Sequence record: MH383160.1
Strand: one strand, 5' to 3'
Length of the DNA: 64,000 nucleotides
Part shown: piece after piece, positions 1 through 64,000 of the stretch
Layout: the number at the start of each line of letters is the position of its first letter
Numbering within the stretch: position 1 is the first letter of the stretch
Made by a program: the position numbers and the translations under genes
The notes under the pieces: generated by a model
Database searches by the model: none
What the model saw: only the letters and a program-made list of their open reading frames with translations
What the model was told of the DNA's origin: nothing

Positions 1-214
1 GAAGAAGACCTAGATTACCTAAGCCAAAACGACCCTGAACTTCAGGAACATCTTCTTTAGTATATGCTCGCATTACAAGAGTTCGGTCATCTGTGTACGC
101 TTCTAGATATACACGTTGTCCTTCACCACGGTCTTCACTGCTTACTGCAATACAAGAGAAGTCAATACCACTGGTTGTGTTTACGAGGTCACGTAGTACG
201 TTGCGTAGATCCAT
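1..214 (-). CDS. Sliding clamp / DNA polymerase processivity factor (gp45-like), 5' part; runs off the left edge and is absent from the ORF track
   Basis: Manual translation from ATG at 214 (GGAG RBS at 224-227) gives MDLRNVLRDLVNTTSGIDFSCIAVSSEDRGEGQRVYLEAYTDDRTLVMRAYTKEDVPEVQGRFGLGNLGLL, open to position 1. The pattern resembles, from memory, gp45-like clamps of large T4-like phages. It lies just downstream of the polymerase and has its own promoter (279-307). Confidence 0.6.
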   Translation of the reverse strand, partial: MDLRNVLRDLVNTTSGIDFSCIAVSSEDRGEGQRVYLEAYTDDRTLVMRAYTKEDVPEVQGRFGLGNLGLL

Positions 215-278
215 TATATAATTCTCCGTTTTATTTGTTAATCAAAAAATGTTTTTATGTAAGATTACTACAAGCACC

Positions 279-307
279 ATTATATCTCAAAAATGATGCT
301 TGTCTCA
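279..307 (-). promoter_or_regulatory. Putative middle-class promoter TGAGACA-N16-TATAAT
   Basis: Plus strand shows ATTATA at 279-284 and TGTCTCA at 301-307, 16 bp apart, upstream of the clamp-like gene. Confidence 0.65.
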
Positions 308-315
308 ATTTTTTA

Positions 316-615
316 TCAGTATTTTGTATTCCAACGATGAAGATAAGGCTTATCAATTGTAGAACTCATGCCAATTTTATCTCGTAATTTTTTCAAGTCT
401 TTTAATGTATGTACATCATCGACAAAAACAACTTTACGCTTTTTCACAAGAGTGTAAACATCAGCAATCTCTCCGTCAACTTCCACTGAACCAGTGCGAG
501 TAAAACCCGCACCAATTAGAACTACTTCTTCATCATTATCATATGCTAGTACAGAATTAATGATACCATTACCTTCTAATACTTCACCAATACGCTTATA
601 TATATTACTCATCAT
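316..615 (-). CDS. Hypothetical protein (99 aa)
   Basis: ORF co-oriented and tightly packed with its neighbours; no recognisable motif. Confidence 0.7.
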   Translation of the reverse strand: MMSNIYKRIGEVLEGNGIINSVLAYDNDEEVVLIGAGFTRTGSVEVDGEIADVYTLVKKRKVVFVDDVHTLKDLKKLRDKIGMSSTIDKPYLHRWNTKY

Positions 616-754
616 TTTTACCTTGTAATGAAGTCCATTCTACATATTTTTCCCATGCCTCATTTACACTTTCTTCAGTAAGATTCAACATCTCATTAGT
701 GAAAGTATCGTTTACTTCGTCATAGTTTAGTTCAATTTCATTTACAATAACCAT
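605..754 (-). CDS. Small acidic hypothetical protein (49 aa), absent from the ORF track
   Basis: ATG at 754 with AGGAGT RBS at 761-766, overlapping the polymerase stop. Translation MVIVNEIELNYDEVNDTFTNEMLNLTEESVNEAWEKYVEWTSLQGKNDE; its stop overlaps the start of the next ORF. Confidence 0.7.
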   Translation of the reverse strand: MVIVNEIELNYDEVNDTFTNEMLNLTEESVNEAWEKYVEWTSLQGKNDE

Positions 755-765
755 ATTATTACTCC

Positions 766-3700
766 TTACCAAGTGAAGAATCCATTGTTTACTGACGCAG
801 TACTTTTTTCATGAATACCAATATCCATATCCAAAATACCAAAAATATTCTCTAATTTTTTAGTTAGAACAATCTCTTCCATTTTTTCAGTATCAAATGG
901 TAGTTCCAAGAACCATTCTGGAAGATACTCAACACAGTCAATTGGATAACCAACAGCTTTAATTCCCATAGGATTATCTTTTAAGTTACAGACAATTACT
1001 TTTGTTCCATCTGTTACTTCTGGAACAGATTTATCATCATAAACTTCACGTAGACGGTTCCATTGGATACCAGCAAGAACGTGACCAACTTTACACTTAC
1101 CAGTTAGCTGATATTCAGCCTCTAAATTAGTGTAGTTTTTTACAGTTTTTGGTGAACCTTTTTCATGTACAGGCATATCCTTAAATACGTCCTTAAACTC
1201 ACGTACACGCTGTTTTAGCTGTTGTTCACTCTCACCTACCAGTAATGCGATTAGAGTCTCTTCTAGGAAGTTCTGGATGTATTTTGGCGTGTCTGAGCGT
1301 TTAATTTCAAGACCCATCGCTTTGATTTCACCTGGTTTACCATCAATATCTTTACGGAACCCATCTTCCCAGTACTTCAGAATTGCATAACGTTTTTTCT
1401 TCAAGAATAGGCCACGTGAACCAACCATCTCAAGGTCTGCACCAACAATCTTACCTTTTTCAATACCAGTGTTGAACATCTCATGCATAAATGATGGGAA
1501 AGATTCACCAACTTCTTCACCAATTTTAATATACATATCAACAATCTCTTCTTTAGATAGATTATATGGAATACCTTGTTCTTTCAGATAATGAGTTACA
1601 CTAAAGTAAACTGAGTCAGTATCACCATAAATTACTGAACCACCTTGGTGGTTATATACACCAGTAGTAATTTCATTGATACGACTTGCCATATGTTTGG
1701 TCATAGAACGTCCAGTTAATGTTACGGATTGACCTAAACGTTTGTCAAAAAAACGAGAACCTTTGTTCAATAGTGCACCATATAGACTGTTTAGAAGAAT
1801 CTTACGAATCTGTTGGTTCTGTTTCCAGAAAGCACTACGTTGTTTGAAGTAATCTTTTTCTTCTTTAGGACAGAAAATACGACCATCTTTTAGTACTAAT
1901 CCGTTTTCTACAATCAACTTAGCAACTTCATCCCACTGTCCTTTACCAATTTCTTTACGAAGTAAGTATACAGGATCATTATCATGAATATTAGTTCTAA
2001 ACATTGTACCAGGGGTATAGTTTGATAGTAGTGGTTCAACTTTTTCATAGCCATTAAACTCCCAACCATCAGTATACATATGTTTGTAGTCAATGACCAT
2101 TTTTTGCTGTGCTTTACGTTCAGAATACCATTGAGTTAGAATGTCAGGAATTACACCAGACTTAGACTTATCAAAAAGTGTTCCGTTTGCACTAAGTACA
2201 ATAGTACTATCTTCTGCAAAAATAATATCATATAGCTCTTTGCCCGTTGCTTTAAAAGAACTCCCATCTTCTAAATCAACAATCAATGTTTCTTCTGACT
2301 TTTCATGAACCATTGTAAATTCAACAGCAGCAAATAAACCATGCCATGCCGCAGTCCAATCTGGTTCAAATGATTTAGATTTAGATTTGTTCTTCTGTTC
2401 TTGGATTTTAGCTGCAAGATACGCATCGGTGTAATCTTGACGTAATTGACCAAGAATACATTCAGTACTCATACCCAAAGTACGTAGAACAGTAGGGTAA
2501 AGAGAGTTAAAGTCAGTACACCCAAGGTCACTTACAAGTCCTAGTACTGGATCTTGTACCCATGCACCTGCTGCTTTTGCACTAATTTTCTCATCTTCTT
2601 CTTCACCATCTTCACCATAATATTCCATTTCTGGATCAAACTCAAGATCATCTTTCGGTGCTTTGTTGAAAACAACTTCACCACGAGTATGTGCTAAGTT
2701 GATAATAGCAGTGTCGATTAGTGCTACTGAACCCATTGTTGTACTGATAAGTACACATTCTTTGTGTGCAAGTCGATTGTGTAGGTTGATATAGTCACAT
2801 TTAGCATCAATCTTTTTAAGAAGAATACTATCCTGTTTAGAATAACGCAAGAAAGTAATGTAATCCTCTCTGTAAAGTTTATCCAATGAACCTTCATAGG
2901 ATACTTTATTTTCTTTAGTTACTTTTTCAGCAATATAATCTAGTTTATAAGATTGTTCAACTTGACCAGCATGTTTCTTATACAAAGCCAAATAATCAAG
3001 ATGGACGCGACCTACCAGATCATATGTTTGAACAGTTTTACCAAAGTTGTCTGCTTCACGTGAATTTGGTTTTTTATTCCATAAACACCAACGAGCAGTT
3101 GTTGCTTCATTGAAGATTTTTTTAGTTCGATTGATCATATATGGAATATCAAAGAATTCACTATTCCATCCTGAAATAACATCAGAATCATCAATTAAAC
3201 TAAAGAATTCCATAAACATTTCCTTTTCGTCTGTATATAAAATTACAGTACTGTTAGGATCGTTTGTTTCTTCATTTAGTTGGCGAACAATATCTTGTGC
3301 TTCATAAATTTCCATATCAGCAGGTGGTAAAGTAAGTACATAATCCTTTCCAGTCCATGATTGATATAGAGAAATAGCGGTTACTCGGTTAAACGGGTCT
3401 GATGGTGGAGCATAACCAAATTTCTTATGGAAATCAGTCTCGATATCGAAGAACACGATGTTCAAATCGGGTGAGCCTTTTCCCATATATTCTTTAGCTA
3501 ATGTTTTAAATGTAATGTTACAATCACTTTCAAAAATACGTAGACCTTCACTTTTGTGTTGCTCTACACTTTTATTCATTTGAGCTTGAGTTTGAAACTC
3601 AAAATGTTTAGCCATTGTACCATAAACAGTTTTATGTGTTCCTTGTGGGGATTCAACATAATATTCAAATACTGGATCTAATTCGCGTAGAATACGTTTA

Positions 3701-3771
3701 CCATTCTTACGTTCAACTACATGAAGAATATCACCAGTACGTTTACGTTCCATATAAGCATCGATATACAT
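766..3771 (-). CDS. Family B DNA polymerase (T4 gp43-like) with 3'-5' exonuclease
   Basis: ExoI FFDIETD, ExoII GWNSEFFDIPY, ExoIII YSKQD; motif A DFNSLYP, motif B KILLNSLYG, motif C YGDTDS. No intein signature seen. Confidence 0.97.
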   Translation of the reverse strand: MYIDAYMERKRTGDILHVVERKNGKRILRELDPVFEYYVESPQGTHKTVYGTMAKHFEFQTQAQMNKSVEQHKSEGLRIFESDCNITFKTLAKEYMGKGSPDLNIVFFDIETDFHKKFGYAPPSDPFNRVTAISLYQSWTGKDYVLTLPPADMEIYEAQDIVRQLNEETNDPNSTVILYTDEKEMFMEFFSLIDDSDVISGWNSEFFDIPYMINRTKKIFNEATTARWCLWNKKPNSREADNFGKTVQTYDLVGRVHLDYLALYKKHAGQVEQSYKLDYIAEKVTKENKVSYEGSLDKLYREDYITFLRYSKQDSILLKKIDAKCDYINLHNRLAHKECVLISTTMGSVALIDTAIINLAHTRGEVVFNKAPKDDLEFDPEMEYYGEDGEEEDEKISAKAAGAWVQDPVLGLVSDLGCTDFNSLYPTVLRTLGMSTECILGQLRQDYTDAYLAAKIQEQKNKSKSKSFEPDWTAAWHGLFAAVEFTMVHEKSEETLIVDLEDGSSFKATGKELYDIIFAEDSTIVLSANGTLFDKSKSGVIPDILTQWYSERKAQQKMVIDYKHMYTDGWEFNGYEKVEPLLSNYTPGTMFRTNIHDNDPVYLLRKEIGKGQWDEVAKLIVENGLVLKDGRIFCPKEEKDYFKQRSAFWKQNQQIRKILLNSLYGALLNKGSRFFDKRLGQSVTLTGRSMTKHMASRINEITTGVYNHQGGSVIYGDTDSVYFSVTHYLKEQGIPYNLSKEEIVDMYIKIGEEVGESFPSFMHEMFNTGIEKGKIVGADLEMVGSRGLFLKKKRYAILKYWEDGFRKDIDGKPGEIKAMGLEIKRSDTPKYIQNFLEETLIALLVGESEQQLKQRVREFKDVFKDMPVHEKGSPKTVKNYTNLEAEYQLTGKCKVGHVLAGIQWNRLREVYDDKSVPEVTDGTKVIVCNLKDNPMGIKAVGYPIDCVEYLPEWFLELPFDTEKMEEIVLTKKLENIFGILDMDIGIHEKSTASVNNGFFTW

Positions 3772-3800
3772 CGTTTGTATTCCCTTACGTTTATTAAGTT

Positions 3801-3828
3801 AAAAAGAAAGCCTCCGTCATTGGAGGCT
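3801..3828 (-). terminator. Rho-independent terminator between the dsbA-like gene and the polymerase
   Basis: Stem AGCCTCC/GGAGGCT (3809-3815, 3822-3828) followed on the minus strand by TTCTTTTT. Confidence 0.75.
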
Positions 3829-3850
3829 ATTTAATATATTTTAGTACTAA

Positions 3851-4153
3851 TTAGTAATCATCTGCTTGTGGAAGATTATTAGTAACACTAAGAATAGTTT
3901 CGATATTATCGAGTTTATTTTGTTTGTCAAAGTAATCACCTTTGTACATACGTTGTGCAGCTTGTTTGATATCAGATGCATCGATACCAAGTTCATCAGA
4001 AACACTAGAAACAAAATCAGATAAGGATGCTTTGGTATCATCAATGAAAGTTAGTTGTACAACAATGTTGTTAAGTGCGTCACCGAGACGTTTACGTTGT
4101 TCATCGTTTAGATCACGAATTTCAACTTTAACTTCTTTTTTAGATTTAGCCAT
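3851..4153 (-). CDS. Small dsDNA-binding protein, T4 DsbA-like
   Basis: The likely start is MAKSKK at 4153 (GGAG RBS at 4163-4166). ELGIDASDIKQAAQRMYKGD resembles T4 DsbA ELGVDGKMFNRLLALYHKD as recalled; size is similar. Confidence 0.6.
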   Translation of the reverse strand: MAKSKKEVKVEIRDLNDEQRKRLGDALNNIVVQLTFIDDTKASLSDFVSSVSDELGIDASDIKQAAQRMYKGDYFDKQNKLDNIETILSVTNNLPQADDY

Positions 4154-4178
4154 TTTGTATTTCTCCATGTGTGTTTTC

Positions 4179-4214
4179 AAAAAAATGTCACCTCACCACA
4201 ATCGGTGAGATGAC
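4179..4214 (-). terminator. Terminator of the tail fibre/chaperone unit, overlapping the start site of the downstream promoter
   Basis: Hairpin GTCA-C-CTCACC / GGTGAG-A-TGAC (4187-4214) followed on the minus strand by a T run. Confidence 0.65.
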
Positions 4215-4217
4215 TTA

Positions 4218-4246
4218 ATTGTATCACGTCTTTACGTGTTGTCTCA
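4218..4246 (-). promoter_or_regulatory. Putative middle-class promoter TGAGACA-N16-TACAAT (extended -10 TGA)
   Basis: Plus strand shows ATTGTA at 4218-4223 and TGTCTCA at 4240-4246; upstream of the dsbA-like gene and the polymerase. Confidence 0.65.
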
Positions 4247-4759
4247 TTTTTTTTCCGGTTTAACTGGAAATGAAAATGTTTTCTTAATCATGTCTGCTGG
4301 TTTGATTGAATTCAATTGCGTTACATAATCTTTCAATTTTACAAACAATACAGCTTCTTCATCAGTTGCTAACTCAAGATCCATAGCAGTTTTTAAGTGT
4401 CCAAGTTCTTGAATTGCAATGTATTTCAAATTAGATAATTCATTTTTTAGGCGTTCAATTTTTTCTTCTTTAGTTTCAATATAGTCATGAATAGTATTTC
4501 CATCGTAAACCATACCATAAAGTTTGTTAATATCACCATCATATTCAATTTCAGAAACACTAAAACCTAAAGGTACTAGATCATAAATGTTATATGATGC
4601 TGAAACAATTAAACCGTTAATATCATACATAAATTTTGCTTTATTAATGTCAAACAATTCACGAGATTCATACCAATCCATACCTTCATCGGACATCATA
4701 TACAAAGAATTAGGATTACCACCTTCTTTTTCATACATCTTAAAATTTGTTAGTTGCAT
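4244..4759 (-). CDS. Tail fibre assembly chaperone (Tfa-like)
   Basis: The likely start is MQLTNF at 4759 (AGGA RBS just after the fibre stop). Motifs SDEGMDWYE and LKTAMDLELATDEE are typical of Tfa-type chaperones; it directly follows a fibre gene. Confidence 0.75.
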   Translation of the reverse strand: MQLTNFKMYEKEGGNPNSLYMMSDEGMDWYESRELFDINKAKFMYDINGLIVSASYNIYDLVPLGFSVSEIEYDGDINKLYGMVYDGNTIHDYIETKEEKIERLKNELSNLKYIAIQELGHLKTAMDLELATDEEAVLFVKLKDYVTQLNSIKPADMIKKTFSFPVKPEKK

Positions 4760-4769
4760 TACACATTCC

Positions 4770-6380
4770 TTATTGTTGACGTACTGTTTCCCAGTTACCA
4801 TTTATTTGCATTTGAACATAGCGATAACTAATTCGTTCTAAGTGAGTGCCTGAACTACCATTAACAGAAATCCATACGCCATCCATAAATGCACCTTCTG
4901 GTGTATATGTCCATGAAGAATCAGGTATTTTACTTGTTTCAATACGTGCACTCAAACGAATACTTTGTACGTTATTAGTACTAATTTGCAAAGTAACGTT
5001 GCCACTAGCATCAGCAGCAGTACCGTTAATTGAACGAACAATATTTTTACCACCAACAGTAGCTGAGTTGTTAGAAACAGTTAATGATGGAGCAGCTAAA
5101 GTACCAGAAGAGTTTACAGTAACTTCTGCTCCACCGGAACGTAATCTCAATGTATTATTTGAAGAGTTATGATACACTGCCGCACGCTCACCACCGCTTG
5201 CGTTACGGAAATATAGAACTAATGATGTATCATTTGACTTAATTGACGCACTGTTTGCAATAGTCAATGAACCAGTCATTGTATCACCAGTTTTTAGTAC
5301 ATAACGAGTGTTTGCAACTTTTTCACTCAATGCGACGTTAGATTCAGCAATGTTATATAGGTATGCAACGTTAAAGTGTTCCACATCAATGTTGCTAATA
5401 CCATGATAGTGTGGTTGGTTTCCACCAAGTGTGTTAGTGTTTCCACTAAATGAGTGAATGTGGTCTGGTGCTTCGTTAATGTTATTGATTACAGTTGGTA
5501 TACCGTTATCATTACTTGAAGTTAACGCATTTAGACCACTACGGTCCATACCTTTTAGTGCTTGACTATGACCATGACGACCAGCAGCACCAGTGGTTCC
5601 ACTAAAACTAAATGAGTGTGATGGTAACTGGGCAACACTCAATACAGTTCCACTAATGTTACCACTACTACCAATAACACTATCAGTTTTAGTTACACCT
5701 GATGTTGTTATACCTTTTAAATACGCGTTTTGGTTAAGGTTTGGTACTTGTTTGGTAATTGTACCATTTTCCCCCTCCCATTGCCACCACATACCATCAG
5801 CAAAACACCAACCGTCAGACGTTTTCCACGGAGCACCTTGTGAACCGTTTCGTCCACTTTGTCCATTCGATTGCCCTGACATTTGTTCACGTATACTAGC
5901 AACAGATTGACCAGAAGTCAATGAATATTGTGTAATAGCACCAGGTTTAAGTGAAGTGTAAAGACCAGTTGGTCCAGAACCACCACTAGAAGCAGTAGGG
6001 AATACAATGTTTAAGTTTGTTCCACTAATACTTGCACTAGGAACAGTACTGCTACTGTATGTTACACTTTCTACTTTTAAATTTAATTTTCTGTTTACTT
6101 CATCTAATGAAATTCTAATTGGTTCCAAAATAGTATCAGTATCATATACTGCAATCCAACTTGTACCGTTATGATACTTCAAAACTAATTCGCTTCGATC
6201 AAAAACCATTGCACCTTGTTCACCAGTAGGTAACGTTTGTACTGGTATAATAACTGATGACGAATTAAAACGAATAGGTCTTGGGTTAGTTGGTGTACCA
6301 CCAAGCACTATTAGTTCTAAAGATCCATTAGCACCAGTACTGGTCATTGTATCCAATGGGTTATTAAAACTTATGCTCAT
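4770..6380 (-). CDS. Tail fibre protein (collar/HxH shaft, Tfa-dependent C-terminus)
   Basis: HSFSFSGTT, RHGH, HIHSFSG and PHYH HxH-type motifs; C-terminal VRSINGTAADASGNVTL...YRYVQMQINGNWETV typical of enterobacterial fibre tips; followed by a tfa-like gene. Confidence 0.8.
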   Translation of the reverse strand: MSISFNNPLDTMTSTGANGSLELIVLGGTPTNPRPIRFNSSSVIIPVQTLPTGEQGAMVFDRSELVLKYHNGTSWIAVYDTDTILEPIRISLDEVNRKLNLKVESVTYSSSTVPSASISGTNLNIVFPTASSGGSGPTGLYTSLKPGAITQYSLTSGQSVASIREQMSGQSNGQSGRNGSQGAPWKTSDGWCFADGMWWQWEGENGTITKQVPNLNQNAYLKGITTSGVTKTDSVIGSSGNISGTVLSVAQLPSHSFSFSGTTGAAGRHGHSQALKGMDRSGLNALTSSNDNGIPTVINNINEAPDHIHSFSGNTNTLGGNQPHYHGISNIDVEHFNVAYLYNIAESNVALSEKVANTRYVLKTGDTMTGSLTIANSASIKSNDTSLVLYFRNASGGERAAVYHNSSNNTLRLRSGGAEVTVNSSGTLAAPSLTVSNNSATVGGKNIVRSINGTAADASGNVTLQISTNNVQSIRLSARIETSKIPDSSWTYTPEGAFMDGVWISVNGSSGTHLERISYRYVQMQINGNWETVRQQ

Positions 6381-6420
6381 GTATAAATCCCTTTATGATT
6401 AATATATACTATATTTATTC

Positions 6421-6747
6421 CTATAGCAAGTCGTTATCCATATCATCCCACACAGAATCAATGATGTTTGCTGCTATCTTTTTAGACATTTTAAACCACT
6501 CCGTGTTTGGTTGTCTAGTTGCATTCATTTGTTTAAGCCTTTTATGTATCTCTTTTTCAGCTAAACGTGCGTCTTCAAAGTGAACTTCATGATAAACTTC
6601 AAAATCACGAAACGGGGTAGCTGTCTGATACGTTCTCAAACGCTCTGTCATTTCAGATTTAGAAGTGAAACCAATCTTAACATAGTCAGGCCATGCAGAG
6701 TTTATTATAACATAACATATCTGTGACATAGATTCAATCTCCATCAT
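6421..6747 (-). CDS. T5orf172-like (GIY-YIG superfamily) protein
   Basis: YVIINSAWPDYVKIGFT...RLRTYQT...AEKEIHKRL...EWF pattern. Confidence 0.75.
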   Translation of the reverse strand: MMEIESMSQICYVIINSAWPDYVKIGFTSKSEMTERLRTYQTATPFRDFEVYHEVHFEDARLAEKEIHKRLKQMNATRQPNTEWFKMSKKIAANIIDSVWDDMDNDLL

Positions 6748-6768
6748 TAATATGGAGATATTTATCTA

Positions 6769-7128
6769 TCAACTAATAGTGAACTTTAAACCAATATCAA
6801 TTAAACGTTGAAAAGGATTATGTGGCTGAAATTCCGATGGTTCTTGTGCTATGTTTAGTACAGGAGCATCAGAATGCAGCACCGACATACGTTCTCTATA
6901 ATGATCTATGTATTCTTCATACAACATATCTTCAGTATGTGTATTAAGTATATCTTCTATGAATGAATCTAAACTATAATCCAATCTATCATCATTATAA
7001 TACAATGTTTCAGTGGCTTCATCATATCCAACTAACGTACCATAAGGAACATTTATTTCTATATTTGAGTACTGACTCTTTAAGTACTCTTCTTTGTTAA
7101 ATTTGTATACAGTTAACATCCGTGTCAA
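6769..7128 (-). CDS. Hypothetical protein (119 aa)
   Basis: Packed, co-oriented ORF with an AGGAG RBS; no motif recognised. Confidence 0.7.
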   Translation of the reverse strand: MTRMLTVYKFNKEEYLKSQYSNIEINVPYGTLVGYDEATETLYYNDDRLDYSLDSFIEDILNTHTEDMLYEEYIDHYRERMSVLHSDAPVLNIAQEPSEFQPHNPFQRLIDIGLKFTIS

Positions 7129-7142
7129 CTCCTTTAGATTGT

Positions 7143-8240
7143 TTACTTAAAAGTATTTACAATTTCTAAAACACTTTCAAGATACTTAGCATCAAATGTT
7201 TCAGTAAATCCTGACGGTAACTCTTCAGTACTTACAACACCACTTTCAATGTATTTCTTTATGAACTTTTCCAACAGTAATGGTTGATTTCCATCTTCAA
7301 AGTAGCGTTCTACTAGTACTTCATGTTCGAACCCAGAATTACGACTTTGTTCGTTTACACGGCGTTTCATATCACCAGTGATTCCATATTTGTACACCGT
7401 CTTGTCATTGTTAGTTAGTTTTTGAACATAGAAATATCCAGGTTTTGATGGTTGATATCCATATTCACCACATGATGGACATCCTTTACCAGCCATATGT
7501 GCTTTTGGTTGTTGGGAGAAGACACCATGAGTCGGACATACAATATCAATATAATTCTCGCTTAAAGTATATTCAACCAAGCTATAATCATACTTATGGT
7601 TATGTATAGGCGACACAAGTTCAATGAAACGTTCAGTGCTTCTTCCACCTTTACCAGAACATGTACCGCAGCCAGTTTTACCGACGATTAAAGTTTTTGG
7701 ATCTACTGTCCAGTCATGATGTCCTTTTGTGCAATGAACCGTTACTTTAGTTTTCTGATTGACATAAACAGTATTTGTCAAATCCAATGCATCACCATAG
7801 TTTTCTTTTACTTTTGCAGTGAATGATTCAGTACTGTATGCTTCATTTTTATTACACACAGGACATCCCTTACCAGAAAGAAATTTGTTTGGTGTTATTT
7901 CAAAGTAATCGTTGTGCTCTTCATCAGTGCAAAAGAGTGTTACTTTTGTTATAGCGTTAGTGTAATTTAGTTTATCAAATTTGAATTTATCTTTACCAAA
8001 TTTAGTTTCTACCGTGCTGATGAATGTGTCGTTGTTTGAACGTTGCGACATGTTTGAATAACATGATGCACATGTACATGCAATGTGACGAAGTGCAGGT
8101 TTTGTGTTTTCTTTTCCACACTTGTTACATTTCACTGTTGTTTTACTTGCTTTGAATACTAAAGTACTGAAATCAAATTCACCATACTTAGCAGTCATTT
8201 TGCTGATAAACTCTTCTTTGTTGATACTTACGTTTGGCAT
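7143..8240 (-). CDS. Free-standing putative homing endonuclease: tandem zinc-ribbon repeats plus C-terminal GIY-YIG-like domain
   Basis: About four repeats of the form F...YDYSLVEY...IVCPTHGVFSQQPKAHMAGKGCPSC with CxxC pairs; C-terminal GYFYVQKL...YKYGITG...RRVNEQ...E; located immediately downstream of the major capsid gene. Confidence 0.7.
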   Translation of the reverse strand: MPNVSINKEEFISKMTAKYGEFDFSTLVFKASKTTVKCNKCGKENTKPALRHIACTCASCYSNMSQRSNNDTFISTVETKFGKDKFKFDKLNYTNAITKVTLFCTDEEHNDYFEITPNKFLSGKGCPVCNKNEAYSTESFTAKVKENYGDALDLTNTVYVNQKTKVTVHCTKGHHDWTVDPKTLIVGKTGCGTCSGKGGRSTERFIELVSPIHNHKYDYSLVEYTLSENYIDIVCPTHGVFSQQPKAHMAGKGCPSCGEYGYQPSKPGYFYVQKLTNNDKTVYKYGITGDMKRRVNEQSRNSGFEHEVLVERYFEDGNQPLLLEKFIKKYIESGVVSTEELPSGFTETFDAKYLESVLEIVNTFK

Positions 8241-8272
8241 AATTTTGTCTCTTTATTTTCGTGTATGTGCGT

Positions 8273-8301
8273 ATTATATACATTCCAGAACATTGTGTCA
8301 A
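8273..8301 (-). promoter_or_regulatory. Perfect sigma70 consensus promoter TTGACA-N17-TATAAT
   Basis: Plus strand shows ATTATA at 8273-8278 and TGTCAA at 8296-8301, 17 bp apart; points into the nuclease island. Confidence 0.85.
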
Positions 8302-8313
8302 GGGTTTTTTAAT

Positions 8314-8341
8314 AAAAAGAAAAGGGACTCCGAAGAGTCCC
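8314..8341 (-). terminator. Major capsid gene terminator with UUCG tetraloop
   Basis: Minus strand reads GGGACTC-TTCG-GAGTCCC-TTTTCTTTTT. Confidence 0.9.
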
Positions 8342-8386
8342 TATTGTTTTTATTTTTTTTGATTAAATCTTTTAAATCTATTACAA

Positions 8387-9562
8387 TTACATGAAAGTAA
8401 CGTTTTTGATAGCGATTTTGCTGTAGTAGTCCGCAGCGTTACCTAGTGAACTGGTGCTATCGGTCAACTGAACATACCCGTATCTGGTTAAGAAAGTTGT
8501 AACGAGTTCCCCAGTGTTAGGGTCCATTACAGTACCGGAAGCCATTAGTGGGATGTATGGGCAATAGAACACACCAGCATCAGTTTCTGCATTACCTTTA
8601 TAACCAATTAGAATATCTTCTGCATCACTTGCATAAGTATCAACAAAAATACGCATAGTGCTGTTTAGAGTACCTACAAACTTAACGTTAGTTGGTGCTT
8701 CGAAAGTACCTTCAGTGGTACGTGCAAAGCTAGAAGTAGTAGCAGATTGTAGAATGGTTAGTGCAGTTGGGGAAACAACAGCCCAGTTTGCAGCACCACG
8801 CTTAGTACGACGAGCAACTTCGTTTGCTTGACGGTTAATTAGAGTTGCTAGAGCAGCGTGCTCATCACCAACGAAGGTTGCAACACCAGTAACTTTAGAT
8901 TGGTCATAAGTTACAGCAGCAGCACCAGGTAGTGCACGTAGACGGCTTAGTAGCTCTTGGTCGATTTCTACGGTAACTTCTTGAGCGATTGCAGCCATTA
9001 GTTCTGCTTCAACGTCAACACCATGTTGGGATTGAGCATCTTGTGCAGATTCAACAGTCCAACGTGCAGATAGACGACGAGATTTCGCTTCAACAGTTTC
9101 ACGTAGAATACGGATGTTAACGCGACGACCCATAGTACCTTCTAGTTGGCTAGTAGGAGCAGCTTGTGGGTTGCTATTATCCGCATTTAGATCACCAGAG
9201 TAGGATTTAGCGATTTTGTATGGAGAAAGCATTTCTTCACCAGCGATAACACCAGGTGCGTTATCAGCATATTGCACACGTAGGGTGTGGATCTGACCAA
9301 CTGGACCAGTCATTGGTTGAACACCGATGATTTCGTTAGCAATAACGGTTGGCATTACACGACGCATAATTGGTAGAATCACTTTGTTTAGAGTAGCGAT
9401 GTTACCAGCGGTAGTTGCACCAGAAGTTGCGGATTCAGTTAGCATAACTTTACGATGGTTATCAAGAACAGTTTCCATTACAGACTTACGAGTACCCTGT
9501 AGACCTTCAACTAGTTTCTCTTTTACTGCTACCCATTTGGATTCATTTAGTAGTTGTGACAT
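8387..9562 (-). CDS. Major capsid protein (T4 gp23-like)
   Basis: IIGVQPMTGPVGQIHTLR, SRRLSARWTVESAQD, EIDQELL and FYCPYIPL...FLTRYG motifs; probable gp21 cleavage at LTE/S; strong codon bias. Confidence 0.96.
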   Translation of the reverse strand: MSQLLNESKWVAVKEKLVEGLQGTRKSVMETVLDNHRKVMLTESATSGATTAGNIATLNKVILPIMRRVMPTVIANEIIGVQPMTGPVGQIHTLRVQYADNAPGVIAGEEMLSPYKIAKSYSGDLNADNSNPQAAPTSQLEGTMGRRVNIRILRETVEAKSRRLSARWTVESAQDAQSQHGVDVEAELMAAIAQEVTVEIDQELLSRLRALPGAAAVTYDQSKVTGVATFVGDEHAALATLINRQANEVARRTKRGAANWAVVSPTALTILQSATTSSFARTTEGTFEAPTNVKFVGTLNSTMRIFVDTYASDAEDILIGYKGNAETDAGVFYCPYIPLMASGTVMDPNTGELVTTFLTRYGYVQLTDSTSSLGNAADYYSKIAIKNVTFM

Positions 9563-9607
9563 TATATATCTCCTTAAAGATGTTATATTCGTTTTTCAGT
9601 ATGATAT

Positions 9608-9615
9608 TATTTATA
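9608..9615 (-). promoter_or_regulatory. T4-type late promoter TATAAATA (major capsid gene)
   Basis: Exact TATAAATA on the minus strand upstream of the capsid gene; a gp55 sigma is encoded in the window. Confidence 0.85.
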
Positions 9616-9653
9616 GAACTGAAAAATTTGATTATTAAAATGCTTTAAAATGT

Positions 9654-10769
9654 TTATTTTTTATTGATACCTGAAAGAACATCGAGTTCTTTTAGGAATG
9701 CCATATCGTCAGCGGTCATTTCTTCGCTTTCAACAATAGCCTGACGGTTGCCAGTGATTACTTTACCTTCTGCAAGAGTTTTCTTAGCGGAAGACTGAAC
9801 TGCTTGACGAGTGGTAGCAGATTCATTTACTTTAGTACCGTTAAGTACTGACTTATGGTACTTGCTGAAATCTTCTTTAAGCTTTTCAGTAGGTGAAGTA
9901 GCTAGAAGGGATTCCATAATTTGTTTTTGCTGTGCAGTTAGTGGTTTTACTAGTTCAGACATAATCGCATTACGTGCTTGTGCATCTTCCATAATACGTA
10001 GTTTGGTTTTAGCAGCTTTAACGGCATTAGCAGTTTCATGTAGTTCTTGCTTAACTTGAGCAATTTCATCTTCTTTAGATTTAATTGATTCAGTTAGGGA
10101 ACGTAGCAATGAGTTTTCATTAAATTGTTTGACATTAAACTCTTGAGCAAATGCTTCAAAGATTTTACGACCAAACATATTTTGTTTTGCTTCCACTAGA
10201 TCTTGTTTCAACGCATATAGATTCTTCTGAGTGGTTTCTGCAATATATTTAGCAGCACTTTCAGATGTACGTTTGATGAAGTTATTACGAGCTTCAGCAA
10301 TTTGACGTGAACCTTCAGCAAGTAGTTTAACGCGAGTTTCAACTAGTTGACGTTTTTCAGTGTGGAATTCTTTTAGCTCTTCTGCTAGGATACCGTTAGA
10401 AAAATTAACGAATTTACCCATGCATTCATGAAGATGCTTACGTTCTTTACGCATTTGTTTAACTTCTTCAGCCAAAACAGAGTTTGAAAACGCAGAGAAA
10501 TTGCTTAGTGTTTTACGTAGAGTTACACGATCTTCAACGAGACGTTTTTTCTCTTCATATACAGCACCCATTTCTTCAGCAATGACTTGAGTAACCATAG
10601 TGTTCAAACCTTCGGTTAGTTCAGCCAAATCTTGCTGATAACGGCCTTTCATTTCTTCACGCATCTCTGCGGCTAGTGTATTCTTTTCTTCATTCCATGC
10701 TTCCTGAATTAGCTGTTTTGCCTCATCAGAAAGAGATGATTCTTTTAGAAGCTTTTCTAATTTAGACAT
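9654..10769 (-). CDS. Prohead core scaffold protein (gp22-like)
   Basis: Coiled-coil, E/K-rich protein located between the protease and the capsid gene; GRKIFEAFAQEF motif. Confidence 0.85.
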   Translation of the reverse strand: MSKLEKLLKESSLSDEAKQLIQEAWNEEKNTLAAEMREEMKGRYQQDLAELTEGLNTMVTQVIAEEMGAVYEEKKRLVEDRVTLRKTLSNFSAFSNSVLAEEVKQMRKERKHLHECMGKFVNFSNGILAEELKEFHTEKRQLVETRVKLLAEGSRQIAEARNNFIKRTSESAAKYIAETTQKNLYALKQDLVEAKQNMFGRKIFEAFAQEFNVKQFNENSLLRSLTESIKSKEDEIAQVKQELHETANAVKAAKTKLRIMEDAQARNAIMSELVKPLTAQQKQIMESLLATSPTEKLKEDFSKYHKSVLNGTKVNESATTRQAVQSSAKKTLAEGKVITGNRQAIVESEEMTADDMAFLKELDVLSGINKK

Positions 10770-10816
10770 TCGTTCTCTCCTTTAAGTACTGAAATATCTG
10801 TACTTCAACATACAGA

Positions 10817-10824
10817 TATTTATA
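10817..10824 (-). promoter_or_regulatory. Late promoter TATAAATA (scaffold gene)
   Basis: Exact match upstream of 10769. Confidence 0.8.
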
Positions 10825-10835
10825 TTTTTAAAATG

Positions 10836-11459
10836 TTAACCTTTTAATTTCTTGAAAAAATCGTATATTTCAGAATCTAAATTATTTACTTTTTTAGATT
10901 CAGTGATTTTTTTAGAACTATTACAAGGTGATCCGTACTTACTCATCAGAGATTCAAATACCGCTGTTGGGTATGCTTCTGGAGCACTAGGTTGAGCAAC
11001 AATATCAATAGTGATAATTTCAAAATCAGAAACTATTCCATTATAATCAACGTTACCGGAACCGCGAGAACTTACACCAAGTTTTACACCAGCCTCTAGC
11101 ATTTTACGGATATTTTGACCATGTGCAGTATCAAGTAGTTTGATTTCTGCCATACCATTAGCACCTTCCATCCAAACCTTAGTAATCATTGCTGCTACTC
11201 GGTCTAGGTTAATAGTTAGTGTTTCTGGATGGTCACATTCAACAAGAATGCTTTCACCTTTAGCTAAACGCTGGTTCATGTTATTTACTGCCCTTGTAAT
11301 TTCAGATAAAGGGTAAATTCTCTCGTTCAAATTTCGTTGGTCGGCTTGAATAGCAATACCACGAAGATAGCAGTCACGCCCACCAAATCCATTATCACGA
11401 TGTTCCAAAACAACTTTAGAATCATTGAATGAAGACCATTCACGAATCATACTACTCAT
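10836..11459 (-). CDS. Prohead protease (gp21-like)
   Basis: NLNERIYP, ECDHP (catalytic His), GVSSRGSG (catalytic Ser), DIVAQPSAPEAY. Confidence 0.93.
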   Translation of the reverse strand: MSSMIREWSSFNDSKVVLEHRDNGFGGRDCYLRGIAIQADQRNLNERIYPLSEITRAVNNMNQRLAKGESILVECDHPETLTINLDRVAAMITKVWMEGANGMAEIKLLDTAHGQNIRKMLEAGVKLGVSSRGSGNVDYNGIVSDFEIITIDIVAQPSAPEAYPTAVFESLMSKYGSPCNSSKKITESKKVNNLDSEIYDFFKKLKG

Positions 11460-11479
11460 AATGATCTCCTTTCAGATAT

Positions 11480-12328
11480 TTATTTTAGTTTAGGTTGTGC
11501 TTTGCTTAGTGGTGATTTAGAATTAGATGCAGTAGTTTTTGGTGCTTTAACATCTTTCATTTCACCGCGAGCATTTTTACCAAGATCTAGACTATCTTTT
11601 GGTAGAACAGATTTATCATCTAGGTCTAGTAGTGGTGCTTGGTCAGTTTTCTTAGCGAATTTAACTGGCTCTGCTCCTGCTACTGGAGATTTAGCTTCTG
11701 GTGCTACTGGAGATTTGGAATGAGTGCCAGCTTTTTCTTTCTTATCAACTGGAGCAACTTTTTCTAGTTTGAAGGATTCACCGAATTTTTCATCACCGAA
11801 TTCAACATCAGCAAATTCGTCGTCACCGTCAACGCCAACTTCTTCTTCGCTATCTTCTACTTCTTCTTCAGAATCTAGATCAACTTCACCGTCACCGATT
11901 TCATCAAACATTTGTTGTAGGCCACGGAAAGCATCTTGGATTGATTCCCATTGGTCTTCGGAAGGAACATCAGCATCAGCTTTCACTTCAACGTCAACAT
12001 CGTCTTCACCGTCACCATCTGCATCAGCAGAGAATTCAACTTCTTCTTCTGCACTTTCATCTTCTTCACCAAGGGTGTATTCGATTTCAGCATTTAGACC
12101 TTCGTCTGGTTGTACATCAAAATCTTCGTCAAGCTTTTCTTCATCTTTGACTTTAACTTCGACTTCACAATCTTCATCGTCGTCTTCATCTTCCATGCTT
12201 TCTTCTAGTTGTTTGTTAATTTCTTGAGCTTGCTCAACGAAATACTTACGCATTTTTTTATCAGCAATATCTTGTTCGCCATTTGCAAACGCCGCAATTG
12301 CTTCTTGTAGTAGTTTTAAATTCGCCAT
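11480..12328 (-). CDS. Highly acidic prohead core protein (gp67/68-like position)
   Basis: The likely start is MANLK at 12328 (GGAGG RBS at 12334-12338). D/E-rich centre and basic tail; lies between portal and protease as T4 gp67/68 do. Confidence 0.6.
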   Translation of the reverse strand: MANLKLLQEAIAAFANGEQDIADKKMRKYFVEQAQEINKQLEESMEDEDDDEDCEVEVKVKDEEKLDEDFDVQPDEGLNAEIEYTLGEEDESAEEEVEFSADADGDGEDDVDVEVKADADVPSEDQWESIQDAFRGLQQMFDEIGDGEVDLDSEEEVEDSEEEVGVDGDDEFADVEFGDEKFGESFKLEKVAPVDKKEKAGTHSKSPVAPEAKSPVAGAEPVKFAKKTDQAPLLDLDDKSVLPKDSLDLGKNARGEMKDVKAPKTTASNSKSPLSKAQPKLK

Positions 12329-12429
12329 TATATCCTCCATAGATATATTACATTCGTATAAAGTATGATATTATTTAGTACTGAATAAAATCGCCTTTTT
12401 TAAAAGCTTTAAAAAGTGCGATTTTTGAT

Positions 12430-12657
12430 TTACATTAACCCAGAACCGTCACCAGTTGGTGCAGCGGCATAAACAACTGCAACCACATTTTTGCGGCGTT
12501 GTTCTTCATGTGCTTTAAATTCACGGTACTTTCTTAAGTTGTTTAATACTTGTAATGTTAGTTTCGGTTTTCTGGAATCAGTAATTTTATATACGTTCTG
12601 ATCATCTTCAGGGTCGTACATTGAATCACTGCTAGATTCAAAGATGTCCTTTAACAT
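12430..12657 (-). CDS. Small head-module protein (75 aa)
   Basis: Located in the head operon; SRKPKLTLQVLNNLRKYRE motif; late-like CATAAATA at 12722-12729. Confidence 0.65.
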   Translation of the reverse strand: MLKDIFESSSDSMYDPEDDQNVYKITDSRKPKLTLQVLNNLRKYREFKAHEEQRRKNVVAVVYAAAPTGDGSGLM

Positions 12658-12730
12658 TTGATCTCCTTGAAATATGCATTATAAATGAGGGTAAAAATAA
12701 ACCCTCATTCTTATACACTGTTATTTATGT

Positions 12731-14470
12731 TTAAAAAGAATTGCCTAAATTATTAGGGTTGAAACCACCACTTCCACTCTGTTGCTCTTGGTATTCGGCA
12801 TCAGCACTTTCCAAATTACCTTCTCCATCAATACCAAGATCCATTCCAGGATCATTTGGAGCATCAATACCAACAGACTGTAATCCAGCGGAATCTTCTT
12901 CACCACCAGAAGGTTGGGAACCATCTTGTGGATTCTCTTGTAACCACATTTGTTCATTCTTAACAATATCAGCTTTAGAAAAGCCCATTTTTTCAAGAAT
13001 TGTTTGTTTCGCCATATAAGGCAAGTCATTAAGAGGAAGATATGTATTAATTAGTTTAGCATCTAGTTCAGCTTTACGATAAGAAGCTAAGTTAATAGGT
13101 GGATTCATAATAACTTCAAAAGATGAAGTACTAATGTTATATCCATTTTTAACCATAAATCTTTTGAATTCAGCATCAAAATGTTTTGCAACTAAACGTT
13201 GATAACGCATACATTGATTATTGAATCGCAATTCACTTGCCATAGCTTGTGTAGCACCATCACCAAATAATGAAACACCACCATCATCTGGACCTTGTGG
13301 TAGATAAGAAGCTGGTATTTGAAGACCACGAATCAATTTATTATTAAAATAACGTAAGTCATCAATTTGTCCTAAGTTATCACCGCCTGGTAATGTTTGA
13401 ACATCTGAACCACGACCTTCAGAAGTTTGTGGGAAAAAGTAGTCTTCTAAAATGCTTAATGGATTATATGCTGCATCCATTAATGAAGTACTTCCACCTT
13501 TGTTTGAAGGTATTCTACGCTGGTGGATTTCATTTTTAAATCTTTCAACATAAGCCATCGCTTGGTGTGCTTGCATATCACCAACATCAATTTTAAATAC
13601 ACGACGCTCAGGTGCACGTTGTACACGATAAATTATGATACTATCTTCCAGAAGTTCTTTTTGCTTATAGACTTTAAATACGTCCTCAAGTATACTAGTA
13701 CCAAAAGGCCATACCCCATCTTGTCCTGTATTTAGCGTTAGATGAATTACGTGTTCTGCACCAACAGGAATAACGTCTAATTGACCGTTAGTACTGAATG
13801 GGTCAGCAGTATTTCCTTGACTTGTAAAACCAGATGCACCACCCGCAGCTACTGAACCACCGCCACCCATTGTTGTCGGAATAGCTCCTGGATAAGCGGT
13901 TTTATCAAATCCTACTTGAAGGTTACTAAAAACTTTATCTTTCAAATTTAATGATACGTCACGTATATAATAAATTACTGGTGTTTTACCAGTGGCTTCG
14001 TTAACAAATACTTGCTCAACATTTTTGGGGCTTACCCAATACCAATCGAATGTTTCTGGATCTCGAATGAAAAATTGATCACCATATTTCAGAAGACCAC
14101 GCACAATTTCATACATTCGTGTTTTAAAATCATTTTGTTCAGTCCATGCATCTAAACGATCTTCAATAGTCGTTACTTCAGTATCACCAATGTCATCTTT
14201 ATATTTGATTTTATATGGTAAACCAAAATCTTCAGTACTTTGGGTACAAAAGTCAGCAATTATATTCAATGCAGTTCTAATTTCAGGATCTTGGTCCATT
14301 TGCTCATACTGACTATAACGCTCAGTACGGTTTGCCAATCCATTATATACAACAGGAAGATAGGAAGCGAAATTTGTTTTCGTTCCTGTTGATTTATTGC
14401 TATTACTGGACTGATTTGGGATGGTCGATAGTTTAGACCTTCCCACTGTCATATGTCGTTTCCAACTCAT
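12731..14470 (-). CDS. Portal vertex protein (gp20-like)
   Basis: LEDSIIIYRVQRAPERRVFKIDVG, LEDYFFPQTSEGRGSDVQTLPGGDNLGQIDDLRYF. Confidence 0.95.
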   Translation of the reverse strand: MSWKRHMTVGRSKLSTIPNQSSNSNKSTGTKTNFASYLPVVYNGLANRTERYSQYEQMDQDPEIRTALNIIADFCTQSTEDFGLPYKIKYKDDIGDTEVTTIEDRLDAWTEQNDFKTRMYEIVRGLLKYGDQFFIRDPETFDWYWVSPKNVEQVFVNEATGKTPVIYYIRDVSLNLKDKVFSNLQVGFDKTAYPGAIPTTMGGGGSVAAGGASGFTSQGNTADPFSTNGQLDVIPVGAEHVIHLTLNTGQDGVWPFGTSILEDVFKVYKQKELLEDSIIIYRVQRAPERRVFKIDVGDMQAHQAMAYVERFKNEIHQRRIPSNKGGSTSLMDAAYNPLSILEDYFFPQTSEGRGSDVQTLPGGDNLGQIDDLRYFNNKLIRGLQIPASYLPQGPDDGGVSLFGDGATQAMASELRFNNQCMRYQRLVAKHFDAEFKRFMVKNGYNISTSSFEVIMNPPINLASYRKAELDAKLINTYLPLNDLPYMAKQTILEKMGFSKADIVKNEQMWLQENPQDGSQPSGGEEDSAGLQSVGIDAPNDPGMDLGIDGEGNLESADAEYQEQQSGSGGFNPNNLGNSF

Positions 14471-14481
14471 TATTTTCGTCC

Positions 14482-16686
14482 TTAACTGTTTCTCTCACCT
14501 TGAGTGTTTTCAGAGATAGTTCTTAGATAGTTATTTGTCTGTTGCACGGCAGATAGAGATTGCTCATTAACATCAGCAAGTTTTTTAAGTAACTCTTTCA
14601 TGTCTTCTGATATTGTGGCATTATTATTAGCATTTGCCATACTACTACCACTATTTATCATCGCTTTCATGGCCTCATAATCGTCCGGTTCAGCTTGAAT
14701 TGGTGGTTCATTTGGACCCCATGCTGATTTATCAAAAGTTTTTGGAGTTATGGTAACATATGGTGCAACATGTTCAGATTTTTCGATTCTCGCAGTTGCT
14801 CTTGGCTTATTTTCAAGACCACTACTAATAAGTTTTTCAGCAACTGATTCATCAAGGGGTTTTGGTTGTTTAAAGTTTCTACTTGAATTCCATTTTAAAA
14901 AACCATCAAATGAACTAGAAATATAATCACCAAATGAATTCATTTTTTCTTCAAAATAATTATTAACTTTTTCTGCACCATCGGTAACAGAATTGTTTTC
15001 TACTTTTACTTTGTCGTCTGATCCACCAAACCAACCTTTAACAGAATCCCAAAGTTTACCAGGAAGATCCATTAGGTTATTCATAAAGCTATCAAATGCT
15101 TCTGAAACTTTATTATATCCACTACCAAAAATTTCAGTACCTAACCCTTCTAACCACTGCTCAAACTCACCACCAATCCTATCCAAATACGCAACTGCAT
15201 CTTTCGCAATAGGAACCAAACCAAAACCATCAAGTGCTAACTCTCCGATAAATTCCCATGCACCATCAGTACGGTCTGCAATATCAGTAAGGTAATCCGC
15301 AATAGAATTTTGTGTATCTGCATACATTTTATTAAATGGTTCAGTAAATTCTTTACTAATCCATCTATTGAATCTATCAGTGAATTGTGTTAGTTTATCT
15401 GCTGGTTGACTCTTAGGATCATTAATCGCAGCTTCCATATCAAGTAGTTGTTGGTTGAAGGTTGCTGCCGTAGTGTTTCCTAATTGTATCTGATTTAATA
15501 AATCTTGCTTTATTAGTTCTTTGTTCTTTTTAACAAATTCCAATTGTTGACGGCGAATTTCTTGTGAATCAGTAACACCACTACGTACCAAGTTCTCACC
15601 TAAATCAGCAAATTGGTTCAGTACTGGAGTCAATAAATCATCTGGTACTCCACCAATAGTTAAACGATGTGAAATTAAACGTAGAAAATCTGCACCAGCA
15701 TCACCCATACTGGCAGCAGCTTCGTTAAATGCTTTTGATGTTGCAACTGCTGCTTTACTAGATAATCCAGAATAGTTTTGTAATGCGATTTGCATTGAAC
15801 GTGTGTCTAATGATTTATCTAAGTTTTGTGTTTTATTTAATAGTGCATCAACTGACTCACCCATACTTTTACTGAACTTAGTCATACTCATGATAAACTG
15901 TTCAGTACTTTTTGCTTGATCCATACTACGTAACATTTCTCTTCCACCAAATTGCTTTTGGAATTTAATATTACGTGCAGTTAAATCAGTTAATGTTTTT
16001 TGAGAAACACCATATAAACCTAATTGATTTTGTGCTTGTTGCACAGTACCCAATAATTTACCAAATGTAGAAACACCATCACCATATGCACCATCTAATT
16101 GTGCAACAACGGCACTATGAGTTTGTAATGCTTCACCAAATGCATCAATACTCATCATTGATGCACCAGCACCTTTTAATATGGAGCCGTAACCTTCAGA
16201 TAGAGCGACACCAGCACTGTTTATTCTATTATAAACTTCAAGCTGTGCATTTAACACATTATAAACTGCTAAACCAGCGTCAGCAACCAATTTGAATGCA
16301 GATGCTGCTGCACCAACTGGACCTGGGATCATTGCCAATGAACCAGCAAATGAAGATGCACTCATTCCTAGTGAGTTTACAACATTGCTAACGTTTGCAG
16401 ACGTACTCATCATAGTTTTGCCGACATTCGATACTTCAGATGATAATGATTTGAATATTTTTCCAAATTCTTTACCATCATCAGCTTTGTTATTTGTTCG
16501 AGAGCCACGGTTTCCAGTACTTGATGAATTACTTCCATTACGTTTTCCACTTTTAGAACCGGATTTCTTTCTATCATTTTTTATATTTTCAGCCAATAAC
16601 TCACGAATAGCACTCAAACTATCGTTGTTATCTTTAGTTTGATTAACCAACTGCTGGAGTAGGTAATCACTTGTATTTCCAGCCAT
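14482..16686 (-). CDS. Probable tape-measure / baseplate hub protein (gp29-like)
   Basis: 734-aa, largely helical, A/G/S-rich protein adjacent to gp26/gp51-like genes. The assignment rests on composition and context only. Confidence 0.45.
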   Translation of the reverse strand: MAGNTSDYLLQQLVNQTKDNNDSLSAIRELLAENIKNDRKKSGSKSGKRNGSNSSSTGNRGSRTNNKADDGKEFGKIFKSLSSEVSNVGKTMMSTSANVSNVVNSLGMSASSFAGSLAMIPGPVGAAASAFKLVADAGLAVYNVLNAQLEVYNRINSAGVALSEGYGSILKGAGASMMSIDAFGEALQTHSAVVAQLDGAYGDGVSTFGKLLGTVQQAQNQLGLYGVSQKTLTDLTARNIKFQKQFGGREMLRSMDQAKSTEQFIMSMTKFSKSMGESVDALLNKTQNLDKSLDTRSMQIALQNYSGLSSKAAVATSKAFNEAAASMGDAGADFLRLISHRLTIGGVPDDLLTPVLNQFADLGENLVRSGVTDSQEIRRQQLEFVKKNKELIKQDLLNQIQLGNTTAATFNQQLLDMEAAINDPKSQPADKLTQFTDRFNRWISKEFTEPFNKMYADTQNSIADYLTDIADRTDGAWEFIGELALDGFGLVPIAKDAVAYLDRIGGEFEQWLEGLGTEIFGSGYNKVSEAFDSFMNNLMDLPGKLWDSVKGWFGGSDDKVKVENNSVTDGAEKVNNYFEEKMNSFGDYISSSFDGFLKWNSSRNFKQPKPLDESVAEKLISSGLENKPRATARIEKSEHVAPYVTITPKTFDKSAWGPNEPPIQAEPDDYEAMKAMINSGSSMANANNNATISEDMKELLKKLADVNEQSLSAVQQTNNYLRTISENTQGERNS

Positions 16687-16774
16687 AACATTCCCTTTTA
16701 ATAGATGTATTATAGAAATATTTATGAAACTATAGAGAATATAAAAATTAGTTTAATTTAATCTTTTTTAGTCT

Positions 16775-16782
16775 TATAAATA
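16775..16782 (+). promoter_or_regulatory. Late promoter TATAAATA (gp26-like gene)
   Basis: Exact match; a divergent CATAAATA at 16719-16726 on the minus strand serves the 16686 gene. Confidence 0.75.
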
Positions 16783-16816
16783 CTAAAACACATTTATTAC
16801 ATGGAGATTTAATAAA

Positions 16817-17653
16817 ATGGCTATGAATCCACTTGCTAAGTACACTAAAATTGAAGAGATCAGTACTAAGTTAGTTACAAACGGCGTTATTCCTTATAAA
16901 GAAGGAGTTCTAGGTCCAAAAGGTGTCAAATGTGGAGTTTGTGCACGTAGTGCACGTGATGAAATGACACTTAATACCCCCGATATGTTACTAAACGGAG
17001 ATGCAGTATCCCGTGTTATTGAAAACTGTGTTCCTAATGTAATTGACGCTGATGAGTTGTATGTAAATGACGTTGAAATGCTTCTTATTGCTATTAAAGT
17101 TGCTTCTAAAGAAGAAACATATGATATTAACGTTGTATGTCCTGAATGTGAAAAAGAAGGTCGATTTGAACGTAATCTATCATATCTTCTTGAAACTGCA
17201 CAAGCATTTGAAGAAATCCCATCAATTGATTTAGATAATGGACTACGTTTAGAATTTAGACCACTGACATGGAAAGAATATTCATCGTTTGCTGAACGCA
17301 TGTTCAGTGAGCAGCAGAAGACTAAGTTTCTTGAAACTGCTGATATTGATAAAGATGAAAAAGTAAAAATATTTTCTGAAGTATTTGAAAACATGGCTCA
17401 ACTTAACTTCGATATGATTGGTGGAGTTATTGCAAAAATTATAACACCAGATGGTGATGAAGTAGTTGAAAAAGAATTTATTAATGAATGGCTTGGACAA
17501 CAATCGAAGGGAGTACTTAAACTAATTCGTGAAAAAATGGATGAAGTACTTGAAATTGGTGTATCTCATAGTATGGAAGTAGAATGTGATGGATGTAATC
17601 ATCAATGGGAAATTGATGGACTAAAATATGATCCTAGTCATTTTTTCGAGTAA
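16817..17653 (+). CDS. Baseplate hub assembly protein (gp26-like)
   Basis: MNPLAKY, RDEMTLNTPDMLLNG, DVEMLLIAIK...CPEC and a C-terminal CDGC...DPSHFF pattern. Confidence 0.8.
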   Translation: MAMNPLAKYTKIEEISTKLVTNGVIPYKEGVLGPKGVKCGVCARSARDEMTLNTPDMLLNGDAVSRVIENCVPNVIDADELYVNDVEMLLIAIKVASKEETYDINVVCPECEKEGRFERNLSYLLETAQAFEEIPSIDLDNGLRLEFRPLTWKEYSSFAERMFSEQQKTKFLETADIDKDEKVKIFSEVFENMAQLNFDMIGGVIAKIITPDGDEVVEKEFINEWLGQQSKGVLKLIREKMDEVLEIGVSHSMEVECDGCNHQWEIDGLKYDPSHFFE

Positions 17654-17862
17654 TGCTTCTCCAGTCATCTCCTGAAGAAATACAAGAAGTACTGAAGGAG
17701 ATAGAACTGAATAAGTCAGAAATCAAAAATGCACTAATGGAATGTTCTGTATATATGGATAACATTGACTATGGAACACTCCTTAATATGCCATTAATAG
17801 ATAGAGACTTATTAGTTAAGTCTTTTAATAAAAAAATTAAAAAACAAAACGAGAAGCACTAA
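17653..17862 (+). CDS. Baseplate hub assembly catalyst (gp51-like)
   Basis: Small ORF coupled to the gp26-like gene; YGTLLNMPLIDRDL resembles gp51-type motifs. Confidence 0.55.
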   Translation: MLLQSSPEEIQEVLKEIELNKSEIKNALMECSVYMDNIDYGTLLNMPLIDRDLLVKSFNKKIKKQNEKH

Positions 17863-17873
17863 TTTTCATATAG

Positions 17874-17901
17874 CCAGCACATTGTTGCTGGTTTTTTTTT
17901 T
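17874..17901 (+). terminator. Terminator after the gp26/gp51-like genes
   Basis: CCAGCA/TGCTGG stem followed by ten T. Confidence 0.8.
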
Positions 17902-18120
17902 GGTTTTAAACTACAGAATTATTTGAATTGAATTATGAAAGGATTAATTTTAATATTATTGGATTCATCTAACTCATTTCATTCGTTAGCTGAAGAATAT
18001 TCGTTACTACGTAACTCATATTCATTTAATTAAATTAATTATAAAGAACTTTAAAAGATTTAATACTTGACGGGATTTGTTGAGGACATTTTCATCCCCC
18101 CGCAGGGGAATGAAGACAAT

Positions 18121-18143
18121 AAAAAAGAGACAATGAAGTCTCT
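18121..18143 (-). terminator. Terminator closing the candidate ncRNA
   Basis: Minus strand reads AGAGAC-TTCATT-GTCTCT-TTTTT. Confidence 0.7.
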
Positions 18144-18575
18144 ATTTCTTGACGCTGATGGTTTCAGCATTTATTGTATTGCGAATTTCTTAAAAATATA
18201 TTAAGAACGAAAGCGGGTTGCTCTGTTTCTCTCTATCGCAGTCATGTGCAACGGTCGTCAGTCTTAATCATCCTGACACTCACCTGAAAGTCTATACAAT
18301 CAAACTTCAGGCTGTTTATTAAAATCACTTAATAAACTCCCTTAGCAAATCTGGTAAGGTGCGATCCTTATATGTCTATCTAGGAACTCTCTGTATGCTT
18401 ATCGGAGTTCTTTATTGAGCCGCATTGCCGTGAGGGGTTCAAACTATGCCCACATCTAACGGGTTTCTTTTGCTCATCGCACTGTTGAACTGCTCATCTG
18501 CCATCTACATTTTCGATAGGATCAGGTTCTAATTTATATGCATTTCTGCATTCAACAGGATTGTCATTATTACAA
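18121..18575 (-). ncRNA. Candidate structured non-coding RNA of about 455 nt, family unknown
   Basis: No ORF of 60 aa or more. Promoter at 18581-18609, terminator at 18121-18143. About 38-40% GC by hand count against about 21% in the flank. At least nine hairpins, most with G-U wobbles on the minus strand. Confidence 0.6.
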
Positions 18576-18580
18576 CAAAC

Positions 18581-18609
18581 ATTATAGCACAAACTTTAAA
18601 GTTGTCTCA
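18581..18609 (-). promoter_or_regulatory. Putative middle-class promoter TGAGACA-N16-TATAAT with extended -10 (TGC)
   Basis: Plus strand shows ATTATA at 18581-18586 and TGTCTCA at 18603-18609; points into the ORF-free structured region. Confidence 0.7.
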
Positions 18610-18662
18610 CTATTTTTATAAAAATATTCATTAAGTACTTAAAATATTGCAAATAACTAATC

Positions 18663-18670
18663 TATAAATA
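18663..18670 (+). promoter_or_regulatory. Late promoter TATAAATA (endonuclease VII gene)
   Basis: Exact match 30 bp upstream of ATG 18701. Confidence 0.75.
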
Positions 18671-18700
18671 TTTTGATAACAAATAGTTTGGTGAGGAATT

Positions 18701-19192
18701 ATGAAAAAAAGATTAAAAGATAGTAAGGATGCTGCAAACTATCGAAACGAATTGCTAAAGAAACAAAATGGAATAGATCCTATAATTAAAGAACCAATAA
18801 CTAAACCAGTACTGGATCACTACCACTATGGTAACCAACATTGTAGACAAGTTCTTCAAAATGAAGTCAATGCTTGGGAAGGAAAGGTACAAAACAGCTT
18901 CAATCGATATATGAAGCACTTAACTGATAAACCATTATATGAGGTACTCAGAAATCTTGCTGATTACTTAGAGCGTAATAACAGCATTCCTGACGATGAA
19001 CAAGTTATACATCACACTGCACTAACTGTGGATGTTAATAAGTTTAAAAGGCTTCCAGCAACACAGCAAACCGCGATTCTGGAAGGGTTAGGAGTTGTCC
19101 CTGGTAGTAACACTACTGCTCGTGTAAAGCAAGCTAGAAAGCTGATTAAGGACGGTAAATTAAATATGGTTGATATAAAAAAAGGGAGCTAA
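18701..19192 (+). CDS. Recombination/packaging endonuclease VII (T4 gp49-like)
   Basis: QNG...LDH.H...R.VL...N..EGK...FNR matches the T4 Endo VII layout, with catalytic D, H, N and E positions present. Confidence 0.8.
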   Translation: MKKRLKDSKDAANYRNELLKKQNGIDPIIKEPITKPVLDHYHYGNQHCRQVLQNEVNAWEGKVQNSFNRYMKHLTDKPLYEVLRNLADYLERNNSIPDDEQVIHHTALTVDVNKFKRLPATQQTAILEGLGVVPGSNTTARVKQARKLIKDGKLNMVDIKKGS

Positions 19193-19203
19193 GGCTCCCT
19201 TTA
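19177..19203. terminator. Bidirectional terminator between the converging endoVII and gp46 genes
   Basis: A run, GGGAGC-TAAG-GCTCCC, T run. Confidence 0.75.
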
Positions 19204-19210
19204 TCTTTAA

Positions 19211-21358
19211 TTAGAAAACATCGTCAAGGGTTGCATATTCAACAGTACTGAAACCGTCCTCTTTAACAACTTTGAGGATTTTTTCAGTCTTAGATAGTAA
19301 CTCTTCTCTGTGGGAAATAGCATAAACGTTCTTACCACGTACAGCAGCCATATCTTGGAAGATAGACCACACACGTAGAACACCACTTGAGTCAAGACCT
19401 TGGTCAATCATCTCATCAATAATAAGAATATTAATACTTTGGTATAATGACTCATATGTATCACGGAAAGCACAAGATAATGCGATGTTTACCCTTGTAC
19501 GCTCACCTCTACTAAGCTGTTTATAGTCAAAGTACTGTCCACTCTTCTCAATTTCAACACTCAAATCATTCAAAAACACAACATTATGCTCAGAACCGCA
19601 CATATCGATATAGTACTGAAGTCGTGTATTCAAATATGAGATATTTTGCTCAATAATACGTTTACGGACATAAGAATCCTTGTTTAAAAGTAATTTAACC
19701 AAGAAATCTTGGTGATTTGACATTTTATCAAGATTATTATAGTCGCTATAATCGATTGGTACTAAAGAATCAGTCTTCAGGGTATTAATTTGGCTAATAA
19801 ATGTGTTAGTAGTCTTCAATTCACGATCTAATTGCTGTGATAATGAATTTACAGTCATTTCTAACTCTTTAACTTCATATTTGTTTAATGTATCTGGAAC
19901 TTCCATTAGTTCATATGAGTTAAGTTCATCATATGATGACATAAGTTCATTTGCATAGATGTTTATTTGTTCTTCTTCACTCTTTCTGACCAATTCTTGA
20001 AGCTTATGTTCATGCATTTGTGCTTCTGAAAGTGTATTATAATATGTCACAGGCTTAGGTGGCATATCAAAAATCTCAATACTATCAATTTCTTGAAGTA
20101 ATGTTTCAATTTCAGAAGAAGAACTATCAATTTTAGCTTGAAGATCATTAATAGAACTTTGGATTTTGTCTTTAATTGAAGAAGTATGTTCGTTATGTTC
20201 TAATTCAGACATACAAAGTGGACATTTGCTGTTTTCAACTGTTGATAATTTGTCAATTTCAGCATTAATTGAACATTCATATCCTTTTAAAGCTATTTTT
20301 AGTGAGTTTAGTTTTTGTTCTTTGAAACGTTTTTGGTTATTATTCTCTTTTAGAATACCCTCTAACTGTTTCCATATCTCCAACTCATTATGATTTTCCA
20401 ATTCTGCACTAATATCAATAGTTTTTAGCTTATCAATGCTTAGATTTAATGCTCTTTTAGATCTTTCAAGTTCACGGTCATATGCATCAAATTTTAAAGC
20501 CAACTCTTGTACACGGCGTTCGATTTCCCCACGCTTTGCGTTATGAATAAGAGCTTTCTCTTTTATATCAGCAGCTTCATAGAGGTCATTAAAGTCTAAA
20601 GTTTTATATATATTCAACTCTTCATTTAACTTAGATACTCTATTATTTTTATCAATTTCAAACTGGTTTGCCTGTTCTTGTAGTGTCTCAATACTTTTTT
20701 GAATACGTTCATTACTTGCAGCTACAGTTTCATTTTTGAACTTTTCTTGTTCGGCTAAACGTTTAGTATCCTTATACATCTCCTTTAGCATTTCAGCTTT
20801 TTCCGTCAACTGTGTTATTCCAAGAAGTTCTTCTATCATATCACGTTGTTTTTGTGTGGATAAAGCTAAGAAAGGTTCAACGTTAGCATTCAGTACTACA
20901 ATATGTTCAAATAATAATTGAGATATTCCAAGAATTTCATTCAAATCTTCTTGTGTGTCTTTCTTTTCCCCTCTTGATTCATCTTCAATTTTATTATCTT
21001 TCCCTAAAGTGATAAAATTGAAATACGTGGGACTTCTCCCACGTTCAACAAGATATTGTACACCATCTTTTTCAAATTCTACAACTACTTCACAATTTTT
21101 ACCATTAGTTTTATTGACTAAGTTAGGAATTTTAATATCATTACCAATACTTTTCCCAAATAATCCAAAAACTAATCCTTGAATAATAGCACTTTTCCCG
21201 ACACCATTTCGACGTCCGGTGCTGTCACCACCTTCAATAACTGCATCATTATTTTGACCCAGTACTAATGAAATGTCAGAACCATTCAATTCAATTGATT
21301 GTGGTGCATTACCAAATGAAAAGAAGTTCCTCATAGATATACGTGTAATGTTTAGCAT
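19211..21358 (-). CDS. Recombination exonuclease ATPase subunit (T4 gp46 / SbcC / Rad50-like)
   Basis: Walker A NGVGKS, CPLC zinc hook, signature LSRGE, Walker B IIDEMID, H-loop ISH. Confidence 0.93.
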   Translation of the reverse strand: MLNITRISMRNFFSFGNAPQSIELNGSDISLVLGQNNDAVIEGGDSTGRRNGVGKSAIIQGLVFGLFGKSIGNDIKIPNLVNKTNGKNCEVVVEFEKDGVQYLVERGRSPTYFNFITLGKDNKIEDESRGEKKDTQEDLNEILGISQLLFEHIVVLNANVEPFLALSTQKQRDMIEELLGITQLTEKAEMLKEMYKDTKRLAEQEKFKNETVAASNERIQKSIETLQEQANQFEIDKNNRVSKLNEELNIYKTLDFNDLYEAADIKEKALIHNAKRGEIERRVQELALKFDAYDRELERSKRALNLSIDKLKTIDISAELENHNELEIWKQLEGILKENNNQKRFKEQKLNSLKIALKGYECSINAEIDKLSTVENSKCPLCMSELEHNEHTSSIKDKIQSSINDLQAKIDSSSSEIETLLQEIDSIEIFDMPPKPVTYYNTLSEAQMHEHKLQELVRKSEEEQINIYANELMSSYDELNSYELMEVPDTLNKYEVKELEMTVNSLSQQLDRELKTTNTFISQINTLKTDSLVPIDYSDYNNLDKMSNHQDFLVKLLLNKDSYVRKRIIEQNISYLNTRLQYYIDMCGSEHNVVFLNDLSVEIEKSGQYFDYKQLSRGERTRVNIALSCAFRDTYESLYQSINILIIDEMIDQGLDSSGVLRVWSIFQDMAAVRGKNVYAISHREELLSKTEKILKVVKEDGFSTVEYATLDDVF

Positions 21359-21366
21359 ATAGTCCC

Positions 21367-22398
21367 TTATAACGATCTGTAAATTTGGATTAGAAGATTT
21401 TTATCAAACATTGGTGAGTCAATTTCCATAATTTGCTGCAACACAATCTCATCAACTGATTCAGTACTTTCAAAACTAACACCATCTTCAATTAATTCTG
21501 CAATACTTTGCTTGCTCGTTACAACATTAAACTCTCTAATGTTATAAAGTTTAGTAAATGTATCACGAATAAAACTAATCTCATCTGTTGTTATTGATAT
21601 ATCAACTTGAACTTTTGATATTGTATTATCTTGAAGATAATAACCAGGATCAGTTAACAATTCTGAAAGTGTAAATGTTCTATATTTTGGTGCATGTTCC
21701 CATGATTTGAAAATAGGTTCTTTACCATGTTCAAGGATCATTACACCTCTTGCATCATCCCATGTATCAGAAAAATTATGTGGGAAACAATTACCAGTAT
21801 AAACTACGCGAGTTCCTTTGGATGTTGTTTTTGATTGTCTTTTATGAAAGTGCCCACTAAAAACATACTCACAACCACCAAAAGAACCTTCTGTTTCTTT
21901 TCCATGATCTGGCATTTCTACCATCTTATTAAGCAAGTACCCTGGTAATTCTAAGTGTCCAAAAACATACTTACTTTTTAGTTGAGGTAATAGTTTATAT
22001 TCATCTTCAATCATAAATGGAATGAAAGTACAATCATCAAATGTTGTGATTTCATTAATGAACTCTATATTTTCATAGACTTGAGCCATATTGATACTTG
22101 TTATATCACGTTTGTTTTTGTGATACATATCATGGTTACCAACAAGAAAATATACTTTTTCGAAATTATCATTTAGAAGTTGAAGAATTTGTAAACCATA
22201 GTTTAGTGTTTGAATGTTGATATTACTTCTATTATGAAAATAATCTCCCATAAAAACACAAACTTTGATATTATTCTTTTTTGCCTCATCGATCATAAAT
22301 TTAATGAAGTTTAAACAGTCTTCATTGTGTTGCTTACTGTTATTCTTTAAACCTAAATGAATATCAGTGAATGTAATTGCTTTATCAAACAGAGCCAT
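21367..22398 (-). CDS. Recombination exonuclease nuclease subunit (T4 gp47 / SbcD / Mre11-like)
   Basis: Metallophosphoesterase motifs TDIHLG, MGDYFH, VGNHD, GHLE and SGHFH; likely start MALFDK. Confidence 0.93.
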   Translation of the reverse strand: MALFDKAITFTDIHLGLKNNSKQHNEDCLNFIKFMIDEAKKNNIKVCVFMGDYFHNRSNINIQTLNYGLQILQLLNDNFEKVYFLVGNHDMYHKNKRDITSINMAQVYENIEFINEITTFDDCTFIPFMIEDEYKLLPQLKSKYVFGHLELPGYLLNKMVEMPDHGKETEGSFGGCEYVFSGHFHKRQSKTTSKGTRVVYTGNCFPHNFSDTWDDARGVMILEHGKEPIFKSWEHAPKYRTFTLSELLTDPGYYLQDNTISKVQVDISITTDEISFIRDTFTKLYNIREFNVVTSKQSIAELIEDGVSFESTESVDEIVLQQIMEIDSPMFDKNLLIQIYRSL

Positions 22399-23224
22399 CT
22401 TCGTTTTTCCTTTCAATCATGTTCAATTCAATTTCAATTTGACGTGTATGTGATGGTGTAAAGCCATGCATTTCAAGTAAATCATCACGTATATTTCGAA
22501 CATTTTTCTCACTATTCAAAATAGAACGAAAACTATTGTTGACAAATGATGTATAGTAAGAGAAAGGATTTAACTGTACTGCTGGTTTATCTTTTTTATA
22601 AAGAATACTCTCTTTAAAGAGAAGTGCATTTTTAACTAATTGTATTCTTGCATCACCCATCATTTCATCTAAGTATGTATAGTTTCGATAATTAGATTTA
22701 TGTGAGATTTCCTCTGCAAGTTTAATGAACATCTTCCCAAGTTCATTTGTAATTTTACCGTGAACAGTACTGAATTCGCCAGTTTCAAGGTCGCCTTTCC
22801 AGTGAGAACGGCAAACTTCATAGAGAATACCTTCATTATCCACAATATAATGCTTGAATGGTTCAAAATTCACTCTAGTATCTGGTGGAATATGTTCATC
22901 AGTAATAACACGAATAACAACTTCATCAATTGGAACGTCAGTGATAACTAAATTGTGTTCATCTGCATATTCTTTAGCTTTTTTAGCACTCATATTTTCC
23001 TTTTCACGAATACTATCAAGCATTTCATTGTTTAGTCGTTTAATTCGTGCTGCCTTAGCTTTTTCTAGTAACTCAGCAGTAATTTCTGACTCATGAAAAA
23101 CAATATAATCATACATACTATATGATTTGTCTAATAACCAGCAATATGAAATTTTACTTTTTTGTATTTCACGAAGTAAATCAGCATTATTGAGATACTT
23201 TTTACGCTTTGGTCTATTTGTCAT
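22385..23224 (-). CDS. Late transcription sigma factor (T4 gp55-like)
   Basis: YLNNADLLREI, LGKMFIKLAE, NYRNYTYLDEMMGD and NPFSYYTSFVNNSF; TATAAATA late promoters occur throughout the window. Confidence 0.88.
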   Translation of the reverse strand: MTNRPKRKKYLNNADLLREIQKSKISYCWLLDKSYSMYDYIVFHESEITAELLEKAKAARIKRLNNEMLDSIREKENMSAKKAKEYADEHNLVITDVPIDEVVIRVITDEHIPPDTRVNFEPFKHYIVDNEGILYEVCRSHWKGDLETGEFSTVHGKITNELGKMFIKLAEEISHKSNYRNYTYLDEMMGDARIQLVKNALLFKESILYKKDKPAVQLNPFSYYTSFVNNSFRSILNSEKNVRNIRDDLLEMHGFTPSHTRQIEIELNMIERKNEDGSV

Positions 23225-23281
23225 TGTATTTTACTCTCCATGTTTAAATCCAATAGGTACAATCCTTGTACCATCAATGTT

Positions 23282-23310
23282 ATTATAGCACCAAAAAGCA
23301 GTTTGTCCCA
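23282..23310 (-). promoter_or_regulatory. Putative middle-class promoter TGGGACA-N16-TATAAT (gp55-47-46 operon)
   Basis: Plus strand shows ATTATA at 23282-23287 and TGTCCCA at 23304-23310; back-to-back with a late promoter at 23313-23320. Confidence 0.7.
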
Positions 23311-23312
23311 CG

Positions 23313-23320
23313 TATAAATA
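23313..23320 (+). promoter_or_regulatory. Late promoter TATAAATA (baseplate operon)
   Basis: Exact match upstream of ATG 23356. Confidence 0.8.
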
Positions 23321-23355
23321 CATCAAATGTTCCCTTATTATGGAGAATCAAAAAG

Positions 23356-24087
23356 ATGATTGATCGTAGAATTCGATTACGACCTAAAGCCGCAGGTGCT
23401 AACTATGTATATGGTGATTTCGGAGATAGCTCCGAACCAACTCTACTTTCGTTTCTGCGTCCAACTAATGGGTTGGTTTGGACTGTAACGCCAACAATTA
23501 CTGAACAAAGGTCAATTCAGTATGAAACACAGTCCCCTATACATACCAACAGTAACTATAACAACTATAAGAACACTACTAATACTGTTTTCACAATTCA
23601 GGGCGAATTTTATGCCAACACAGCAGCAGAAGCTATGTATGCATTGGCATGTGTTCATTTTATACGTTCAGTTTCATTGATGGATTTTGGTAGACAAGCT
23701 GCTTCGGCTAATAATCCCGAACTAGCAATTGCAGGTGCACCACCACCCATCTTACTACTAAGTGGATATGGTCGATATACATATAATGATATTCCTGTTA
23801 TTTTAAAATCTTATAATTTTACATATCCAAATGATGTTTCTTATATTCAAGTTCCTTTGAATAGTAGTGACAGTACTTTTAATTTATCCGACATGGATAG
23901 TAGAAAATTCTTCGAACAACTTAGAAGTACTGGATATATGAACCCACAAGATGAAGTTTGGGTTCCACAAAAAATCTCAGTTATGTTACAACTTGAAGAA
24001 CAACCAACATCGGATTATATGACTAAAACGTTCAACCTCAATGCATTCAAACGCGGTGAACTATTACGTAAAGGAGGATTCATTTAA
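23356..24087 (+). CDS. Baseplate/tail-tube initiator-like protein (gp48/gp54-like)
   Basis: The likely start is MIDRRIRL at 23356 (GGAG RBS). PPPILLLSGYG...IPVILKSYNFTYP pattern is seen in tube-fold baseplate proteins; precedes the gp53-like gene. Confidence 0.5.
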   Translation: MIDRRIRLRPKAAGANYVYGDFGDSSEPTLLSFLRPTNGLVWTVTPTITEQRSIQYETQSPIHTNSNYNNYKNTTNTVFTIQGEFYANTAAEAMYALACVHFIRSVSLMDFGRQAASANNPELAIAGAPPPILLLSGYGRYTYNDIPVILKSYNFTYPNDVSYIQVPLNSSDSTFNLSDMDSRKFFEQLRSTGYMNPQDEVWVPQKISVMLQLEEQPTSDYMTKTFNLNAFKRGELLRKGGFI

Positions 24088-24401
24088 TGTCCAACTATAG
24101 TCAATACTCACCTTATGCTAAGGTGAAACAAACATGGTATCTTGGGTATAATTTACCACGTGATATTGTTCCGGCTGATACTGATGATTTTTATGAAATT
24201 CCATTGAAATATGAATATCAACCTTGGCGTTTAGCATACGAAATGTATGGCAATGAACGCTTATATTATATCTTTGCATTGTTAAATCCAGATATACTAG
24301 GAGAAGATCCTATATATAATTTCAAAAGTGGAGTAACAATTAGAATACCAGCAAATCAAAGAGTACAAAACTATCTTAATGGTACTCGAAACATAGGCTA
24401 A
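24087..24401 (+). CDS. Baseplate wedge protein, LysM-like (gp53-like)
   Basis: YEYQPWRLAYEMYGNERLYYIFALLNP...GVTIRIP. Confidence 0.75.
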   Translation: MSNYSQYSPYAKVKQTWYLGYNLPRDIVPADTDDFYEIPLKYEYQPWRLAYEMYGNERLYYIFALLNPDILGEDPIYNFKSGVTIRIPANQRVQNYLNGTRNIG

Positions 24402-24412
24402 TGGAGTAACGT

Positions 24413-26662
24413 ATGGCAGATTTACGAAGTACAGTTGATAATTTTCAAAATGATATTACAAGTATTACTGGTAAGGCTAAAACCACTGCATCTAATGCAC
24501 TTGATAGTTTGAAAGCTACAGCGAATACATTACAAAATGATGTAAAAACTATTACAAAAAATAATTATAAAGCAAATGTAAGTAATGTTGTAACATTACC
24601 AAAACAAAGTGCTAGTGTTGATCAGGTTTATGAAGATCTAGATTTAAGTCAATTTGTAATACCGTATGACAATAAATTATTGAAATATGATAACCCAACA
24701 TGGCACTTTTGTTTATTTGCTTTAGATAAAGATGATTTTAAAAACTTTTGGCTTTATCCTGATGCTGAAGTGCAACGTCACGTAATATCAGAAAGTGGTG
24801 TTACAGGCAAATATAATATCACTAGTGTTCAAATGACGCAAGCAGGTCCATCAACACCAGGAATGACAACTAACTATTGTTTTAATACAGCAGTACTTAA
24901 TATGTCTGAAAATAATAGTATGAGTCTATATGATGAATTAATATCTTTAAGTAACAAGCTTAGATATCATAAATTCATGGACTTACCTTTGATTTTGGAA
25001 TTAAAGTTTATTGGTTTTAATAAAAATGGGATACCTGAAATTATCCCTGAAACAACTAGACGATGGTCGGTTAAAATTAATAGTGTTACTGCAAGTGCAT
25101 CACAAAGTGGTAGTACTATGATGTATACTATGAACTTAGTTCATAATAGAGCAGCTTTAGTTGATAACATTGAATGGACATTAAAAGAACCATTCAATTG
25201 TACTGCTGAAAACTTTGGGGACTTCTGCTTTGATTTAGAAGATAAATTGAATCAGATGGCTGATCAACAATATGGTTATCTTAGATATAAATTTGGTGAA
25301 TTATCCGAAGGTAAATTTTTCGAATTTAAAGTAGCACCTGATTTGCAAGATTTGTTTATAAACTATGATTCTAAACAAATGGCAGAGGCCGGAACAACTA
25401 AAAGTGGTGCACAAGGTTCTAAAAACTTTTCATGGAACCCAAGTACTCCTATATCTCGAATTATTGATGACGTTATTGATACATGTACTGTACAAGCCGA
25501 TGATAGTACTAGTGTGCGTCAATTTGTAAACATTATACCAGTTAAACAATACGTTGGTTTTGATAATTATCGTAATACTTCTGTTTATAAAGTAATTTTT
25601 TATATTGTTAGATTTAAAATAGGTGATATTGTTCATGAATCGGATTTACAACCTGAAAATTTCACATTTGAGTACTTTTTTGAGAACGCAGAAAAATACG
25701 TAGATCCTAATGATCAAAAACCAAAAATAAACATGAAAACTTATAATTATCAATTTAGTGGGCTTAATAGTGAGATAATTGATTTGGATTTGAAATTTGA
25801 TCAGCAATTTTTCGTAGCCACTACACGTAACCCTGGTCCGATACAAGATGTAGCGAACCATGCAGGTACACATACATCCCAAGAACTCAATATTCAAGGT
25901 GTACAATATAATAGTATACCAGACGCATGGGCAAAAACAAGTGATTTACGTGTAACTCGTGATTTAGGAGGGATGTTAACACAAGCCCAACAACAATTGT
26001 TAACTGAAGTTGAAACTTTAGCAAAAAATCAAATGCAGGTTGGTAACGCAGAAGAACAAGACCGTTATAATAACTATCAAGTCAATGTTTTACCTCAATA
26101 TATTGAAGATTATGTAACCACTTATGAAGAAAACGATGGCGGTACTGATGGTGTTGGTCACCGTTATGGTGAAGTGTTCACAATGCCAACCGAAGCAACT
26201 AACAATGAAACAACTTTATCCGCTTCGTTAAACGATAACAGCAGCACATATGAAATGGATAGACGTAAAATACGTGACAACTATTACAATAGACCTTTTT
26301 TGTGTAAACTCGATATGCGTGTAGTAGGCGACCCGTACTGGTTAGGGTGGAGTGATTACTCTTACTTACAATATCTAGAACAAGTAATTAATGGTGAAGA
26401 TATGGAAATTAACCCAGATGATTATCATGTAGCAAATTATATAACATCTGAAGCGTATCTATTACTAAAATTACAACCAGTAATATCAATAAATGATAAC
26501 ACTGGTGTTTTGGATATTAATACACCAACCACATTTAACCAAACAATTTATCGTGTTAATAAAATTGTTCATGATTTTGGTGCAGGTGGTTCTTTTACAC
26601 AACAAATTCAAGCTGCAATTGTAATTCGTGCACTCAAACGTCACGATAGTATAGTTGATTAA
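24413..26662 (+). CDS. Baseplate hub protein (gp27/gp44-like)
   Basis: Located between the gp53-like and gp5-like genes; C-terminal DMRVVGDPYWL...YRVNKIVHDF...FTQQI is typical of hub folds. Confidence 0.55.
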   Translation: MADLRSTVDNFQNDITSITGKAKTTASNALDSLKATANTLQNDVKTITKNNYKANVSNVVTLPKQSASVDQVYEDLDLSQFVIPYDNKLLKYDNPTWHFCLFALDKDDFKNFWLYPDAEVQRHVISESGVTGKYNITSVQMTQAGPSTPGMTTNYCFNTAVLNMSENNSMSLYDELISLSNKLRYHKFMDLPLILELKFIGFNKNGIPEIIPETTRRWSVKINSVTASASQSGSTMMYTMNLVHNRAALVDNIEWTLKEPFNCTAENFGDFCFDLEDKLNQMADQQYGYLRYKFGELSEGKFFEFKVAPDLQDLFINYDSKQMAEAGTTKSGAQGSKNFSWNPSTPISRIIDDVIDTCTVQADDSTSVRQFVNIIPVKQYVGFDNYRNTSVYKVIFYIVRFKIGDIVHESDLQPENFTFEYFFENAEKYVDPNDQKPKINMKTYNYQFSGLNSEIIDLDLKFDQQFFVATTRNPGPIQDVANHAGTHTSQELNIQGVQYNSIPDAWAKTSDLRVTRDLGGMLTQAQQQLLTEVETLAKNQMQVGNAEEQDRYNNYQVNVLPQYIEDYVTTYEENDGGTDGVGHRYGEVFTMPTEATNNETTLSASLNDNSSTYEMDRRKIRDNYYNRPFLCKLDMRVVGDPYWLGWSDYSYLQYLEQVINGEDMEINPDDYHVANYITSEAYLLLKLQPVISINDNTGVLDINTPTTFNQTIYRVNKIVHDFGAGGSFTQQIQAAIVIRALKRHDSIVD

Positions 26663-26675
26663 GGAATAAAATATT

Positions 26676-29339
26676 ATGGCAGATACAAGTAAAAAGTATG
26701 CACAACAGCAGTTGGGTCGTTTTGACCCATCTTATCCCCAGTTAGCAACTGTTATGGATAACAGAGATCCAACTAAATCAGGAAAACTGAAAGTTTGGAT
26801 ACAAGGTTCTCAAAGTGATAAAAACTCAAAAGAATCATGGATAGAAGCATCTTACATGTCTCCTTTTGCTGGTAAAACACCAGGTATTCCAAGTGCTGAT
26901 GCATATGGTCAATATCCAAAAGGATACGGTTTTTGGGCAGTACCACCAGACGTAGGGTGTACAGTTGTTGTAATTTTTGCACAAGCCCGTACATTCCAAG
27001 CATATTGGATTGGTTGTGTATATGACCAGCGTATGAATACTATGGTTCCAGGTATGGCAACTGAAGTAAGTAATTATGGTGGAACTGATATGCCACTTCC
27101 TGTTACTGACTATGATCGTAACACTATCACTACCGATATGCAAGACAAATATGCTAACGTTCCAATTATCGCAGGTCTTAAAAAGCAAAACCTTTTATAT
27201 GACGAAGAAGCTGGGTTGGCGAATCGTAGTAGTACTCGACAAACCACCAGTACTGTATATGGTATGTCTTCGCCACGTGGTAATAGTTTTATTATTGATG
27301 ATGGATATACTGAAGAGGAATTAACAGCACCAACGTGGGATCAAGACCCAGATGGATATCAAGATACACAATTTAATAACCCAGTAAACGATACACGTGT
27401 TGGTTCTCGTAAAAATGAAGGTGTCGTAATAAAAACACGTAGTGGTGCACAACTTCTTTTATCAGAAGCTACTGGTGATGTTCTTTTAATTAACCGTGAT
27501 GGCACTGCACGTATAAAATTCACTGGTGAAGGTGATATTGACATGCACTGTGATAAGAATATTAATATTCGTGCTGGTCAAGATATTAATATTACTGCTG
27601 GACGTTCATATAATATTGAAACCGGACAAGATTTCAATGCACGAGTTGGTGCAAATACTAAATTAGATCTAATTGGTGCTCTTGATGCAAAAGTTGGTGG
27701 ACAAGTTGTTGTTAATTCTGGGGCAGACCTTCGTTTAGTTACTGCTGCATCATTACGTATGCAAAGTGGTAGCAGTACTGATATTACGGCTGGTTCAAAT
27801 GCTTCTATTTCTGCCGCAACATCTGCAAACCTAATTGGATCATCATCAGCAATTATTAGTGGTGGTGGTCAAACATTAACAGTTAATAGTGGTGGTAATA
27901 GCGGTACTGCTGAATTTACTGCACCAAACTTTAGAACACCATCTGCTGGTCTTAATGAACACATTCATGATATTGCTGCATGGGTTAACGCTGAAAATCA
28001 TGGTAGTTATGTTGAACCACCAAGACAAGGTGGTGGAAGTGGTTCTAGTGAATCACCAGTACAACCACAACCAGCAAATGATGTATCACCAGAATTACCC
28101 GTAGCACAAGACACTGAAGCTGTTCAGTTTGTTAACTATACATCAGAAACTGAACAAGTTCAATCACAAGATTTGATGACATCTGATCCTGGGATGACTG
28201 GATATAGTATTACATATGAAGGTTTACATATGTTAATGCCATGTAGCGGTACTATTCGACAATATGGTTACTGGGGGAAAGGTGTTCCAACACAAAGTGG
28301 AGGAAAGGCAGACCGTTCAGGTTGGGAAATACAATGTAAAGGTGATGTAGTTGCACCAGATGGTGGTGTGGTAGTAATTACTAATGGTGCTCTTTTAATA
28401 CAACATAAGTCTGGATATAAATCTATTTTTTATAATATTCAATCTGATTTATTAAACAAAGATGTTGTTCAAAAAGGTCAAGTTGTTGGAAAAGCAAATG
28501 GTGTCATACAGTTTGAAATTCGTGTTACATCAGCAAATGTTCTTGGATTCAGTGGTTCTGTTGACCCAGGATTATTTTATGCTTCACAAACAGGAACAGG
28601 GTCTGATGCGGCGAATAAAACATTAATTGGTGGTCAAGCAACTAATCAATCTGCTCCAAAAGCAGTTGTACAACCTTCAGTTGATAGTGATGAATTGGTA
28701 GTTACAACAAAAATCAAAACGATAGGTACTGGATATTCTCAACGTGGTTCTCGTCATGTGCCTCGTAGGAGAAGAACACAGAGAAGTGGAGCTTCAACAA
28801 CTCCGGTGGAGCAACCTACCTATAATATTGGAAATGTTGATAAAACTGCAATCGATTGGAAAGTTGTTCCAGGTGATGCACAATTTATTTCTGAATTAAA
28901 AGAATATGAAGGTACATTACAATACCAACAAGCAAAAGGATATTATCGTAATGGTAAATTCTGGCGTTATTTGGATAGTCGTGGGTATCCAACTATTGGT
29001 TATGGTCACTTGATTATTAGTGGTGAAAACTTTTCAGATGGAATAACTGAACAGCAAGCCAACGATATGTTAGTTCGTGATAGTAGTAAAGCTATATATG
29101 ATGCTAAATCAATTTATGCTTCATACAACATGAAAACACCTTATTTGGCTCAACAAGTACTATGCCAAATGGTATTCCAGATGGGTAAAGGTGGGGTACT
29201 TAAATTTAAAACTATGTTGTCTGAATTAGCTAAAGGTAATTATAAACAAGCTGCTGCTCAAATACGTAATTCAGCTTGGTATCGCCAAACTACTCGCCGT
29301 GCTGAGTTAATGGCTCGTCGTTTAGAGGCATGTCAATAA
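26676..29339 (+). CDS. Baseplate central spike (gp5-like): OB fold, beta-helix, HxH tip, degenerate M23-like domain, C-terminal T4-type lysozyme
   Basis: ATVMDNRDPTKSGKLKVW; WAVPPDVG; beta-helix repeats; HIH at 27960-27968; M23-like region at about 28233-28523; KEYEG...YLDSRGYPTIGYGHL. Confidence 0.85.
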   Translation: MADTSKKYAQQQLGRFDPSYPQLATVMDNRDPTKSGKLKVWIQGSQSDKNSKESWIEASYMSPFAGKTPGIPSADAYGQYPKGYGFWAVPPDVGCTVVVIFAQARTFQAYWIGCVYDQRMNTMVPGMATEVSNYGGTDMPLPVTDYDRNTITTDMQDKYANVPIIAGLKKQNLLYDEEAGLANRSSTRQTTSTVYGMSSPRGNSFIIDDGYTEEELTAPTWDQDPDGYQDTQFNNPVNDTRVGSRKNEGVVIKTRSGAQLLLSEATGDVLLINRDGTARIKFTGEGDIDMHCDKNINIRAGQDINITAGRSYNIETGQDFNARVGANTKLDLIGALDAKVGGQVVVNSGADLRLVTAASLRMQSGSSTDITAGSNASISAATSANLIGSSSAIISGGGQTLTVNSGGNSGTAEFTAPNFRTPSAGLNEHIHDIAAWVNAENHGSYVEPPRQGGGSGSSESPVQPQPANDVSPELPVAQDTEAVQFVNYTSETEQVQSQDLMTSDPGMTGYSITYEGLHMLMPCSGTIRQYGYWGKGVPTQSGGKADRSGWEIQCKGDVVAPDGGVVVITNGALLIQHKSGYKSIFYNIQSDLLNKDVVQKGQVVGKANGVIQFEIRVTSANVLGFSGSVDPGLFYASQTGTGSDAANKTLIGGQATNQSAPKAVVQPSVDSDELVVTTKIKTIGTGYSQRGSRHVPRRRRTQRSGASTTPVEQPTYNIGNVDKTAIDWKVVPGDAQFISELKEYEGTLQYQQAKGYYRNGKFWRYLDSRGYPTIGYGHLIISGENFSDGITEQQANDMLVRDSSKAIYDAKSIYASYNMKTPYLAQQVLCQMVFQMGKGGVLKFKTMLSELAKGNYKQAAAQIRNSAWYRQTTRRAELMARRLEACQ

Positions 29340-29351
29340 ATATTTTAGTAC

Positions 29352-29359
29352 TATAAATA
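29352..29359 (+). promoter_or_regulatory. Late promoter TATAAATA (stand-alone lysozyme gene)
   Basis: Exact match, directly abutting an AGTACT at 29347-29352. Confidence 0.75.
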
Positions 29360-29375
29360 AAACGAGGATATCTTT

Positions 29376-29864
29376 ATGAGTAAATGGGAAATTAAAAATA
29401 CAGATGAGCAATTTTTTAAGGAAATTAAAGAATTTGAAGGAACTATTGCTTATCAGAAAAAACTTGGTTATTTTAAAAATGATAAGTTTTGGGTATATAA
29501 AGACAGCTTAGGTCTTGATACTATTGGCTATGGTCACCTAGTTTTACCTGGTGAAAATTTCAAGAATGGTTTAACAGAAGCACAAGCTGACCAACTTCTT
29601 CTTAAAGATGCTCAAACTGCGTACAATGATGCAAAATCAATTTATGAACAATTTGGTATGACCGCACCTGTACAGGTTCAACGTGTATTATGGTTGATGG
29701 TATTCCAGATGGGCAAAACCAAAGTTTTAAAATTTAAAAAAGCAATGACCGCATTAGGTAAGGCTGATTATAAAACTGCTGGTAAGGAATTGCGTGATAG
29801 TACATGGTATAAACAAACCACTTCAAGAGCGGAAAAGATGGCACGTATTGTTGAATCCGTATAA
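29376..29864 (+). CDS. T4-type (GH24) lysozyme, paralogue of the gp5 C-terminal domain; candidate endolysin
   Basis: KEFEG...YKDSLGLDTIGYGHL (E-D-T triad), MVFQMG, DSTWYKQT. Confidence 0.88.
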   Translation: MSKWEIKNTDEQFFKEIKEFEGTIAYQKKLGYFKNDKFWVYKDSLGLDTIGYGHLVLPGENFKNGLTEAQADQLLLKDAQTAYNDAKSIYEQFGMTAPVQVQRVLWLMVFQMGKTKVLKFKKAMTALGKADYKTAGKELRDSTWYKQTTSRAEKMARIVESV

Positions 29865-29879
29865 TAAAGGAAATAGTCA

Positions 29880-30275
29880 ATGGCAGTTGTTTTTAAAGGT
29901 TTTTCTACCCCAGTAGTGGGTAGAACTGAAACATTGTATGATAGTGAATTGGTTCGCCAAGATTTAATGAATCATTTCAATACAAAAAAAGGCGAAAGAG
30001 CATTTGATGCTGACTATGGTTTTATTGCATGGGATTTGCTGTTTGAATTGGAAGGTTATAATACTATCAACCTTTTGGAAGCAGATGCCCGTAGAATAAT
30101 TAGCTTAGATCCACGCTTAAATCTTAAGAAATTGCAAATTTCAAGAATAGAATATGGATACCAAATGAATATTGTATTACAGTACGTAGTATTGGATACA
30201 TTAGAAGAACTTACTATTGTATTCGATGCAAGAAGTAATAACAGAATGGCAACATATTCAGTATCGTCTTTATAA
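29880..30275 (+). CDS. Baseplate wedge protein (gp25-like)
   Basis: DLMNHFNTKKGERAFDADYG...FE...DPRL pattern. Confidence 0.85.
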   Translation: MAVVFKGFSTPVVGRTETLYDSELVRQDLMNHFNTKKGERAFDADYGFIAWDLLFELEGYNTINLLEADARRIISLDPRLNLKKLQISRIEYGYQMNIVLQYVVLDTLEELTIVFDARSNNRMATYSVSSL

Positions 30276-30282
30276 TTACAAA

Positions 30283-30309
30283 AGCACTCTTCGGAGTGCT
30301 TTTCTTTTT
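30283..30309 (+). terminator. UUCG terminator after gp25
   Basis: AGCACTC-TTCG-GAGTGCT-TTTCTTTTT. Confidence 0.88.
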
Positions 30310-30376
30310 GAATAAATATTTCTATATATAATTCCCAGTACTGAACTAGTACTTTACTGATTTAAAGGAATAAATT

Positions 30377-33300
30377 ATGTCACAACAAAAAAGGCAATCA
30401 AATTTATACGCTGGTGAGGATTGGACTCAAGTATATGAAAGTTTTTATAAAATCAATCTTACAGCTTATGACTTCGATACTATCCGTCAGAGTATGATTG
30501 ATTATCTACGTGCAACTTACCCAGACTCATTCAACGACTGGATCGAAAACGACCAGTTTATTTTTATTTTAGATACGATTTCTATGCTAGGGCAGAACTT
30601 GGCATTTCGTATGGATTTGAACACACGTGAAAACTTTTTAGATACTGCAACTCGTCGTGCATCAGTACTAAAACTAGCTAAAATGATTTCTTACTCACCA
30701 CGCCGCTCATATCCAGGTCGTGCAGTTGCTAAATTAACCGAAATTAAAACAAACCAAGATGTTCGTAATAGTTTTAATGAATCATTAAAAGATAAAATCA
30801 TTCGTTGGAATGACCCGATGGATGCTAACTGGTATGAAAACTTCATTCTAGTAATGAACAGTTCATTTGTCAGTACTAACCAATTTGGTAATCCAGTCAA
30901 GCGTATTGATGTTAATGGTGTCTCCCGTCAACTATATCGAATGAACACCATCCCAATGACAGCACCCAGTATTCCATTTATTGCAACTGTCAATGGTGAA
31001 TCTATGACATTTGAAGTAGTGAATCCTGATATTACGTCTGTTGGTGTTGAAGAACGACATCCAGAACCACAAGAGCAAAAATATATTGTTTATCAAAATG
31101 ATGGTAATGGATTTAGCTCACCAAATACTGGTTTTTTTGTTTATTTCGTACAAGGTACATTGACATATCAAGATTATCAATATGCTATCCGTGAAGAGAA
31201 CCGTATACAAGATATTAACGTTGATAATATCAACGAAACTGATGTATGGGTTCAAGAAATAAATGAAGATGGTATTGTTCGTACCAAATGGACAAAAGTT
31301 CCATCAATGGAAAGTATTGCATATAACACTGTTAATCGTCAATTAAAAACAATTTTTGCTGTTACTACTCGTGATAAAGATCAAATAACAATTAAGTATC
31401 CAGACTCAAGAAGTGGTGTTGTTCCCCGTGGGACGTTCCGCGTATGGTATCGTGTTAGTAATGGTAAAACATATAACATTAAAACTTCTGAAATTCAAAA
31501 CAAAAGCGTAAAATATACATATCGTACAAAAACACAGTCAAGTTATGAATCTAGTACATTGGATATACGTTTTTCATTACAATATGAGTCCGACCGTGCA
31601 CAAAGTGCAGAGACTATTGAGCAGATTAAAGCACGTGCACCACAAATGTACTATACACAAAACCGTTTTGTCAATGGTGAAGATTATAATATTGCACCAC
31701 TTAGTTTAGGCAATACTGTACTTAAATCTAAAGCTATTAATAGAATTTATAGTGGACAATCAAGATTTATTGATATTAATGATCCTACTGGTAAGTATCA
31801 AAATACCGATGTTTTTAGTGATGATGGTGCATTATATCAAGAAAACACACAATTTAATAGGTCATTATTGCTACCAACTACAAAAACAAATGCTAGTATT
31901 GTTATTGACAATATTCAACCATTGATTGGTGAAAATGCGGTAATACAACGTTACCAAGCGTTTCCATCAAATACAATTGGTATTGAAATACAACAAGCAT
32001 GGACTCCGGTATACAATTCAAATTATACAACTAACACATATGGTAGAATTTTGGGTTCATCTGGTACAGTTTATGGTTCATATCAGGTTGGTACTCTAAT
32101 TAAATTTTCTAATTCTGGAACTACTATATGGGCTAGTGTAGTTAGTGTATTGGATAATGGATTTTATGTACTTAGTACATCGGTTCCAAGTGGAATGCAA
32201 GCCATAGAGTACATTTTACCATATAGAACTAGATTTAACTCGGTTGAAGTTCAAGCAATTTCTGCTATGCTAGATAAAAAAACTGATTTTGTTATTGTAC
32301 ATGACAAAGAAACGACATCATGGGTTCCTATTGAAGTAAGTACCAATGATGATACTATTGTATATAATGGCAATGAAGTTTTAATTATAATTAATGTAAA
32401 ATATACAGCAGAAACTTGGGAATTTGATGCTAACGGTATTGAATATATTTTTGTGGGTGGAGAAAAAGTAAGATTTTACTTTGTATCATCTAAAAAAATT
32501 ACTGATATTAGTACTGGTACAGTTCAAAGTGATAAGATTGAAATTTTATCATCTAACACTACTAGTAGTAGTAATTCAGGATTGACAAGTAATATAGATT
32601 TTCAAATTTATGACACAATTCAACAAGAGAATGGCTATCTAGATGGTTCTCGTGTTATTGTTACATCTAGGAAAGTAGATAGTAATGGTATACCATTGGA
32701 ACCAAACCAATTTAAAGAAATTGTTCCTACTTGGACTGGAACCGATGCATTAAAATATGGTGGTATTTTGGTATTTCAGGAAAATAGTGATTTCACTATA
32801 TCAGTACTGTCGTTACCAAATGATACCTTCACACTTCTTGATTCATCGTGGTCTTATACAATGGAACAAGCCTTGGCAGAGCCGAATGCATATAAAAGAA
32901 CTGAATTTGTTAGAAATAACGCAATTCGTTCAACCACATTGAGTGGATTATATAGTAAAGGTTCTGGATTTTTAGTTGGTTTTAACTATGATGGTAAATA
33001 TTATTTTATTGAACAAACAGTTGGTAATAACAATGATCGTTTAGGACAGCTAATTAGTAATTTAACTTATTCCGATGATACTGGCACTGTTAGTCCTGAA
33101 TTGGCTTTTTATCGTGCAATTAATAACATGGGAACTAATGCTGACGAGAATCAGAAGCTAGATTATTATGGATACAAAGATGTTACTTCACAGTACACTG
33201 TTAAAACTAATGCACGTACTAGTATAGACTTCCATTGGAAACACTATGCACCTGACGACAATCGCATTGATCCTAGTAGAACAAACTTAATTGATATGTA

Positions 33301-33838
33301 TGTATTAACCAATTCATATAAAACTGAAGTTGACGTTTGGTTGAAAAATAATGCTGTTGGTAGTATTCCTAAACCACCTACATCGGTTGAATTGAAAGAT
33401 ATGTTCAAAGATGTTGAACAAAAAATAGTCATTAGTGATAGTATTATTTGGCATAGTGCTGAGTACTTACCTTTATTTGGCAACAGTGCTGCTGAAGATT
33501 ACAAAGCTGATTTTAAAGTAGTGAAATTACCAAACAGCACAATGAGTGACGATGAAATTCGTCAAAATGTCATAGCATTAACTAATGAATACTTCAATGT
33601 TGATAACTGGGATTTCGGTGAAAGTTTCTATTATACTGATTTGTGTACTTACATACACTCACAGTTAGGTAGACATATTAGTACCATTGTTATAGTTGCA
33701 CAAAATCCAAATTCAAAATTTGGCTCTCTATTTGAAATCCCTTCACGTTCAGACCAAATATTTTTGAGTACTGCATCTGTTGAAAATGTTCAAATTGTTA
33801 ACTCACTAGCTAAAAGTAATATTAATATCGGTTCTTAA
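30377..33838 (+). CDS. Baseplate wedge protein (gp6-like), extended
   Basis: AYDFDTIRQSMIDYL, ENFLDTATRRASVLKLAKMISY, ETIEQIKARAP...QNRFVNGEDY. Confidence 0.85.
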   Translation: MSQQKRQSNLYAGEDWTQVYESFYKINLTAYDFDTIRQSMIDYLRATYPDSFNDWIENDQFIFILDTISMLGQNLAFRMDLNTRENFLDTATRRASVLKLAKMISYSPRRSYPGRAVAKLTEIKTNQDVRNSFNESLKDKIIRWNDPMDANWYENFILVMNSSFVSTNQFGNPVKRIDVNGVSRQLYRMNTIPMTAPSIPFIATVNGESMTFEVVNPDITSVGVEERHPEPQEQKYIVYQNDGNGFSSPNTGFFVYFVQGTLTYQDYQYAIREENRIQDINVDNINETDVWVQEINEDGIVRTKWTKVPSMESIAYNTVNRQLKTIFAVTTRDKDQITIKYPDSRSGVVPRGTFRVWYRVSNGKTYNIKTSEIQNKSVKYTYRTKTQSSYESSTLDIRFSLQYESDRAQSAETIEQIKARAPQMYYTQNRFVNGEDYNIAPLSLGNTVLKSKAINRIYSGQSRFIDINDPTGKYQNTDVFSDDGALYQENTQFNRSLLLPTTKTNASIVIDNIQPLIGENAVIQRYQAFPSNTIGIEIQQAWTPVYNSNYTTNTYGRILGSSGTVYGSYQVGTLIKFSNSGTTIWASVVSVLDNGFYVLSTSVPSGMQAIEYILPYRTRFNSVEVQAISAMLDKKTDFVIVHDKETTSWVPIEVSTNDDTIVYNGNEVLIIINVKYTAETWEFDANGIEYIFVGGEKVRFYFVSSKKITDISTGTVQSDKIEILSSNTTSSSNSGLTSNIDFQIYDTIQQENGYLDGSRVIVTSRKVDSNGIPLEPNQFKEIVPTWTGTDALKYGGILVFQENSDFTISVLSLPNDTFTLLDSSWSYTMEQALAEPNAYKRTEFVRNNAIRSTTLSGLYSKGSGFLVGFNYDGKYYFIEQTVGNNNDRLGQLISNLTYSDDTGTVSPELAFYRAINNMGTNADENQKLDYYGYKDVTSQYTVKTNARTSIDFHWKHYAPDDNRIDPSRTNLIDMYVLTNSYKTEVDVWLKNNAVGSIPKPPTSVELKDMFKDVEQKIVISDSIIWHSAEYLPLFGNSAAEDYKADFKVVKLPNSTMSDDEIRQNVIALTNEYFNVDNWDFGESFYYTDLCTYIHSQLGRHISTIVIVAQNPNSKFGSLFEIPSRSDQIFLSTASVENVQIVNSLAKSNINIGS

Positions 33839-33845
33839 TATAACG

Positions 33846-33869
33846 GGCGTTCTTCGGAACGCCTTTTTT
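33846..33869 (+). terminator. UUCG terminator after gp6
   Basis: GGCGTTC-TTCG-GAACGCC-TTTTTT. Confidence 0.88.
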
Positions 33870-33917
33870 ATATCATAAATAAATCAAATGAATGAACGAA
33901 TTATATGGAGTCCAAAA

Positions 33918-36900
33918 ATGACTAATAATTTTAAGTTTCAACCTACACAGATGGCTGAAGCAGTACAGAAGAAGCTTTTTATTAAAAGATTGCCTGAGTG
34001 GATGCAAGGCTTAGAAGATATTCAAAAAGTCAGTGATGATGTTATTCAACAATGGTTTAATCCGGCTGAAAACGAATTGGTTGACGGCTATATTGGTGAT
34101 ATGGGTTCTCCTGCCGCTGCTGGTAATATCTTCTTACATGAAAGTACTGTAGCACGTCAACTTTATCAGTTGTCCACTGCTTACGTCTCAAAAAATGATG
34201 ATTCGACAATTCGTTCAATTCAATTTTATGATGATCTAGTTGGATACATGAATCATTATGGAGCACTAACCGATAATGAAAGCCGTTTGTTCAACGGTAA
34301 GTTTTATGCATGGACTCCAGCTATTAACCCAAATAAAATGAACAATTTTAGCTCATATCTTTGGGATACTAAAAACTCTTATAATATTACTTCACCTGAT
34401 TACATTGTAATGGAACGTGGAGCACTTAATGGTAATACATGGTCACTACAAAACTTTTGGTATACTTTAGGTGAAACATTAGAAGATGGCTCAATATTAA
34501 CTGAAGAATTAATGCAAGATTCACGTTTTATTCGTGCACGTGCACCAATTATTGAATATAATAAAAATATTGAGCTAATTAACTACGGTACAAAATTACG
34601 TGGAACTGTTGATCTGTTCTCTGATATTATTAAACCTGAAGATATCGTTCAAAAAGATATTAATAGTGGTATACGTATTGATGGTATTATTCCGCAAGAT
34701 GGAATGCGTATTCTATTCACCAGTATTGGTAACAATGGTGAAAACAATAGAATTTATAATGTATATGTGAAAAAAATGCAAGATGGTACTCGTGTTTATG
34801 GTTTAGCACTAGATCCAGAAGAAGAAACCGAATCACGCCCAAGTGGTGAACCTCAAGATGGTGATGTTGTTCTAATCACTAAAGGTAATGAGTATGGTAA
34901 TAGTTCTATGTACTGGAATGGTTCTTTGTGGGTTCGTGCACAATCAAAAACTAGTGTTAACGTATTCCCTAAATTCCAACTTTATGATCGTAATGGTATC
35001 AAACTTGACAACAGTACTACATATCCATCAAGTAACTTTAAAGGTTCAGAGTTGTTTGGTTTTAAAATAAATTACAACTATGCAACTGATAGTGTATATG
35101 GATATAACATTGAACTTGGTGATTATAATTATTACATTTATGAAAACTTTTTACAATCACAACGTTATACCTATGACCATCTTGGAAAAGAAGTTGAAAT
35201 TGATGGTTTATACTATTATAACATTATTGATGAAAATAATGAAATGAATCTTCAAACCGATTGGGTTCGTTCAGAAGAGTACTCTAAACAATTTGTAAAA
35301 CAAACTCCACAAGTCCAACGTACTGATATGTATCGTGTATTCAGTACTGTTTATGATATGGAAGTTTTTAAAGAACCAGTTGATGGTATGTATGCATATG
35401 TTATTGAAGTTGATAGAACATATCAGTACTATAAAGCTGACCGTGAAACTTATCTAGATTGGCATCCAATTACTGGTGATGGTGTTCAGATTGTAAAATA
35501 TGACCATACATTCGAATTGGCACAAAAAGTTTTAGATAATGATTCTGATATTATTGAAGTTGTGGTTGATGGTGTTGATGTGTCCAAATATACCAAAAAT
35601 GTTTCAAAAGGTCAAGTACAAAGCATCACTCTAGATAGTACTGTAGATTTGGATGAAGATTCTGTTATTCAAATCAGAACTTATAGCAGTACTGTAACTC
35701 CTAATAAAGAATTAGGTGCATATGAAGTTCCAATCAACCTACAAAATAACCCATATAATTCTAATATTATATACATTAACCAAGGTGACTACACTTTACA
35801 TTTTCAGGATATTATTCAAAAGAACATTACACGTGGTTCTTCTGATGATTTCAATGACTATGAAGAACGTTTGGCTAAAGGATTGGTTAATAATGGCGTA
35901 GGTACTAAAATTATCCAAAATGAAGCATCTATGCTTCCATTGATGGCACATACTGCAAATGAAGATATTGATTTGTTTGAAGCAACTATGTTTATGCAAT
36001 CTGAATATTTTAGATTCATTAATAAATTTAATACACAAATGCTTCGTATGTATGATGAAAATCCATCAGACTTTTTACAAAATAGTGCTGCAAACATTGT
36101 TGATGCAATTTTAACTACTATTAATATGGGACGTGATAGTTCATTCCCATTCTATTATGATAATGTTGGAAGTACTTCTGGATTCATTCGTGCATTTATA
36201 CCACCAACACCACAGTTCTTAGGTATTCTTCAAGCATATGTACCAGAAAAAGCGACATTCCTCACTGCTGGTAGTAAACCAAGCTGTTATAACATCAGTC
36301 ATACTGGTATTATTTCCAAAGCATACCGTGTTATCAATGGTGTTGATAAAATGGATGATGTTGTATATGAATTAGAAAATAGAATTTTTAATAGTATTGA
36401 TAATAAATTCAAAGATGTTGATTACGTACCAGTATTGAATAGTGATGACCTTTTCCCTACACCATATTTCACTAAATCTGAATATAGTGCTGAAGAGAAA
36501 CAAACATTATTACTACGTGGATACATTAACTTCACCGCAACTAATGGTATCAGTAATAGTACACATGATTATGATCCTAACAATTGGAGAACTTGGAACT
36601 ATACTGGCACTTATTATGTAGTTAATGGTCAAAGTACTGAAATTCCTGCACGTGGTTCATGGCGTGCCATTTACACTGACCAATATGGTACATATCGCCC
36701 AGCTACCCATCCGTGGGAAATGTTTGGCTTTACACAACGTCCAACTTGGTGGAACCAAGAATACGAACCAACGGCTGTTCAAGTTGGTGAACGTGATAGT
36801 GATGTTGTATATGTATATGAAGCACTTGTTATGAATGAGCAAGGTGATTTAGTTCCTAGTGGTCTTTGGGATATTGACGGAACTATTGGAGATAGCAGTA

Positions 36901-39900
36901 CTGGAACTATTTTATTTGGTGATCGTCGTGGTCAATATGACAAATATAAAAGATTTGGTGTACAGCCATTCAAAATTACAAAAACTGGAAATAAAACATC
37001 TTCTGGTATTGATATTTGTGTGGTTGAATATATTGCACCTGAAATTTTAGGTTTAGTGTCTGGATCTTTAAATCATAGAGCAGAACCTTGGACATATGGT
37101 GATATGGGTGACATGGAATTTACATACATGAACACTACATTGTTTGCATATGACCAAATGATGCTTTTGTATAAAGCTAAACCAGCACAATTTGCTAACT
37201 ATTTCTGGGATACCCGCAACGATAACTTAAAAGAAGTATTCACTGATGGTTCACAATTCCTTTATGGTGATACACGTAAGCGTATTAATTTTGATAAAAA
37301 TACAGTAGTTCATGGTGAAAATAGCACAAGAACAATTGGTTATCAAATGTTTGTAAGTGACCATTTGATGTATCAAAATAAAAATATTACCACCAAGTAT
37401 GGGGATGTAGTTCGTTCTTCTTATATAAATGTTGGTCATAAAATTGGAGGATTTACTAAAGCAGATCAGCTAACATTCAATGCTAAATCTTTCGGTCTTA
37501 TTTCACAAGAAAACCAAACCATTGGTCTTGTTCGTTCTAATAATATCCGTGATGAGCAAATGAGTGCGATCAAAATTACTTGGAATGGTAGTGCATATCA
37601 GATTGATGGATATGACCTAGTTGGTGCTAAATTTAAATATAAACTTCCAGTAAAAAATGGTAGAAAAGTAACTCTTAAATTGGAAAACCGTAATGTTGTT
37701 CATTATAATGAATGGAAGTCTGAAGCTTCAATTGAATATGGTAAAGTTTTCAATAGTTACCAAGAAGTTTATACTTTTATTTGTGGATATGGTGAATATC
37801 TTAAAGAACATGGTTGGATTTTTGAAGATGTAAATGATAGCGGTGCTCAACAAGATTGGAACACTATTGCTAAAGATTTCGTGATCTGGAGTCAGAATTC
37901 TCTAGTAACTGGTGAATTTATTTCTTGTACCCCAAGTGCTGCAAACGCTAAATTTGGGGCAGACTTTGGTTCAGTACAATCTATTACGCAAAATAATGGT
38001 GGTGTATGGTCATTACTTGATGATAATAACCAAGGTATTCGCCAATATGAAATTGAAACTTCTCGTATTGGAAATATCTTCACTGTTAGAACTTTAGAAT
38101 CTAATAAACGCATTGCATTGATTCGTTTAAGTTTGTGTTCATATGAACATGCTGTTATTTTTGATGATAAAACTATTTTTGGTGATTACATTTATCAGCC
38201 AACATATGGTTCTATTCAAGAACTAATTAAAATGTATGGATATATTACTGGTTCATGGACTGGTCGCCTACAAGCTCCTGGATTTATTATCTTGGAAGCT
38301 GGAACACTACCATCATTTGAAAAATTAGTGTCGGATTTCCAACATTATTATGATAGTGAAACTCCAGTAAGTGATGTACAATTACAAGAGTTGTCAAACC
38401 ATTTGATTGGTTATCAATCTCGTGATTATCTACAGCGTATGATTAGTAGTGATGTTAGTCGTGTTGATTTCTATAAAGGATTCATTCACGATAAAGGTAC
38501 TAACCAAGTTTTAGAACGTGTACTTCGTGTTTCTAAATCATATGACACTGATGAATATAAAGCATTACAAGAATGGGCATTTAAAATTGGTACATATGGT
38601 AATATTGATGGTAAGAAAAACCTTCAATTTAAACTAATCAATGACCAATTTAAACAACAACCTCAAATGGTTTCTTTTGATGTAAATGCAACTTCAAATG
38701 GTAATGGTAATCATATTGTATACTTCGGTGAGCAAGGTAAAGATCCTCGTTGGATTACACGTCCAAATGGTAAGTTCTCATTCCCAATGCGTAGTGGAAG
38801 AAGTGAAAACATCCAACTTCCAGATATTGGTCCAGTAACATTGGATGAAGTATCGTACACAACAAAAGATTTCAGTACTGCATATAATGACCGCATAACT
38901 TATACTAATGGTAAAGGTGAAAATCCTGAATCTGTGTGGATGTTTAAAGACGGTAATGGTTTGTGGAACATTTTTGAATTGGTTGATACTAATGTGCAAA
39001 TGGTTTCTATAACACCTATTGAAAATACCGATGTGTATGCTGAACAATTTTGTAAAGTAACTTTAACTGATAATGTACCACTTGAAGATGGTGATTATTA
39101 TTATTTTGTTGATGAAACTAACTTTATGCCAGATACTTTAACAGTAGAAAGTCAATATTATACTGCTGGTTCTGATCCTAAAGTTATGGTAGTTCCATTT
39201 GACACTTCTATTGATATTGAATTTACTGATCCAGATACACGTCCACGTTTGTATCGTTATGTATCACGTTTTTCCAGTACTGATGAACGTCAAGCTTACA
39301 TTGACAAGAAATATAGTTTTAAAGCACCACAAAGTACTTTATTTGATCGTCCAACGACATATGATGAACGTACTAACATTACTGAGCTATATCTAAACGT
39401 TTATGACCCAATTAATGGTGTTATTCCAGGTGCGGCTATGCAAAACGTAACATATACTTCACCAGTTGATCCTGCACAGTATAATAGTAATGGAGAGTTA
39501 ATCCAGGCTTGGGGTGCTGATAAAGTTGGTCAAGTATGGTGGAACACTAGCACTGCATTTTATTTGGATTATACTCGTGCAATTTATGACGCAGACGGTA
39601 ATGTTGATATTGATGCAACCAATGAATACAAACGTTACAACTGGGGCCGTTTGTTGCCACATAGTACCATTGATGTGTTAGAGTGGGTTTGTTCACCAGT
39701 TGAGCCATATAACTGGGACAAATACTGTAAAGATGTTGCTAAGAAAAACAAAAATAATACTATGTATCTACCAAGTGGAACTGCACTTGAAGATAATTAT
39801 AGTACATTTTTGGAATATGATAGTTCAACTGATAGTTATGTAACAAAATACTATTTCTGGGTACGTGATACAATTTATGTACCACCACTACATACCAGAA

Positions 39901-42900
39901 CGAAATCATGTACTGACATTGCTCGTATTATTAAAGATCCAACACAGCTAAACATTCCTTGGTTCGCTCCAATAAATGAAAACTCGTTTATTCTTAGTAA
40001 TATGCAATTTAAAGTGAATGATGATACCAGTATTTTAACTGTTTCTTATTACATGGATAGTACTGAAGTTGTTAAACATGACCAGTATCAACTATGTAAA
40101 GAAGGTGACAGCTATAACTTTAACCCACTAATTTGGGATTCAATGTGGAACTCACTAATTGGTCAAGAAACAACTGAATCAGGTTCTGTGATTAATTTAT
40201 TATATCCAGATGTTGATAACGGTTTAGGATCAAACAAAACTTGGTTCCAAAATGTTATAGAAGCTCGTAGAAACTTTGTAGAAAGTGCTAATAATTATTA
40301 TAGGTCACAAAACATAACCACTAATAGTGTTGTTATGGAAGATGTGTTTAATGTTAAAACCACTGAAGTTAACCCTAATGAAGTTTCTTTCCGTGTATTG
40401 TCTTACAATAATGAATTAGTTATTGCAGTTGAAAGTGATAAATTTAAAGAAAATGACGCTGTTATTTTAAGTACTAGTGGATATCTACCAAATCCATTAA
40501 CTTCTAGTGCTGTTTATTTTATTCACTTCGACGAAAATGGATATATTCAGTTAATGAATAGTCCAGCAAACGCGGGTAGTGTTGTTACTATAACGTTAGA
40601 AAACAAAGGTGAGGGACAACATAAAATGATTAAACAATCTGATTATGTTGAATCACTAGGAACCTCATTAGACATGACTCAGTACTGGTCATATGCTGAT
40701 TGGTATGATGTTGGATATGATAGTAACACGACTTATACTCAAGAGTCAAGCTTAGAAGATGCTAATACTAAAAACTACCAAGTTGGCGATATTATCAGAG
40801 TTACCGATAGTGAAAACATTTGGACATTGTATATTAAATCACAATCACGCGATTCAATTTATTGGAAAGCGATTGGTCGTGAAAACAGTACAGTTGAACT
40901 CAATGATATGCTTTACGCAGATTATAGTGTTCATAATGATAATGGTTCACTAAGCAATCGTGAAATCAACGTTCGTAAAGCACTAGCTTTACTCAAAAAT
41001 TCTTTCGATTTACATCAAAGCGAAATTGTTTTTGATATGGTCAAATATGTACATGTTGAACAAAGTGTTGTGGATTGGGTATTTAAAACATCATATATCT
41101 ATATTGTTGGTTTGGAACAATCATTAGTTCAAAACTATTCAAACGATAATTTGATTAATCAAATTGTTGAATATTTTGAAGAAGTTAAACCTTATAGAAC
41201 TAAAATTCGTTCACAAATAGAGCAAAAGACATCTGATGATGATTTAATAAAAGGTCTATGTAATGATTTAGATCCTAATGGATATATTTTCGTTGACGGT
41301 TCTTGGATCAAAACTGAAAAAGATATTTGGGATTATGAGTACGCTCAATTTAATGAAATTACCCAAAAATGGGAACAGGTAGGTTCACTACCAAGTGATT
41401 TCGTTACACCAAATAGAAGATTCCAAGAAATTGATATTATTATGCATTATGATAATATTCAGTGTAAACCAAATGAAGATTTGGCAAGCATAAATGAATT
41501 AGTAAGTGTTAATAACAAATATCAATCCAATGAAAAGGATGCTGTTAGTAACTATGAATTACAACGTTATATATATTCTTTCCCAGAATATAGTGAAGAA
41601 ACTTTCGATCTTCTTATTGCTTATCAAATGCAAATCTACTATCCAGAATTGGATGTAACACTAGGAACAGCATATGGCGTTAACCAGTGGTATAAAGACC
41701 ATGCGGAAGATTTAGAAGCAACTGATGAATTCACTGCTACATTGGAACGTGTTTATAAAGAATCAACGCATAACGATATGTTTACTGACCTTAGACAATA
41801 TGTTCAGTATAACACATTGGCAAACCGTTTGAAACTTTATAAAGATATAAGTGATGAGAAAATTCACGATGAAGTTGGATGTGGATTTAGTGGACTTACT
41901 TATAATGACAATCCTAGTACTAGACTTCCATTAGGCTTTTCTTCTAGTAATGAATATAACTATGGATATTTTGAAATAAGCAGTGAATTGTATCAAAAAT
42001 ACATTTCATTAATTAAAGATAAAAATCCTGACGCATCAGACTATGAAGTAAAAGTTAAACTTGAAGTTGAGTATGGTGTATATGTTTATCGTTATGATGA
42101 AGTAGGTGGTGATACCCGTTTCTATACTGATGCTATTCACGTATTAGCAGGTATGAGAGGGTTATTCGACAAAGACGCTACTGACAAGTACGAAAAAGCT
42201 GAAGAGATTCTTAGTAAGACCCCAATTGATATCTATGCAATTACAATGATTCCACGAAAATATGTTTACTTAAATGTTAACGGTGTATATCAAAGTATAC
42301 CTGATGAACAAAGTATTGATGATTTCATGGAAGATTATTTTATCACAAATGGTGAAATGGTTGAACTAGCTGAAATAAATCTTGATGATTTACCACTAGA
42401 TCAAAATAATCCAATGTATTCTGATTATCAATATATACTTGATAGTATTACTGAAGCTAAGTACTTCAATGATATGAATGCATTTGATAACCTAGCATTG
42501 GAATCTCAAACTTCTTCAATAAAATGGGAAGTTAAAGATGATGAAGTTGATCCTTATATTGTGGATATATCTGACATAAACCCTTCTGGGCGTGATGTTG
42601 GTCAAATTAGATTTACAGTGGATGGATATGGGTTTGACAATGTATCTCTTGTACAATTACGTGATAACAGCAGATATCAAACTGAAGGTATGGCAATTAT
42701 CAATCCATATAAACATACAGAAGCAATTGTTAGTATTCCTTCATATGCTAAGATTGAAAATGATATTAATAAAACAACATCGAAGTTTGATGAAAAATAT
42801 TTCTATCGTGTGAGATCTATTAATAGCTTAACTGAAGCAGAAATAGTTGACAATGACCTATCTGATGGTGATAAGGTGATGATTTTCACTCCTGATGGTG

Positions 42901-43889
42901 AAGATTTTGTGAGATATCAAAATCACACATGGGAAACAATCTTGCGTGTATCTAACATCAAAAACAATACAACTCCGATTCTATTCACTGTAAGAAATAC
43001 AGGTAAGGAAACGATTGAATTGATTGATGAGAGTACTGGTGCAGTTCTCCGTTATGATAACATCACTCTTGCACAACAAAATGAGCCAGTACAGCCTCTA
43101 GCATTGAACATTGTTCGTGTTAGAACATTTGCTGACCCTGAATTTGTCAAGAATGGTATTAAATTGTATGAACAAAATAGAAATTACACCATTGATGTAA
43201 TTAATTATGATGTTTTCTACGATACTACTTTAAATGGTGGTAAGTACAATGACGGAATAACACCAGATGACGTTGACGTTTGGATAATCTCCAATGAAAT
43301 ATTTGATGTTGATGGAATTACTATCGATAACGGTTATAACTTACCAATTACGGGTGCGGGAGTTCTTAGTGAATTGGCAAGAACTAAAATGACTGATAGT
43401 TTAGAAATCAACGTTATCGAATATGATTCAAGTGTTATTCAACCGTTTAGAAATAATGAAGGGATATGGGTTTATGGATTCCCAATGGTTGACGGTATGT
43501 ATATCGGTGTTGTTGGTGGTACTGTTACTAATATCACAACCATTAGTGAAGAAAATACAACCTATGTTTCTCAACCTAAATCAATAAGTCCTTATAGTAT
43601 TAGAAATAATGTTTTATCCGGTTCAGCCGCGAACATGAATGATATTATATCGATTGGATATGAAAAAGTTGAAGTTAGAAATGCAAATAATTTACTCCGT
43701 GGTGTAATGTATAGTGCAGAACATGATTTTAAACTTAATACTACATATTCTTTCAATGGAATTAATTTAGGTAATTATGATATGTTAAAACGTTACACAC
43801 AAAATAGTTACACTATAGATCTTTCAGTATACACTGATAGTCTACAAGTTAGTGGTAATGATATTAAAAATATATTATTAGTTAAGTAA
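33918..43889 (+). CDS. Very large virion structural protein (about 3320 aa), probable gp7-like baseplate wedge/scaffold
   Basis: The likely start is MTNNF at 33918 (GGAG RBS). Follows gp6; late-like CATAAATA upstream; no enzymatic motif recognised. Confidence 0.55.
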   Translation: MTNNFKFQPTQMAEAVQKKLFIKRLPEWMQGLEDIQKVSDDVIQQWFNPAENELVDGYIGDMGSPAAAGNIFLHESTVARQLYQLSTAYVSKNDDSTIRSIQFYDDLVGYMNHYGALTDNESRLFNGKFYAWTPAINPNKMNNFSSYLWDTKNSYNITSPDYIVMERGALNGNTWSLQNFWYTLGETLEDGSILTEELMQDSRFIRARAPIIEYNKNIELINYGTKLRGTVDLFSDIIKPEDIVQKDINSGIRIDGIIPQDGMRILFTSIGNNGENNRIYNVYVKKMQDGTRVYGLALDPEEETESRPSGEPQDGDVVLITKGNEYGNSSMYWNGSLWVRAQSKTSVNVFPKFQLYDRNGIKLDNSTTYPSSNFKGSELFGFKINYNYATDSVYGYNIELGDYNYYIYENFLQSQRYTYDHLGKEVEIDGLYYYNIIDENNEMNLQTDWVRSEEYSKQFVKQTPQVQRTDMYRVFSTVYDMEVFKEPVDGMYAYVIEVDRTYQYYKADRETYLDWHPITGDGVQIVKYDHTFELAQKVLDNDSDIIEVVVDGVDVSKYTKNVSKGQVQSITLDSTVDLDEDSVIQIRTYSSTVTPNKELGAYEVPINLQNNPYNSNIIYINQGDYTLHFQDIIQKNITRGSSDDFNDYEERLAKGLVNNGVGTKIIQNEASMLPLMAHTANEDIDLFEATMFMQSEYFRFINKFNTQMLRMYDENPSDFLQNSAANIVDAILTTINMGRDSSFPFYYDNVGSTSGFIRAFIPPTPQFLGILQAYVPEKATFLTAGSKPSCYNISHTGIISKAYRVINGVDKMDDVVYELENRIFNSIDNKFKDVDYVPVLNSDDLFPTPYFTKSEYSAEEKQTLLLRGYINFTATNGISNSTHDYDPNNWRTWNYTGTYYVVNGQSTEIPARGSWRAIYTDQYGTYRPATHPWEMFGFTQRPTWWNQEYEPTAVQVGERDSDVVYVYEALVMNEQGDLVPSGLWDIDGTIGDSSTGTILFGDRRGQYDKYKRFGVQPFKITKTGNKTSSGIDICVVEYIAPEILGLVSGSLNHRAEPWTYGDMGDMEFTYMNTTLFAYDQMMLLYKAKPAQFANYFWDTRNDNLKEVFTDGSQFLYGDTRKRINFDKNTVVHGENSTRTIGYQMFVSDHLMYQNKNITTKYGDVVRSSYINVGHKIGGFTKADQLTFNAKSFGLISQENQTIGLVRSNNIRDEQMSAIKITWNGSAYQIDGYDLVGAKFKYKLPVKNGRKVTLKLENRNVVHYNEWKSEASIEYGKVFNSYQEVYTFICGYGEYLKEHGWIFEDVNDSGAQQDWNTIAKDFVIWSQNSLVTGEFISCTPSAANAKFGADFGSVQSITQNNGGVWSLLDDNNQGIRQYEIETSRIGNIFTVRTLESNKRIALIRLSLCSYEHAVIFDDKTIFGDYIYQPTYGSIQELIKMYGYITGSWTGRLQAPGFIILEAGTLPSFEKLVSDFQHYYDSETPVSDVQLQELSNHLIGYQSRDYLQRMISSDVSRVDFYKGFIHDKGTNQVLERVLRVSKSYDTDEYKALQEWAFKIGTYGNIDGKKNLQFKLINDQFKQQPQMVSFDVNATSNGNGNHIVYFGEQGKDPRWITRPNGKFSFPMRSGRSENIQLPDIGPVTLDEVSYTTKDFSTAYNDRITYTNGKGENPESVWMFKDGNGLWNIFELVDTNVQMVSITPIENTDVYAEQFCKVTLTDNVPLEDGDYYYFVDETNFMPDTLTVESQYYTAGSDPKVMVVPFDTSIDIEFTDPDTRPRLYRYVSRFSSTDERQAYIDKKYSFKAPQSTLFDRPTTYDERTNITELYLNVYDPINGVIPGAAMQNVTYTSPVDPAQYNSNGELIQAWGADKVGQVWWNTSTAFYLDYTRAIYDADGNVDIDATNEYKRYNWGRLLPHSTIDVLEWVCSPVEPYNWDKYCKDVAKKNKNNTMYLPSGTALEDNYSTFLEYDSSTDSYVTKYYFWVRDTIYVPPLHTRTKSCTDIARIIKDPTQLNIPWFAPINENSFILSNMQFKVNDDTSILTVSYYMDSTEVVKHDQYQLCKEGDSYNFNPLIWDSMWNSLIGQETTESGSVINLLYPDVDNGLGSNKTWFQNVIEARRNFVESANNYYRSQNITTNSVVMEDVFNVKTTEVNPNEVSFRVLSYNNELVIAVESDKFKENDAVILSTSGYLPNPLTSSAVYFIHFDENGYIQLMNSPANAGSVVTITLENKGEGQHKMIKQSDYVESLGTSLDMTQYWSYADWYDVGYDSNTTYTQESSLEDANTKNYQVGDIIRVTDSENIWTLYIKSQSRDSIYWKAIGRENSTVELNDMLYADYSVHNDNGSLSNREINVRKALALLKNSFDLHQSEIVFDMVKYVHVEQSVVDWVFKTSYIYIVGLEQSLVQNYSNDNLINQIVEYFEEVKPYRTKIRSQIEQKTSDDDLIKGLCNDLDPNGYIFVDGSWIKTEKDIWDYEYAQFNEITQKWEQVGSLPSDFVTPNRRFQEIDIIMHYDNIQCKPNEDLASINELVSVNNKYQSNEKDAVSNYELQRYIYSFPEYSEETFDLLIAYQMQIYYPELDVTLGTAYGVNQWYKDHAEDLEATDEFTATLERVYKESTHNDMFTDLRQYVQYNTLANRLKLYKDISDEKIHDEVGCGFSGLTYNDNPSTRLPLGFSSSNEYNYGYFEISSELYQKYISLIKDKNPDASDYEVKVKLEVEYGVYVYRYDEVGGDTRFYTDAIHVLAGMRGLFDKDATDKYEKAEEILSKTPIDIYAITMIPRKYVYLNVNGVYQSIPDEQSIDDFMEDYFITNGEMVELAEINLDDLPLDQNNPMYSDYQYILDSITEAKYFNDMNAFDNLALESQTSSIKWEVKDDEVDPYIVDISDINPSGRDVGQIRFTVDGYGFDNVSLVQLRDNSRYQTEGMAIINPYKHTEAIVSIPSYAKIENDINKTTSKFDEKYFYRVRSINSLTEAEIVDNDLSDGDKVMIFTPDGEDFVRYQNHTWETILRVSNIKNNTTPILFTVRNTGKETIELIDESTGAVLRYDNITLAQQNEPVQPLALNIVRVRTFADPEFVKNGIKLYEQNRNYTIDVINYDVFYDTTLNGGKYNDGITPDDVDVWIISNEIFDVDGITIDNGYNLPITGAGVLSELARTKMTDSLEINVIEYDSSVIQPFRNNEGIWVYGFPMVDGMYIGVVGGTVTNITTISEENTTYVSQPKSISPYSIRNNVLSGSAANMNDIISIGYEKVEVRNANNLLRGVMYSAEHDFKLNTTYSFNGINLGNYDMLKRYTQNSYTIDLSVYTDSLQVSGNDIKNILLVK

Positions 43890-43890
43890 T

Positions 43891-43928
43891 AAAAAAGGAG
43901 AGCATTATGCTCTCCTTTTCTTTTTTTT
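43891..43928. terminator. Bidirectional terminator
   Basis: A run, AGGAGAGC-ATTAT-GCTCTCCT, long T run, between converging genes. Confidence 0.85.
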
Positions 43929-46215
43929 ATACTAGTGCTTTATCTACAGCTTTGGTACGTTTCGGCTTAATACCGATTTTACCATCAATAACATCAAATG
44001 TAATGTTACCACCATTCACAAGTGAACCACACAACATTTCTTTAGCTAGTGGCACACGAATGTTTTGTTCAATGGTACGTTTCATTGGACGTGCACCCAT
44101 ACCAACTTTTACCCCATTTTTCGCAAGCCATTCACGTGCAGCTTTTGTCAATGTAACTTTAACATTACGGTCTTTGACTTGTTCATTCAAACCACCCATG
44201 AACTTATCAATGATGCTGTCAATAGCTTCACTGCTTAGGTCTTTAAACGTAACGATACTATCAATACGGTTAATAAACTCTGGTGGCAAGAATGCTTTAA
44301 TTGCCTTGTCCTGTGCAGTGTCACTACCGCTCATACCAATGCTACGCTTTGTTGAATCAGCCGCACCAAGGTTTGTAGTCATAATAACAGTTACGTTATT
44401 AAAATATACAGTTTTACCTTGAGAACCAGTCAGACGACCTTCATCCAAAACCTGTAGGAAGGTTAGTAGTACTTTACGATCTGCTTTTTCAATTTCATCA
44501 AGTAACAGTACTGCATTAGGGAACTGCTCAATTTTATCCAACAGTAAACCGTTACCAGAATCATGACCAACATAACCTGGAGGTGAACCAATTAGTTTAG
44601 AAACAGTATGTTCTTGTGAAAATTCTGACATATCAAAGCGAATGAGTTCCGCACCAGTTGCGTCTGCTAATGCTTTGGTAATTTCTGTTTTACCAGTACC
44701 AGATGGTCCAACAAACATAAATGCACCCTGAACACTAGATTTGTCACGCAGTCCTGCACGAGCTACCATCACGTTATCAACTAATTTTTGAATAGCTTCC
44801 TCTTGACCGTATACACGTGAGCGTAGTGCATCTGGTAGATTACGCATACGATCACTTTCAGTACATGCAACCACGTTGATATCCAAATTGGCAATACCAG
44901 CAACAACTTCTTGAATCAAATTGGCAGTAATAAGCTTACTATTGTTGTCACGTGAACGAACTTTAGCCGCAGCAGCATCCATTAGATCAATTGCTTTATC
45001 TGGGAAGTGCTTATTCTTCAGGAATTTATCACTGAGAGAAATTACAGCATCCATTGCATCAGATGTGAACTCAACATTATGGAATTTTTCATACGTTGGT
45101 TTCAAACCATTAACAATTGCACGAGTTTCATCAATTGTCGGCTCAACTACGTCAATTTTCATAAAACGACGAGTTAATGCACTATCTTTCTCGATATTTT
45201 TACGATATTCATCATATGTTGTTGCACCAATTACACGAATCTCACCACGTGAAAGTGCTGGCTTAAGCATATTGCTCATGTCCATAGAACCATTACTTGC
45301 GGAACCAGCCCCAACCATAATATGAATTTCATCAATGAAAACAATAGTATTTTCACGTTTCTTTAGTTCTTTTAGCAAATTGTCGATGCGTTCTTCAAAT
45401 TCACCACGATACTTAGTACCAGCAGTCAATGCACCAACATTTAGTGAAAGAATTTCAACGTCTTTCAGGTGTTCAGGTACGTTACCATCAGCAATAGCTT
45501 GTGCAAGCCCGTCGATGATTTGTGTTTTACCTACACCAGCTTCACCAGTGAGAATAGCATTCTTTTTGGTTTTGCGAGCAAGAGTCTCAATCAATGCAGA
45601 CAATTCTTTCTGGCGACCAATCATAGGATCTAGTTTGCCTTCTTTTGCAAGAGCAGTTAGATTCGTTGTATAGTCTTCCAAACCTTTTTGTTTAGATGAT
45701 TGCTGCTGTTGGGCCACTTTTTTATCTCCAATCGGTTCGTCATTAATACTTTGTAAGTTGATACCCTTATCAAGTGACTCAACGTGTTTCTGTAATGCAC
45801 GTGCAGCTTCAGTACAGCTAACACCTTCTTCTTTTAACGCAGCTTCTAGTGCTGTGTTAGGGAAAGACAGACATTCGAATAGAACAAAATATGCATCAAT
45901 CGAAAAATCATCACTTTTTAGTTGTTCAATAACTGATTTTTTAGAAAGCTCATGTACAACGCGATTCACTAGAAGTGAAGTGCGATTCGCGTCTTCATCT
46001 TTAACACTTTTTGGTGCATGTGGAACTGTTGTATTTTTAAGATAGTTCATCAGTCGGTTGTGCAGTTTGTCTGCATCAATGTTCATATCTTCAAATACGT
46101 TCTTGATGCTATCAATAGTCAGTACTGTGGCACTTACGTGGTCAATAGTCAAGAATGTATGACCTAGAGATGTTGCCAGTTCGTCGCTTTTTTTGAACAA
46201 TTGAGTAAGATTCAT
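43927..46215 (-). CDS. clpA: ClpA-like Hsp100 AAA+ unfoldase
   Basis: Clp N-domain GHTFLTIDH; D1 Walker A GEAGVGKT and Walker B FIDEIH; D2 [32 protein letters not shown]; no ClpB middle coiled coil; KRSIGM at the IGF/L loop position. Likely start MNLTQ at 46215. Confidence 0.88.
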
Positions 46216-46255
46216 GTATTCTCCTATGTGATTCACGTCACTCTAATTAATAAAC

Positions 46256-46283
46256 ATTATATCACATTCTTACGGTTTGTCTA
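46256..46283 (-). promoter_or_regulatory. Promoter TAGACA-N16-TATAAT with extended -10 (TGA), upstream of clpA
   Basis: Plus strand shows ATTATA at 46256-46261 and TGTCTA at 46278-46283. Confidence 0.7.
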
Positions 46284-46325
46284 CAAGGTAAATAAAGATA
46301 TACCCGATTTATTTTGGAGACAATC

Positions 46326-47819
46326 ATGACATATAGAATGTGGAAAAAAGGTAGAACCAATGATTACAAGTTCATTGATTCTGCCATTGCTGAACAATAC
46401 AACATTGGTGGAGTTGACATGTGGCTTTATGCATATGTCGGTCCAAAACAAGTTGCTGACAACACTGACTTATCCTATGGAGGTGATTATACATCTTCAG
46501 GATCAGTTGTGTCAAGTATTGGCGATTTAATTTTTGGTGACACACCAAACAGAAACTACAACCTTGAAGCTATCACACTTAGTTGTGTCTATCAAGTTCA
46601 AGAAGCAACTCCAGACTTGAAAATCCCAGGATTGTTCTTTAATTTCAACACTATGGACATCACAATCCATTATAATACAATGATGCAGCGTTTAGGTAGA
46701 AAAATCATGCCAGGGGATGTGATAGAACTACCAAATTTACGTGATTTTGATGTATTGGGTAAAGATACAGGTCTAAACCGCTTCTATGTCGTCCAAGATG
46801 CATTTCGTACATCTGAGGGATACTCGGTTACGTGGCAACATCACATTTATAAACTTAGAGTTAAACCGCTAACCGACTCACCTGAGTACTCCGATTTACT
46901 CGGTAACAATAATTATCCTGATAATCCAGATGACCCTAATAATGGTAATGGAAATACCGATGATGGTTCGTCGGAAAACAGTAACTATGGCAATGAAATG
47001 GATATCATGAACCGTATCATCATGCAAGCTGATGATGAAGTACCCTATATTCATTATACAAATGAACATTTGTATGATGATCGACCTGATACAGTAGATT
47101 TATCAAAATATATGCTTAACGGTTATGATTTTCCAGAAGAACCTGCCGATGGAATGTATTTTTTGAAAAAAACATACCCAGTACTCAAAGAGTTTGTTAA
47201 TGATACATGGATTTCTGTGGAAGTCAAGCGTGGAACCATCTTTCCCAGAAAACCAATGGATGGTGACTTCTTCTTTAAAGAAAATGACGCAGATGTGACA
47301 GGTTATACGTTGTATCAATATGATAAAAGTGCTAAAAAATGGTTAAATTGTGATGTAGAATATACTACCAGTGATGTTCCACCAGAAGATGTGGAAGATT
47401 TTTGTATTTTTTATAAAGAACCACACATTTATCAGTATAATGATGACAAGTGGGGGGAACCAAAGGTAACTTATGTCAATGAACCATTCACGTCCAATTG
47501 TGTATATGGTAATATTGATTCGCAACAAGATTATCGTCCTAAAATTCCACCAGCACGAGGTACAGTCCCTGAAGGAAATATGTTCCCAACTGATGCAGTA
47601 GATGGTGACTATTTCTATCGCACCGATTATACTCCAGTTACGTTATGGGAATTTAATGCAACTAAGAATTCATGGGTTATTTTTGATTATGGTGGAAGAA
47701 AACCGTGGGAAGGTGCAGACTTAGCACTTACACAGTTTGTAAATAGTGATAACAAAGTTCCATTACATGACGCAGTTAAACCTAATACTGTTTATCGCAT
47801 ACATAAGGACACAGAATGA
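46326..47819 (+). CDS. Neck / head-completion protein (gp14-like) with C-terminal extension
   Basis: The likely start is MTYRMW at 46326. GVDMWLYAYVG, RKIMPGDVIELP and YVVQDA...HIYKLRVKP; directly upstream of gp15. Confidence 0.65.
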   Translation: MTYRMWKKGRTNDYKFIDSAIAEQYNIGGVDMWLYAYVGPKQVADNTDLSYGGDYTSSGSVVSSIGDLIFGDTPNRNYNLEAITLSCVYQVQEATPDLKIPGLFFNFNTMDITIHYNTMMQRLGRKIMPGDVIELPNLRDFDVLGKDTGLNRFYVVQDAFRTSEGYSVTWQHHIYKLRVKPLTDSPEYSDLLGNNNYPDNPDDPNNGNGNTDDGSSENSNYGNEMDIMNRIIMQADDEVPYIHYTNEHLYDDRPDTVDLSKYMLNGYDFPEEPADGMYFLKKTYPVLKEFVNDTWISVEVKRGTIFPRKPMDGDFFFKENDADVTGYTLYQYDKSAKKWLNCDVEYTTSDVPPEDVEDFCIFYKEPHIYQYNDDKWGEPKVTYVNEPFTSNCVYGNIDSQQDYRPKIPPARGTVPEGNMFPTDAVDGDYFYRTDYTPVTLWEFNATKNSWVIFDYGGRKPWEGADLALTQFVNSDNKVPLHDAVKPNTVYRIHKDTE

Positions 47820-49159
47820 AAATAGATTATTATTATGACGGTCAATTTCGCAGAGTACTGAAACATCTTATCAGAGTTTTTGGTGAATTTCAAGTACAAA
47901 ATGGTATTGATGCTAATGGAAACCCAAAATACAAAAAGGTTCCATGTCGCTATGCCGATATTTCAAGAATGGCAGCAGCAATTATAAATGGGAATAGTGA
48001 AAATGTTCTCCCATCAGCACCTATAATGACCATAAGTGTTAATCAACTAAAGTTGGATCGTAAAAATATTCGTTCTAATGCCAACGAAACTATAGTAATG
48101 GGGTCTAACAAGTCCCCTGCTATTAATGAGTACACAAAAGATCTTGACACACAATACAAAATTGTAAGACATAACCCAGTACCTTGGACTTTTACGTTTG
48201 ATTTGAATATTTGGGTAACTCAAACTCAAACTAAAATGGAATTATTCGAACAAATCTCAACTTTGTTTGCACCTAGTATACAACTTCAATTATCTGATAA
48301 CCCGTTAGATTGGACATCGCTTAGTGATGTTGAACTAATAGATTGTCAGTTTTCTACTCGTGGTTTTCCACAAGGAACTGACCCAGATTTGGATATAATG
48401 GTTTTAACATTTGAAACGACAATATGGTTTTCTTTACCAGCTATTGTTGAAAAACCAAAATTAATCCAACAGATTACTACAAATATTAAAGGTGCTCGTG
48501 ACGAATTTGATTTTGAAATGGGAAATTATTCAGATATAATAACAGATGTTTTTACACCCAAGAATTTATGCATTAAAGTTGAAGAAATTACTAATTCCAA
48601 GTATAATTTACCTGATACATACCAACTTACCTTGGTTAGCCAATCGCTATCTGCGGTTTCTCCCAACGGTGGAATATATTCATGGGAAAAATATCTTAAA
48701 TATCTAGAACCAAATTTTGATGACAAAAAAGTAGGGATTAAATTTCAACAATCTATTGAAGAAGACAACCCACTAAAAGGTCATATAGCGTCGTATGGTG
48801 AAAATGAAGATGCCAACAAAATTATAGTACAGCTTGATAATACCAATTATACTGTTGATTACACTATACATGGGTTTGTGCAGAAAGATTCAGTACTTTC
48901 AAGTGCATTACCTGAACAATATTATGTAAATAACAGTATACATAACATCATTTATAAAGAAACCGAAATCCCATCAAATTATTTGTTTAAAATTACAAAT
49001 GACGGTGCACAATTGATTGATCCATCTACTGTACGAAATTACATTTATAATAAAGAAGACAATGGTTATTATAGATATAATGACAAATTTAAATGGCATA
49101 AAAGTATCATGCCTGTGTATCGTCAGGGATATTGGAAAATAACTTTCACTGACAAATAA
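47816..49159 (+). CDS. Tail sheath stabiliser / tail terminator (gp15-like)
   Basis: YYYDGQFRRVLKHLIRVF, KVPCRYA, PVPWTFTFDLNIW and ELFEQISTLFAP. Confidence 0.8.
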   Translation: MKIDYYYDGQFRRVLKHLIRVFGEFQVQNGIDANGNPKYKKVPCRYADISRMAAAIINGNSENVLPSAPIMTISVNQLKLDRKNIRSNANETIVMGSNKSPAINEYTKDLDTQYKIVRHNPVPWTFTFDLNIWVTQTQTKMELFEQISTLFAPSIQLQLSDNPLDWTSLSDVELIDCQFSTRGFPQGTDPDLDIMVLTFETTIWFSLPAIVEKPKLIQQITTNIKGARDEFDFEMGNYSDIITDVFTPKNLCIKVEEITNSKYNLPDTYQLTLVSQSLSAVSPNGGIYSWEKYLKYLEPNFDDKKVGIKFQQSIEEDNPLKGHIASYGENEDANKIIVQLDNTNYTVDYTIHGFVQKDSVLSSALPEQYYVNNSIHNIIYKETEIPSNYLFKITNDGAQLIDPSTVRNYIYNKEDNGYYRYNDKFKWHKSIMPVYRQGYWKITFTDK

Positions 49160-49172
49160 AGGAGGTGTTGTT

Positions 49173-49637
49173 ATGAATGAAGCGGTTGGTGCTATATTTT
49201 TATCAAAAAGTACTGGACATATGATGTTAAACTTGCGTTCTGAAAGAAGTACCTATTCTAACAACTGGGCATTTGTTGGTGGAAAGCTTGAACATAACGA
49301 AACACCACTACAAGGTCTGATGAGAGAAATTAAAGAAGAGTTGGGCAACTCAATACCTAACATTATTGATATTATACCGTTTGATGTATTTTGTACAAAA
49401 AATGGTAAATTTAAATATTATTCATTTGTTATTGTAGTTGAGAATGAATTTGTACCAACTTTAAATCATGAAAGCTCTGGTTATGCTTGGGTTAGAATTG
49501 GTTCTTGGCCTAAACCATTACACCCTGGTGCTAAAAATACTTTACTTAACACAAACTTAATGAAAGATTTTTACTCACTATGGGAAAGTATACGTGAAGG
49601 TACACAGTTTGTCAACAGTTTACCATATAGATATTAA
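49173..49637 (+). CDS. Nudix hydrolase
   Basis: Nudix box GGKLEHNETPLQGLMREIKEELG. Confidence 0.9.
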   Translation: MNEAVGAIFLSKSTGHMMLNLRSERSTYSNNWAFVGGKLEHNETPLQGLMREIKEELGNSIPNIIDIIPFDVFCTKNGKFKYYSFVIVVENEFVPTLNHESSGYAWVRIGSWPKPLHPGAKNTLLNTNLMKDFYSLWESIREGTQFVNSLPYRY

Positions 49638-49640
49638 AAC

Positions 49641-49669
49641 AAAAAGGAGCCGTGTGGCTCCTTTTTTTT
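49641..49669. terminator. Bidirectional terminator
   Basis: A run, GGAGCC-GTGT-GGCTCC, T run. Confidence 0.8.
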
Positions 49670-50768
49670 ATACTCCAATAATCGGAATACCTGTAATATT
49701 TAACAACACGGATGCTTGTAGTTTAACGGATTCACCAGCAGTTAGATTACTAATGCTACCATCAACTCGAAAACCTAAATTTTTATTTGAGTTTAGAGAA
49801 TTGATAACCCAATTTTCATAATCAGCTTTAGATGTTCCATTAGGATTTGGGATAGATGGATCTACACCATTAATAACAATATTTACGTCCCAGTTTGGGC
49901 GACTACTGGTAATAACATCTTTAATGGATTCTAATTGTGTAATCCTACGTGGGTCTGGCATTTGACTTGCCCCCACCGAACCAGGAACAAAAGTTCCTTG
50001 ATTATCTACATAAAATTGCCCTTTTATAAAAAAGGTTTTGGAATTGTATGGAAGAGAAACTATCTCACCAGAAGAATCATTTACTTCTCTAATCATAATT
50101 TTTAATTCATAGAAATAGTTGCTACCAAATTCAAAGACACCAGTACCATTAGTTAATGTTGTCCAGTTATTTGTATCTACTTGTGAAGTACCACCTAAGT
50201 TAAAATACGCAATAGGTTTAGTACTATTACTTTGTGTGAACTCTATATATTTTTTACCATTATCATAGTTAATATCTAATAATGATGAATACTCTTTGTT
50301 TTCTGGTCTAGATGTTTGAATTTCACGCCATTCTTTGTTTTTCATTAACACACGAAGAGAATCACCGTTACTAGTTAATACCATACGACCCATAACACTA
50401 TTTTCACCATCAGGTACTGTGTTAAAAACAGTAATCATAGGGATAGACGCCCATTCAGCTTCACTTACCATATCAGCAGGTTGTCTAGCATTATCAACTA
50501 ATGATATCAATAACTCACCAGTACTACCAGTGTTTCTATACCAAAGTTGACCATTGACGTTGCCACGTGGTGCAGATGCTGAACTGAAATTTTCAACTAA
50601 ATGTAAAAAGTTTTCATTCCATGCTTGACCGTAACTTACTTTATTTCTACCAACTAAATTTAACGGAACTGGGTTACTTCCGGGCTGGTTTGGTCCTAAA
50701 ATAACATTATTTGGAATGGTAGCATAAACACTACCATTACTTCTATAAATTGTATAATTAACACTCAT
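49668..50768 (-). CDS. Virion structural protein (baseplate/fibre attachment-like)
   Basis: LNLVGRNKVSYGQAWNENFLHLVENF...AP...GQLWY N-terminus, recalled from structural proteins of large T4-like phages. Confidence 0.55.
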   Translation of the reverse strand: MSVNYTIYRSNGSVYATIPNNVILGPNQPGSNPVPLNLVGRNKVSYGQAWNENFLHLVENFSSASAPRGNVNGQLWYRNTGSTGELLISLVDNARQPADMVSEAEWASIPMITVFNTVPDGENSVMGRMVLTSNGDSLRVLMKNKEWREIQTSRPENKEYSSLLDINYDNGKKYIEFTQSNSTKPIAYFNLGGTSQVDTNNWTTLTNGTGVFEFGSNYFYELKIMIREVNDSSGEIVSLPYNSKTFFIKGQFYVDNQGTFVPGSVGASQMPDPRRITQLESIKDVITSSRPNWDVNIVINGVDPSIPNPNGTSKADYENWVINSLNSNKNLGFRVDGSISNLTAGESVKLQASVLLNITGIPIIGV

Positions 50769-50780
50769 TATATGTCCCCA

Positions 50781-51389
50781 TTATTGTAATTGTACACGAA
50801 CTGTGTATTTAATTTGTAAGACACGGTTTGCACTTTTCTCAACTGGGTGAAAAATGATATGGGTTAAAGGAATACCACTATCGCCATCCGTGTACAATCC
50901 CAATTCATCAAATACATAAGTTCCATCCATGCTTGTCCCTGAGCTTACACCTTGGTCGGATGGTTCACCTAACCCTAGAGTACAAATACATACAATATCA
51001 GTATAGGACTGTCCTGGTATATGTACAGTTGTAATATTATTGTATTGTGAATCAATACCTGCCGTAATTCGTGGGTTGATTTTTTTCAAATATGTTTGTG
51101 AATACAAACCACCGAATGATGTAACACGTGGTTTTTTATAAGTAACACGACCAGTACTTAAAACTACTGTACCACCATTACCAAAACGCATCTCGCTAAT
51201 AGAACCAATAGGAATACCAGTACTGTCTTGATTATATGCTAACGCATTAGCAATGGCAGTACTCATATTTTCAGGGTGAATAGCGTTAGATTTATCTAAA
51301 ACGATTTTTTGATTTGATGGATCAGTAACGTCAGTAATTAGGACATGACCTTTAACAAATAGTTTTGGTTGTTCTGTTTCTAATTTCAT
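50781..51389 (-). CDS. Probable baseplate structural protein
   Basis: SNAIHPENMS...FGNGG...YVFDELGLY...THIIFHPVEKSANR; structural gene context. Confidence 0.5.
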   Translation of the reverse strand: MKLETEQPKLFVKGHVLITDVTDPSNQKIVLDKSNAIHPENMSTAIANALAYNQDSTGIPIGSISEMRFGNGGTVVLSTGRVTYKKPRVTSFGGLYSQTYLKKINPRITAGIDSQYNNITTVHIPGQSYTDIVCICTLGLGEPSDQGVSSGTSMDGTYVFDELGLYTDGDSGIPLTHIIFHPVEKSANRVLQIKYTVRVQLQ

Positions 51390-51398
51390 TTCTAATCC

Positions 51399-51896
51399 TT
51401 AGTAGTTAATTAAAATTTGTTCTAACTTCCCAGCTAAACTTTTTTGGACATCTGATGGATACTTACTAATATAATCACGGTCTATACCAACTTTAAGGTA
51501 AGTAAAATTACCAGTTACTGTTTCAGCAAATGTTCCGGTAGTTCCTTGTTGTCTAATTAAATCCCCACCATTTGGATTTAAAATAACCATATCAGTAAAT
51601 TCAAGATAATAATTACAACTTTCAGTGAATTTAATTGGAAACCAATCATCATCAGTAGGATTACTAGCTAATGTAGCTAACACATAAATTCTACCAATAA
51701 AATTACGTAGTGTAAATGAAATAGTATGTAAACCTGTAGTACAGCCATAGTAGCCACCACTTGCGAGTGGTAACGTTTGTTCATTCCAGTGATAATCCAA
51801 GTTAGCTGGATACCAGCTATCAGATTCAGGAAAATCTTGCCATGAACCATCTTTTGTTTTTCTTCTGAAGAGAAAGTCTTTTGATCTTAATGCCAT
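51399..51896 (-). CDS. Hypothetical protein, probably structural (165 aa)
   Basis: First gene of a minus-strand unit with a late-like AATAAATA upstream; beta-rich composition. Confidence 0.55.
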   Translation of the reverse strand: MALRSKDFLFRRKTKDGSWQDFPESDSWYPANLDYHWNEQTLPLASGGYYGCTTGLHTISFTLRNFIGRIYVLATLASNPTDDDWFPIKFTESCNYYLEFTDMVILNPNGGDLIRQQGTTGTFAETVTGNFTYLKVGIDRDYISKYPSDVQKSLAGKLEQILINY

Positions 51897-52006
51897 TGTT
51901 TAAGCCCTTTTAGTAGTGAACTTTCATTTATTTATTAATGATAACGAAATGTATTTTGTACTGATAAATATTGGTATATGACATTAACTCATACAAGGGA
52001 AATATT

Positions 52007-53122
52007 ATGACAATTTCATTTAATGGTTCATGTAATAACTCCGGCATCAAAAGTCTAGTTATTAATGGTGCTGGGCATTTAATTGTAACCTATGCAGATA
52101 ACACAATTCAAGATTTAGGTCTTGTTGTAGGACAGAATGGCGAGAATGGTAAAAACTTTTATCCTAATGAGATTGGTTTTGAAATTCCTTCCGAACAATT
52201 TAAAGTTGGTGAACCACTTGGGTGGTGCTACTTAAGCTTGGCTAACAATACCAGTACTCTATACTTTAAATCAAATGATGCACAAGATCCGACAAGTACA
52301 TGGATTAGTGTTGAGTTTGGTAAAGGTGATACGGGTGAAGCGGGTAAGCCGTTCCACATTGATAGTGCTGGAACTACTTTCCCAACAACTGGTCTTTTTA
52401 ATAACTATACATTTTATAATACTCAAGATGGTAAACTTTATTTCTATCAAAGTGTAACTGCTACTTGGAGTGATGGTATACCTTTCCGTGGTGAACAAGG
52501 TCCGCGTGGTCGTTTCCATATTGATAGCAGTGGTGATCAATTTCCAAGTATTGAAAATCTTCCAGTTGATTATTGTTTTTATAACAACACTGATGGAAAA
52601 CTATATTATGTTGATGAAGTAACTACAACTACCCCTCCTTCAAAAGAGTGGAGTGATGGTATTCTATTCCGTGGTAAAGAAGGTCAGCAAGGTATTCAAG
52701 GTATACAAGGCGAACCAGGTGCACCAGGTAAAGATACAATTTCTATTAGAAATACCATAGATAGCTCATGGACTAACGCACTATTAGTTATTGGTACATG
52801 TCCTGCTGGATATGTAGTTTCTAATATTGATGTAAACGTTATACAACCTTATTCTCTTCCAGTAACTGATATGTTTGTACGTTTTGGTGGTGAAGCACAA
52901 GAAGATATTGGCGGGACGGTAATTGCACCAACTTCCTACTTTGATATCAATCGTCAGATGCGTTTTATTGTTAATGAAACTAATCATGCAGCATCCGATG
53001 TTGATGAAATTATTTCATGTGTATTCAACGATTCTGTTAACAACAGTCCTTATGGAAAAATGGAAATTATTTGTACTCTTTCATGGCAAGCTCCTATCCA
53101 ACCGATTCAAGATAATATTTAA
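52007..53122 (+). CDS. Tail fibre / RBP connector with collagen-like G-X-Y segments
   Basis: The likely start is MTISF at 52007. GQNGENGK, GDTGEAGK, GEQGPRGR and GKEGQQGIQGIQGEPGAPGKD alternate with a repeated F(H/Y)ID..G...P...YNN.DGKLY module. Confidence 0.65.
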   Translation: MTISFNGSCNNSGIKSLVINGAGHLIVTYADNTIQDLGLVVGQNGENGKNFYPNEIGFEIPSEQFKVGEPLGWCYLSLANNTSTLYFKSNDAQDPTSTWISVEFGKGDTGEAGKPFHIDSAGTTFPTTGLFNNYTFYNTQDGKLYFYQSVTATWSDGIPFRGEQGPRGRFHIDSSGDQFPSIENLPVDYCFYNNTDGKLYYVDEVTTTTPPSKEWSDGILFRGKEGQQGIQGIQGEPGAPGKDTISIRNTIDSSWTNALLVIGTCPAGYVVSNIDVNVIQPYSLPVTDMFVRFGGEAQEDIGGTVIAPTSYFDINRQMRFIVNETNHAASDVDEIISCVFNDSVNNSPYGKMEIICTLSWQAPIQPIQDNI

Positions 53123-53136
53123 GGGAGGATGTCATA

Positions 53137-55278
53137 ATGGCAGTATTTTCTAATTTTGAAGGAACTATGCAGCCCAAATTCATATTGGGGAAAAAAGGTG
53201 CTTCAATAAATTTTATCAATGATTCAGTTTCTATAAAAGATTATCTAGGAGAACAGTTCCTACCACTGAAGGTAGGAACTTCATCTGACCCTAATTCAGC
53301 AGTTAACGTAAAATATCTTGAAGATAACCCTAATGCATTATTTGGTGTTGTACCCCCTACCGATGATGTAGGAAAGAACAATAATACGTATTTTCAAATT
53401 GATGAAGATGGTATTGTTGATATTTTTGCAAAAAGTAATGGTACATGGGTAAAATCATTATACATTAATAAAAAAGTTCTATCCAGTAAAAATGGTGGCG
53501 ATTTCATCGGACTTATTACTGGAGGTACAGTTCAACAGGCCCAGTTTTATATAACACCAGAAGAATTTGGTGCTAAAGGTGATGGCGAAACTGATGACAC
53601 TGCTGCTGTAAATTTATGTGCTGCTTATGCTAAAGAAAATAAAATCCAAATTCAGGCTGGTGGTAATTACCGTATCAAAACTGCAATATACCTAGAAGAT
53701 GTAACTTGGTTTGGGGGAACTATTACTGGTAACGGTGGTACTATGGTATCTGTTATTAATTCCCAAATACAATTTGCAACACTTACTGGATGTTATTTAA
53801 AATTCTTCGGTGGCGATGGTAAGTTTTATTTTAATAAATTTATAAACATCACAAGTACTGCTGCATTTTTAATGCAAGGTATGACACAACCAGGAACAAT
53901 AGATTTTTGCTTTAATGAAATGACCCAATGTAAGTATGGTGTTCTTCAACAAGGTACTGGTGAGAAAATGAAGGTTGGTAGATATTCATATAACCATATT
54001 CATGATATCTATGGTGATGCAATTGAACTAAACGTAATTAACTCACATTATCCTGATGGTTTTGTGATTGAAGGAAACGTAATTGAAAACGTTGATGGTT
54101 CTAACGCTCCAATCCCACTTTCAAACTGGGGCATTGGTATTGGCGTTGCTGGTTCTGGTCCTTATGGTTTAGATGCACCAGATACACAATATGTCAGAAA
54201 CTTTGTTATTAAAAATAACAGACTATATAATGTTAGACAATGTATACACGTTGAATTAGGAATGGACTTTAAAATACTTAATAATGAAGTTTATCCATCA
54301 TCTTTAGTTTCTGTTGGTACTGGATTAACCACTGCTGGTGTTATAACTTATGGTTCGAAAGAATTCATTATTGATGGGTTGACTGGTCATTTGCTTAATG
54401 ATCCTTCTATCACAAATAGAATGGTTTCAATAAACTGGGGTGTAACTTCTGGTCGTTTTGCTGGACCACCTAGAAACTTTAAAATTTCTAATCTCTATAT
54501 TCCAGAGTCTTCTATACTTGTTTATACTTCCGGTTCTGATAATTGGTTAAATAATACAGAATTGAGCAATATCACTTGTTCTAAAATCCTTTGGCGTGGT
54601 TTGCCATCATCATCTAAATTTAGTGATATTAGAACTAAAGAATTAGATGTAATTGGTCAACACCTCTCTACCGAAGGCGAAGGTGGTGGTATCTATACTC
54701 GCTCTAAATATACTTATACTAATTGGACTAACTGTGTTGTTCAAGATGATTGTAATGTTTCAAAATATAGTTTTTCTAAAATGTATGTAGACAGAATAGA
54801 CCAATCATCTAATAACTTTAAAGTTACAACTGCAATCGATGGTACAGGTCACCGTGGCCCAGTACTGATACCTGTAGTTGAGCAATATTATATTCCATAC
54901 GATACTTTTCCTGGGGGACGCTATTTCTCTGAAGGCACGATTATTCATAAACAATCGGGTGGAAAATATATTGTAACTGTTGGTGGTTCTTTTTTCGGAA
55001 AATATGACACAATTAGACAAACGGTAGCAGGACAAACATACATAGAAGCATTGGGTGTGTCATGGGGTGAAAACCAATATGCAAAAGCTGCTGGTACTGA
55101 GATCATTATATCCGGTGCTGGTGAAAATGGTGGTGATTTGAGAACGTATATAACTCGTGCAGTGTATGTTGTAAACAACGTATATAGAATTGATATTGCA
55201 GATCCTATCATAACAGCAACTGCCGCTGGTGCAGCATTAAAAGCTGCCCAACCCGTAACTTACATAACCCTACCATAA
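53137..55278 (+). CDS. Tailspike depolymerase, WcaM-like beta-helix (putative colanidase)
   Basis: TPEEFGAKGDGETDDTAA pectate-lyase-like start; GDAIELNV, NWGIGIGVAGS and VRQCIHVELG match motifs recalled from enterobacterial WcaM. Confidence 0.75.
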   Translation: MAVFSNFEGTMQPKFILGKKGASINFINDSVSIKDYLGEQFLPLKVGTSSDPNSAVNVKYLEDNPNALFGVVPPTDDVGKNNNTYFQIDEDGIVDIFAKSNGTWVKSLYINKKVLSSKNGGDFIGLITGGTVQQAQFYITPEEFGAKGDGETDDTAAVNLCAAYAKENKIQIQAGGNYRIKTAIYLEDVTWFGGTITGNGGTMVSVINSQIQFATLTGCYLKFFGGDGKFYFNKFINITSTAAFLMQGMTQPGTIDFCFNEMTQCKYGVLQQGTGEKMKVGRYSYNHIHDIYGDAIELNVINSHYPDGFVIEGNVIENVDGSNAPIPLSNWGIGIGVAGSGPYGLDAPDTQYVRNFVIKNNRLYNVRQCIHVELGMDFKILNNEVYPSSLVSVGTGLTTAGVITYGSKEFIIDGLTGHLLNDPSITNRMVSINWGVTSGRFAGPPRNFKISNLYIPESSILVYTSGSDNWLNNTELSNITCSKILWRGLPSSSKFSDIRTKELDVIGQHLSTEGEGGGIYTRSKYTYTNWTNCVVQDDCNVSKYSFSKMYVDRIDQSSNNFKVTTAIDGTGHRGPVLIPVVEQYYIPYDTFPGGRYFSEGTIIHKQSGGKYIVTVGGSFFGKYDTIRQTVAGQTYIEALGVSWGENQYAKAAGTEIIISGAGENGGDLRTYITRAVYVVNNVYRIDIADPIITATAAGAALKAAQPVTYITLP

Positions 55279-55294
55279 AGGAGATTATATTAAA

Positions 55295-56191
55295 ATGGCA
55301 GTTTTTTCTAATTTAGAAGGAACCATGAAGAAGTCCTTCATTCTTGGGAAGAATGGTGCACAGATTACCACAAATGGTAGTGTTGTGCAAATTCAAAACT
55401 ACACAGGAACACAACTTCTTCCAATTTCAGCAGGTGAACCAACTGCAAACACACACTTGGTTACATTGGGATATTTAAACGCACACAGTGGTGGTGGTAG
55501 TTCTGGTATCTTACGTGGAACAACAGCACCATCCGATTCGATTGGTCTAGATGGTGACGTTTACTTTTTAGTTGATAGTACTAATGTTCTTCAAATTTAT
55601 ATTAAAGACCTTGGTATTTGGAAACCATTTAAAGGAAGCTCACCAGGGACTGATAGCTCATATGTAACTACTGAAATAGTTCCTGTTTCTGCATTTACAT
55701 TAGTACCAGATACTACTGATCATTATACTTATACCCTACCAGAATCAGTTCATGGTCGTGGTTCTGACATTATGATTCAACTACAAGGTGATCCAGGTAA
55801 TGTTGCATTAGAATCAGTATTCCAAACTACAGTAACAGTTAGTGGAATTGGTGATATAACAATTGATGTGATTGGTCAAATCACAGATTATGCAAGTGTT
55901 AAAGTAAACATTATAGGAGCAACAACAATGACAGTACCTTATAGTAAATTGGTAAACCAAGCAGATTGGGTTTCTAGTGCTGGTGATTTTACAATCACTA
56001 TTCCTGCATCTGAACACAATCAAACACCAGATAATTTGTATATTTCAATTTATGCAAATAAAACACCTGGGAGTGTTGCGTCATCTCCATTTGAATTGGT
56101 AGTGACTGATACACAAATTAGTAGTACTGGTGATGTAATCTTCACTTCTGATATTTCTTTCAGTGGTAAGATTGTCATCTCTGGTAAGTAA
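55295..56191 (+). CDS. RBP anchor/adaptor protein sharing its N-terminus with the tailspike
   Basis: MAVFSNLEGTMKKSFILGKNGAQI versus MAVFSNFEGTMQPKFILGKKGASI; shared P.D..G...YF.(I/V)D...I..K..G.W module. Confidence 0.65.
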   Translation: MAVFSNLEGTMKKSFILGKNGAQITTNGSVVQIQNYTGTQLLPISAGEPTANTHLVTLGYLNAHSGGGSSGILRGTTAPSDSIGLDGDVYFLVDSTNVLQIYIKDLGIWKPFKGSSPGTDSSYVTTEIVPVSAFTLVPDTTDHYTYTLPESVHGRGSDIMIQLQGDPGNVALESVFQTTVTVSGIGDITIDVIGQITDYASVKVNIIGATTMTVPYSKLVNQADWVSSAGDFTITIPASEHNQTPDNLYISIYANKTPGSVASSPFELVVTDTQISSTGDVIFTSDISFSGKIVISGK

Positions 56192-56196
56192 AAATT

Positions 56197-56229
56197 AACC
56201 AGACTTGTTCTAAATAAGTCTGGTTTTTT
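56197..56229 (+). terminator. Terminator after the RBP adaptor gene
   Basis: AACCAGACTT...AAGTCTGGTT followed by a T run. Confidence 0.75.
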
Positions 56230-56327
56230 ATTATATTTGCTTTTGTCAAATAACATATTAATTGTTGGATAACAGCATAATAAAACTAAATATATACATA
56301 TTAACAAGGTTATAATGGAGGGTATAA

Positions 56328-59300
56328 ATGTACTCAATAAAAACTGACTTAGATATTACTGGTGCTGGTACGGTTGGTAAGGATCTTTTAGTCAAAGGAA
56401 ATGCTGTTTTCAATAATAACCTAACTGTAAATGGTACTGTAACTTTTGCAAATGCAACATTTACTGCCATTGAATCATCAACTGCCAACATTACATCTAC
56501 TTTAGATGTAGGTGGAAAAGCAACACTTTCTGGTGGTCTTGGTGTTGAGGGTAATACTACAATCGGTAGTGCAGTTGTCGGGTCTGATACAGCAACAATT
56601 AATTCAAACGCTACCTTTAACGGTACTGTATCAGTTGGTTCTGATTTTACACAAACTGCTGGTACAACCACTCTACAAGCAACTAAAGTTAAAAACTTAG
56701 AAGTTGCTGAAACAACAGCATTTAAAGGTAATATTACTGCTGATGTTGGAACTACTGCTGCATTTGATAAAATTACTGCTAATACCGCAGAAATTACTAA
56801 TGTAAGTACAACAGATATTAGTAGTACTGGTACTGCTGCATTTAAAGATGTGACAATTAGTGGTACACTTGGTGGTGAGTTCAATCTATCCGATTTAAAT
56901 GCGGTAACATTAAATGTTTCTGGTGCATCTAACCAACAAGGTGCTGTAACTTTCGGTGCTAACGTAACTGGTATTAACAGTACTGCTACCTTTAAAGATA
57001 TTCGTATTGGTTCTAACTCTGAATCACAAACTTTCAGATTAAGCTTCCCTTACACTGCTCCAGGCAAACGTCCAACTGTAATTCTACAAAACGAAATTCA
57101 GTCCGAGTTAATGTCACCTGCAAACTTAACAGTATTGACATCTGCTTCTTTTGGTAATGCGTCATTATCTTCTTATGGTATTACTGGTAATGGTCTAAAC
57201 AAATTAGATTATCTAACAGTTTCTGGTAACAATACACAATCACCAGACACCCCACTATTAGAAGTTCAAAAAGGAAAAACCAAAGTTGCCGATTTTGAAG
57301 TTACAGGAACCGCAACTATACCAAATATTGAAAGTACTGGAACTGCTAATTTTAATAATATTAATATTTCTGGTCTTCTTGGTGGAACATTCCAACTAGA
57401 TGATATTAATGCAGTAACATTGAACGTTACTGGGGCCACTTCGTTAGTTGGTGGTGTTACTCTTGGTTCTAATATTACTGGTTATAATAGTACTGCTACC
57501 TTTAAAGCTATCAGCTTAGGCCAAAGTAGTCAAGATTCTGCTGTAAAACTTGGATTTGGATATACTGCACCAAGTCAACGTCCAACCGTAATTTTACCTA
57601 ACGAAGTTCAATCAGAATTAGTTTCTCCTTCTACATTGAACGTTCTAAAAACGGCAACTTTTGGTAATGCTGCACTTTCTACGTATGGTATTACTGGTAA
57701 TGGCCTAAACAAATTAGATTACCTAACCATTACAGGTAACGCAACACAAGACCCTAGTACACCATTCCTACAAGTTGGTGGTAAAGCAATTCTTAATGAT
57801 GTCGATTTTACTGGTACAGTAACTGGGCTAACTGTTGATGTAAGTGGTCAGGATCTAACACCAAACTCAGTTGTTGCTGCGACAAATATTAAAGGTGCAA
57901 CCCTTGAAAGTACGGGAAACACTACTGTGGGTGCAAAACTAACGGTTACTGGTGACATTGCTGGTACAACCGCAACCCTTTCTGGTGCATTATCCGCTGG
58001 TTCAGTAAGTTCTGGTGTTATTACGGGTACAACTTCGGTATCTGCACCAACAATTAGTGCATCTACTGAAGTAACAGCTCCTACTATCACTGCGAGTGGA
58101 ACTGTAAGTGGGCAAACAATTAACGGTACGAATATTAGTGCAACAACTCTGACTGCACCAACTATTAGTGGTAATACTAACTTCACAGAAAATGTTGATA
58201 TTACTGGAAATCTAACAGTTACTGGTACAGTAACCCCAGGTACAATTGATTTGAGTACTACTGATGTTAGTGCGAAATCAATCACTACTACCGCTGGTGC
58301 AAATATTGGTGGCGATCTTGTGGTTCAAGGTTCTTTTGATTTATCAGCAGCAGACATTAACGTTAAATCACTAACTTCTTCTGGTATTGTTAAAAGTAAT
58401 GACCTTGTTAATGCTAACGTACTTCCTGTACTTAATAGTACTACCATAACGGCAACTACTGTTAATGCTGATGATATAACTGTTACCGGATCTGCTAATT
58501 TGGGTACAATTTACTCAAGCTCATCTGTTCTAGTTGGGTCAACTTTAACTGTAACTGGTGAAACTACAACTGCATCGTTGGTTACCCCAACCATTTCAAA
58601 TGCAAGTGGTGTCACTATTTCCAATAATACAAATGTAACTGGTGACCTAACCGTTACTGGTGCAGTTATTCCAGGCTCTATCGATCTAGCAACAACTGAT
58701 GTTAATGCTAAATCCATTACTACTACTGCTGGTGCAAATATTGGTGGTAACCTAACGGTTGCTGGTACAGTAGATCTTTCAACTGCTGATGTAACTGTCA
58801 AATCTTTGACTAGTACTGGTGCGATTGTAAGTAATGAATCCACTATTAGTAGTGTTCTACCTAAACTACAAAGTACTGATGCAACTATTGCAACACTTGG
58901 TTCAACAACTGCAAATATTACTAATTTGAATGTCACTGGTGCATCTACTGTTGCTGATGTAACTTCTTCAGGTAAAGTAAAAGCAGTTTCGGTTGAAACC
59001 CCAACAATTAGTAATGCTGATGGTGTATCAATTTCTAATAATACATCTATTACTGGAAATCTAACAGTTTCTGGTACAGTAACACCAGGTGCGATTGATT
59101 TGAGCACAACTGATGTTAGTGCAAAATCCATTACAACTACTGCTGGTGCAAATATTGGTGGTGATCTAGTTGTGGCTGGTACAGTTGACTTAAGTGGTGC
59201 TGATGTATCTGTTAAATCGCTAACAAGTAGTGGTATTATTACAGTAAGTAGTGTAGAAGGTATTAACGTTCTACCTAAAGTACAAAGTACTGAAGTTACT

Positions 59301-62207
59301 GCAACTGCACTAAATGCAACAAATGCAACAGTTTCTGGTGATGTTTCAGCAGCAACTGCAACTATTTCGGGTGCAATTACTGGTGGTTCTGCAACACTAT
59401 CTGGTGCTGGTACTGCTCTAAATGTAACTAATAATGCAACTATTGGTGGTGCACTTACTGTTGGTTCTATTACTTCAGCAGCAGAAAATGTATCCATTAC
59501 TAAAAATACCGCAGTCACTGGTAATTTAGCAGTGTCTGGTACGCTCACTGCTGGTATTATTGATTTGAGTACAACTGATGTTTCTGTGAAGACTTTAACT
59601 TCTCTTGGTGACGCAACCGTTCGTGGTAACTTAACTGTTGATGGTTCTATTGACCTAAGTTCTGCAAACATCGTCGGTGTAACACTAGAAAGTACTGGCT
59701 CTACCACTGTAGGTACTGATTTGATTCTAACTACAGGTAACATTACAGGTAGTCCATCTATTTCTGGTAACTTGGGTGTTACTGGAACCACAACGTTAAC
59801 TGGTGCAACTACAGTTTCAAACACATTGTCAACTGGTGGTAAACTGACAGTTAATACTGGTGGTATTCAAGTAGTTGATGGTGGTATTCAAGTTGATGCA
59901 GGAACTATTACCGCACCAAGTGCTAATATTTCTGGTAACTCTACCCTTAATAGTGCAACTGTAACTACTACCCTTGGTGTTACTGGTGCAGCTAGTATGA
60001 ATGGTGGCCTTACAGCATCTACCCTAGATGTAACTGGTGACAGTACTGTACAAAAACTAACTGTCAAGGGTGCATTTATTCCTGAAGGTGGTTTGGACCT
60101 ATCCGGTGCTGATCTTAACGTTAATAGCGTAACTGCTGCAACCACATTAAGTGTTACTGGTGCAAGTACTCTAACTGGTGGTGTTTCCACTTCAACTGTT
60201 ACTGCATCCGGTAAGGTAACCGCACAAGAATTAAGTACTGGTACATTGGCAGTAACCACAAATGGAACAGTTGGTGGTACTTTAGATGTAACTGGAAAGG
60301 CAACAGTCGGTTCACTAGATTCAGGTGCAATATCTGCAACTTCTGGTACATTTAGTACTACACTAGGTGTAACAGGTGCAGCAACATTTGGTAACAATGT
60401 TAATATTACTGGTACGTTAACCCCAGGTGCATTGGATTTATCTAGTACTGATGTAGATGCTAACAGTCTTTCTGTTGCAACAACCCTACATTCAAACGGC
60501 AATGCAACAATCGGTGGTACACTAGGTGTAACTGGTGCAGCAACTGCTCCATCAATCGCTCTTAATGGTGAAGGAACTGCATTAGCAGTTACTAACAATG
60601 CAACAATTGGTGGTACACTAGGTGTAATTGGAAAGGCAACTGTCGGTTCACTAGATTCAGGTGCGGTATCTGCAACTTCTGGTACATTTAGTACTACAAT
60701 AGATGTAACTGGTGCAGCAACCTTTGGTAATAATGTTAACATTACTGGTACATTAACGCCAGGTGCATTGGATTTAGCTAGTACTGATGTAGTTGCAAAC
60801 AGTCTTTCTGTTGCAACCACACTACATTCAGATGGTAATGCAACAATTGGTGGTACATTAGGTGTAACTGGTGCAGCAACTGCTCCATCAATCACTCTTA
60901 ATGGTGAAGGAACTGCATTAGCAGTTACTAACAATGCAACAATTGGTGGTACACTAGGTGTAACTGGTGCAGCAACTTTAGGTTCACTAACAACTTCTGG
61001 TGCAGTGAAAACTGGTTCTAATGTTATTATTGGTACTAAGATCGGTGAACAACCAGAAACAGTTCAGATTTTCCCTAACACTTACATTGCAGGTTCCTTG
61101 CGTGTAGATGGTGGTATCAACGCTGATATTGATGTTAGTGGTCAAACAATCGAACCTTATGCAGTTGTTGCGGCTGACACTATTAGTGCAGCGGGTAATA
61201 TTACTTCTGGTGCAGAGTTGATTTCTAAATCAGCAACTATTGGTGATGTTGGTTCACAAAACAACAACTTAACAATCAATGGTAACGTAGTTAACAACGG
61301 TAACTTTACAGTAACTGGTGTTCTAAACGCAACACTAAACCAAGCAAACTCTGATGTAGCTGTTAAATCATTAACTGCAACCAACAGTGTTGCTGCTGGT
61401 ACTAGCATTACCGCAGGTACAAGTATTACTGCAACTGGTCTGCTAAAAGGGAACACCCTTGAAGTAACTACTACTGGTTCATTTGGTGGTGCAGTAACAA
61501 TGTCAAGTGGTGCTAACATTACTGGAACCGTTGGGATTACTTCTGGTAACCTAACTGTTGGTGGTGATATTTCTGCAACAGGTACTGCAACCCTAGCAGC
61601 AACTTCAGTAACTACTATTACTACTTCTGGTGCAGCAACACTTGCTAGTGCATCTGTTACTGGAGCAGCAACAATCGGTGGTACTTTAACTGTTACTGGA
61701 TTAATGACTGCAAATGGTAGTGTTGTTTTAGGTGACGCGGCTGCTGATACATTAACTGTCAATGCAACATCTTCTTTCAAAGAAAATGCAGTATTTGATA
61801 AAGATGTAACTGTAACTGGTCAATTAACAACTACTAATGCTGACTTGACTACTACAACAGTAACTACTAAAAAATATGATGTTATTCCTAATCAAGTAAC
61901 TTCTTCTGTTATTGCACCAACTGGCACTTGGACCCCAGACGGTACTAGCAACGTATACTTTATCACTCTAGATCAAGATACAACTCTAGCACCAATCACT
62001 GGTCTAATCGGTGGTGGTAAAGCATCTTCAGTATACATTTATGTAAAACAAGATGCAACAGGTAATAGAAACTTTACTACTGATGGTACTTATGCGGTTG
62101 TTGATGGAACTCTAAACAAAGCTGCTGGTAGTGTGACCATTTACCAAGTCATTTATGACGGTGTTAGTCCAGTAGCAGATATGTTTATTGCACAACGTAC
62201 AGCTTAA
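56328..62207 (+). CDS. Long repeat-built tail fibre (1959 aa; T/G/S/V/A-rich beta-solenoid or triple beta-helix)
   Basis: Recurrent GGxLxVxG and IDLSTTDVSAKSITTTAGANIGG units; internal 170-aa and 112-aa duplications; distinct C-terminal domain. Confidence 0.75.
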   Translation: MYSIKTDLDITGAGTVGKDLLVKGNAVFNNNLTVNGTVTFANATFTAIESSTANITSTLDVGGKATLSGGLGVEGNTTIGSAVVGSDTATINSNATFNGTVSVGSDFTQTAGTTTLQATKVKNLEVAETTAFKGNITADVGTTAAFDKITANTAEITNVSTTDISSTGTAAFKDVTISGTLGGEFNLSDLNAVTLNVSGASNQQGAVTFGANVTGINSTATFKDIRIGSNSESQTFRLSFPYTAPGKRPTVILQNEIQSELMSPANLTVLTSASFGNASLSSYGITGNGLNKLDYLTVSGNNTQSPDTPLLEVQKGKTKVADFEVTGTATIPNIESTGTANFNNINISGLLGGTFQLDDINAVTLNVTGATSLVGGVTLGSNITGYNSTATFKAISLGQSSQDSAVKLGFGYTAPSQRPTVILPNEVQSELVSPSTLNVLKTATFGNAALSTYGITGNGLNKLDYLTITGNATQDPSTPFLQVGGKAILNDVDFTGTVTGLTVDVSGQDLTPNSVVAATNIKGATLESTGNTTVGAKLTVTGDIAGTTATLSGALSAGSVSSGVITGTTSVSAPTISASTEVTAPTITASGTVSGQTINGTNISATTLTAPTISGNTNFTENVDITGNLTVTGTVTPGTIDLSTTDVSAKSITTTAGANIGGDLVVQGSFDLSAADINVKSLTSSGIVKSNDLVNANVLPVLNSTTITATTVNADDITVTGSANLGTIYSSSSVLVGSTLTVTGETTTASLVTPTISNASGVTISNNTNVTGDLTVTGAVIPGSIDLATTDVNAKSITTTAGANIGGNLTVAGTVDLSTADVTVKSLTSTGAIVSNESTISSVLPKLQSTDATIATLGSTTANITNLNVTGASTVADVTSSGKVKAVSVETPTISNADGVSISNNTSITGNLTVSGTVTPGAIDLSTTDVSAKSITTTAGANIGGDLVVAGTVDLSGADVSVKSLTSSGIITVSSVEGINVLPKVQSTEVTATALNATNATVSGDVSAATATISGAITGGSATLSGAGTALNVTNNATIGGALTVGSITSAAENVSITKNTAVTGNLAVSGTLTAGIIDLSTTDVSVKTLTSLGDATVRGNLTVDGSIDLSSANIVGVTLESTGSTTVGTDLILTTGNITGSPSISGNLGVTGTTTLTGATTVSNTLSTGGKLTVNTGGIQVVDGGIQVDAGTITAPSANISGNSTLNSATVTTTLGVTGAASMNGGLTASTLDVTGDSTVQKLTVKGAFIPEGGLDLSGADLNVNSVTAATTLSVTGASTLTGGVSTSTVTASGKVTAQELSTGTLAVTTNGTVGGTLDVTGKATVGSLDSGAISATSGTFSTTLGVTGAATFGNNVNITGTLTPGALDLSSTDVDANSLSVATTLHSNGNATIGGTLGVTGAATAPSIALNGEGTALAVTNNATIGGTLGVIGKATVGSLDSGAVSATSGTFSTTIDVTGAATFGNNVNITGTLTPGALDLASTDVVANSLSVATTLHSDGNATIGGTLGVTGAATAPSITLNGEGTALAVTNNATIGGTLGVTGAATLGSLTTSGAVKTGSNVIIGTKIGEQPETVQIFPNTYIAGSLRVDGGINADIDVSGQTIEPYAVVAADTISAAGNITSGAELISKSATIGDVGSQNNNLTINGNVVNNGNFTVTGVLNATLNQANSDVAVKSLTATNSVAAGTSITAGTSITATGLLKGNTLEVTTTGSFGGAVTMSSGANITGTVGITSGNLTVGGDISATGTATLAATSVTTITTSGAATLASASVTGAATIGGTLTVTGLMTANGSVVLGDAAADTLTVNATSSFKENAVFDKDVTVTGQLTTTNADLTTTTVTTKKYDVIPNQVTSSVIAPTGTWTPDGTSNVYFITLDQDTTLAPITGLIGGGKASSVYIYVKQDATGNRNFTTDGTYAVVDGTLNKAAGSVTIYQVIYDGVSPVADMFIAQRTA
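56890..57790 (+). repeat. Diverged internal duplication, 510-nt (170-aa) period, approximate ends
   Basis: NAVTLNV...NSTATFK...YTAP..RPTVIL.NE.QSEL.SP...YGITGNGLNKLDYLT occurs twice; matching NSTA codons at 56979 and 57489. Confidence 0.8.
60295..60966 (+). repeat. Recent tandem duplication, 336-nt (112-aa) period
   Basis: GAAAGGCAAC..GGTTCACTAGATTCAGGTGC starts at 60295 and again at 60631, with high nucleotide identity along the unit. Confidence 0.88.
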
Positions 62208-62271
62208 TAATTATAATAATAAAGGTGTCACTCATTTTGGGTGACACCATCATAACAAGTGAGGTAGTTAT

Positions 62272-63051
62272 ATGTTCACATATGTGAAAGGAAATTCAAA
62301 AGAAAATTATGAATTGGGAAACATTATTTCCAATCCAATTGGTGTAAAAGGACTTAAAGAACGTCCTGGTGCAACACCAGAAGATCCACAAACCTATCGT
62401 TATCTTTATAGTGATATTAGAACTCTTTATGGTATTTCAAGTAAAGATGGTTCCCCAGTAGAACCTAATGATGCTGTTAGAAAAGAAGAAGGTTTTTGGT
62501 GGTTAGTGTATAAAAATGTTGGAAATGTTAATGCTATTGAACAACCGTTGGAGTTTATTAAATTAAAAGATGAAAATCAACCTATTGTTGAATTTTTTGA
62601 AGACGCAACTGAAGAATATAAAGCACTCACTGTTCTCAAAACATATCATTATATTGATATGCCAATTGCAGACGTAAAGGCTGATTTAAAAGCAAGAACT
62701 ATATCAGAACGTACAAATCGTATGAATTCTGGTTATATGTTCAACGGTCATCGTTACAGTACTGATATGTCTGGTCGTCAAATGCTTCTTAATTATTATA
62801 CACAAGTCACTTCAGGCTCTGAAAGTGTTTCTATTTTTCTTGATGACGCAATTGTAAAATTATCTGCTGCTGAAATGACTCAACTATATACTGAATCATT
62901 TGCAATGATTGAACAATTGTTTTCGGAATGTGACAAACAGTGTGCTGCAATTGATGCAGTTGATGATTTAGATCCTGATGCAATTTATAAAGCACAACAA
63001 GCTGCAATTTGGGTATATGAAGGTATTGATATTCCTGAACGTATACGTTAA
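62272..63051 (+). CDS. Fibre-associated protein with a DUF4376-like C-terminal domain (assembly chaperone-like)
   Basis: KARTISERTNRMNSGYMFNGHRYSTD...FSECDKQCAAIDA pattern; follows the long fibre gene. Confidence 0.55.
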   Translation: MFTYVKGNSKENYELGNIISNPIGVKGLKERPGATPEDPQTYRYLYSDIRTLYGISSKDGSPVEPNDAVRKEEGFWWLVYKNVGNVNAIEQPLEFIKLKDENQPIVEFFEDATEEYKALTVLKTYHYIDMPIADVKADLKARTISERTNRMNSGYMFNGHRYSTDMSGRQMLLNYYTQVTSGSESVSIFLDDAIVKLSAAEMTQLYTESFAMIEQLFSECDKQCAAIDAVDDLDPDAIYKAQQAAIWVYEGIDIPERIR

Positions 63052-63057
63052 TTAATA

Positions 63058-63083
63058 AAGGTCAACTATTGTTGACCTTTTTT
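63058..63083 (+). terminator. Terminator
   Basis: AAGGTCAAC-TATT-GTTGACCTT followed by a T run. Confidence 0.75.
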
Positions 63084-63105
63084 GTTTCATTATAAGGAAA
63101 AATAT

Positions 63106-64000
63106 ATGTATAATATAAGAACAGATATTATTGTAAATGGTGATATTAGTTATGACGGAGAACTAATAGGCAAGATACCAGTGCCTGATATTAGTACTAA
63201 AAATAAAAATATTTTAATTCATGAAAGTGATGGTTTATATGTTCCAGATAACACTATTATCTATCAAGGTGGAACTGGTATATCAATATCCTCTAATTTA
63301 ATATCCACAAAAATAAGTTCAACACAAGGAAATATTCTTAGTAATGATTCTAATGGTTTATATGTACCTGATAATACAGTAACATATACAGGTAGTGACA
63401 GTATTAAAATAGATAATAATATTATATCATCAAAAATAAGCACATCTTTAGGAAATATCCTTACAACTGATAGTACTGGTCTATTCGTACCGGATAATTC
63501 GATAACTTACAATGCTGGTACTGGCATTACTATTAGTGATGATGTAATAAGTGTGAAGGTTGACCCGACATCAGAAAACATACTATCTTCTACAAGTAAT
63601 GGTCTATTCGTACCTGATAATTCAGTATCTTATAGTGCTGGTTCCGGTGTTTCTATCAGTGGTGAAGTAATCAGTACTAAAATTAGTTCTACTTCTGGTA
63701 ATATACTATCTACTGACAGTACTGGATTATTTGTACCTAATACAAGAATAAATTACGTTGGTGGTACTGGTATATCTATTAGTTCAGAAACAATTTCAAC
63801 TAAAATAAGCACAACTCCAGGAAATACGTTAACAACTGACGTAAATGGGTTGTATGTTCCAACTGGACCATCCTCATATACTGCGGGAAATGGTATATCT
63901 ATTGACGCTAATGTAATTTCATCTAAAATCAGTAATACCTCTGGTAATATATTAACATCAGATAGTACTGGACTTTTTGTCAATGGAGCAAATACTACTA
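63106..64000 (+). CDS. Second repeat-built fibre protein, 3'-truncated by the window edge and absent from the ORF track
   Basis: ATG at 63106 with AAGGA RBS; the frame is open to 64000. MYNIRTDIIVNG resembles MYSIKTDLDITG of the 56328 fibre. It then has 41-aa repeats GL(Y/F)VPDN...Y..G.GI.IS...IS.KIS...GNIL..DS., with seven GL(Y/F)V starts visible. Confidence 0.85.
   Translation, partial: MYNIRTDIIVNGDISYDGELIGKIPVPDISTKNKNILIHESDGLYVPDNTIIYQGGTGISISSNLISTKISSTQGNILSNDSNGLYVPDNTVTYTGSDSIKIDNNIISSKISTSLGNILTTDSTGLFVPDNSITYNAGTGITISDDVISVKVDPTSENILSSTSNGLFVPDNSVSYSAGSGVSISGEVISTKISSTSGNILSTDSTGLFVPNTRINYVGGTGISISSETISTKISTTPGNTLTTDVNGLYVPTGPSSYTAGNGISIDANVISSKISNTSGNILTSDSTGLFVNGANTT

What the first reader, a model, noticed from the sequence alone, without database searches (positions are those of the whole stretch)
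279..46283. A distinct promoter class, (TG)RGACA-N16-TAyAAT, marks the genes that are middle-class in T4
Seen in the sequence: five minus-strand elements share GACA exactly 16 bp from a sigma70-type -10 box. They are TGAGACA at 279-307 (clamp), TGAGACA at 4218-4246 (dsbA-like/polymerase), TGAGACA at 18581-18609 (ncRNA candidate), TGGGACA at 23282-23310 (gp55-47-46) and GTAGACA at 46256-46284 (clpA). Four of the five also have an extended -10 (GTG-A/C-TAyAAT). They differ from the canonical TTGACA-N17-TATAAT at 8273 and from the TATAAATA late boxes. Established knowledge: T4 genes 45, dsbA, 55, 47 and 46 are transcribed from MotA/AsiA middle promoters with a different -30 box. Inference: this is a MotA-box-independent middle promoter, possibly read with an unidentified phage activator or modified RNA polymerase.
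Basis: partly seen in the sequence, partly recalled or inferred. Interest (0 to 1): 0.65.

Follow-up and report, generated by a model that had tools for sequence, protein, structure and literature searches.

The report
Pre-late promoter class of a jumbo coliphage
The five sites are real promoters of a second class that jumbo coliphage UB and its relatives place before replication genes, the late sigma gene and a repeated RNA; the class was already noted in two relatives, and it is probably read by the phage's own sigma factor rather than by a T4-style MotA activator.

Summary
The window is bases 1-64000 of Escherichia phage UB, a 353 kb Rak2-like jumbo phage of the genus Asteriusvirus. All five elements are at the stated coordinates, and four of the five have a TGn extended -10.

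They belong to a genome-wide class B of about 20-27 sites, TG(A/G)GACA-N16-TGn-TAYAAT, all on the gene strand. Class B sits before gp55-47-46, the polymerase, primase, topoisomerase, td, exonuclease and UvsX regions, and four copies of a structured RNA.

Class B is separate from about 50 canonical class A promoters (TTGACA or TTGCAw, no TGn), which cluster among small early genes. It is also separate from the TATAAATA late boxes.

The same architecture was published as a "divergent RpoD-like promoter" in phages GAP32 and CBB. At orthologous genes the -35 word changes with the phage lineage:
- UB, A4, fEgEco12 and 7t3: TGRGACA
- RaK2: TTGAACA
- GAP32, CBB and XbC2: TGRAACR

TTGACA promoters occur in all four genomes analysed in full.

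MotA and AsiA are absent. A phage sigma-70-family gene lies behind class A promoters and is found in all seven relatives examined. Residues of its -35-reading helix track the word.

Best reading (about 0.5): a pre-late, "middle" class read by host core polymerase with the phage sigma. Timing and reader are inferred, not shown.

The parts
279..307 (-). Class B promoter: TGAGACA-N16-TATAAT, without a TGn extended -10. An inverted repeat flanks the -10.
   Evidence: Orthologous sites carrying each lineage's own word lie before the same ORF in RaK2, 7t3 and CBB.
1..214 (-). First 71 codons of a 243-aa ORF that continues at the end of the record (353081 down to 352564).
   Evidence: The frame is open across the record junction. 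It matches PHROG 12062, unknown function, and no Pfam family. The fold had pLDDT 35.
4218..4246 (-). Class B promoter: TGAGACA-N16-(GTGA)TACAAT. A hairpin plus T-run follows at about +1.
   Evidence: The hairpin and promoter are kept in RaK2, 7t3 and CBB.
766..4153 (-). A 100-aa dsbA-like gene (3851-4153) and the DNA polymerase gene (766-3771), downstream of the 4218-4246 promoter.
   Evidence: Annotation. PHROG 639, transcriptional regulator, E=1.3e-7.
8273..8301 (-). Class A comparison site: canonical TTGACA-N17-TATAAT.
18581..18609 (-). Class B promoter: TGAGACA-N16-(GTGC)TATAAT.
18048..18565 (-). One of four copies of a structured non-coding RNA of about 520 nt. It begins about 16 nt after the -10.
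   Evidence: nhmmer E=3.6e-145. 76 predicted pairs, 42 with compensatory changes. No tRNA or Rfam match.
23282..23310 (-). Class B promoter: TGGGACA-N16-(GTGC)TATAAT. It lies back to back with a plus-strand late box at 23313-23320.
   Evidence: Orthologous sites lie before gp55 in RaK2, 7t3 and CBB.
19211..23224 (-). The gp55 (late sigma), gp47 and gp46 operon. The 23282-23310 promoter is its only visible promoter.
   Evidence: Annotation. PHROG 12791, late sigma, E=3e-154. The upstream neighbour is on the opposite strand.
46256..46284 (-). Class B variant: GTAGACA-N16-(GTGA)TATAAT.
   Evidence: The orthologous site has TTGGGACA in 7t3, TGGAACG in CBB and TTGACA in RaK2.
43927..46215 (-). ClpA-like ATPase gene served by the 46256-46284 promoter.
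   Evidence: Annotation. PHROG 4871, ATP-dependent protease.
9608..9615 (-). Late box TATAAATA before the major capsid gene. Five more lie at 10817(-), 16775(+), 18663(+), 23313(+) and 29352(+).
   Evidence: together with the annotation.

Best explanation
The five sites belong to a genome-wide class of real promoters (class B). Its architecture is an A/T-rich upstream tract, TG(A/G)GACA, 16 bp, and TGn-TAYAAT. Class B drives the pre-late genes of phage UB: the late sigma gp55 with gp47 and gp46, replication, recombination and nucleotide-metabolism genes, a ClpA-like ATPase, and four copies of a structured RNA.

The class is homologous to the 'divergent RpoD-like promoters' of GAP32 and CBB.

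Proposed mechanism:
1. Host sigma-70 holoenzyme first reads the canonical class A promoters (TTGACA or TTGCAw) of the early region.
2. That region encodes a 321-aa phage sigma-70-family protein with regions 2, 3 and 4.
3. This protein, on host core polymerase, reads class B. Its diverged region 4.2 helix recognises the TGRGACA word.
4. Class B then supplies gp55 for the TATAAATA late promoters.

This would be a three-sigma cascade in place of T4's AsiA/MotA sigma appropriation.

Shown: the class, its placement, its homology across lineages, the absence of MotA and AsiA, and the presence and position of the sigma gene. Inferred: the timing, and the phage sigma as reader.
For: The class is real and distinct.
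- 16 strict sites lie on the gene strand against 0 for the reversed control. With near-variants the count is about 27.
- TG at -15/-14 occurs in 88% of class B sites and 10% of class A sites.
- Class A is dense at 191-213 kb among small genes. Class B lies elsewhere, before annotated replication and metabolism genes.

The sites behave as promoters.
- The conserved RNA element begins 7-16 nt after the -10 in 4 of 4 UB copies and 5 of 5 CBB copies.
- gp55 and the ClpA-like gene have no other promoter.

The word drifts with the phage, not the host.
- Thirteen orthologous genes carry the word of their own lineage.
- Counts of word plus spacer plus TAYAAT: UB TGRGACA 13 at N16; 7t3 TGRGACA 27 at N17; RaK2 TTGAACR 17 at N16-17; CBB TGRAACR 33 at N16. 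No genome has the word of another lineage, apart from five TGRAACR sites in UB, two TTGAACR sites in CBB and a few off-spacing TGRAACR matches in RaK2.
- TTGACA at N16-18 is present in all four genomes.
- XbC2, which infects Xanthomonas, keeps the word of its lineage.

The candidate reader fits.
- No AsiA or MotA.
- The phage protein matches Pfam Sigma70 regions 2, 3 and 4 (region 3 above the curated cut-off, regions 2 and 4 just below it) and RpoD in the PDB at E=5e-17.
- tblastn finds homologues in 125 phage records, including all seven relatives examined.
- Its gene lies behind the TTGACA-N17 promoters at 262123, 262444 and 263806.
- Helix residues follow the word: R..S.H in UB, A4, fEgEco12 and 7t3 (TGRGACA), K..T.S in GAP32, CBB and XbC2 (TGRAACR), and R..T.HY in RaK2.
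- The 7t3 sigma is nearer to the CBB lineage in regions 2-3 (57% against 39% identity) yet shares both helix residues and word with UB.
- PA5oct has gp55 but no detectable RpoD-like sigma, and its gp55 has a canonical TTGACT-N17-TAAAAT promoter.
- No fourth orphan motif turns up in the UB intergenic gaps, so three classes match three sigmas.
- There is a precedent in phiEco32 and 7-11: related phage sigmas read dissimilar promoters at conserved genome positions (PMC8948821).
Against: - There are no expression or start-site data. The public RNA runs held only contigs.
- The -10 is a perfect sigma-70-type TGnTATAAT in every lineage, yet the phage sigma's regions 2.3-2.4 are strongly diverged. 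The Trp-Trp pair of primary sigmas is replaced by SS or TT, and these regions differ between lineages. A constant -10 would fit host sigma-70 reading it.
- The UB word keeps 4 of 6 matches to TTGACA, and the RaK2 word TTGAAC is close to consensus. Sigma-70 with an extended -10 could therefore use these sites.
- The base at -13 is UB-like in 7t3 although 7t3's sigma regions 2-3 resemble the CBB lineage.
- The covariation rests on only four word-and-helix lineages, and on an alignment to E. coli residue numbers recalled from memory.
- T4 early promoters (my own knowledge) show that a conserved non-consensus -35 can still be read by host sigma-70.
Confidence: 0.5

Rival explanations
1. Class B promoters are ordinary host sigma-70 extended -10 promoters. 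The partial -35 word only tunes strength. Alternatively, the extended -10 keeps them active after a phage factor blocks transcription that depends on the -35, so they are delayed-early without any new specificity factor.
For: The -10 is a perfect TGnTATAAT. The spacer is 16-17 bp. The UB word matches TTGACA at 4 of 6 positions, and the RaK2 word is TTGAAC. Extended -10 promoters need little -35 contact, and T4 early promoters carry a conserved deviant -35 read by sigma-70 (both from my own knowledge).
Against: A dispensable -35 should drift at random. Instead a 7-nt word is nearly invariant within each genome and switches as a block between lineages whose hosts share sigma-70. The CBB word GAAACG matches TTGACA at only 1-2 positions yet is the best conserved, with 33-36 sites. 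This reading leaves the widely conserved phage sigma without a promoter class.
Confidence: 0.28
2. This is sigma appropriation without MotA. Host sigma-70 reads the -10, and an unidentified phage DNA-binding activator reads the TGRGACA word, perhaps together with a protein that remodels sigma region 4.
For: The -10 is constant across lineages while the upstream word changes, as expected if only the upstream reader is phage-encoded. GAP32, CBB and XbC2 have a small HTH gene two genes upstream of the sigma gene.
Against: There is no MotA or AsiA homologue. The word sits exactly where sigma region 4 binds, 16-17 bp from the -10, not at the 11-13 bp of a MotA box. No candidate activator is conserved next to the sigma gene in UB, A4, fEgEco12 or RaK2. 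The helix-and-word covariation points to the sigma.
Confidence: 0.17
3. The matches are chance or are not promoters, for example terminator-associated or recombination signals.
For: Several sites follow terminator hairpins with T-runs, and some carry inverted repeats.
Against: Seven matches against 0.81 expected, and 16 against 0 for the control. The sites are on one strand only, lie in intergenic gaps facing genes, recur at orthologous positions in four lineages, and the conserved RNA 5' boundary lies at the expected start.
Confidence: 0.02

Closest known systems
'Divergent RpoD-like promoter' (MEME 'Promoter 1', TGAAACG-N16-TATAAT) of Cronobacter phage GAP32 and Pectobacterium phage CBB (Buttimer et al. 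2017, PMC5259590)
   Same: The 29-nt architecture is the same: a 7-nt word, 16 bp, TATAAT, with TGn before the -10. The gene sets are the same (DNA synthesis genes and gp55). The sites occupy orthologous positions.
   Different: The word is TG(A/G)GACA in UB and TG(A/G)AAC(G/A) in CBB. The base at -13 is A or C in UB and mostly G in CBB. The paper lists 18 sites, while a strict scan finds 36 in CBB. The paper did not link the motif to the phage sigma or report the drift between lineages. I found no promoter analysis of Asteriusvirus in the searchable literature.
T4 MotA/AsiA-dependent middle promoters
   Same: Both have a sigma-70-type -10 and a non-canonical upstream element, and both sit before replication, recombination and late-sigma genes. 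Both act between host-type early promoters and gp55-dependent late promoters.
   Different: A MotA box is TGCTT-centred at about -30, 11-13 bp from the -10 (my own knowledge). Here a GACA word lies 16 bp from the -10. The motA and asiA genes are absent.
Promoters read by phage-encoded sigma-70-family factors (phiEco32 gp36, Salmonella phage 7-11 gp47, Bacillus phage SPO1 gp28)
   Same: A phage sigma on host core polymerase would take over after sigma-70-dependent early transcription. Related phages carry different promoter words at conserved genome positions (PMC8948821).
   Different: Those promoters do not have a sigma-70-type TATAAT. For example, the 7-11 consensus is GTAAtg-N16-aCTA. Their sigmas have been tested biochemically, and the UB sigma has not.
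Extended -10 (TGnTATAAT) sigma-70 promoters of E. coli
   Same: TGn lies directly before a consensus -10 in 88-100% of class B sites in UB, 7t3 and CBB.
   Different: Class B also has a strictly conserved, lineage-specific 7-nt word at -35. RaK2 class B sites mostly lack the TG.

Membership tests
Sigma-70-type -35/-10 promoter | -10 hexamer close to TATAAT | tested here: met
   All five sites have TATAAT or TACAAT.
Sigma-70-type -35/-10 promoter | -35 hexamer close to TTGACA, 16-18 bp upstream | tested here: inconclusive
   The spacer is 16 bp. The hexamers GAGACA, GGGACA and TAGACA match at 4 of 6 positions and lack the TT.
Extended -10 promoter | TG at -15/-14 | tested here: met
   Present in 4 of the 5 window sites and 88% of the 16 strict UB sites, against 10% of class A sites.
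T4 MotA-dependent middle promoter | MotA box (TGCTT core) centred near -30, 11-13 bp from the -10 | tested here: not met
   None of the five sites has TGCTT in that position. The conserved word is GACA, 16 bp from the -10.
T4 MotA-dependent middle promoter | The genome encodes MotA and AsiA | tested here: not met
   PF09114 and PF09010 give no match at E<=1 in the whole 353 kb record.
T4-type late promoter | TATAAATA at -10 with no -35 element | tested here: not met
   The five sites have TATAAT or TACAAT. The six TATAAATA boxes lie elsewhere, before structural genes.
Rak2-like 'divergent RpoD-like' promoter (GAP32/CBB Promoter 1) | 7-nt word, N16, TATAAT, with TGn before the -10 | tested here: met
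   The published 29-nt sites of CBB Table S6 and the UB sites have the same layout.
Rak2-like 'divergent RpoD-like' promoter (GAP32/CBB Promoter 1) | Located before DNA-synthesis genes and gp55, at orthologous positions | tested here: met
   This holds for all thirteen orthologous genes compared in UB and CBB, and for most of them in RaK2 and 7t3.
Rak2-like 'divergent RpoD-like' promoter (GAP32/CBB Promoter 1) | Word TGAAACG | tested here: not met
   UB uses TGRGACA. Only five UB sites have TGRAACR. This is a lineage variant of the word, not a different architecture.
Promoter dependent on a phage-encoded sigma | The phage encodes a sigma-70-family protein with regions 2-4 | tested here: met
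   Pfam Sigma70 r2, r3 and r4 (r3 above the curated cut-off, r2 and r4 just below it). PDB RpoD E=5e-17. Homologues in all seven relatives examined.
Promoter dependent on a phage-encoded sigma | Holoenzyme with the phage sigma initiates at the motif | not testable with these tools
   This needs in vitro transcription.
Middle (delayed) temporal class | Transcripts appear after early and before late transcripts, and depend on phage protein synthesis | not testable with these tools
   The public runs held only contigs from wastewater samples. Pre-late timing is inferred from gp55 depending on this promoter alone.

The most novel reading that the evidence does not exclude
Rak2-like jumbo phages run a three-sigma cascade: host sigma-70, then a phage RpoD-like sigma, then gp55. 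In this reading the middle promoter's -35 word and three residues of the phage sigma's region 4.2 helix have co-evolved (R..S.H with TGRGACA; K..T.S with TGRAACR). This would be a natural set of orthogonal sigma and promoter pairs that all work on enterobacterial core polymerase. The same promoters also drive a conserved, multi-copy structured RNA of about 520 nt and unknown function.
Probability: 0.45. Interest if true: 0.65.

Novelty: new member of a known kind. Interest (0 to 1): 0.5.

Why it matters
Rak2-like phages are T4 relatives of about 350 kb whose transcription programme has never been mapped. This work gives a three-class promoter map (A, B and late) for one of them.

It shows that the second class is shared across the six related lineages compared, and that its -35 word follows the phage lineage rather than the host.

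It names a specific, testable reader. If the phage sigma reads class B, these phages solved the early-to-middle switch with their own sigma rather than T4's AsiA/MotA sigma appropriation. The lineage-specific word and helix pairs would then be ready-made orthogonal parts for use in E. coli.

The map also improves annotation: it marks operon starts, four unannotated RNA genes, and a gene split across the record ends.

Tried and rejected
- **Whole genome file.** No G000 is held. I rebuilt the genome from the GenBank record in eight pieces; its first 64 kb are identical to the window.
- **RNA evidence.** The only holders were Logan contigs of wastewater metatranscriptomes and one probable DNA run. 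They gave no starts, strands or timing.
This gives no verdict.
- **Clamp identity of the first gene.** PHROG unknown function, no Pfam match, and a single-sequence AlphaFold model at pLDDT 35. The model was too poor for a fold search, so none was run.
- **RaK2 first seemed to lack the class**, with 0 hits. Its class B word is TTGAACA, mostly without the TG that my pattern required.
- **A natural sigma-less relative.** A paper says Ecwhy_1 lacks the sigma, but its DNA holds the gene at 98.9% identity. This is an annotation artefact.
- **PA5oct ncRNA001 and ncRNA002** as homologues of the UB RNA family: no nhmmer match.
- **tRNA or a known RNA family at 17.8-18.75 kb:** none on the minus strand.
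- **A fourth promoter-like motif** that could be the phage sigma's true target: none found among 7-mers enriched in the intergenic gaps.
- **The RaK2 genome paper** mentions neither promoters nor sigma.
Full report
**What the window is.** An 8 kb stretch of the window (20000-28000) is 100% identical to the same coordinates of Escherichia phage UB (MH383160.1). UB is 353,081 bp, belongs to the genus Asteriusvirus, and is a Rak2-like jumbo myovirus related to 121Q and PBECO4. No whole genome was held for the window. I therefore fetched the record in eight pieces with its annotation. Its first 64 kb equal the window exactly.

**The observation.** All five elements are at the stated coordinates on the minus strand.
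- Each has exactly 16 bp between GACA and TAYAAT.
- Four have TGn directly before the -10. The site at 279-307 has AGA there.
- GACA-N16-TAYAAT occurs 7 times in the window against 0.81 expected, and none of 100 shuffles reached 7.
- The two extra plus-strand hits, at 18275 and 46656, face no gene and look like chance.
- The canonical TTGACA-N17-TATAAT at 8273-8301 is real.
- All six TATAAATA boxes lie 20-50 nt before starts of capsid, scaffold, baseplate, endonuclease VII, structural and lysozyme genes.

**Genome-wide picture.**
- GACA-N16-TAYAAT occurs 44 times in UB, 41 of them on the minus strand, which carries nearly all genes. N15 gives 0 hits and N17 gives 20.
- Upstream of all 1,327 TAYAAT words, the most enriched positioned 5-mers are GGGAC and GAGAC, about 40-fold enriched. 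TTGAC and CTTGC follow.
- Of 121 G[AG]GACA words, 16 have a perfect TAYAAT exactly 16 bp downstream, all on the minus strand. Near-variants (TGGACA, GAGACG, GGAACA, TAGACA) raise this to about 27.

Two classes separate cleanly.
- **Class A** has about 50 sites with TTGACA or TTGCAw at N16-17. TG at -15/-14 occurs in only 10% of them. About 30 nearly identical copies are packed at 191-213 kb among small hypothetical genes, and others lie at 241-300 kb.
- **Class B** has TG[AG]GACA at N16, and TG at -15/-14 in 88% of sites. The base at -13 is A or C and never G.

Outside the window, class B sites lie before these genes:
- the td operon (69053) and nudix/glutaredoxin (88066)
- a protease (133619)
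- topoisomerase II (311738)
- an exonuclease (328065)
- primase (334460)
- the UvsX region (344490 and 344566)

A 7-mer enrichment scan of the intergenic gaps shows no fourth motif. It recovers only terminator T-runs, ribosome-binding sites, the late box and the two -10 contexts.

**The genes served in the window.**
- gp55 is confirmed (PHROG 12791, E=3e-154). It forms an operon with gp47 and gp46.
- The 100-aa gene before the polymerase matches a 'transcriptional regulator' PHROG, which is compatible with dsbA-like.
- The ClpA-like gene is an ATP-dependent protease ATPase.
- The 'clamp' is a 243-aa ORF that runs across the record ends. It matches only a PHROG of unknown function and no Pfam family. 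Its single-sequence model had pLDDT 35, so this label is unverified.

The gp55 and ClpA-like operons each have an opposite-strand gene as upstream neighbour. The class B site is therefore their only visible promoter, and class B must fire before gp55-dependent late transcription. This is inference; no timing data exist.

**Relatives.** I used a pattern that fixes only TG..AC in the -35 zone plus TGnTAYAAT, with the reversed pattern as control. The control gave 0 hits in every genome except one in RaK2.

| Phage | Sites | Word |
|---|---|---|
| UB | 16 | mostly TGRGACA |
| A4 | 15 | mostly TGRGACA |
| fEgEco12 | 16 | mostly TGRGACA |
| 7t3 | 4 | TGGGACA in 3 of the 4 |
| RaK2 | 0 | none |
| GAP32 | 35 | nearly all TGRAAC(G/A) |
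| CBB | 36 | nearly all TGRAAC(G/A) |
| XbC2 | 34 | all TGRAAC(G/A) |

In each genome all sites lie on one strand.

I then fetched the whole RaK2, 7t3 and CBB genomes. Positional enrichment and word counts gave the following:
- 7t3 uses TTGGGACA, mostly at N17, with 27 sites.
- RaK2 uses TTGAACA at N16-17, with 17 sites, mostly without the TG.
- CBB uses TGRAACR at N16, with 33 sites.
- TTGACA at N16-18 is present in all four genomes.

Thirteen orthologous genes were compared: gp55, the dsbA-like gene, ClpA, the td operon, nudix, a protease, orf148024, orf248185, topoisomerase II, the exonuclease, primase, the UvsX region and the clamp-like ORF. Where the orthologue has such a promoter, it carries the word of its own lineage at the same place. 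These are homologous promoters. Their -35 word changes with the phage lineage, although the hosts (E. coli, Salmonella, Klebsiella, Cronobacter, Pectobacterium and even Xanthomonas) have the same sigma-70 specificity as far as I know.

**Prior art.** Buttimer et al. 2017 (PMC5259590) describe three promoter types in CBB.
- RpoD-like promoters with UP elements, concentrated in a presumed early region that encodes an RpoD-like sigma.
- A second promoter with a classic -10 but -35 TGAAACG, 'also identified in GAP32'. It has 18 sites, mostly before DNA-synthesis genes, with one before gp55.
- An ATAAATA late motif.

Their Table S6 sites have exactly the 29-nt layout found here. The class is therefore known bioinformatically in Mimasvirus. 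I found no promoter analysis for Asteriusvirus, RaK2 or fEgEco12. Reviews say only that jumbo phages without their own polymerase encode sigma homologues that 'likely' direct phage-specific promoters.

**Who reads the word?**

*MotA and AsiA are absent.* Their Pfam families find nothing in the 353 kb record.

*UB encodes a sigma-70-family protein.* It is 321 aa and lies at 259884-260849.
- It matches Pfam regions 2, 3 and 4 (region 3 above the curated cut-off, regions 2 and 4 just below it) and RpoD structures at E=5e-17.
- Its gene lies downstream of the canonical TTGACA-N17 promoters at 262123, 262444 and 263806.
- Homologues are found in the seven relatives examined, at 99% to 31% identity. 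Ecwhy_1, reported to lack it, has it at 98.9% DNA identity.

*The recognition helix differs from RpoD.* The HMMER alignment to RpoD fades just before the region 4.2 recognition helix. The phage proteins have a 7-8 residue insertion there and a different helix.

*Helix residues follow the word.* Three helix positions separate the word groups.

| Phages | Helix | Word |
|---|---|---|
| UB, A4, fEgEco12, 7t3 | R..S.H | TGRGACA |
| GAP32, CBB, XbC2 | K..T.S | TGRAACR |
| RaK2 | R..T.HY | TTGAACA |

This is not merely phylogeny. The 7t3 sigma is closer to the CBB lineage in regions 2-3 (57% against 39% identity), yet it shares both the helix residues and the word with UB. By alignment to E. coli sigma-70 numbering recalled from memory (a lead, not a test), the H/S position corresponds to R588. 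That residue contacts the G of TTG, which is the base that differs between the two words (G in UB, A in CBB).

*A sigma-less relative has a canonical promoter.* PA5oct is a more distant member of the clade. It has gp55 but no detectable RpoD-like sigma. Its gp55 is preceded by a canonical TTGACT-N17-TAAAAT. This fits the TTGAC and TATAATA promoters reported from its RNA-seq.

*Precedent.* phiEco32 and 7-11 are a biochemically proven case. Related phage sigmas read dissimilar promoters that sit at conserved genome positions.

**Weighing.** That class B is a real, separate, pre-late promoter class homologous to the GAP32/CBB motif I hold at about 0.9. That the phage sigma reads it I hold at about 0.5. 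The points against the sigma are these:
- The -10 is a perfect sigma-70-type TGnTATAAT in every lineage, while the phage sigma's regions 2.3-2.4 are diverged and differ between lineages.
- UB's word keeps 4 of 6 matches to TTGACA, and RaK2's word is close to consensus.
- The base at -13 in 7t3 does not follow its sigma's regions 2-3.
- There are only four word-and-helix lineages.
- No expression data exist.

Chance is excluded.

**What failed.** Public RNA runs held only contigs of wastewater metatranscriptomes and gave no starts or timing. The clamp-like fold was too poor to search.

**Seen in passing.** The 'ncRNA candidate' is one of four paralogous copies of a conserved element of about 520 nt in UB. 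The copies are at 18048-18565, 98546-99125, 154320-154841 and 259326-259813, the last directly after the sigma gene.
- CBB has 5 copies, 7t3 has 5, and RaK2 has 3-4.
- Each UB and CBB copy begins 7-16 nt after the -10 of a class B promoter. This independently supports the predicted start sites.
- RNAalifold predicts 76 pairs, 42 with compensatory changes.
- There is no tRNA or Rfam match on the minus strand.
- There is no detectable homology to the expressed PA5oct ncRNAs.

Noticed in passing
window 18048-18565 (-). Also UB genome 98546-99125, 154320-154841 and 259326-259813 (loci L003, L004, L006).: A conserved non-coding element of about 520 nt occurs in 4 copies in UB, 5 in CBB, 5 in 7t3 and 3-4 in RaK2. 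Each UB and CBB copy starts just after a class B promoter. RNAalifold predicts 76 pairs, 42 with compensatory changes. There is no Rfam or tRNA match, and none of the copies is annotated in the UB record. One copy sits directly after the phage sigma gene, also in A4 and fEgEco12. It looks like an undescribed structured RNA family of Rak2-like phages.
   Followed up: partly
window 1-214 (-), joined to the record end 352564-353081: A 243-aa ORF (PHROG 12062, unknown function) is split by the arbitrary start of the linear record and is not annotated in MH383160.1. The frame is open across the junction, so the record is a circular permutation.
   Followed up: partly
window 260-300 (-), and the orthologous sites in RaK2, 7t3 and CBB: An 8-11 bp inverted repeat brackets the -10 of the promoter before the 243-aa ORF. 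One arm lies in the spacer right after the -35 word and the other right after the -10. The arm sequences differ in the four lineages but stay complementary. Its function is unknown. It could be an operator, or an RNA hairpin in read-through transcripts.
   Followed up: no
window 4175-4212 (-): A GC-rich hairpin followed by a T-run begins at about +1 of the class B promoter before the dsbA-like gene. It is kept in RaK2, 7t3 and CBB, and in RaK2 and 7t3 a TATAA(A)T-like late box follows it. It could be the terminator of the upstream operon, an attenuator, or a 5' stabiliser.
   Followed up: no
window 23235-23275 (-): The gp55 5' leader holds a hairpin (GGTACA...TGTACC in UB). Hairpins occur at the same place in 7t3, CBB and RaK2, and their arms differ in sequence.
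   Followed up: no
UB genome 191-213 kb (locus L005): About 30 nearly identical early promoters lie in roughly 22 kb of very small ORFs. Their form is aaaaagtac-TTGCAw or TTGACA, 16 bp, (aCTG or GCG)TATAAT, then gttttacat. The TG lies one base closer to the -10 than in an extended -10.
   Followed up: partly
window 18100-18360, in other strains: Contigs from a probable DNA run and a wastewater RNA run skip 60-112 bp segments inside the RNA element, for example 18114 to 18207 and 18239 to 18352. Relatives therefore carry indel variants of optional stems.
   Followed up: no
Literature: Ecwhy_1 (MH791411.1) 165-4130: A 2026 paper lists the sigma factor as absent from phage Ecwhy_1, but its DNA matches the fEgEco12 sigma region at 98.9% over the full length. 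The absence is an annotation artefact.
   Followed up: yes

What the first reader, a model, noticed from the sequence alone, without database searches (positions are those of the whole stretch)
799..63969. Window-wide enrichment of about five-fold for the palindrome AGTACT (ScaI site), often as CAGTACT/AGTACTG
Seen in the sequence: a manual scan found about 120 AGTACT in 64 kb, one per roughly 530 bp; the count may be off by a few. A base-composition model at about 33% GC expects about 20-25. Sites fall in genes on both strands and in different frames (Ser-Thr AGT ACT, Val-Leu GTA CTx), and in short intergenic spacers (3843, 10785, 12377, 18634, 29347, 30337, 30348), so protein sequence alone is unlikely to explain them. 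A flanking 5' C or 3' G looks common despite the AT-rich genome. Established knowledge: phages usually deplete 6-bp palindromes to avoid restriction, so enrichment is the opposite of the norm. Inference: a selected DNA-level mark, such as the target of a phage methyltransferase or other modification for self/non-self discrimination, a binding lattice for a genome-organising protein, or a recombination or packaging signal.
Basis: partly seen in the sequence, partly recalled or inferred. Interest (0 to 1): 0.8.

Follow-up and report, generated by a model that had tools for sequence, protein, structure and literature searches.

The report
Selected AGTACT lattice in phage genomes
A giant E. coli phage, its whole clade and an unrelated family of enterobacterial prophages carry the 6-bp palindrome AGTACT far more often than chance, codon usage or protein sequence allow, which is the reverse of the usual phage habit of purging such sites and points to an undescribed DNA-level signal.

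Summary
The window (nt 1-64000 of Escherichia phage UB, a 353-kb Rak2/PBECO4-like jumbo phage) holds 120 AGTACT against about 20 expected. Holding protein sequence and per-gene codon usage fixed still gives 108 vs 32 in the window and 759 vs 223 genome-wide. Conditioning on GTAC gives 120 vs 39. The motif extends to the dyad CAGTACTG (10x). 53% of Ser-Thr pairs are encoded AGT-ACT, and ST, VL and QY rank 1st, 2nd and 4th among over-represented dipeptides. Enrichment is uniform across the genome and 6-8x in eight relatives from four genera. T4, phi92, PA5oct, Vibrio JSF5, rV5 and E. coli show none. An unrelated family of about 33-kb siphovirus prophages (Leclercia, Phytobacter, Yersinia) has the same motif, flanks and codon imprint. 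In both lineages the trait co-occurs with total absence of GCGC, and both traits vanish in each lineage's outgroups. Codon/dipeptide by-product, repeats, promoter element, SlmA site, Vsr-type drive and each identifiable methyltransferase as common cause were tested and not supported. Best reading: a selected double-strand signal read by a symmetric protein, marking phage DNA. No description was found in the searchable literature.

The parts
799..63969 (.). Lattice of 120 AGTACT sites (mean spacing 531 bp, median 360, CV 0.89, largest gap 1978 bp), part of a genome-wide set of 901 in the first 350 kb of phage UB
   Evidence: Coordinates: 799, 1371, 1892, 2203, 2464, 2543, 3247, 3843, 4977, 6045, 6336, 7068, 7083, 7227, 7315, 7830, 8163, 9844, 10785, 12377, 13127, 13487, 13790, 14234, 15620, 15904, 16516, 16862, 17512, 17545, 17688, 18634, 18808, 19244, 19531, 19612, 20892, 21261, 21463, 22766, 23872, 23926, 24892, 25112, 25442, 25505, 25671, 27231, 27249, 27774, 29156, 29347, 30337, 30348, 30664, 30872, 32510, 32803, 33462, 33767, 34143, 35013, 35278, 35343, 35425, 35637, 35688, 36171, 36633, 36897, 38874, 39276, 39333, 40059, 40470, 40681, 41916, 42460, 43032, 44468, 44507, 46121, 46885, 47180, 47854, 48892, 49209, 50220, 50520, 51153, 51219, 51258, 52253, 53854, 54861, 55577, 56123, 56823, 56979, 57333, 57489, 58254, 58437, 58812, 58872, 59286, 59691, 60042, 60165, 60234, 60354, 60444, 60690, 60780, 62758, 63193, 63472, 63673, 63718, 63964. 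Spacing statistics; genome total.
3246..63724 (.). 26 copies of the extended 8-bp palindrome CAGTACTG (the preferred form of the site)
   Evidence: Octamer starts: 3246, 6044, 6335, 7829, 15619, 18807, 19243, 22765, 27248, 27773, 30336, 32802, 35342, 35687, 36896, 38873, 39275, 40680, 44506, 46120, 51218, 54860, 56978, 60041, 62757, 63717. In CDS there are 24 against 1.6 expected under the codon-preserving shuffle. Genome-wide in CDS there are 157 against 15.6.
3843..3848 (.). Intergenic site upstream of the DNA polymerase gene (766-3771, minus strand)
10785..10790 (.). Intergenic site 4 nt upstream of the Shine-Dalgarno sequence of the scaffolding-protein gene (9654-10769, minus strand)
12377..12382 (.). 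Intergenic site between CDS 11480-12328 and CDS 12430-12657
18634..18639 (.). Intergenic site upstream of the endonuclease VII gene (18701-19192, plus strand)
29347..29352 (.). Intergenic site overlapping a T4-type late-promoter word (AGTAC-TATAAATA) upstream of the lysozyme gene 29376-29864
30337..30353 (.). Pair of intergenic sites 11 bp apart (30337 and 30348) upstream of the baseplate-wedge gene 30377-33838

Best explanation
AGTACT, with preferred form CAGTACTG inside a weak T-rich/A-rich dyad, is a positively selected signal in double-stranded DNA. It is kept as a near-uniform lattice (one site per 390-530 bp) over the entire phage genome. I propose it is read by a two-fold symmetric, probably dimeric, sequence-specific protein. 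Because the site is about 40-80 times denser on phage DNA than in the host DNA sampled, it would work as an address label meaning 'phage DNA'. Such a label would let a protein load on, organise or spare phage DNA anywhere along its length without any bulk base modification. The complete absence of GCGC, which travels with the trait, would be the negative half of the same self/non-self scheme, for example a nuclease that shreds GCGC-rich host DNA. SHOWN: (1) the enrichment is real; (2) it is imposed at the DNA level against codon and even amino-acid preferences; (3) it is dyad-symmetric; (4) it is uniform across gene classes; (5) density is conserved with positional turnover across a clade; (6) it recurs in a second unrelated lineage together with loss of GCGC; (7) it is absent from the host sample and from other phages.
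For: DNA-level selection: codon-preserving shuffles give 108 vs 32.0 +/- 4.9 in the window and 759 vs 223 +/- 12.6 genome-wide, with enrichment in all three frames. AGTACT is the top hexamer under that null (z = 36) and CAGTACTG is 10x. 383 of 718 Ser-Thr pairs are encoded AGT-ACT (15% expected). The codon before GTA-CTN ends in A in 73% of cases against 33%. ST, VL and QY rank 1st, 2nd and 4th among over-represented dipeptides, while TS and LV are not enriched. Intergenic DNA is enriched too, at 4.6 per kb. Dyad symmetry: C at -1 and G at +1, G at -1 and C at +1 disfavoured, T-rich at -4/-3 and A-rich at +3/+4, the same in both lineages; CAGTACT (313) is about as common as AGTACTG (366) on the sense strand. 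Lattice character: the enrichment ratio is 2.9-3.9 in seven genome regions, every gene of 1.5 kb or more has sites at 0.6-3.3 per kb, and window spacing CV is 0.89. Conservation: AGTACT is the top hexamer at 6.1-8.3x in RaK2, GAP32, CBB, Serratia BF, XbC2, Ec-M-J, A4 and EJP2. Site retention is 1.7-2.5x the generic rate, but 112 of 204 site columns are lineage-specific. Specificity: T4 7 vs 9.4, PA5oct 3 vs 14.3, E. coli 3 per 50 kb, phi92 0 vs 15.4, JSF5 4 vs 15.1, rV5 6 vs 9.3. Second lineage: about 33-kb siphovirus prophages with AGTACT 11-15x, CAGTACTG 46 copies in 21.8 kb, GCGC = 0 and the same codon and dipeptide imprint, while their Atlantibacter relatives have 0-1 AGTACT and 72-82 GCGC. 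Bulk DNA of an Asteriusvirus is cut as predicted by 10 restriction enzymes, so there is no hypermodification to serve as a self-mark (PMC13070987).
Against: No reader protein was identified. The only proteins detectably shared by the two lineages are a lysozyme and a sporadic zinc-finger/T5orf172 protein that does not track the trait. Spacing inside genes is close to Poisson with no clear helical phasing, so there is no sign of cooperative binding there. About 900 unprotected ScaI-type sites would be a liability for a phage that otherwise purges restriction sites completely, so some protection must exist and is unexplained. The link between GCGC loss and AGTACT gain is a correlation across two lineages plus outgroups, not a demonstrated mechanism. 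The host frequency rests on a single 50-kb E. coli sample.
Confidence: 0.4

Rival explanations
1. AGTACT is the target of a phage-encoded DNA methyltransferase. The methylated site is an epigenetic self-mark or a protection against ScaI/Eco255I-type restriction, and the mark has been co-opted for a function that rewards high density.
For: A phage that removes 26 palindromic hexamers completely yet keeps 901 ScaI-type sites needs immunity at those sites. Other coliphages purge the site (phi92 0 vs 15.4). UB encodes a Dam-type N6A MTase and a C5 MTase. The second lineage encodes a gamma-class N6A MTase of the PF26055 Mtase_EDM2 family.
Against: No MTase family tracks the trait. The C5 MTase's nearest outside homolog (51%) is in phi92, which has zero sites, and the enzyme resembles compact DNMT3 catalytic domains with a small target-recognition region. 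The EDM2-like MTase is absent from UB (tblastn found nothing) and from CBB (PMC5259590), was not found in the sampled 21.8 kb of the Phytobacter prophage, and is present in rV5, which is not enriched. Group 2 has no homolog of either UB MTase. Only one amino-MTase motif exists in all UB ORFs. Being a methylation target explains tolerance of the site, not a 3.5-10-fold excess.
Confidence: 0.2
2. The site is a replication or recombination signal used all along the genome. Examples would be a preferred primase start (each strand of CAGTACTG carries 5'-CTG), an entry or nicking site for recombination-dependent replication, or a Chi-like modulator of a helicase-nuclease. A palindrome would make it independent of orientation.
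For: The density is uniform and genome-wide, independent of gene class and strand. Spacing of 0.4-0.5 kb is on the scale of Okazaki fragments. UB encodes its own primase, helicases, gp46/47 nuclease and endonuclease VII. Density is highest (10 per kb intergenic) at 190-220 kb, the early region where E. coli Chi octamers also cluster.
Against: Known primases use trinucleotides, which need no enrichment. The second lineage is a small temperate siphovirus in which no replication module was recognised among the ORFs annotated. No nuclease or primase is shared between the lineages. There is no direct evidence.
Confidence: 0.15
3. The excess is a molecular drive without function: a sequence-context-biased repair or gene-conversion process (analogous to Dcm/Vsr very-short-patch repair) keeps converting near-matches into AGTACT.
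For: Rapid positional turnover with constant density and uniform enrichment irrespective of gene class are what a drive would give. AGTATT and AATACT are slightly low, at 0.86 and 0.81. A C5 MTase gene is followed by an ORF that overlaps it, as in dcm-vsr.
Against: The overlapping ORF has no Vsr or other nuclease signature. One-mismatch neighbours are not depleted as a class (0.76-1.59). The host genome is not enriched, so a host-encoded drive is excluded. Two unrelated lineages would need the same phage-borne drive, yet share no such gene. The effect (10x for the octamer, up to about 150x in group 2) far exceeds known repair-driven biases (own knowledge).
Confidence: 0.1
4. A host (Enterobacterales) protein reads the site, and both phage lineages converged on recruiting or titrating it.
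For: The clearest thing the two lineages share is their host order. The identical extended flank signature in both is easily explained by one common reader. The SlmA-binding sequence GTGAGTACTCAC contains AGTACT (PMC3020112).
Against: SlmA itself is excluded: it needs G1, T2 and a purine at position 3, whereas the phage sites have C or T there, and GTnAGTACTnAC occurs once in 350 kb. No other enterobacterial regulator with this operator is known to me, and searches for CAGTACTG gave only primers.
Confidence: 0.1
5. The sites are operators or promoter elements for temporal control of transcription (for example a repressor that shuts off early promoters), and the intragenic copies are incidental.
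For: In UB, 15-18 sigma70-type early promoters read TTGACA-N9-AGTACT-G-TATAAT and 19 have AGTACT abutting a TTGCAA -35 element. Some have both, 20 bp apart. Pairs at 10-12 and 20-23 bp are common in the 190-220 kb region.
Against: 84% of sites are intragenic. The density profile around gene starts and ends is nearly flat. CBB's early region is even richer in sites (162 per 50 kb), yet its sigma70-type promoters lack the site in the spacer, so the promoter embedding is a lineage-specific cassette feature. There is no fixed relation to TATAAATA late promoters.
Confidence: 0.04
6. The excess is a by-product of codon usage, dipeptide composition, internal repeats or avoidance of other words.
For: 79 of 120 window sites are Ser-Thr codon pairs, many in tail-fibre genes with internal repeats. 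AGT and ACT are common codons.
Against: Codon- and protein-preserving shuffles give 32 against 108. All three frames and intergenic DNA are enriched. Only 5 context pairs are repeated. The preceding codon's third base is biased. T4 and phi92, with similar GC content, show nothing.
Confidence: 0.01

Closest known systems
Chi sites (GCTGGTGG) of E. coli and the RecBCD self-recognition scheme
   Same: A short word strongly over-represented across a whole genome, mostly inside genes. It imposes itself on codon choice and allows an enzyme that travels along DNA to tell own DNA from foreign DNA.
   Different: Chi is asymmetric and orientation-biased, occurs about once per 4.5 kb, and belongs to the host. 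AGTACT is palindromic, about 10 times denser, belongs to phages, and has no known reader. Chi octamers are themselves over-represented in UB (25 vs about 1.4), so the two signals coexist.
DNA uptake sequences (USS of Pasteurellaceae, DUS of Neisseria)
   Same: About one site per kb, genome-wide, mostly in coding DNA, with a measurable imprint on peptide composition and a density maintained with positional turnover.
   Different: USS and DUS are 9-12 nt, asymmetric, and maintained by biased uptake plus recombination in naturally competent bacteria. No comparable uptake step is known for these phages.
Stoperators of cluster A mycobacteriophages (L5, Bxb1)
   Same: Many copies of one protein-binding site dispersed through a phage genome rather than confined to one control region. 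In UB some copies overlap early promoters.
   Different: Stoperators are 13-bp and asymmetric, number about 20-35 per genome, lie in short intergenic gaps in one orientation, and are bound by the prophage repressor. AGTACT sites number 900 per genome, are palindromic and mostly intragenic, and occur in a virulent jumbo phage as well.
Nucleoid-occlusion sites (SlmA SBS GTGAGTACTCAC; Noc NBS)
   Same: Palindromic sites for a dimeric protein, scattered over a replicon and unrelated to transcription. The SBS core is literally AGTACT.
   Different: The outer SBS positions required for SlmA binding are not present. SBS number 24-52 per 4.6 Mb.
Restriction-site (palindrome) avoidance in phages
   Same: The same genomes show it in extreme form, with 26 hexamers and GCGC eliminated. 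The word concerned is a Type II recognition site (ScaI, Eco255I).
   Different: The sign is reversed: a 3.5-10-fold excess instead of depletion.
Dcm/Vsr very-short-patch repair bias on oligonucleotide frequencies
   Same: A known way in which a methyltransferase-linked process raises the frequency of its own target word.
   Different: No Vsr homolog was found, neighbour words are not depleted, and the effect size is far larger.

Membership tests
Type II restriction-modification target (ScaI/Eco255I site protected by a cognate methyltransferase) | A methyltransferase whose presence co-varies with tolerance of the site | tested here: not met
   The C5 MTase's nearest outside homolog is in phi92, which has 0 sites. 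The EDM2-like N6A MTase is absent from UB and CBB and present in non-enriched rV5. Group 2 lacks both UB MTases.
Type II restriction-modification target (ScaI/Eco255I site protected by a cognate methyltransferase) | Sites are chemically modified in virion DNA | not testable with these tools
   This needs ScaI digestion or a SMRT/nanopore methylome. The only published digests (10 enzymes, fEgEco12) did not include ScaI.
SlmA-binding sequence | G1, T2, purine at position 3, A4 and G5 in each half-site (PMC3020112) | tested here: not met
   Position 3 is C or T in 72% of UB sites. G1/T2 are not enriched. GTnAGTACTnAC occurs once and GTGAGTACTCAC not at all in 350 kb.
Sigma70 promoter or operator element | Fixed position relative to the -35/-10 hexamers at most occurrences, conserved in relatives | tested here: not met
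   True for about 35 UB early promoters, but 84% of sites are intragenic, the profile around gene starts is flat, and CBB promoters lack the site.
Chi-like recombination hotspot | Asymmetric word with strand and orientation bias relative to replication or DNA ends | tested here: not met
   The word and its preferred flanks are palindromic, so no orientation information can be carried.
Chi-like recombination hotspot | Attenuates or redirects a helicase-nuclease | not testable with these tools
   This requires biochemistry.
VSP-type repair-driven word excess | A Vsr-type mismatch endonuclease linked to a C5 MTase | tested here: not met
   The ORF overlapping the 3' end of the C5 MTase gene has no Vsr or nuclease domain in Pfam or NCBIfam.
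VSP-type repair-driven word excess | Depletion of the deamination products of the target word | tested here: inconclusive
   AGTATT is at 0.86 and AATACT at 0.81 of the codon-shuffle expectation, a weak effect, while other neighbours range from 0.76 to 1.59.
Stoperator-type dispersed repressor sites | Intergenic location, single orientation, asymmetric 13-bp site | tested here: not met
   The sites are mostly intragenic, palindromic and 6-8 bp.
Uptake-sequence-like over-represented word | Genome-wide density near 1 per kb with codon and peptide imprint and positional turnover | tested here: met
Uptake-sequence-like over-represented word | Maintained by biased DNA uptake in a naturally competent organism | tested here: not met
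   The carriers are a virulent jumbo phage clade and a prophage family. The sampled host chromosome is not enriched.

The most novel reading that the evidence does not exclude
Two unrelated lineages of enterobacterial phages use a modification-free, sequence-density code to tell their own DNA from the host's. The positive mark, (C)AGTACT(G), is kept at 2-5 sites per kb against about 0.06 per kb in the host sample. The negative mark, GCGC, is absent from the phage and present at about 7 per kb in the host. These marks would be read by a symmetric binder and a nuclease that have not yet been identified. The code either evolved twice or was exchanged between the lineages.
Probability: 0.25. Interest if true: 0.9.

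Novelty: new variant of a known kind. Interest (0 to 1): 0.8.

Why it matters
Phage genomics treats short palindromes as liabilities that selection removes. Here one restriction-type palindrome is driven up so strongly that it dictates more than half of all Ser-Thr codon pairs and shifts the dipeptide composition of a 350-kb proteome. The same thing has happened in an unrelated prophage family. That implies a protein-DNA recognition system of large effect which is not annotated in any of these genomes. If it is a self-marking code, it would be a third way for phages to distinguish their DNA, alongside base hypermodification and a proteinaceous nucleus. It would explain how nucleus-less, unmodified jumbo phages manage host takeover. 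On the practical side, the signature (AGTACT observed/expected above 5 together with GCGC = 0) is a cheap classifier for these phages in metagenomes. The site density also matters for anyone recoding or engineering Asteriusvirus phages that are being considered for therapy.

Tried and rejected
(1) Chance or base composition: rejected by dinucleotide shuffles and Markov models.

(2) Codon usage, amino-acid pairs and GTAC frequency: rejected.

(3) Internal repeats: at most 5 of 120 sites.

(4) Core promoter or operator element: true only for UB early-promoter cassettes; not conserved in CBB and not true of most sites.

(5) Association with the late promoter TATAAATA: none.

(6) SlmA site: flanks are incompatible.

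(7) dcm-vsr-like pair: the ORF overlapping the C5 MTase has no Vsr signature.

(8) C5 MTase as writer: it is DNMT3-like and compact, and the closest outside homolog sits in phi92, which has no sites.

(9) A third, hidden amino-MTase in UB: a motif scan found only the Dam-type enzyme.

(10) EDM2-like N6A MTase as a shared writer: absent from UB and CBB, present in non-enriched rV5.

(11) Zinc-finger/T5orf172 protein (window 7143-8240) as a shared reader or nuclease: sporadic and homing-endonuclease-like, and missing from the sampled L138 and L139 regions.

(12) Decay of methylated AGCGCT or GCGC into AGTACT or GTAC: the source pool (about 16 AGCGCT, about 156 GCGC expected) is far too small for about 540 excess sites, although AGTGCT and AGCACT are mildly raised.

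(13) Helical phasing of sites inside genes: not seen.

(14) tRNA genes or non-coding RNA in the 211-218 kb hotspot: none; it is an array of tiny ORFs.

(15) Literature: searches for AGTACT with jumbo phage, AGTACT with bacteriophage and palindrome, ScaI with the phage names, over-represented palindromes, and CAGTACTG found nothing relevant. The CBB, Sharanji and fEgEco12 papers do not mention the motif.

Full report
WHAT THE WINDOW IS. The 64-kb window is identical to nt 1-64000 of Escherichia phage UB (MH383160.1; Asteriusvirus PBECO4), a 353-kb Rak2-like jumbo myovirus. It encodes DNA polymerase, the head and baseplate modules, a 3323-aa virion protein and long tail fibres. I fetched the first 350 kb of the genome as L001-L007. 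I also fetched orthologous regions of about 45 kb from eight relatives.

CHECK OF THE OBSERVATION. The count is exactly 120.
- Dinucleotide-preserving shuffles give 20.1 +/- 4.1 with a maximum of 34.
- Markov models of order 1-3 give 20, 31 and 51. The order-4 value (95.5) is inflated because AGTAC and GTACT are parts of the motif.
- AGTACT is the most over-represented of all 4096 hexamers. The next ones, GTACTG and CAGTAC, are its extensions.
- Against the deposited annotation, 79 sites are AGT|ACT, 22 are xxA|GTA|CTx and 12 are xAG|TAC|Txx, in genes on both strands.
- C precedes 50 sites and G follows 60. 26 sites are the full octamer CAGTACTG.
- At most five sites lie in duplicated tail-fibre segments.

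IS IT MORE THAN PROTEIN CODING? I shuffled synonymous codons among positions of the same amino acid within each gene. This fixes every protein sequence and each gene's codon usage, and it is conservative because the site's own codons stay in the pool.
- The window still has 108 sites against 32.0 +/- 4.9, maximum 51 in 500 shuffles.
- The genome has 759 against 223 +/- 12.6, with an excess in all three frames.
- Under this null AGTACT is again the most extreme hexamer (z = 36), and CAGTACTG shows 157 against 15.6.
- Conditioned on the tetramer GTAC, 120 of 366 copies are A..T-flanked against 39 expected, p = 4e-30.
- Genome-wide, 383 of 718 Ser-Thr pairs are written AGT-ACT (15% expected).
- GTA-CTN encodes 323 Val-Leu pairs (138 expected), and the preceding codon ends in A in 73% of them against 33% overall.
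- xAG-TAC-Txx occurs 132 times against 21 expected.
- At the protein level ST, VL and QY rank 1st, 2nd and 4th among over-represented dipeptides. These are the pairs encoded by (C)AGTACT in the three frames. The reversed pairs TS and LV are at expectation.
So the pressure acts on DNA and is strong enough to change amino acids.

ANATOMY GENOME-WIDE. The first 350 kb hold 901 sites against about 100-120 expected. Every 10-kb bin is enriched, with 11-65 sites against 3.3 expected. Coding DNA carries 2.4 per kb and intergenic DNA 4.6 per kb. The codon-shuffle enrichment ratio is 2.9-3.9 in each of seven regions, covering early, middle and late genes on either strand. All 26 genes of at least 1.5 kb carry sites, at 0.6-3.3 per kb. 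Spacing inside genes is close to Poisson, and the window CV of 0.89 is slightly more even than random. The profile around start and stop codons is flat. The exceptions are a two-fold rise in the flanking intergenic DNA and a dip over the ribosome-binding site. Flanks are dyad-symmetric: T-rich at -4/-3, C at -1 with G disfavoured, G at +1 with C disfavoured, and A-rich at +3/+4.

THE 190-220 KB HOTSPOT. This stretch has up to 65 sites per 10 kb. It is the early region of tiny minus-strand genes, part of it unannotated in the record. There, 15-18 sigma70-type promoters read TTGACA-N9-AGTACT-G-TATAAT, and 19 have AGTACT abutting a TTGCAA -35 element. In CBB the equivalent region is even richer (162 sites in 50 kb), but its sigma70-type promoters lack the site. 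The promoter embedding is therefore a cassette feature of the UB lineage. What is conserved is the genome-wide density.

RELATIVES AND OUTGROUPS. AGTACT is the top hexamer at 6.1-8.3 times the order-1 expectation in Ec-M-J, A4, EJP2, RaK2, GAP32, CBB, XbC2 and Serratia BF. These span four genera at 64-83% nucleotide identity to UB. In a 20.8-kb codon alignment of five orthologous genes, UB sites are retained 1.7-2.5 times more often than generic same-frame hexamers. However, 112 of 204 site columns occur in a single genome. Density is conserved while positions turn over. The trait is absent elsewhere:
- T4: 7 vs 9.4.
- PA5oct, a distant relative: 3 vs 14.3.
- E. coli K-12: 3 in 50 kb.
- phi92: 0 vs 15.4.
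- Vibrio JSF5: 4 vs 15.1.
- rV5: 6 vs 9.3.
Other phages avoid the site, as expected for a ScaI/Eco255I-type target.

A SECOND, UNRELATED LINEAGE. A scan of IMG/VR for two CAGTACTG within 30 bp recovered Rak2-like contigs. It also recovered a coherent family of contigs of about 31-35 kb at 40-44% GC, with 12-17-fold AGTACT enrichment. These encode a large serine integrase, an HNH endonuclease, a GpA-type terminase, a portal, a protease-capsid fusion and a siphovirus tail module. They have no nucleotide match among cultured phages.

Integrated copies occur in three enterobacterial genomes. Each has GCGC = 0.
- Leclercia tamurae: 106 sites and 46 CAGTACTG in 21.8 kb, 7 expected.
- Phytobacter diazotrophicus: 72 vs 5.2.
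- Yersinia pekkanenii: 49 vs 4.3.
Deeply diverged members at 25-45% protein identity keep the trait. Their next relatives in Atlantibacter (31-32% capsid identity) have 0-1 AGTACT and 72-82 GCGC.

This family shows the same flank signature, the same codon-preserving excess (94 vs 21.6, 67 vs 16.6, 39 vs 11.3) and the same ST/VL/QY bias.

THE COMPANION TRAIT. UB has no GCGC in 350 kb, against about 156 expected in CDS alone. 26 palindromic hexamers are essentially absent (for example CTGCAG 1 vs 77, CAGCTG 1 vs 61, GGTACC 0 vs 49), while the remaining palindromes sit near 1.0. AGTACT is the lone positive outlier at 3.45, the next being 1.5. All eight relatives and all group-2 members also have GCGC = 0. 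phi92, T4, rV5, PA5oct and the Atlantibacter prophages do not. Two rare traits that appear together in two unrelated lineages, and disappear together in the outgroups of each, call for a common cause.

SEARCH FOR A WRITER OR READER.
- UB's MTases: UB encodes only two recognisable DNA methyltransferases, a PF05869 Dam-type enzyme and a 286-aa C5 enzyme.
- The C5 enzyme: it is conserved in the clade, but its nearest outside homolog is in phi92, which has no sites. It aligns end to end with DNMT3 catalytic domains and has little room for a 6-8-bp recognition domain. The ORF overlapping its 3' end is not Vsr-like.
- Group 2's MTase: group 2 has no homolog of either UB enzyme. L137 and L139 encode a gamma-class N6A MTase of an uncharacterised family whose homologs carry PF26055 Mtase_EDM2. 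That family occurs in GAP32 and GAP32-like contigs, next to a GmrSD_N gene. It is absent from UB and CBB and was not found in the sampled Phytobacter region. It is present in rV5, which is not enriched.
- Shared proteins: the only proteins detectably shared by UB and group 2 are a T4-type lysozyme and a zinc-finger/T5orf172 protein (window 7143-8240). The latter is sporadically distributed like a homing endonuclease.
- SlmA: its site contains AGTACT, but it is excluded by its outer-position requirements.
- Bulk DNA state: bulk DNA of an Asteriusvirus is cut as predicted by ten enzymes (ScaI was not tested), so it is not hypermodified.

INTERPRETATION. What is shown: a dyad-symmetric 6-8-bp word is under strong, continuing, DNA-level positive pressure over entire genomes in two phage lineages. 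The pressure is uniform with respect to gene class. Density is maintained rather than position. The word is rare in the host sample and avoided by other phages.

The symmetry of the core and of its flanks argues for recognition on double-stranded DNA by a two-fold symmetric protein. It argues against an RNA-level or strand-specific signal. A host-encoded mutational drive is excluded because the sampled host DNA is not enriched. A phage-borne drive would have to exist twice without a shared gene.

My best-supported reading (confidence about 0.4) is a self-identity lattice. The 40-80-fold density contrast would let a reader load on, or spare, phage DNA at any position. GCGC absence would be the negative counterpart. 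Rivals, in order:
1. Methylation target (0.2). This is needed anyway to explain survival of 900 ScaI-type sites, but it has no consistent enzyme and does not explain the excess.
2. Replication or recombination signal (0.15).
3. Functionless repair or conversion drive (0.1).
4. Host-factor site (0.1).
5. Promoter or operator element (0.04).
6. Coding by-product (0.01).

COMPARISON WITH WHAT IS KNOWN. In statistical anatomy the feature works like Chi or uptake sequences: a dense genome-wide word with a codon and peptide imprint. In having many dispersed protein sites in a phage genome it resembles stoperators, and in being a palindromic non-promoter site it resembles SlmA and Noc sites. It fails the defining tests of each family, as set out in the membership table. 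It is the inverse of restriction-site avoidance, which the same genomes display in extreme form.

I found no description of it in 8.4 million searchable papers and preprints, nor in three genome papers on this clade. Subscription-only literature could not be searched.

VERDICT. I rate it a new variant of a known kind (functional over-represented genomic words), with a real possibility that it is part of a new self/non-self system. Interest 0.8.

Noticed in passing
whole window and L001-L007 (UB 1-350000); L008-L015, L021: GCGC does not occur once in 350 kb (about 156 expected in CDS), nor in any Rak2-like relative sampled. 26 palindromic hexamers are at 0-1 copies (CTGCAG 1 vs 77, CAGCTG 1 vs 61, GGTACC 0 vs 49, CCATGG 0 vs 30), while others (ACGCGT, CACGTG, AACGTT, TGTACA) are at expectation. 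The distribution is sharply bimodal. phi92, T4, rV5 and PA5oct keep GCGC.
   Followed up: partly
IMG/VR loci L031, L034, L035, L052, L066, L067, L075, L101, L117, L120-L122 and others; genome loci L137 (Leclercia tamurae), L138 (Phytobacter diazotrophicus), L139 (Yersinia pekkanenii): An apparently undescribed family of siphovirus-type prophages of about 33 kb and low GC content, with a large serine integrase and a protease-capsid fusion. It has no nucleotide match among cultured phages. It carries the same AGTACT excess and GCGC absence as the jumbo phages.
   Followed up: partly
UB CDS genome-wide, including the window: The T4-type late-promoter word and its complement are strongly avoided inside genes (TATTTAT 5 vs 95, ATAAATA 12 vs 64, TATTTATA 1 vs 30 under the codon-shuffle null). 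This is consistent with purging of spurious late promoters on both strands.
   Followed up: no
L004/L005: UB 194870-212634; also window 13518, 47546, 53655: The E. coli Chi octamer GCTGGTGG occurs 9 times on the plus and 16 times on the minus strand, against about 0.7 expected each. Nine minus-strand copies cluster at 194.8-212.6 kb in the early region, with an inverted pair at 212622/212634. Three plus-strand copies lie in paralogous RCC1-like genes. No codon-preserving control was run for Chi.
   Followed up: no
L004/L005: UB about 195-213 kb, minus strand: Repeated early-promoter cassettes of the form TTGACA-N9-AGTACT-G-TATAAT-AGTTTACAT, followed by a conserved 5' hairpin GGGGAGAA-nnn-TTCTCCCC in the transcript leader.
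   Followed up: no
L005:13493-17893 (UB 213.5-217.9 kb), minus strand: A head-to-tail array of about 20 ORFs of 59-82 aa that the deposited record leaves unannotated. It coincides with the highest AGTACT density in the genome.
   Followed up: no
window 7143-8240 (minus strand): The 'hypothetical protein' next to the major capsid gene has several treble-clef zinc fingers (DUF4379/CapR-type) and a C-terminal T5orf172 domain. It has a paralog at UB 247334-248107 and relatives in RaK2 ORF085w, a CBB 'endonuclease' and the Leclercia prophage (L137:4421-5284). RaK2's annotation records an RB49 relative. It looks like a mobile homing-endonuclease-type gene sitting in a structural operon.
   Followed up: partly
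L006:36400-37260 (UB 286400-287260), minus strand: The phage C5-cytosine methyltransferase aligns over its whole 286 aa with mammalian DNMT3A/B/C catalytic domains (E about 1e-23). This is a better match than to M.HaeIII or M.HhaI, and the target-recognition region is very small.
   Followed up: no
L142-L145 (GAP32-like contigs), gene at 10001-10834 and its neighbour at 8598-9779: The EDM2-like N6A methyltransferase of GAP32-type phages sits directly beside a GmrSD_N (type IV restriction-like) gene. The family has more than 280 members, almost none of them annotated.
   Followed up: no
window 56823-57494, 60354-60785, 63472-63969: There are internal tandem duplications in the tail-fibre genes, with repeat periods of 510, 336 and 246 bp. 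Each repeat carries its own AGTACT.
   Followed up: no
L011 (Xanthomonas phage XbC2): A phage recorded as infecting Xanthomonas is a Mimasvirus close to GAP32 and CBB. It carries the full signature seen in the enterobacterial relatives (AGTACT 7x, GCGC 0, 36% GC), which sits oddly with a high-GC host.
   Followed up: no

Follow-up and report, generated by a model that had tools for sequence, protein, structure and literature searches.

Large RNAs with many pseudoknots are rare; some of those known are central machines (RNase P, ribosomal RNA and self-splicing introns), and the others are puzzles of long standing (OLE, GOLLD and ROOL). ROOL and GOLLD are phage-encoded RNAs, 0.5-0.8 kb long and rich in pseudoknots, whose long-range loop pairings covary; they also occur in integrated bacterial elements, and neither a protein partner nor a function is known for them. 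Cryo-EM showed that one covarying 'tertiary' kissing loop of ROOL is in fact intermolecular (PMC12286853). RNA-seq of the Pseudomonas jumbo phage PA5oct, a distant relative of the RaK2-like phages, defined four ORF-free transcribed loci (ncRNA001-004), one of them 451 nt, and two ncRNA loci each give up to ~5% of phage reads (PMC7318152). The ColE1 RNA II and T4 origin transcripts are promoter-driven, ~0.5 kb in length, and have a G run near their 3' end, and the T4 origins occupy several loci per genome.

We analyzed a window of 64,000 nt from record MH383160.1, which belongs to Escherichia phage UB (Asteriusvirus, a RaK2-like jumbo phage). An RNA unit on its minus strand (18061-18575, UB copy 1) shares the traits given above for both ROOL and GOLLD, yet their covariance models match it neither in sequence nor in structure; the ROOL, GOLLD and OLE models found nothing in the window, in 17600-19000 or in eight homologous loci. 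It also differs from ROOL and GOLLD in residing in RaK2-like jumbo phages with Enterobacteria-type Gammaproteobacteria hosts, in being a family of four to five dispersed gene copies per genome, and in lying away from tRNA genes and arrays (the window contains no tRNA and none is close to a UB copy, the smallest distance being ~12 kb, from copy 4). No homology to the PA5oct region of 7-24 kb, which holds ncRNA001 and ncRNA002, was detected by nhmmer --max or by CM R1, a covariance model built on the three-way-junction core of the UB RNA that scores 100 bits at UB copy 1. This comparison leaves out ncRNA003 and ncRNA004, and the PA5oct ncRNAs further differ in having no reported structure or covariation. 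The UB RNA shares length, promoter and a G run with the ColE1 RNA II and T4 origin transcripts, but it has no consistent AT-rich unwinding region and its conserved tertiary fold is far more elaborate; unlike ColE1 RNA II, the family was not found on plasmids.

Known RNA classes did not account for the locus. Scanning the whole window with cmscan against Rfam 15 at gathering thresholds gave no match, and an E-value mode search of 17600-19000 and eight homologous loci returned only weak terminator-like sRNA matches. Neither ARAGORN nor Rfam reported a tRNA or tmRNA gene in the window. A group I or group II intron was rejected on the absence of an Rfam match and on the intact flanking genes. RNase P RNA is similar in size and in its pseudoknotted architecture, and ACGACCGUUGCA...ACAGAGCAACCCGC resembles the CR-II region of E. 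coli RNase P, a resemblance that no search supports. RNase P RNA was nevertheless rejected: no model matched at E <= 10 (17600-19000) or E <= 1 (homologous loci), the RNA alignment has no counterpart of CR-I/CR-V (P4), and blastn to 5,426 E. coli genomes misses rnpB. The same blastn search matched no host RNA gene and returned only two chromosomal island copies, and a mimic of a host RNA was rejected on this basis. We found no description of the RNA in the literature searched.

The features that define the unit and its promoter are as follows.

18061-18575, minus strand: conserved RNA unit of ~515 nt, from nhmmer and CM hits and alignments
18603-18608, minus strand: -35-like hexamer GAGACA, conserved across every paralogue and homologue, the chromosomal copy of E. 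coli among them
18581-18589, minus strand: extended -10 box TGCTATAAT; TGnTATAAT is invariant in the family alignment
18121-18143, minus strand: terminator-like hairpin AGAGAC-UUCAUU-GUCUCU with a U run, an optional insert within the conserved unit

The RNA is read from a generic phage sigma-70-type promoter with an extended -10; no expression data exist for any member of the family. At UB copy 1, GAGACA (18608-18603) is separated by a 16-nt spacer from TATAAT (18586-18581), with the TG at 18589-18588, and the RNA is predicted to start at ~18575 +/- 2. The family consensus of the -35-like hexamer is (T)GGGACA / GGAACA / GAGACA. Each copy of the RNA has its own promoter, of a type used across the whole phage genome. 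At the other end, conservation stops after the R2 motif (see below) and UAUUAA, and similarity between UB paralogues ends at ~18037-18060. The terminator-like hairpin, which spans 18143-18126 and is followed by the U run, lies upstream of this conserved tail. Most copies have such a hairpin, with differing stem sequences, and it is absent from UB copies 3 and 4, GAP32-type copies and others. Because most copies carry the hairpin upstream of the conserved tail, it is uncertain where the RNA truly ends and whether it has one 3' end or several. In copies without the hairpin, transcription would continue into the next gene, which after UB copy 3 starts 56 nt away.

The original prediction, made from sequence alone, had proposed an independent gene encoding a large and densely structured minus-strand phage ncRNA, possibly undescribed. 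This core claim was supported, because we found covariation, an excess of G-U over A-C, no Rfam match, no tRNA or tmRNA by ARAGORN, and no paper on the RNA. Its statement that the gap at 17863-18700 has no ORF of 60 aa or more held, as only ORFs of 32-45 aa are present and the longest is 45 aa. So did the contrast in GC content (proposed as ~38-40% against ~21%; 0.385 across 18121-18575 vs 0.212 across 17901-18060), the minus-strand promoter with an extended -10, which is sigma-70-type, and the view that the RNA is not a tRNA, tmRNA, RNase P RNA or group I intron. The RNA further proved to belong to a multi-copy family, which was out of the prediction's view, and its extent was corrected: the conserved unit is ~515 nt rather than ~455 nt and extends ~60 nt past the proposed terminator at 18121-18143, where a hairpin is seen, but as an optional insert that many copies lack and not as the end of the unit. 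The suggestion that the RNA is expressed with the replication genes remains untested, the promoter being merely of the generic phage type. Three proposed checks have been run: cmscan against Rfam (including GOLLD, ROOL, OLE, tmRNA and RNase P) gave no family match, conservation and covariation were both found in relatives, and the minus strand folded better than shuffled sequences.

In this last analysis, the minus strand folded at -115.6 kcal/mol (z = -3.54), and none of 100 shuffles was as good; the plus strand gave z = -1.84. RNAalifold on a structure alignment of 26 homologous sequences predicted 68 pairs, 45 of them with compensatory changes. Our structure model from the same alignment comprises 80 base pairs in 16 helices, four of which are pseudoknots. 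In this model 96.3% of cells pair, vs 37-45% when the partners are slid, and 56 pairs show compensatory changes, vs 15-21 in the slid controls; none of 500 shuffles reached the observed value. G-U outnumbers A-C by 168 to 13, which fixes the strand as minus, as the original prediction had inferred from G-U wobbles. The species under selection is the minus-strand transcript, and it keeps 16 helices surrounding long invariant single-stranded blocks. The elements upstream of the 3' region are listed below.

18551-18558, minus strand: P1 5' strand CUGUUGAA, paired with 18482-18488 in the PK1 hairpin loop; compensatory changes in 7/8 pairs
18538-18550, minus strand: P2 hairpin AUGCA-GAAA-UGCAU with a GNRA-type tetraloop (GAAA or another GNNA in most homologues read from the alignment); 4/4 pairs covary
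18501-18520, minus strand: P3 hairpin CUAUC/GAUGG with the conserved, nearly invariant loop GAAAAUGUA; 5/5 pairs covary
18479-18493, minus strand: PK1 hairpin, a 3-bp stem (18493-18491/18481-18479) closing the P1-pairing loop; 100% paired, the middle pair being UA in 11, CG in 9 and AU in 6 sequences
18416-18476, minus strand: P4 long-range helix UGAGC (18476-18472)/GCUCA (18420-18416), enclosing the blocks CCCGUUAG and CACGGCAAUGCGGC; 100% paired, 4/5 pairs covary
18339-18463, minus strand: candidate pseudoknot PK4, CCC(G)UUAG (18463-18456)/CUAAGGG (18345-18339); 95% paired, tentative
18384-18410, minus strand: P7 hairpin GAACUC/GAGUUC; 6/6 pairs covary
18355-18369, minus strand: P8 hairpin AAG/CUU; 2/3 pairs covary
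18314-18337, minus strand: P9 hairpin GUUUAUUAAG-UGAU-UUUAAUAAAC, read from the UB letters in a variable-insert region
18289-18306, minus strand: P10 inner stem (18306-18302/18293-18289) with a 6-nt loop, AUUGUA (18300-18295), that forms PK2; 100% paired, 4/5 pairs covary
18173-18178, minus strand: PK2 3' strand UACAAU, paired with the P10 loop (18300-18295); 99% paired, 5/6 pairs covary
18256-18278, minus strand: P11 hairpin GUCAG/CUGAC, helix 11 of the covariation model
18217-18252, minus strand: PK3, GUUGC (18252-18248)/GCAAC (18221-18217, in the P14 loop); 100% paired, 3/5 pairs covary
18180-18240, minus strand: three-way junction (P13-P15), the most conserved core; 97-100% paired, 11/14 pairs covary
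18240-18236 with 18184-18180, minus strand: P13, UGCGA/UCGCA
18233-18229 with 18213-18209, minus strand: P14, GAGAG/CUUUC
18206-18203 with 18191-18188, minus strand: P15, UCUU/AAGA

In three of these helices (PK1-P1, PK2 and PK3), a hairpin loop is paired with a distant strand. Covariation cannot separate intramolecular from intermolecular pairing, and this applies to all three of these loop-to-strand pairings. PK4 is tentative because it rests on a single compensatory change (UUUA/UAAA in RaK2), and a CCG/CGG pairing that competes with it is invariant. In place of P9, homologues have hairpin inserts of other lengths.

Eleven helices had been proposed originally; nine were confirmed, two of them as variable elements, two were replaced by covarying alternatives, and the four pseudoknots were added. 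Covariation across the 26 homologues confirmed CUGUUGAA/UUCAACAG, CUAUC/GAUGG, GAACUC/GAGUUC, UAAGG/CCUUA (P8), GUCAG/CUGAC, UUCUUAA/UUAAGAA and the inner part of CCUGAAGUUUG/UAGACUUUCAGG. The helix GUUUAUUAAG/UUUAAUAAAC exists but sits in a variable region, and AUGCUGA/UCAGCGU exists but its register shifts between homologues. The proposed GUUGCA/UGCGAU failed, as GUUGC covaries with GCAAC in a pseudoknot and UGCGA with UCGCA, and AGAGC/GCUUU failed in favor of GAGAG/CUUUC. A reported repeat of GAUGAGCA is lineage-specific in its second occurrence, the other homologues having AGUGCA at that place. We also considered a helix closing the 5' end onto a CAACAAAUC tail; it is seen in UB only, is not conserved (z ~0 in others) and was rejected.

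Three further elements lie in the 3' region.

18148-18159, minus strand: R1 motif AUCAGCGUCAAG, on the 3' side of a small hairpin, GCUGA-AACCA-UCAGC (18168-18154)
18091-18114, minus strand: G-rich hairpin UUCAUUCCCC-UGCG-GGGGGAUGAA, helix 16 of the covariation model
18066-18076, minus strand: R2 motif AUCCCGUCAAG, which repeats R1

In 36/37 sequences, R1 and R2 vary together; the RaK2-type form of the motif is CUUCAAG. We found no internal partner of, or complement to, the R1/R2 core within the RNA, and the window shows no enrichment of the motif or of its complement. In the G-rich hairpin, the 3' strand GGGGGGAUGAA is nearly invariant, while C/U changes in the 5' strand keep G-C or G-U pairs. 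A DRT2/Neo-type template ncRNA, in which an endless ORF would span R1-R2, was rejected: the R1-to-R2 length shows no modulo-3 preference (remainder 0 in 12, 1 in 9 and 2 in 16 sequences) and most units contain stop codons. No reverse transcriptase family was detected among the bacterial-locus proteins scanned against Pfam. A conserved leader peptide starting from GGGGGGAUGAAAAUG was likewise rejected, because one-nucleotide indels between homologues break the frame; this is the sole conserved AUG-led frame, and its disruption supports a non-coding RNA.

The UB genome contains four paralogues of the RNA, each encoded on the minus strand within a gap free of CDSs; the three other than copy 1 lie at ~98.5-99.1, 154.3-154.9 and 259.3-259.9 kb, and no further copy was found inside the window. 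Homologues are present in 69-72 RaK2-like phage records, at four to five places in each, in metagenomes, and in four enterobacterial chromosomes, where they reside inside integrative islands, one of these in E. coli LR-29-1. No homologue was found among 72,556 plasmids. In Munch, CBB and BF, the RNA keeps its syntenic place between the genes for endonuclease VII and the baseplate hub, as it does in a distant lineage with a portal protein of 57% identity. UB copy 1 is flanked by endonuclease VII and a 69-aa ORF, both intact and separately annotated. The four bacterial loci have no protein in common within flanks of ~4 kb (15 kb in E. coli) on each side, and searches of RaK2-like phages with two island proteins returned no homologue; a protein partner linked to the RNA in these islands was rejected on this basis. 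Two ParB/RepB-like genes adjoin the RNA in Serratia fonticola.

On balance, we lean towards reading 18575-18061 on the minus strand as an independent gene for a trans-acting, multi-pseudoknot ncRNA of ~0.5 kb and of a new class, a family with no described relative that is present in all RaK2-like jumbo phages covered by the search and, in rare cases, on enterobacterial integrative islands. Its covariation support is as strong as that for the large-RNA classes named above, yet it belongs to none of them. We infer that host RNA polymerase would make the RNA early and abundantly from its four to five gene copies; expression data are lacking, and we found no transcriptome of a RaK2-like enterobacterial phage in the literature searched, which counts against this reading. 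The RNA would act in trans through its fold, and not as an antisense RNA, mRNA or leader. Its most likely role may be that of a scaffold that binds or sequesters a partner, none having been identified, by means of its invariant core and of R1 and R2, the twin 3' motifs, which co-evolve as if a single factor read both. Alternatively or additionally, by analogy with ROOL and GOLLD, the RNA might assemble into oligomers. Candidate roles would include host takeover and anti-defence. Also counting against this reading are the uncertain 3' ends, the expected run-on into the next gene in copies without the hairpin, the absence of an identified partner and, in contrast to ROOL and GOLLD, the position away from tRNA genes. 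Moreover, host shut-off as the only role would be difficult to reconcile with a copy that is constitutive on a chromosome.

A bolder reading, which we would as soon doubt as accept, is that this RNA is the founding member of a new class of large ornate RNAs, with a complexity like that of GOLLD, ROOL, OLE and RNase P and a mechanism not yet known, kept in four to five copies by jumbo phages and captured by mobile islands, with R1/R2 as the read-out site. Its mechanism might be RNA-only assembly, a ribozyme, or a decoy that neutralizes a host system. If true, an orphan RNA of this kind would for the first time be available in hosts that are fully tractable genetically (E. coli, Klebsiella and Salmonella). 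A whole jumbo-phage clade keeps the RNA in multiple copies, including phage-therapy candidates against E. coli, Klebsiella and Salmonella, and these phages grow on laboratory E. coli, so the function of phage-encoded ornate RNAs would become directly testable.

Four rivals to the trans-acting ncRNA were weighed. It is unlikely that the copies are RNA-primed replication origins, each with a promoter and a structured pre-primer RNA like ColE1 RNA II or the T4 oriF/oriG transcripts; a lasting R-loop would arise from the G-rich 3' part and be processed by RNase H to a primer, and the four to five copies would be the multiple origins of a jumbo genome. In its favor are the dispersed, co-oriented copies (four to five per genome), the length of ~0.5 kb and an invariant G6 run near the 3' end that recall RNA II (the RNA II features compared here are reportedly from Masukata and Tomizawa 1990), the 21% GC stretch after copy 1, a phage-encoded RNase H, and the ParB/RepB-like gene pair beside the RNA in S. 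fonticola. Against it, the AT-rich stretch follows only one of the four UB copies (29-33% GC downstream of the others) and is not common to the paralogues, the plasmid search returned nothing, no antisense-RNA or iteron features were seen, and four pseudoknots with long invariant single strands far exceed the known needs of a primer.

Similarly doubtful is a self-processing or catalytic RNA, in which cleavage or ligation would take place at R1 and R2, both read by one internal or external guide, and the 50-87-nt R1-R2 segment would be released or circularized. This possibility is compatible with the trans-acting ncRNA. The concerted change of R1 and R2, a pseudoknotted core with invariant junction nucleotides typical of ribozymes, and a phage-encoded RNA ligase and polynucleotide kinase/phosphatase speak for it; against it, Rfam ribozyme models gave no match, no internal complement to the R core was found, and there are no experimental data.

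We consider a cis-acting element very unlikely. Such a giant leader or processive antiterminator, like the HK022 put RNA, would modify its own polymerase so that it reads through the embedded terminator into downstream genes. The position directly downstream of a promoter, the intrinsic-terminator-like hairpin inside the conserved unit, its absence from UB copies 3 and 4, and a same-strand gene closely after UB copy 3, the RaK2 copy and BF copy B are consistent with this view; at UB copy 4, the nearest same-strand CDS is ~170 nt away, beyond an opposite-strand CDS. Against it, a convergent gene lies opposite copy 1 and opposite each of its syntenic orthologues (CBB, BF and Munch), which leaves nothing downstream to regulate, and copy 1, since it converges on its neighbor, cannot be a leader. 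Moreover, downstream genes differ among paralogues, neighbors of the bacterial copies are unrelated, and the RNA is ~7x the size of the put RNA.

Lastly, a repeat acting only at the DNA level (as a hotspot for recombination, an array bound by protein or a miniature mobile element), or else several clustered small-peptide genes, for which a dispersed repeat of ~600 bp that is also on mobile islands and the short CDSs annotated over it might speak, is all but excluded by compensatory changes that keep Watson-Crick/G-U pairs on one strand only (G-U 168, A-C 13), a promoter at every copy, unit ends without terminal inverted repeats or target-site duplications, and ORFs of <=45 aa whose frames are broken by one-nucleotide indels.

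We also noted that, in some copies, a terminator-like hairpin comes directly after the -10 box, which counts against the trans-acting ncRNA. Several GenBank records annotate short CDSs ('hypothetical proteins') over the RNA, and these spurious entries could be corrected.

The 838-bp gap at 17863-18700 is 100% identical, at the same coordinates, to Escherichia phage UB (MH383160.1, Asteriusvirus PBECO4), a RaK2-like jumbo phage of 353 kb. Its neighbours are:

end 17862, plus strand: 69-aa ORF and baseplate hub gene (left)
start 18701, plus strand: DNA endonuclease VII (right)

The original prediction placed a minus-strand structured RNA of about 455 nt in this gap (18121-18575). Its description was accurate, since all checks agreed. 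There is no ORF of 60 aa or more (the longest has 45 aa). A minus-strand promoter is present (GAGACA, a 16-nt spacer and TATAAT with TG ahead of it, 18608-18581), as is a hairpin of terminator type (18143-18126, then a U run), which is not the end of the conserved unit. GC content is 0.385 in 18121-18575 versus 0.212 in 17901-18060. Folding of the minus-strand RNA yields -115.6 kcal/mol, and none of 100 dinucleotide shuffles did as well (z = -3.54, versus -1.84 for the plus strand), so the outcome that would have refuted the prediction, folding no better than such shuffles, was not obtained.

A blastn search of 50,697 phage records found the region in 69-72 genomes, every one a RaK2-like jumbo phage, with hosts in Escherichia, Klebsiella, Salmonella, Erwinia, Yersinia, Serratia, Cronobacter, Pectobacterium and Xanthomonas. 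Each carrier has it at 4-5 separate places, with identity down to 67-76% for non-coding DNA. A profile search of the whole UB genome returned exactly four copies, all in CDS-free gaps; a covariance model of the 3' core (CM R1) returned the same four and no others in UB:

18622-18000, minus strand: copy in the window
99143-98548, minus strand: UB copy
154911-154316, minus strand: UB copy
259852-259326, minus strand: UB copy

The window's copy is syntenic in phages Munch, CBB and BF, between endonuclease VII and the hub gene, and also in a lineage from metagenomes in which identity drops to 57% for the portal protein and 40% for the hub protein. With further copies from pattern scans of IMG/VR and metagenomes, the total reached 56 distinct sequences. 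Several GenBank records (PQ390715, PQ330092, PP886230, OR699282 and others) place two to four short CDSs ('hypothetical protein') over the RNA gene; these calls are almost certainly spurious. By CM R1, no RNA copy lies in the CDS-free stretches of 1-4 kb at 211.3-215.6, 140.96-142.2 and 183.8-184.9 kb of MH383160.1 (L003-L005, outside the window).

We next aligned 26 sequences of at most 96% mutual identity (alignment A2). For these, RNAalifold gave 68 pairs, of which 45 show compensatory changes. Pseudoknots PK1-PK3 were added by a scan for stacked covarying columns; PK4 was spotted by eye, then counted, and is tentative. The final model has 16 helices and 80 pairs. Standard pairs fill 96.3% of its cells, versus 37-45% when partners were slid by 1-3 columns; 56 pairs changed on both sides (versus 15-21), with 356 compensatory cells (versus 31-53), and 0 of 500 shuffles reached the observed values. 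No pair is broken in the long-range helices P4, P13, P14, PK1, PK3 and the inner stem of P10. Three hairpin loops each pair near-completely with a distant strand:

PK1, minus strand: PK1 hairpin loop with the 5' strand of P1
PK2, minus strand: P10 loop with 18178-18173
PK3, minus strand: P14 loop with GUUGC

In ROOL, a large ornate phage RNA, covarying 'tertiary' loop pairings proved intermolecular (PMC12286853). Model pairs include 168 G-U versus 13 A-C; therefore the selected molecule is the minus-strand RNA. Long invariant blocks, for example GAUAGAGAGAAACAGAGCAACCCGCUUUCG, CACGGCAAUGCGGC and CUAAGGGAG, lie between helices, the loop GAAAAUGUA is also invariant, and a GNRA tetraloop closes P2 in most cases, as is typical when an RNA adopts a defined tertiary fold. 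Collectively, these results show that strong selection on structure acts on this family of genes, which encodes a large pseudoknotted RNA. The core claim of a real, large structured phage ncRNA thus held, on stronger grounds than could be known from sequence alone. Nine of the eleven helices originally drawn also held; GUUGCA/UGCGAU was replaced by GUUGC/GCAAC and UGCGA/UCGCA, and AGAGC/GCUUU by GAGAG/CUUUC. The duplicated GAUGAGCA is present, but peculiar to the lineage of the window's copy (A2). A modular hairpin that includes GUACAAnnAnAGAUCCGUC was also noted; it is inserted optionally at two different RNA positions across many homologues (A2 columns ~345-395 and 530-565; e.g. L009, L036, L011), and the window's copy lacks it.

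The predicted 3' end at the terminator does not bound the conserved unit: similarity among paralogues and orthologues runs on to 18061 through three further elements, the last repeating a motif (R1) just ahead of the terminator-like hairpin:

18159-18148, minus strand: R1 motif AUCAGCGUCAAG
18114-18091, minus strand: G-rich hairpin UUCAUUCCCC-UGCG-GGGGGAUGAA
minus strand, conserved beyond the terminator-like hairpin: block AAAUGUCCUCAACAA
18076-18066, minus strand: R2 motif AUCCCGUCAAG

The terminator-like hairpin occurs in most copies with differing stem sequences and is missing from UB copies 3 and 4, GAP32-type copies and others. It is thus optional within a longer conserved unit, and the RNA may therefore occur in forms of ~455 and ~515 nt. 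R1 and R2 vary in concert within one RNA in 36 of 37 sequences; shared variants are CGUCAAG, CGUCAG, an ACC prefix replacing AUC, ACG..CUUCAAG (RaK2), CGACAA (Serratia sp. 2723) and ACGAAG (divergent clade). No complementary partner of the motif was found inside the RNA, the motif is not enriched in the window, and the R1-to-R2 length shows no modulo 3 preference. As the simplest reading, we infer a single external factor that recognises both.

Full-length copies, promoter included, were found in 2 of 5,426 complete E. coli genomes (blastn; nhmmer E = 2.6e-143), within an integrase-bounded island that adjoins ffs and also carries candidate defence genes PDC-M45 (DuOB, DUF488, mSLOG-DUF4326). 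In E. coli LR-29-1 (L076, NZ_AP027515.1, locus coordinates ~10958-21302) the RNA gene shares the island with an IS3-split tyrosine integrase, a ParB-like protein and a resolvase. Three more carriers, Serratia fonticola, Serratia sp. 2723 and an Enterobacteriaceae MAG, came from a scan of 185,579 species genomes; in each, the copy adjoins a large serine recombinase, ParB/RepB-like genes or a CI-like repressor. No protein is common to the four bacterial loci over the flanks compared (about 4 kb per side, 15 kb in E. coli), neither of the two E. coli island proteins tested has a homologue in RaK2-like phages, and the E. coli copy falls inside the phage 'locus 1' clade (support 100/98) with both Serratia copies basal; the RNA therefore travels on its own, with no protein gene linked to it.

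Neither the window nor its homologues matched a family in Rfam 15. No tRNA or tmRNA was detected, and the gene is not adjacent to tRNA genes. Blastn against the 5,426 E. coli genomes revealed no similarity to an E. coli RNA gene. Nor was homology found to ncRNA001 or ncRNA002 of the Pseudomonas jumbo phage PA5oct. The literature searched holds no description of it; fragments may be among the 10,006 candidate viral RNAs catalogued in 2023 (PMC10690425), in a paper whose text does not discuss the RNA. We regard this large structured phage RNA as a new class, its function still open.

We infer that the RNA acts in trans via its fold, because copy 1 (the window's) converges on its neighbour with nothing downstream to regulate, the paralogues' neighbours are unrelated, and the RNA moves onto islands alone. 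If it is expressed early and abundantly from its several gene copies, this would suit a stoichiometric role. The RNA might bind or sequester a partner or, by analogy with what ROOL and GOLLD build, form an RNA assembly. Speculatively, anti-defence or benefit to the element fits better than host killing, because phages and other mobile elements carry the RNA. That the copies are replication-origin primers has some appeal (copy number, co-orientation, a G6 run, a phage RNase H) but is unlikely: an AT-rich stretch follows only one of the four UB copies and is not part of the repeat, and none of 72,556 plasmids searched carries the element.

The promoter belongs to the common type of phage UB, (T)GGGACA-N14-TGnTATAAT, found genome-wide (window and L002-L007). 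Of 107 TGnTATAAT sites in UB, 86 are on the minus strand, many sites lying directly ahead of annotated protein-coding genes. Host sigma-70 polymerase would be expected to read such an extended -10 promoter. In UB copy 3 (L003 42877-42830) and GAP32-type copies (L067, L068, L056), a terminator-like hairpin and U run directly follow the -10 box, at the extreme 5' end of the predicted RNA; this might terminate the upstream gene or protect the RNA as a 5' stem-loop.

Other features of the flanking DNA were as follows:

17901-18060: AT-rich spacer (21% GC) downstream of the RNA, not common to the other UB paralogues, with direct repeats TGAATATGAGTTA (18024-18012) and TGAAATGAGTTA (17981-17970), and TAACGAAT twice
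17872-17893, plus strand: strong terminator after the 69-aa ORF, AGCCAGCA...TGCTGGT then T10
19181-19202, both strands: 9-bp hairpin scored as terminator-like, between endonuclease VII and a gp46-like gene
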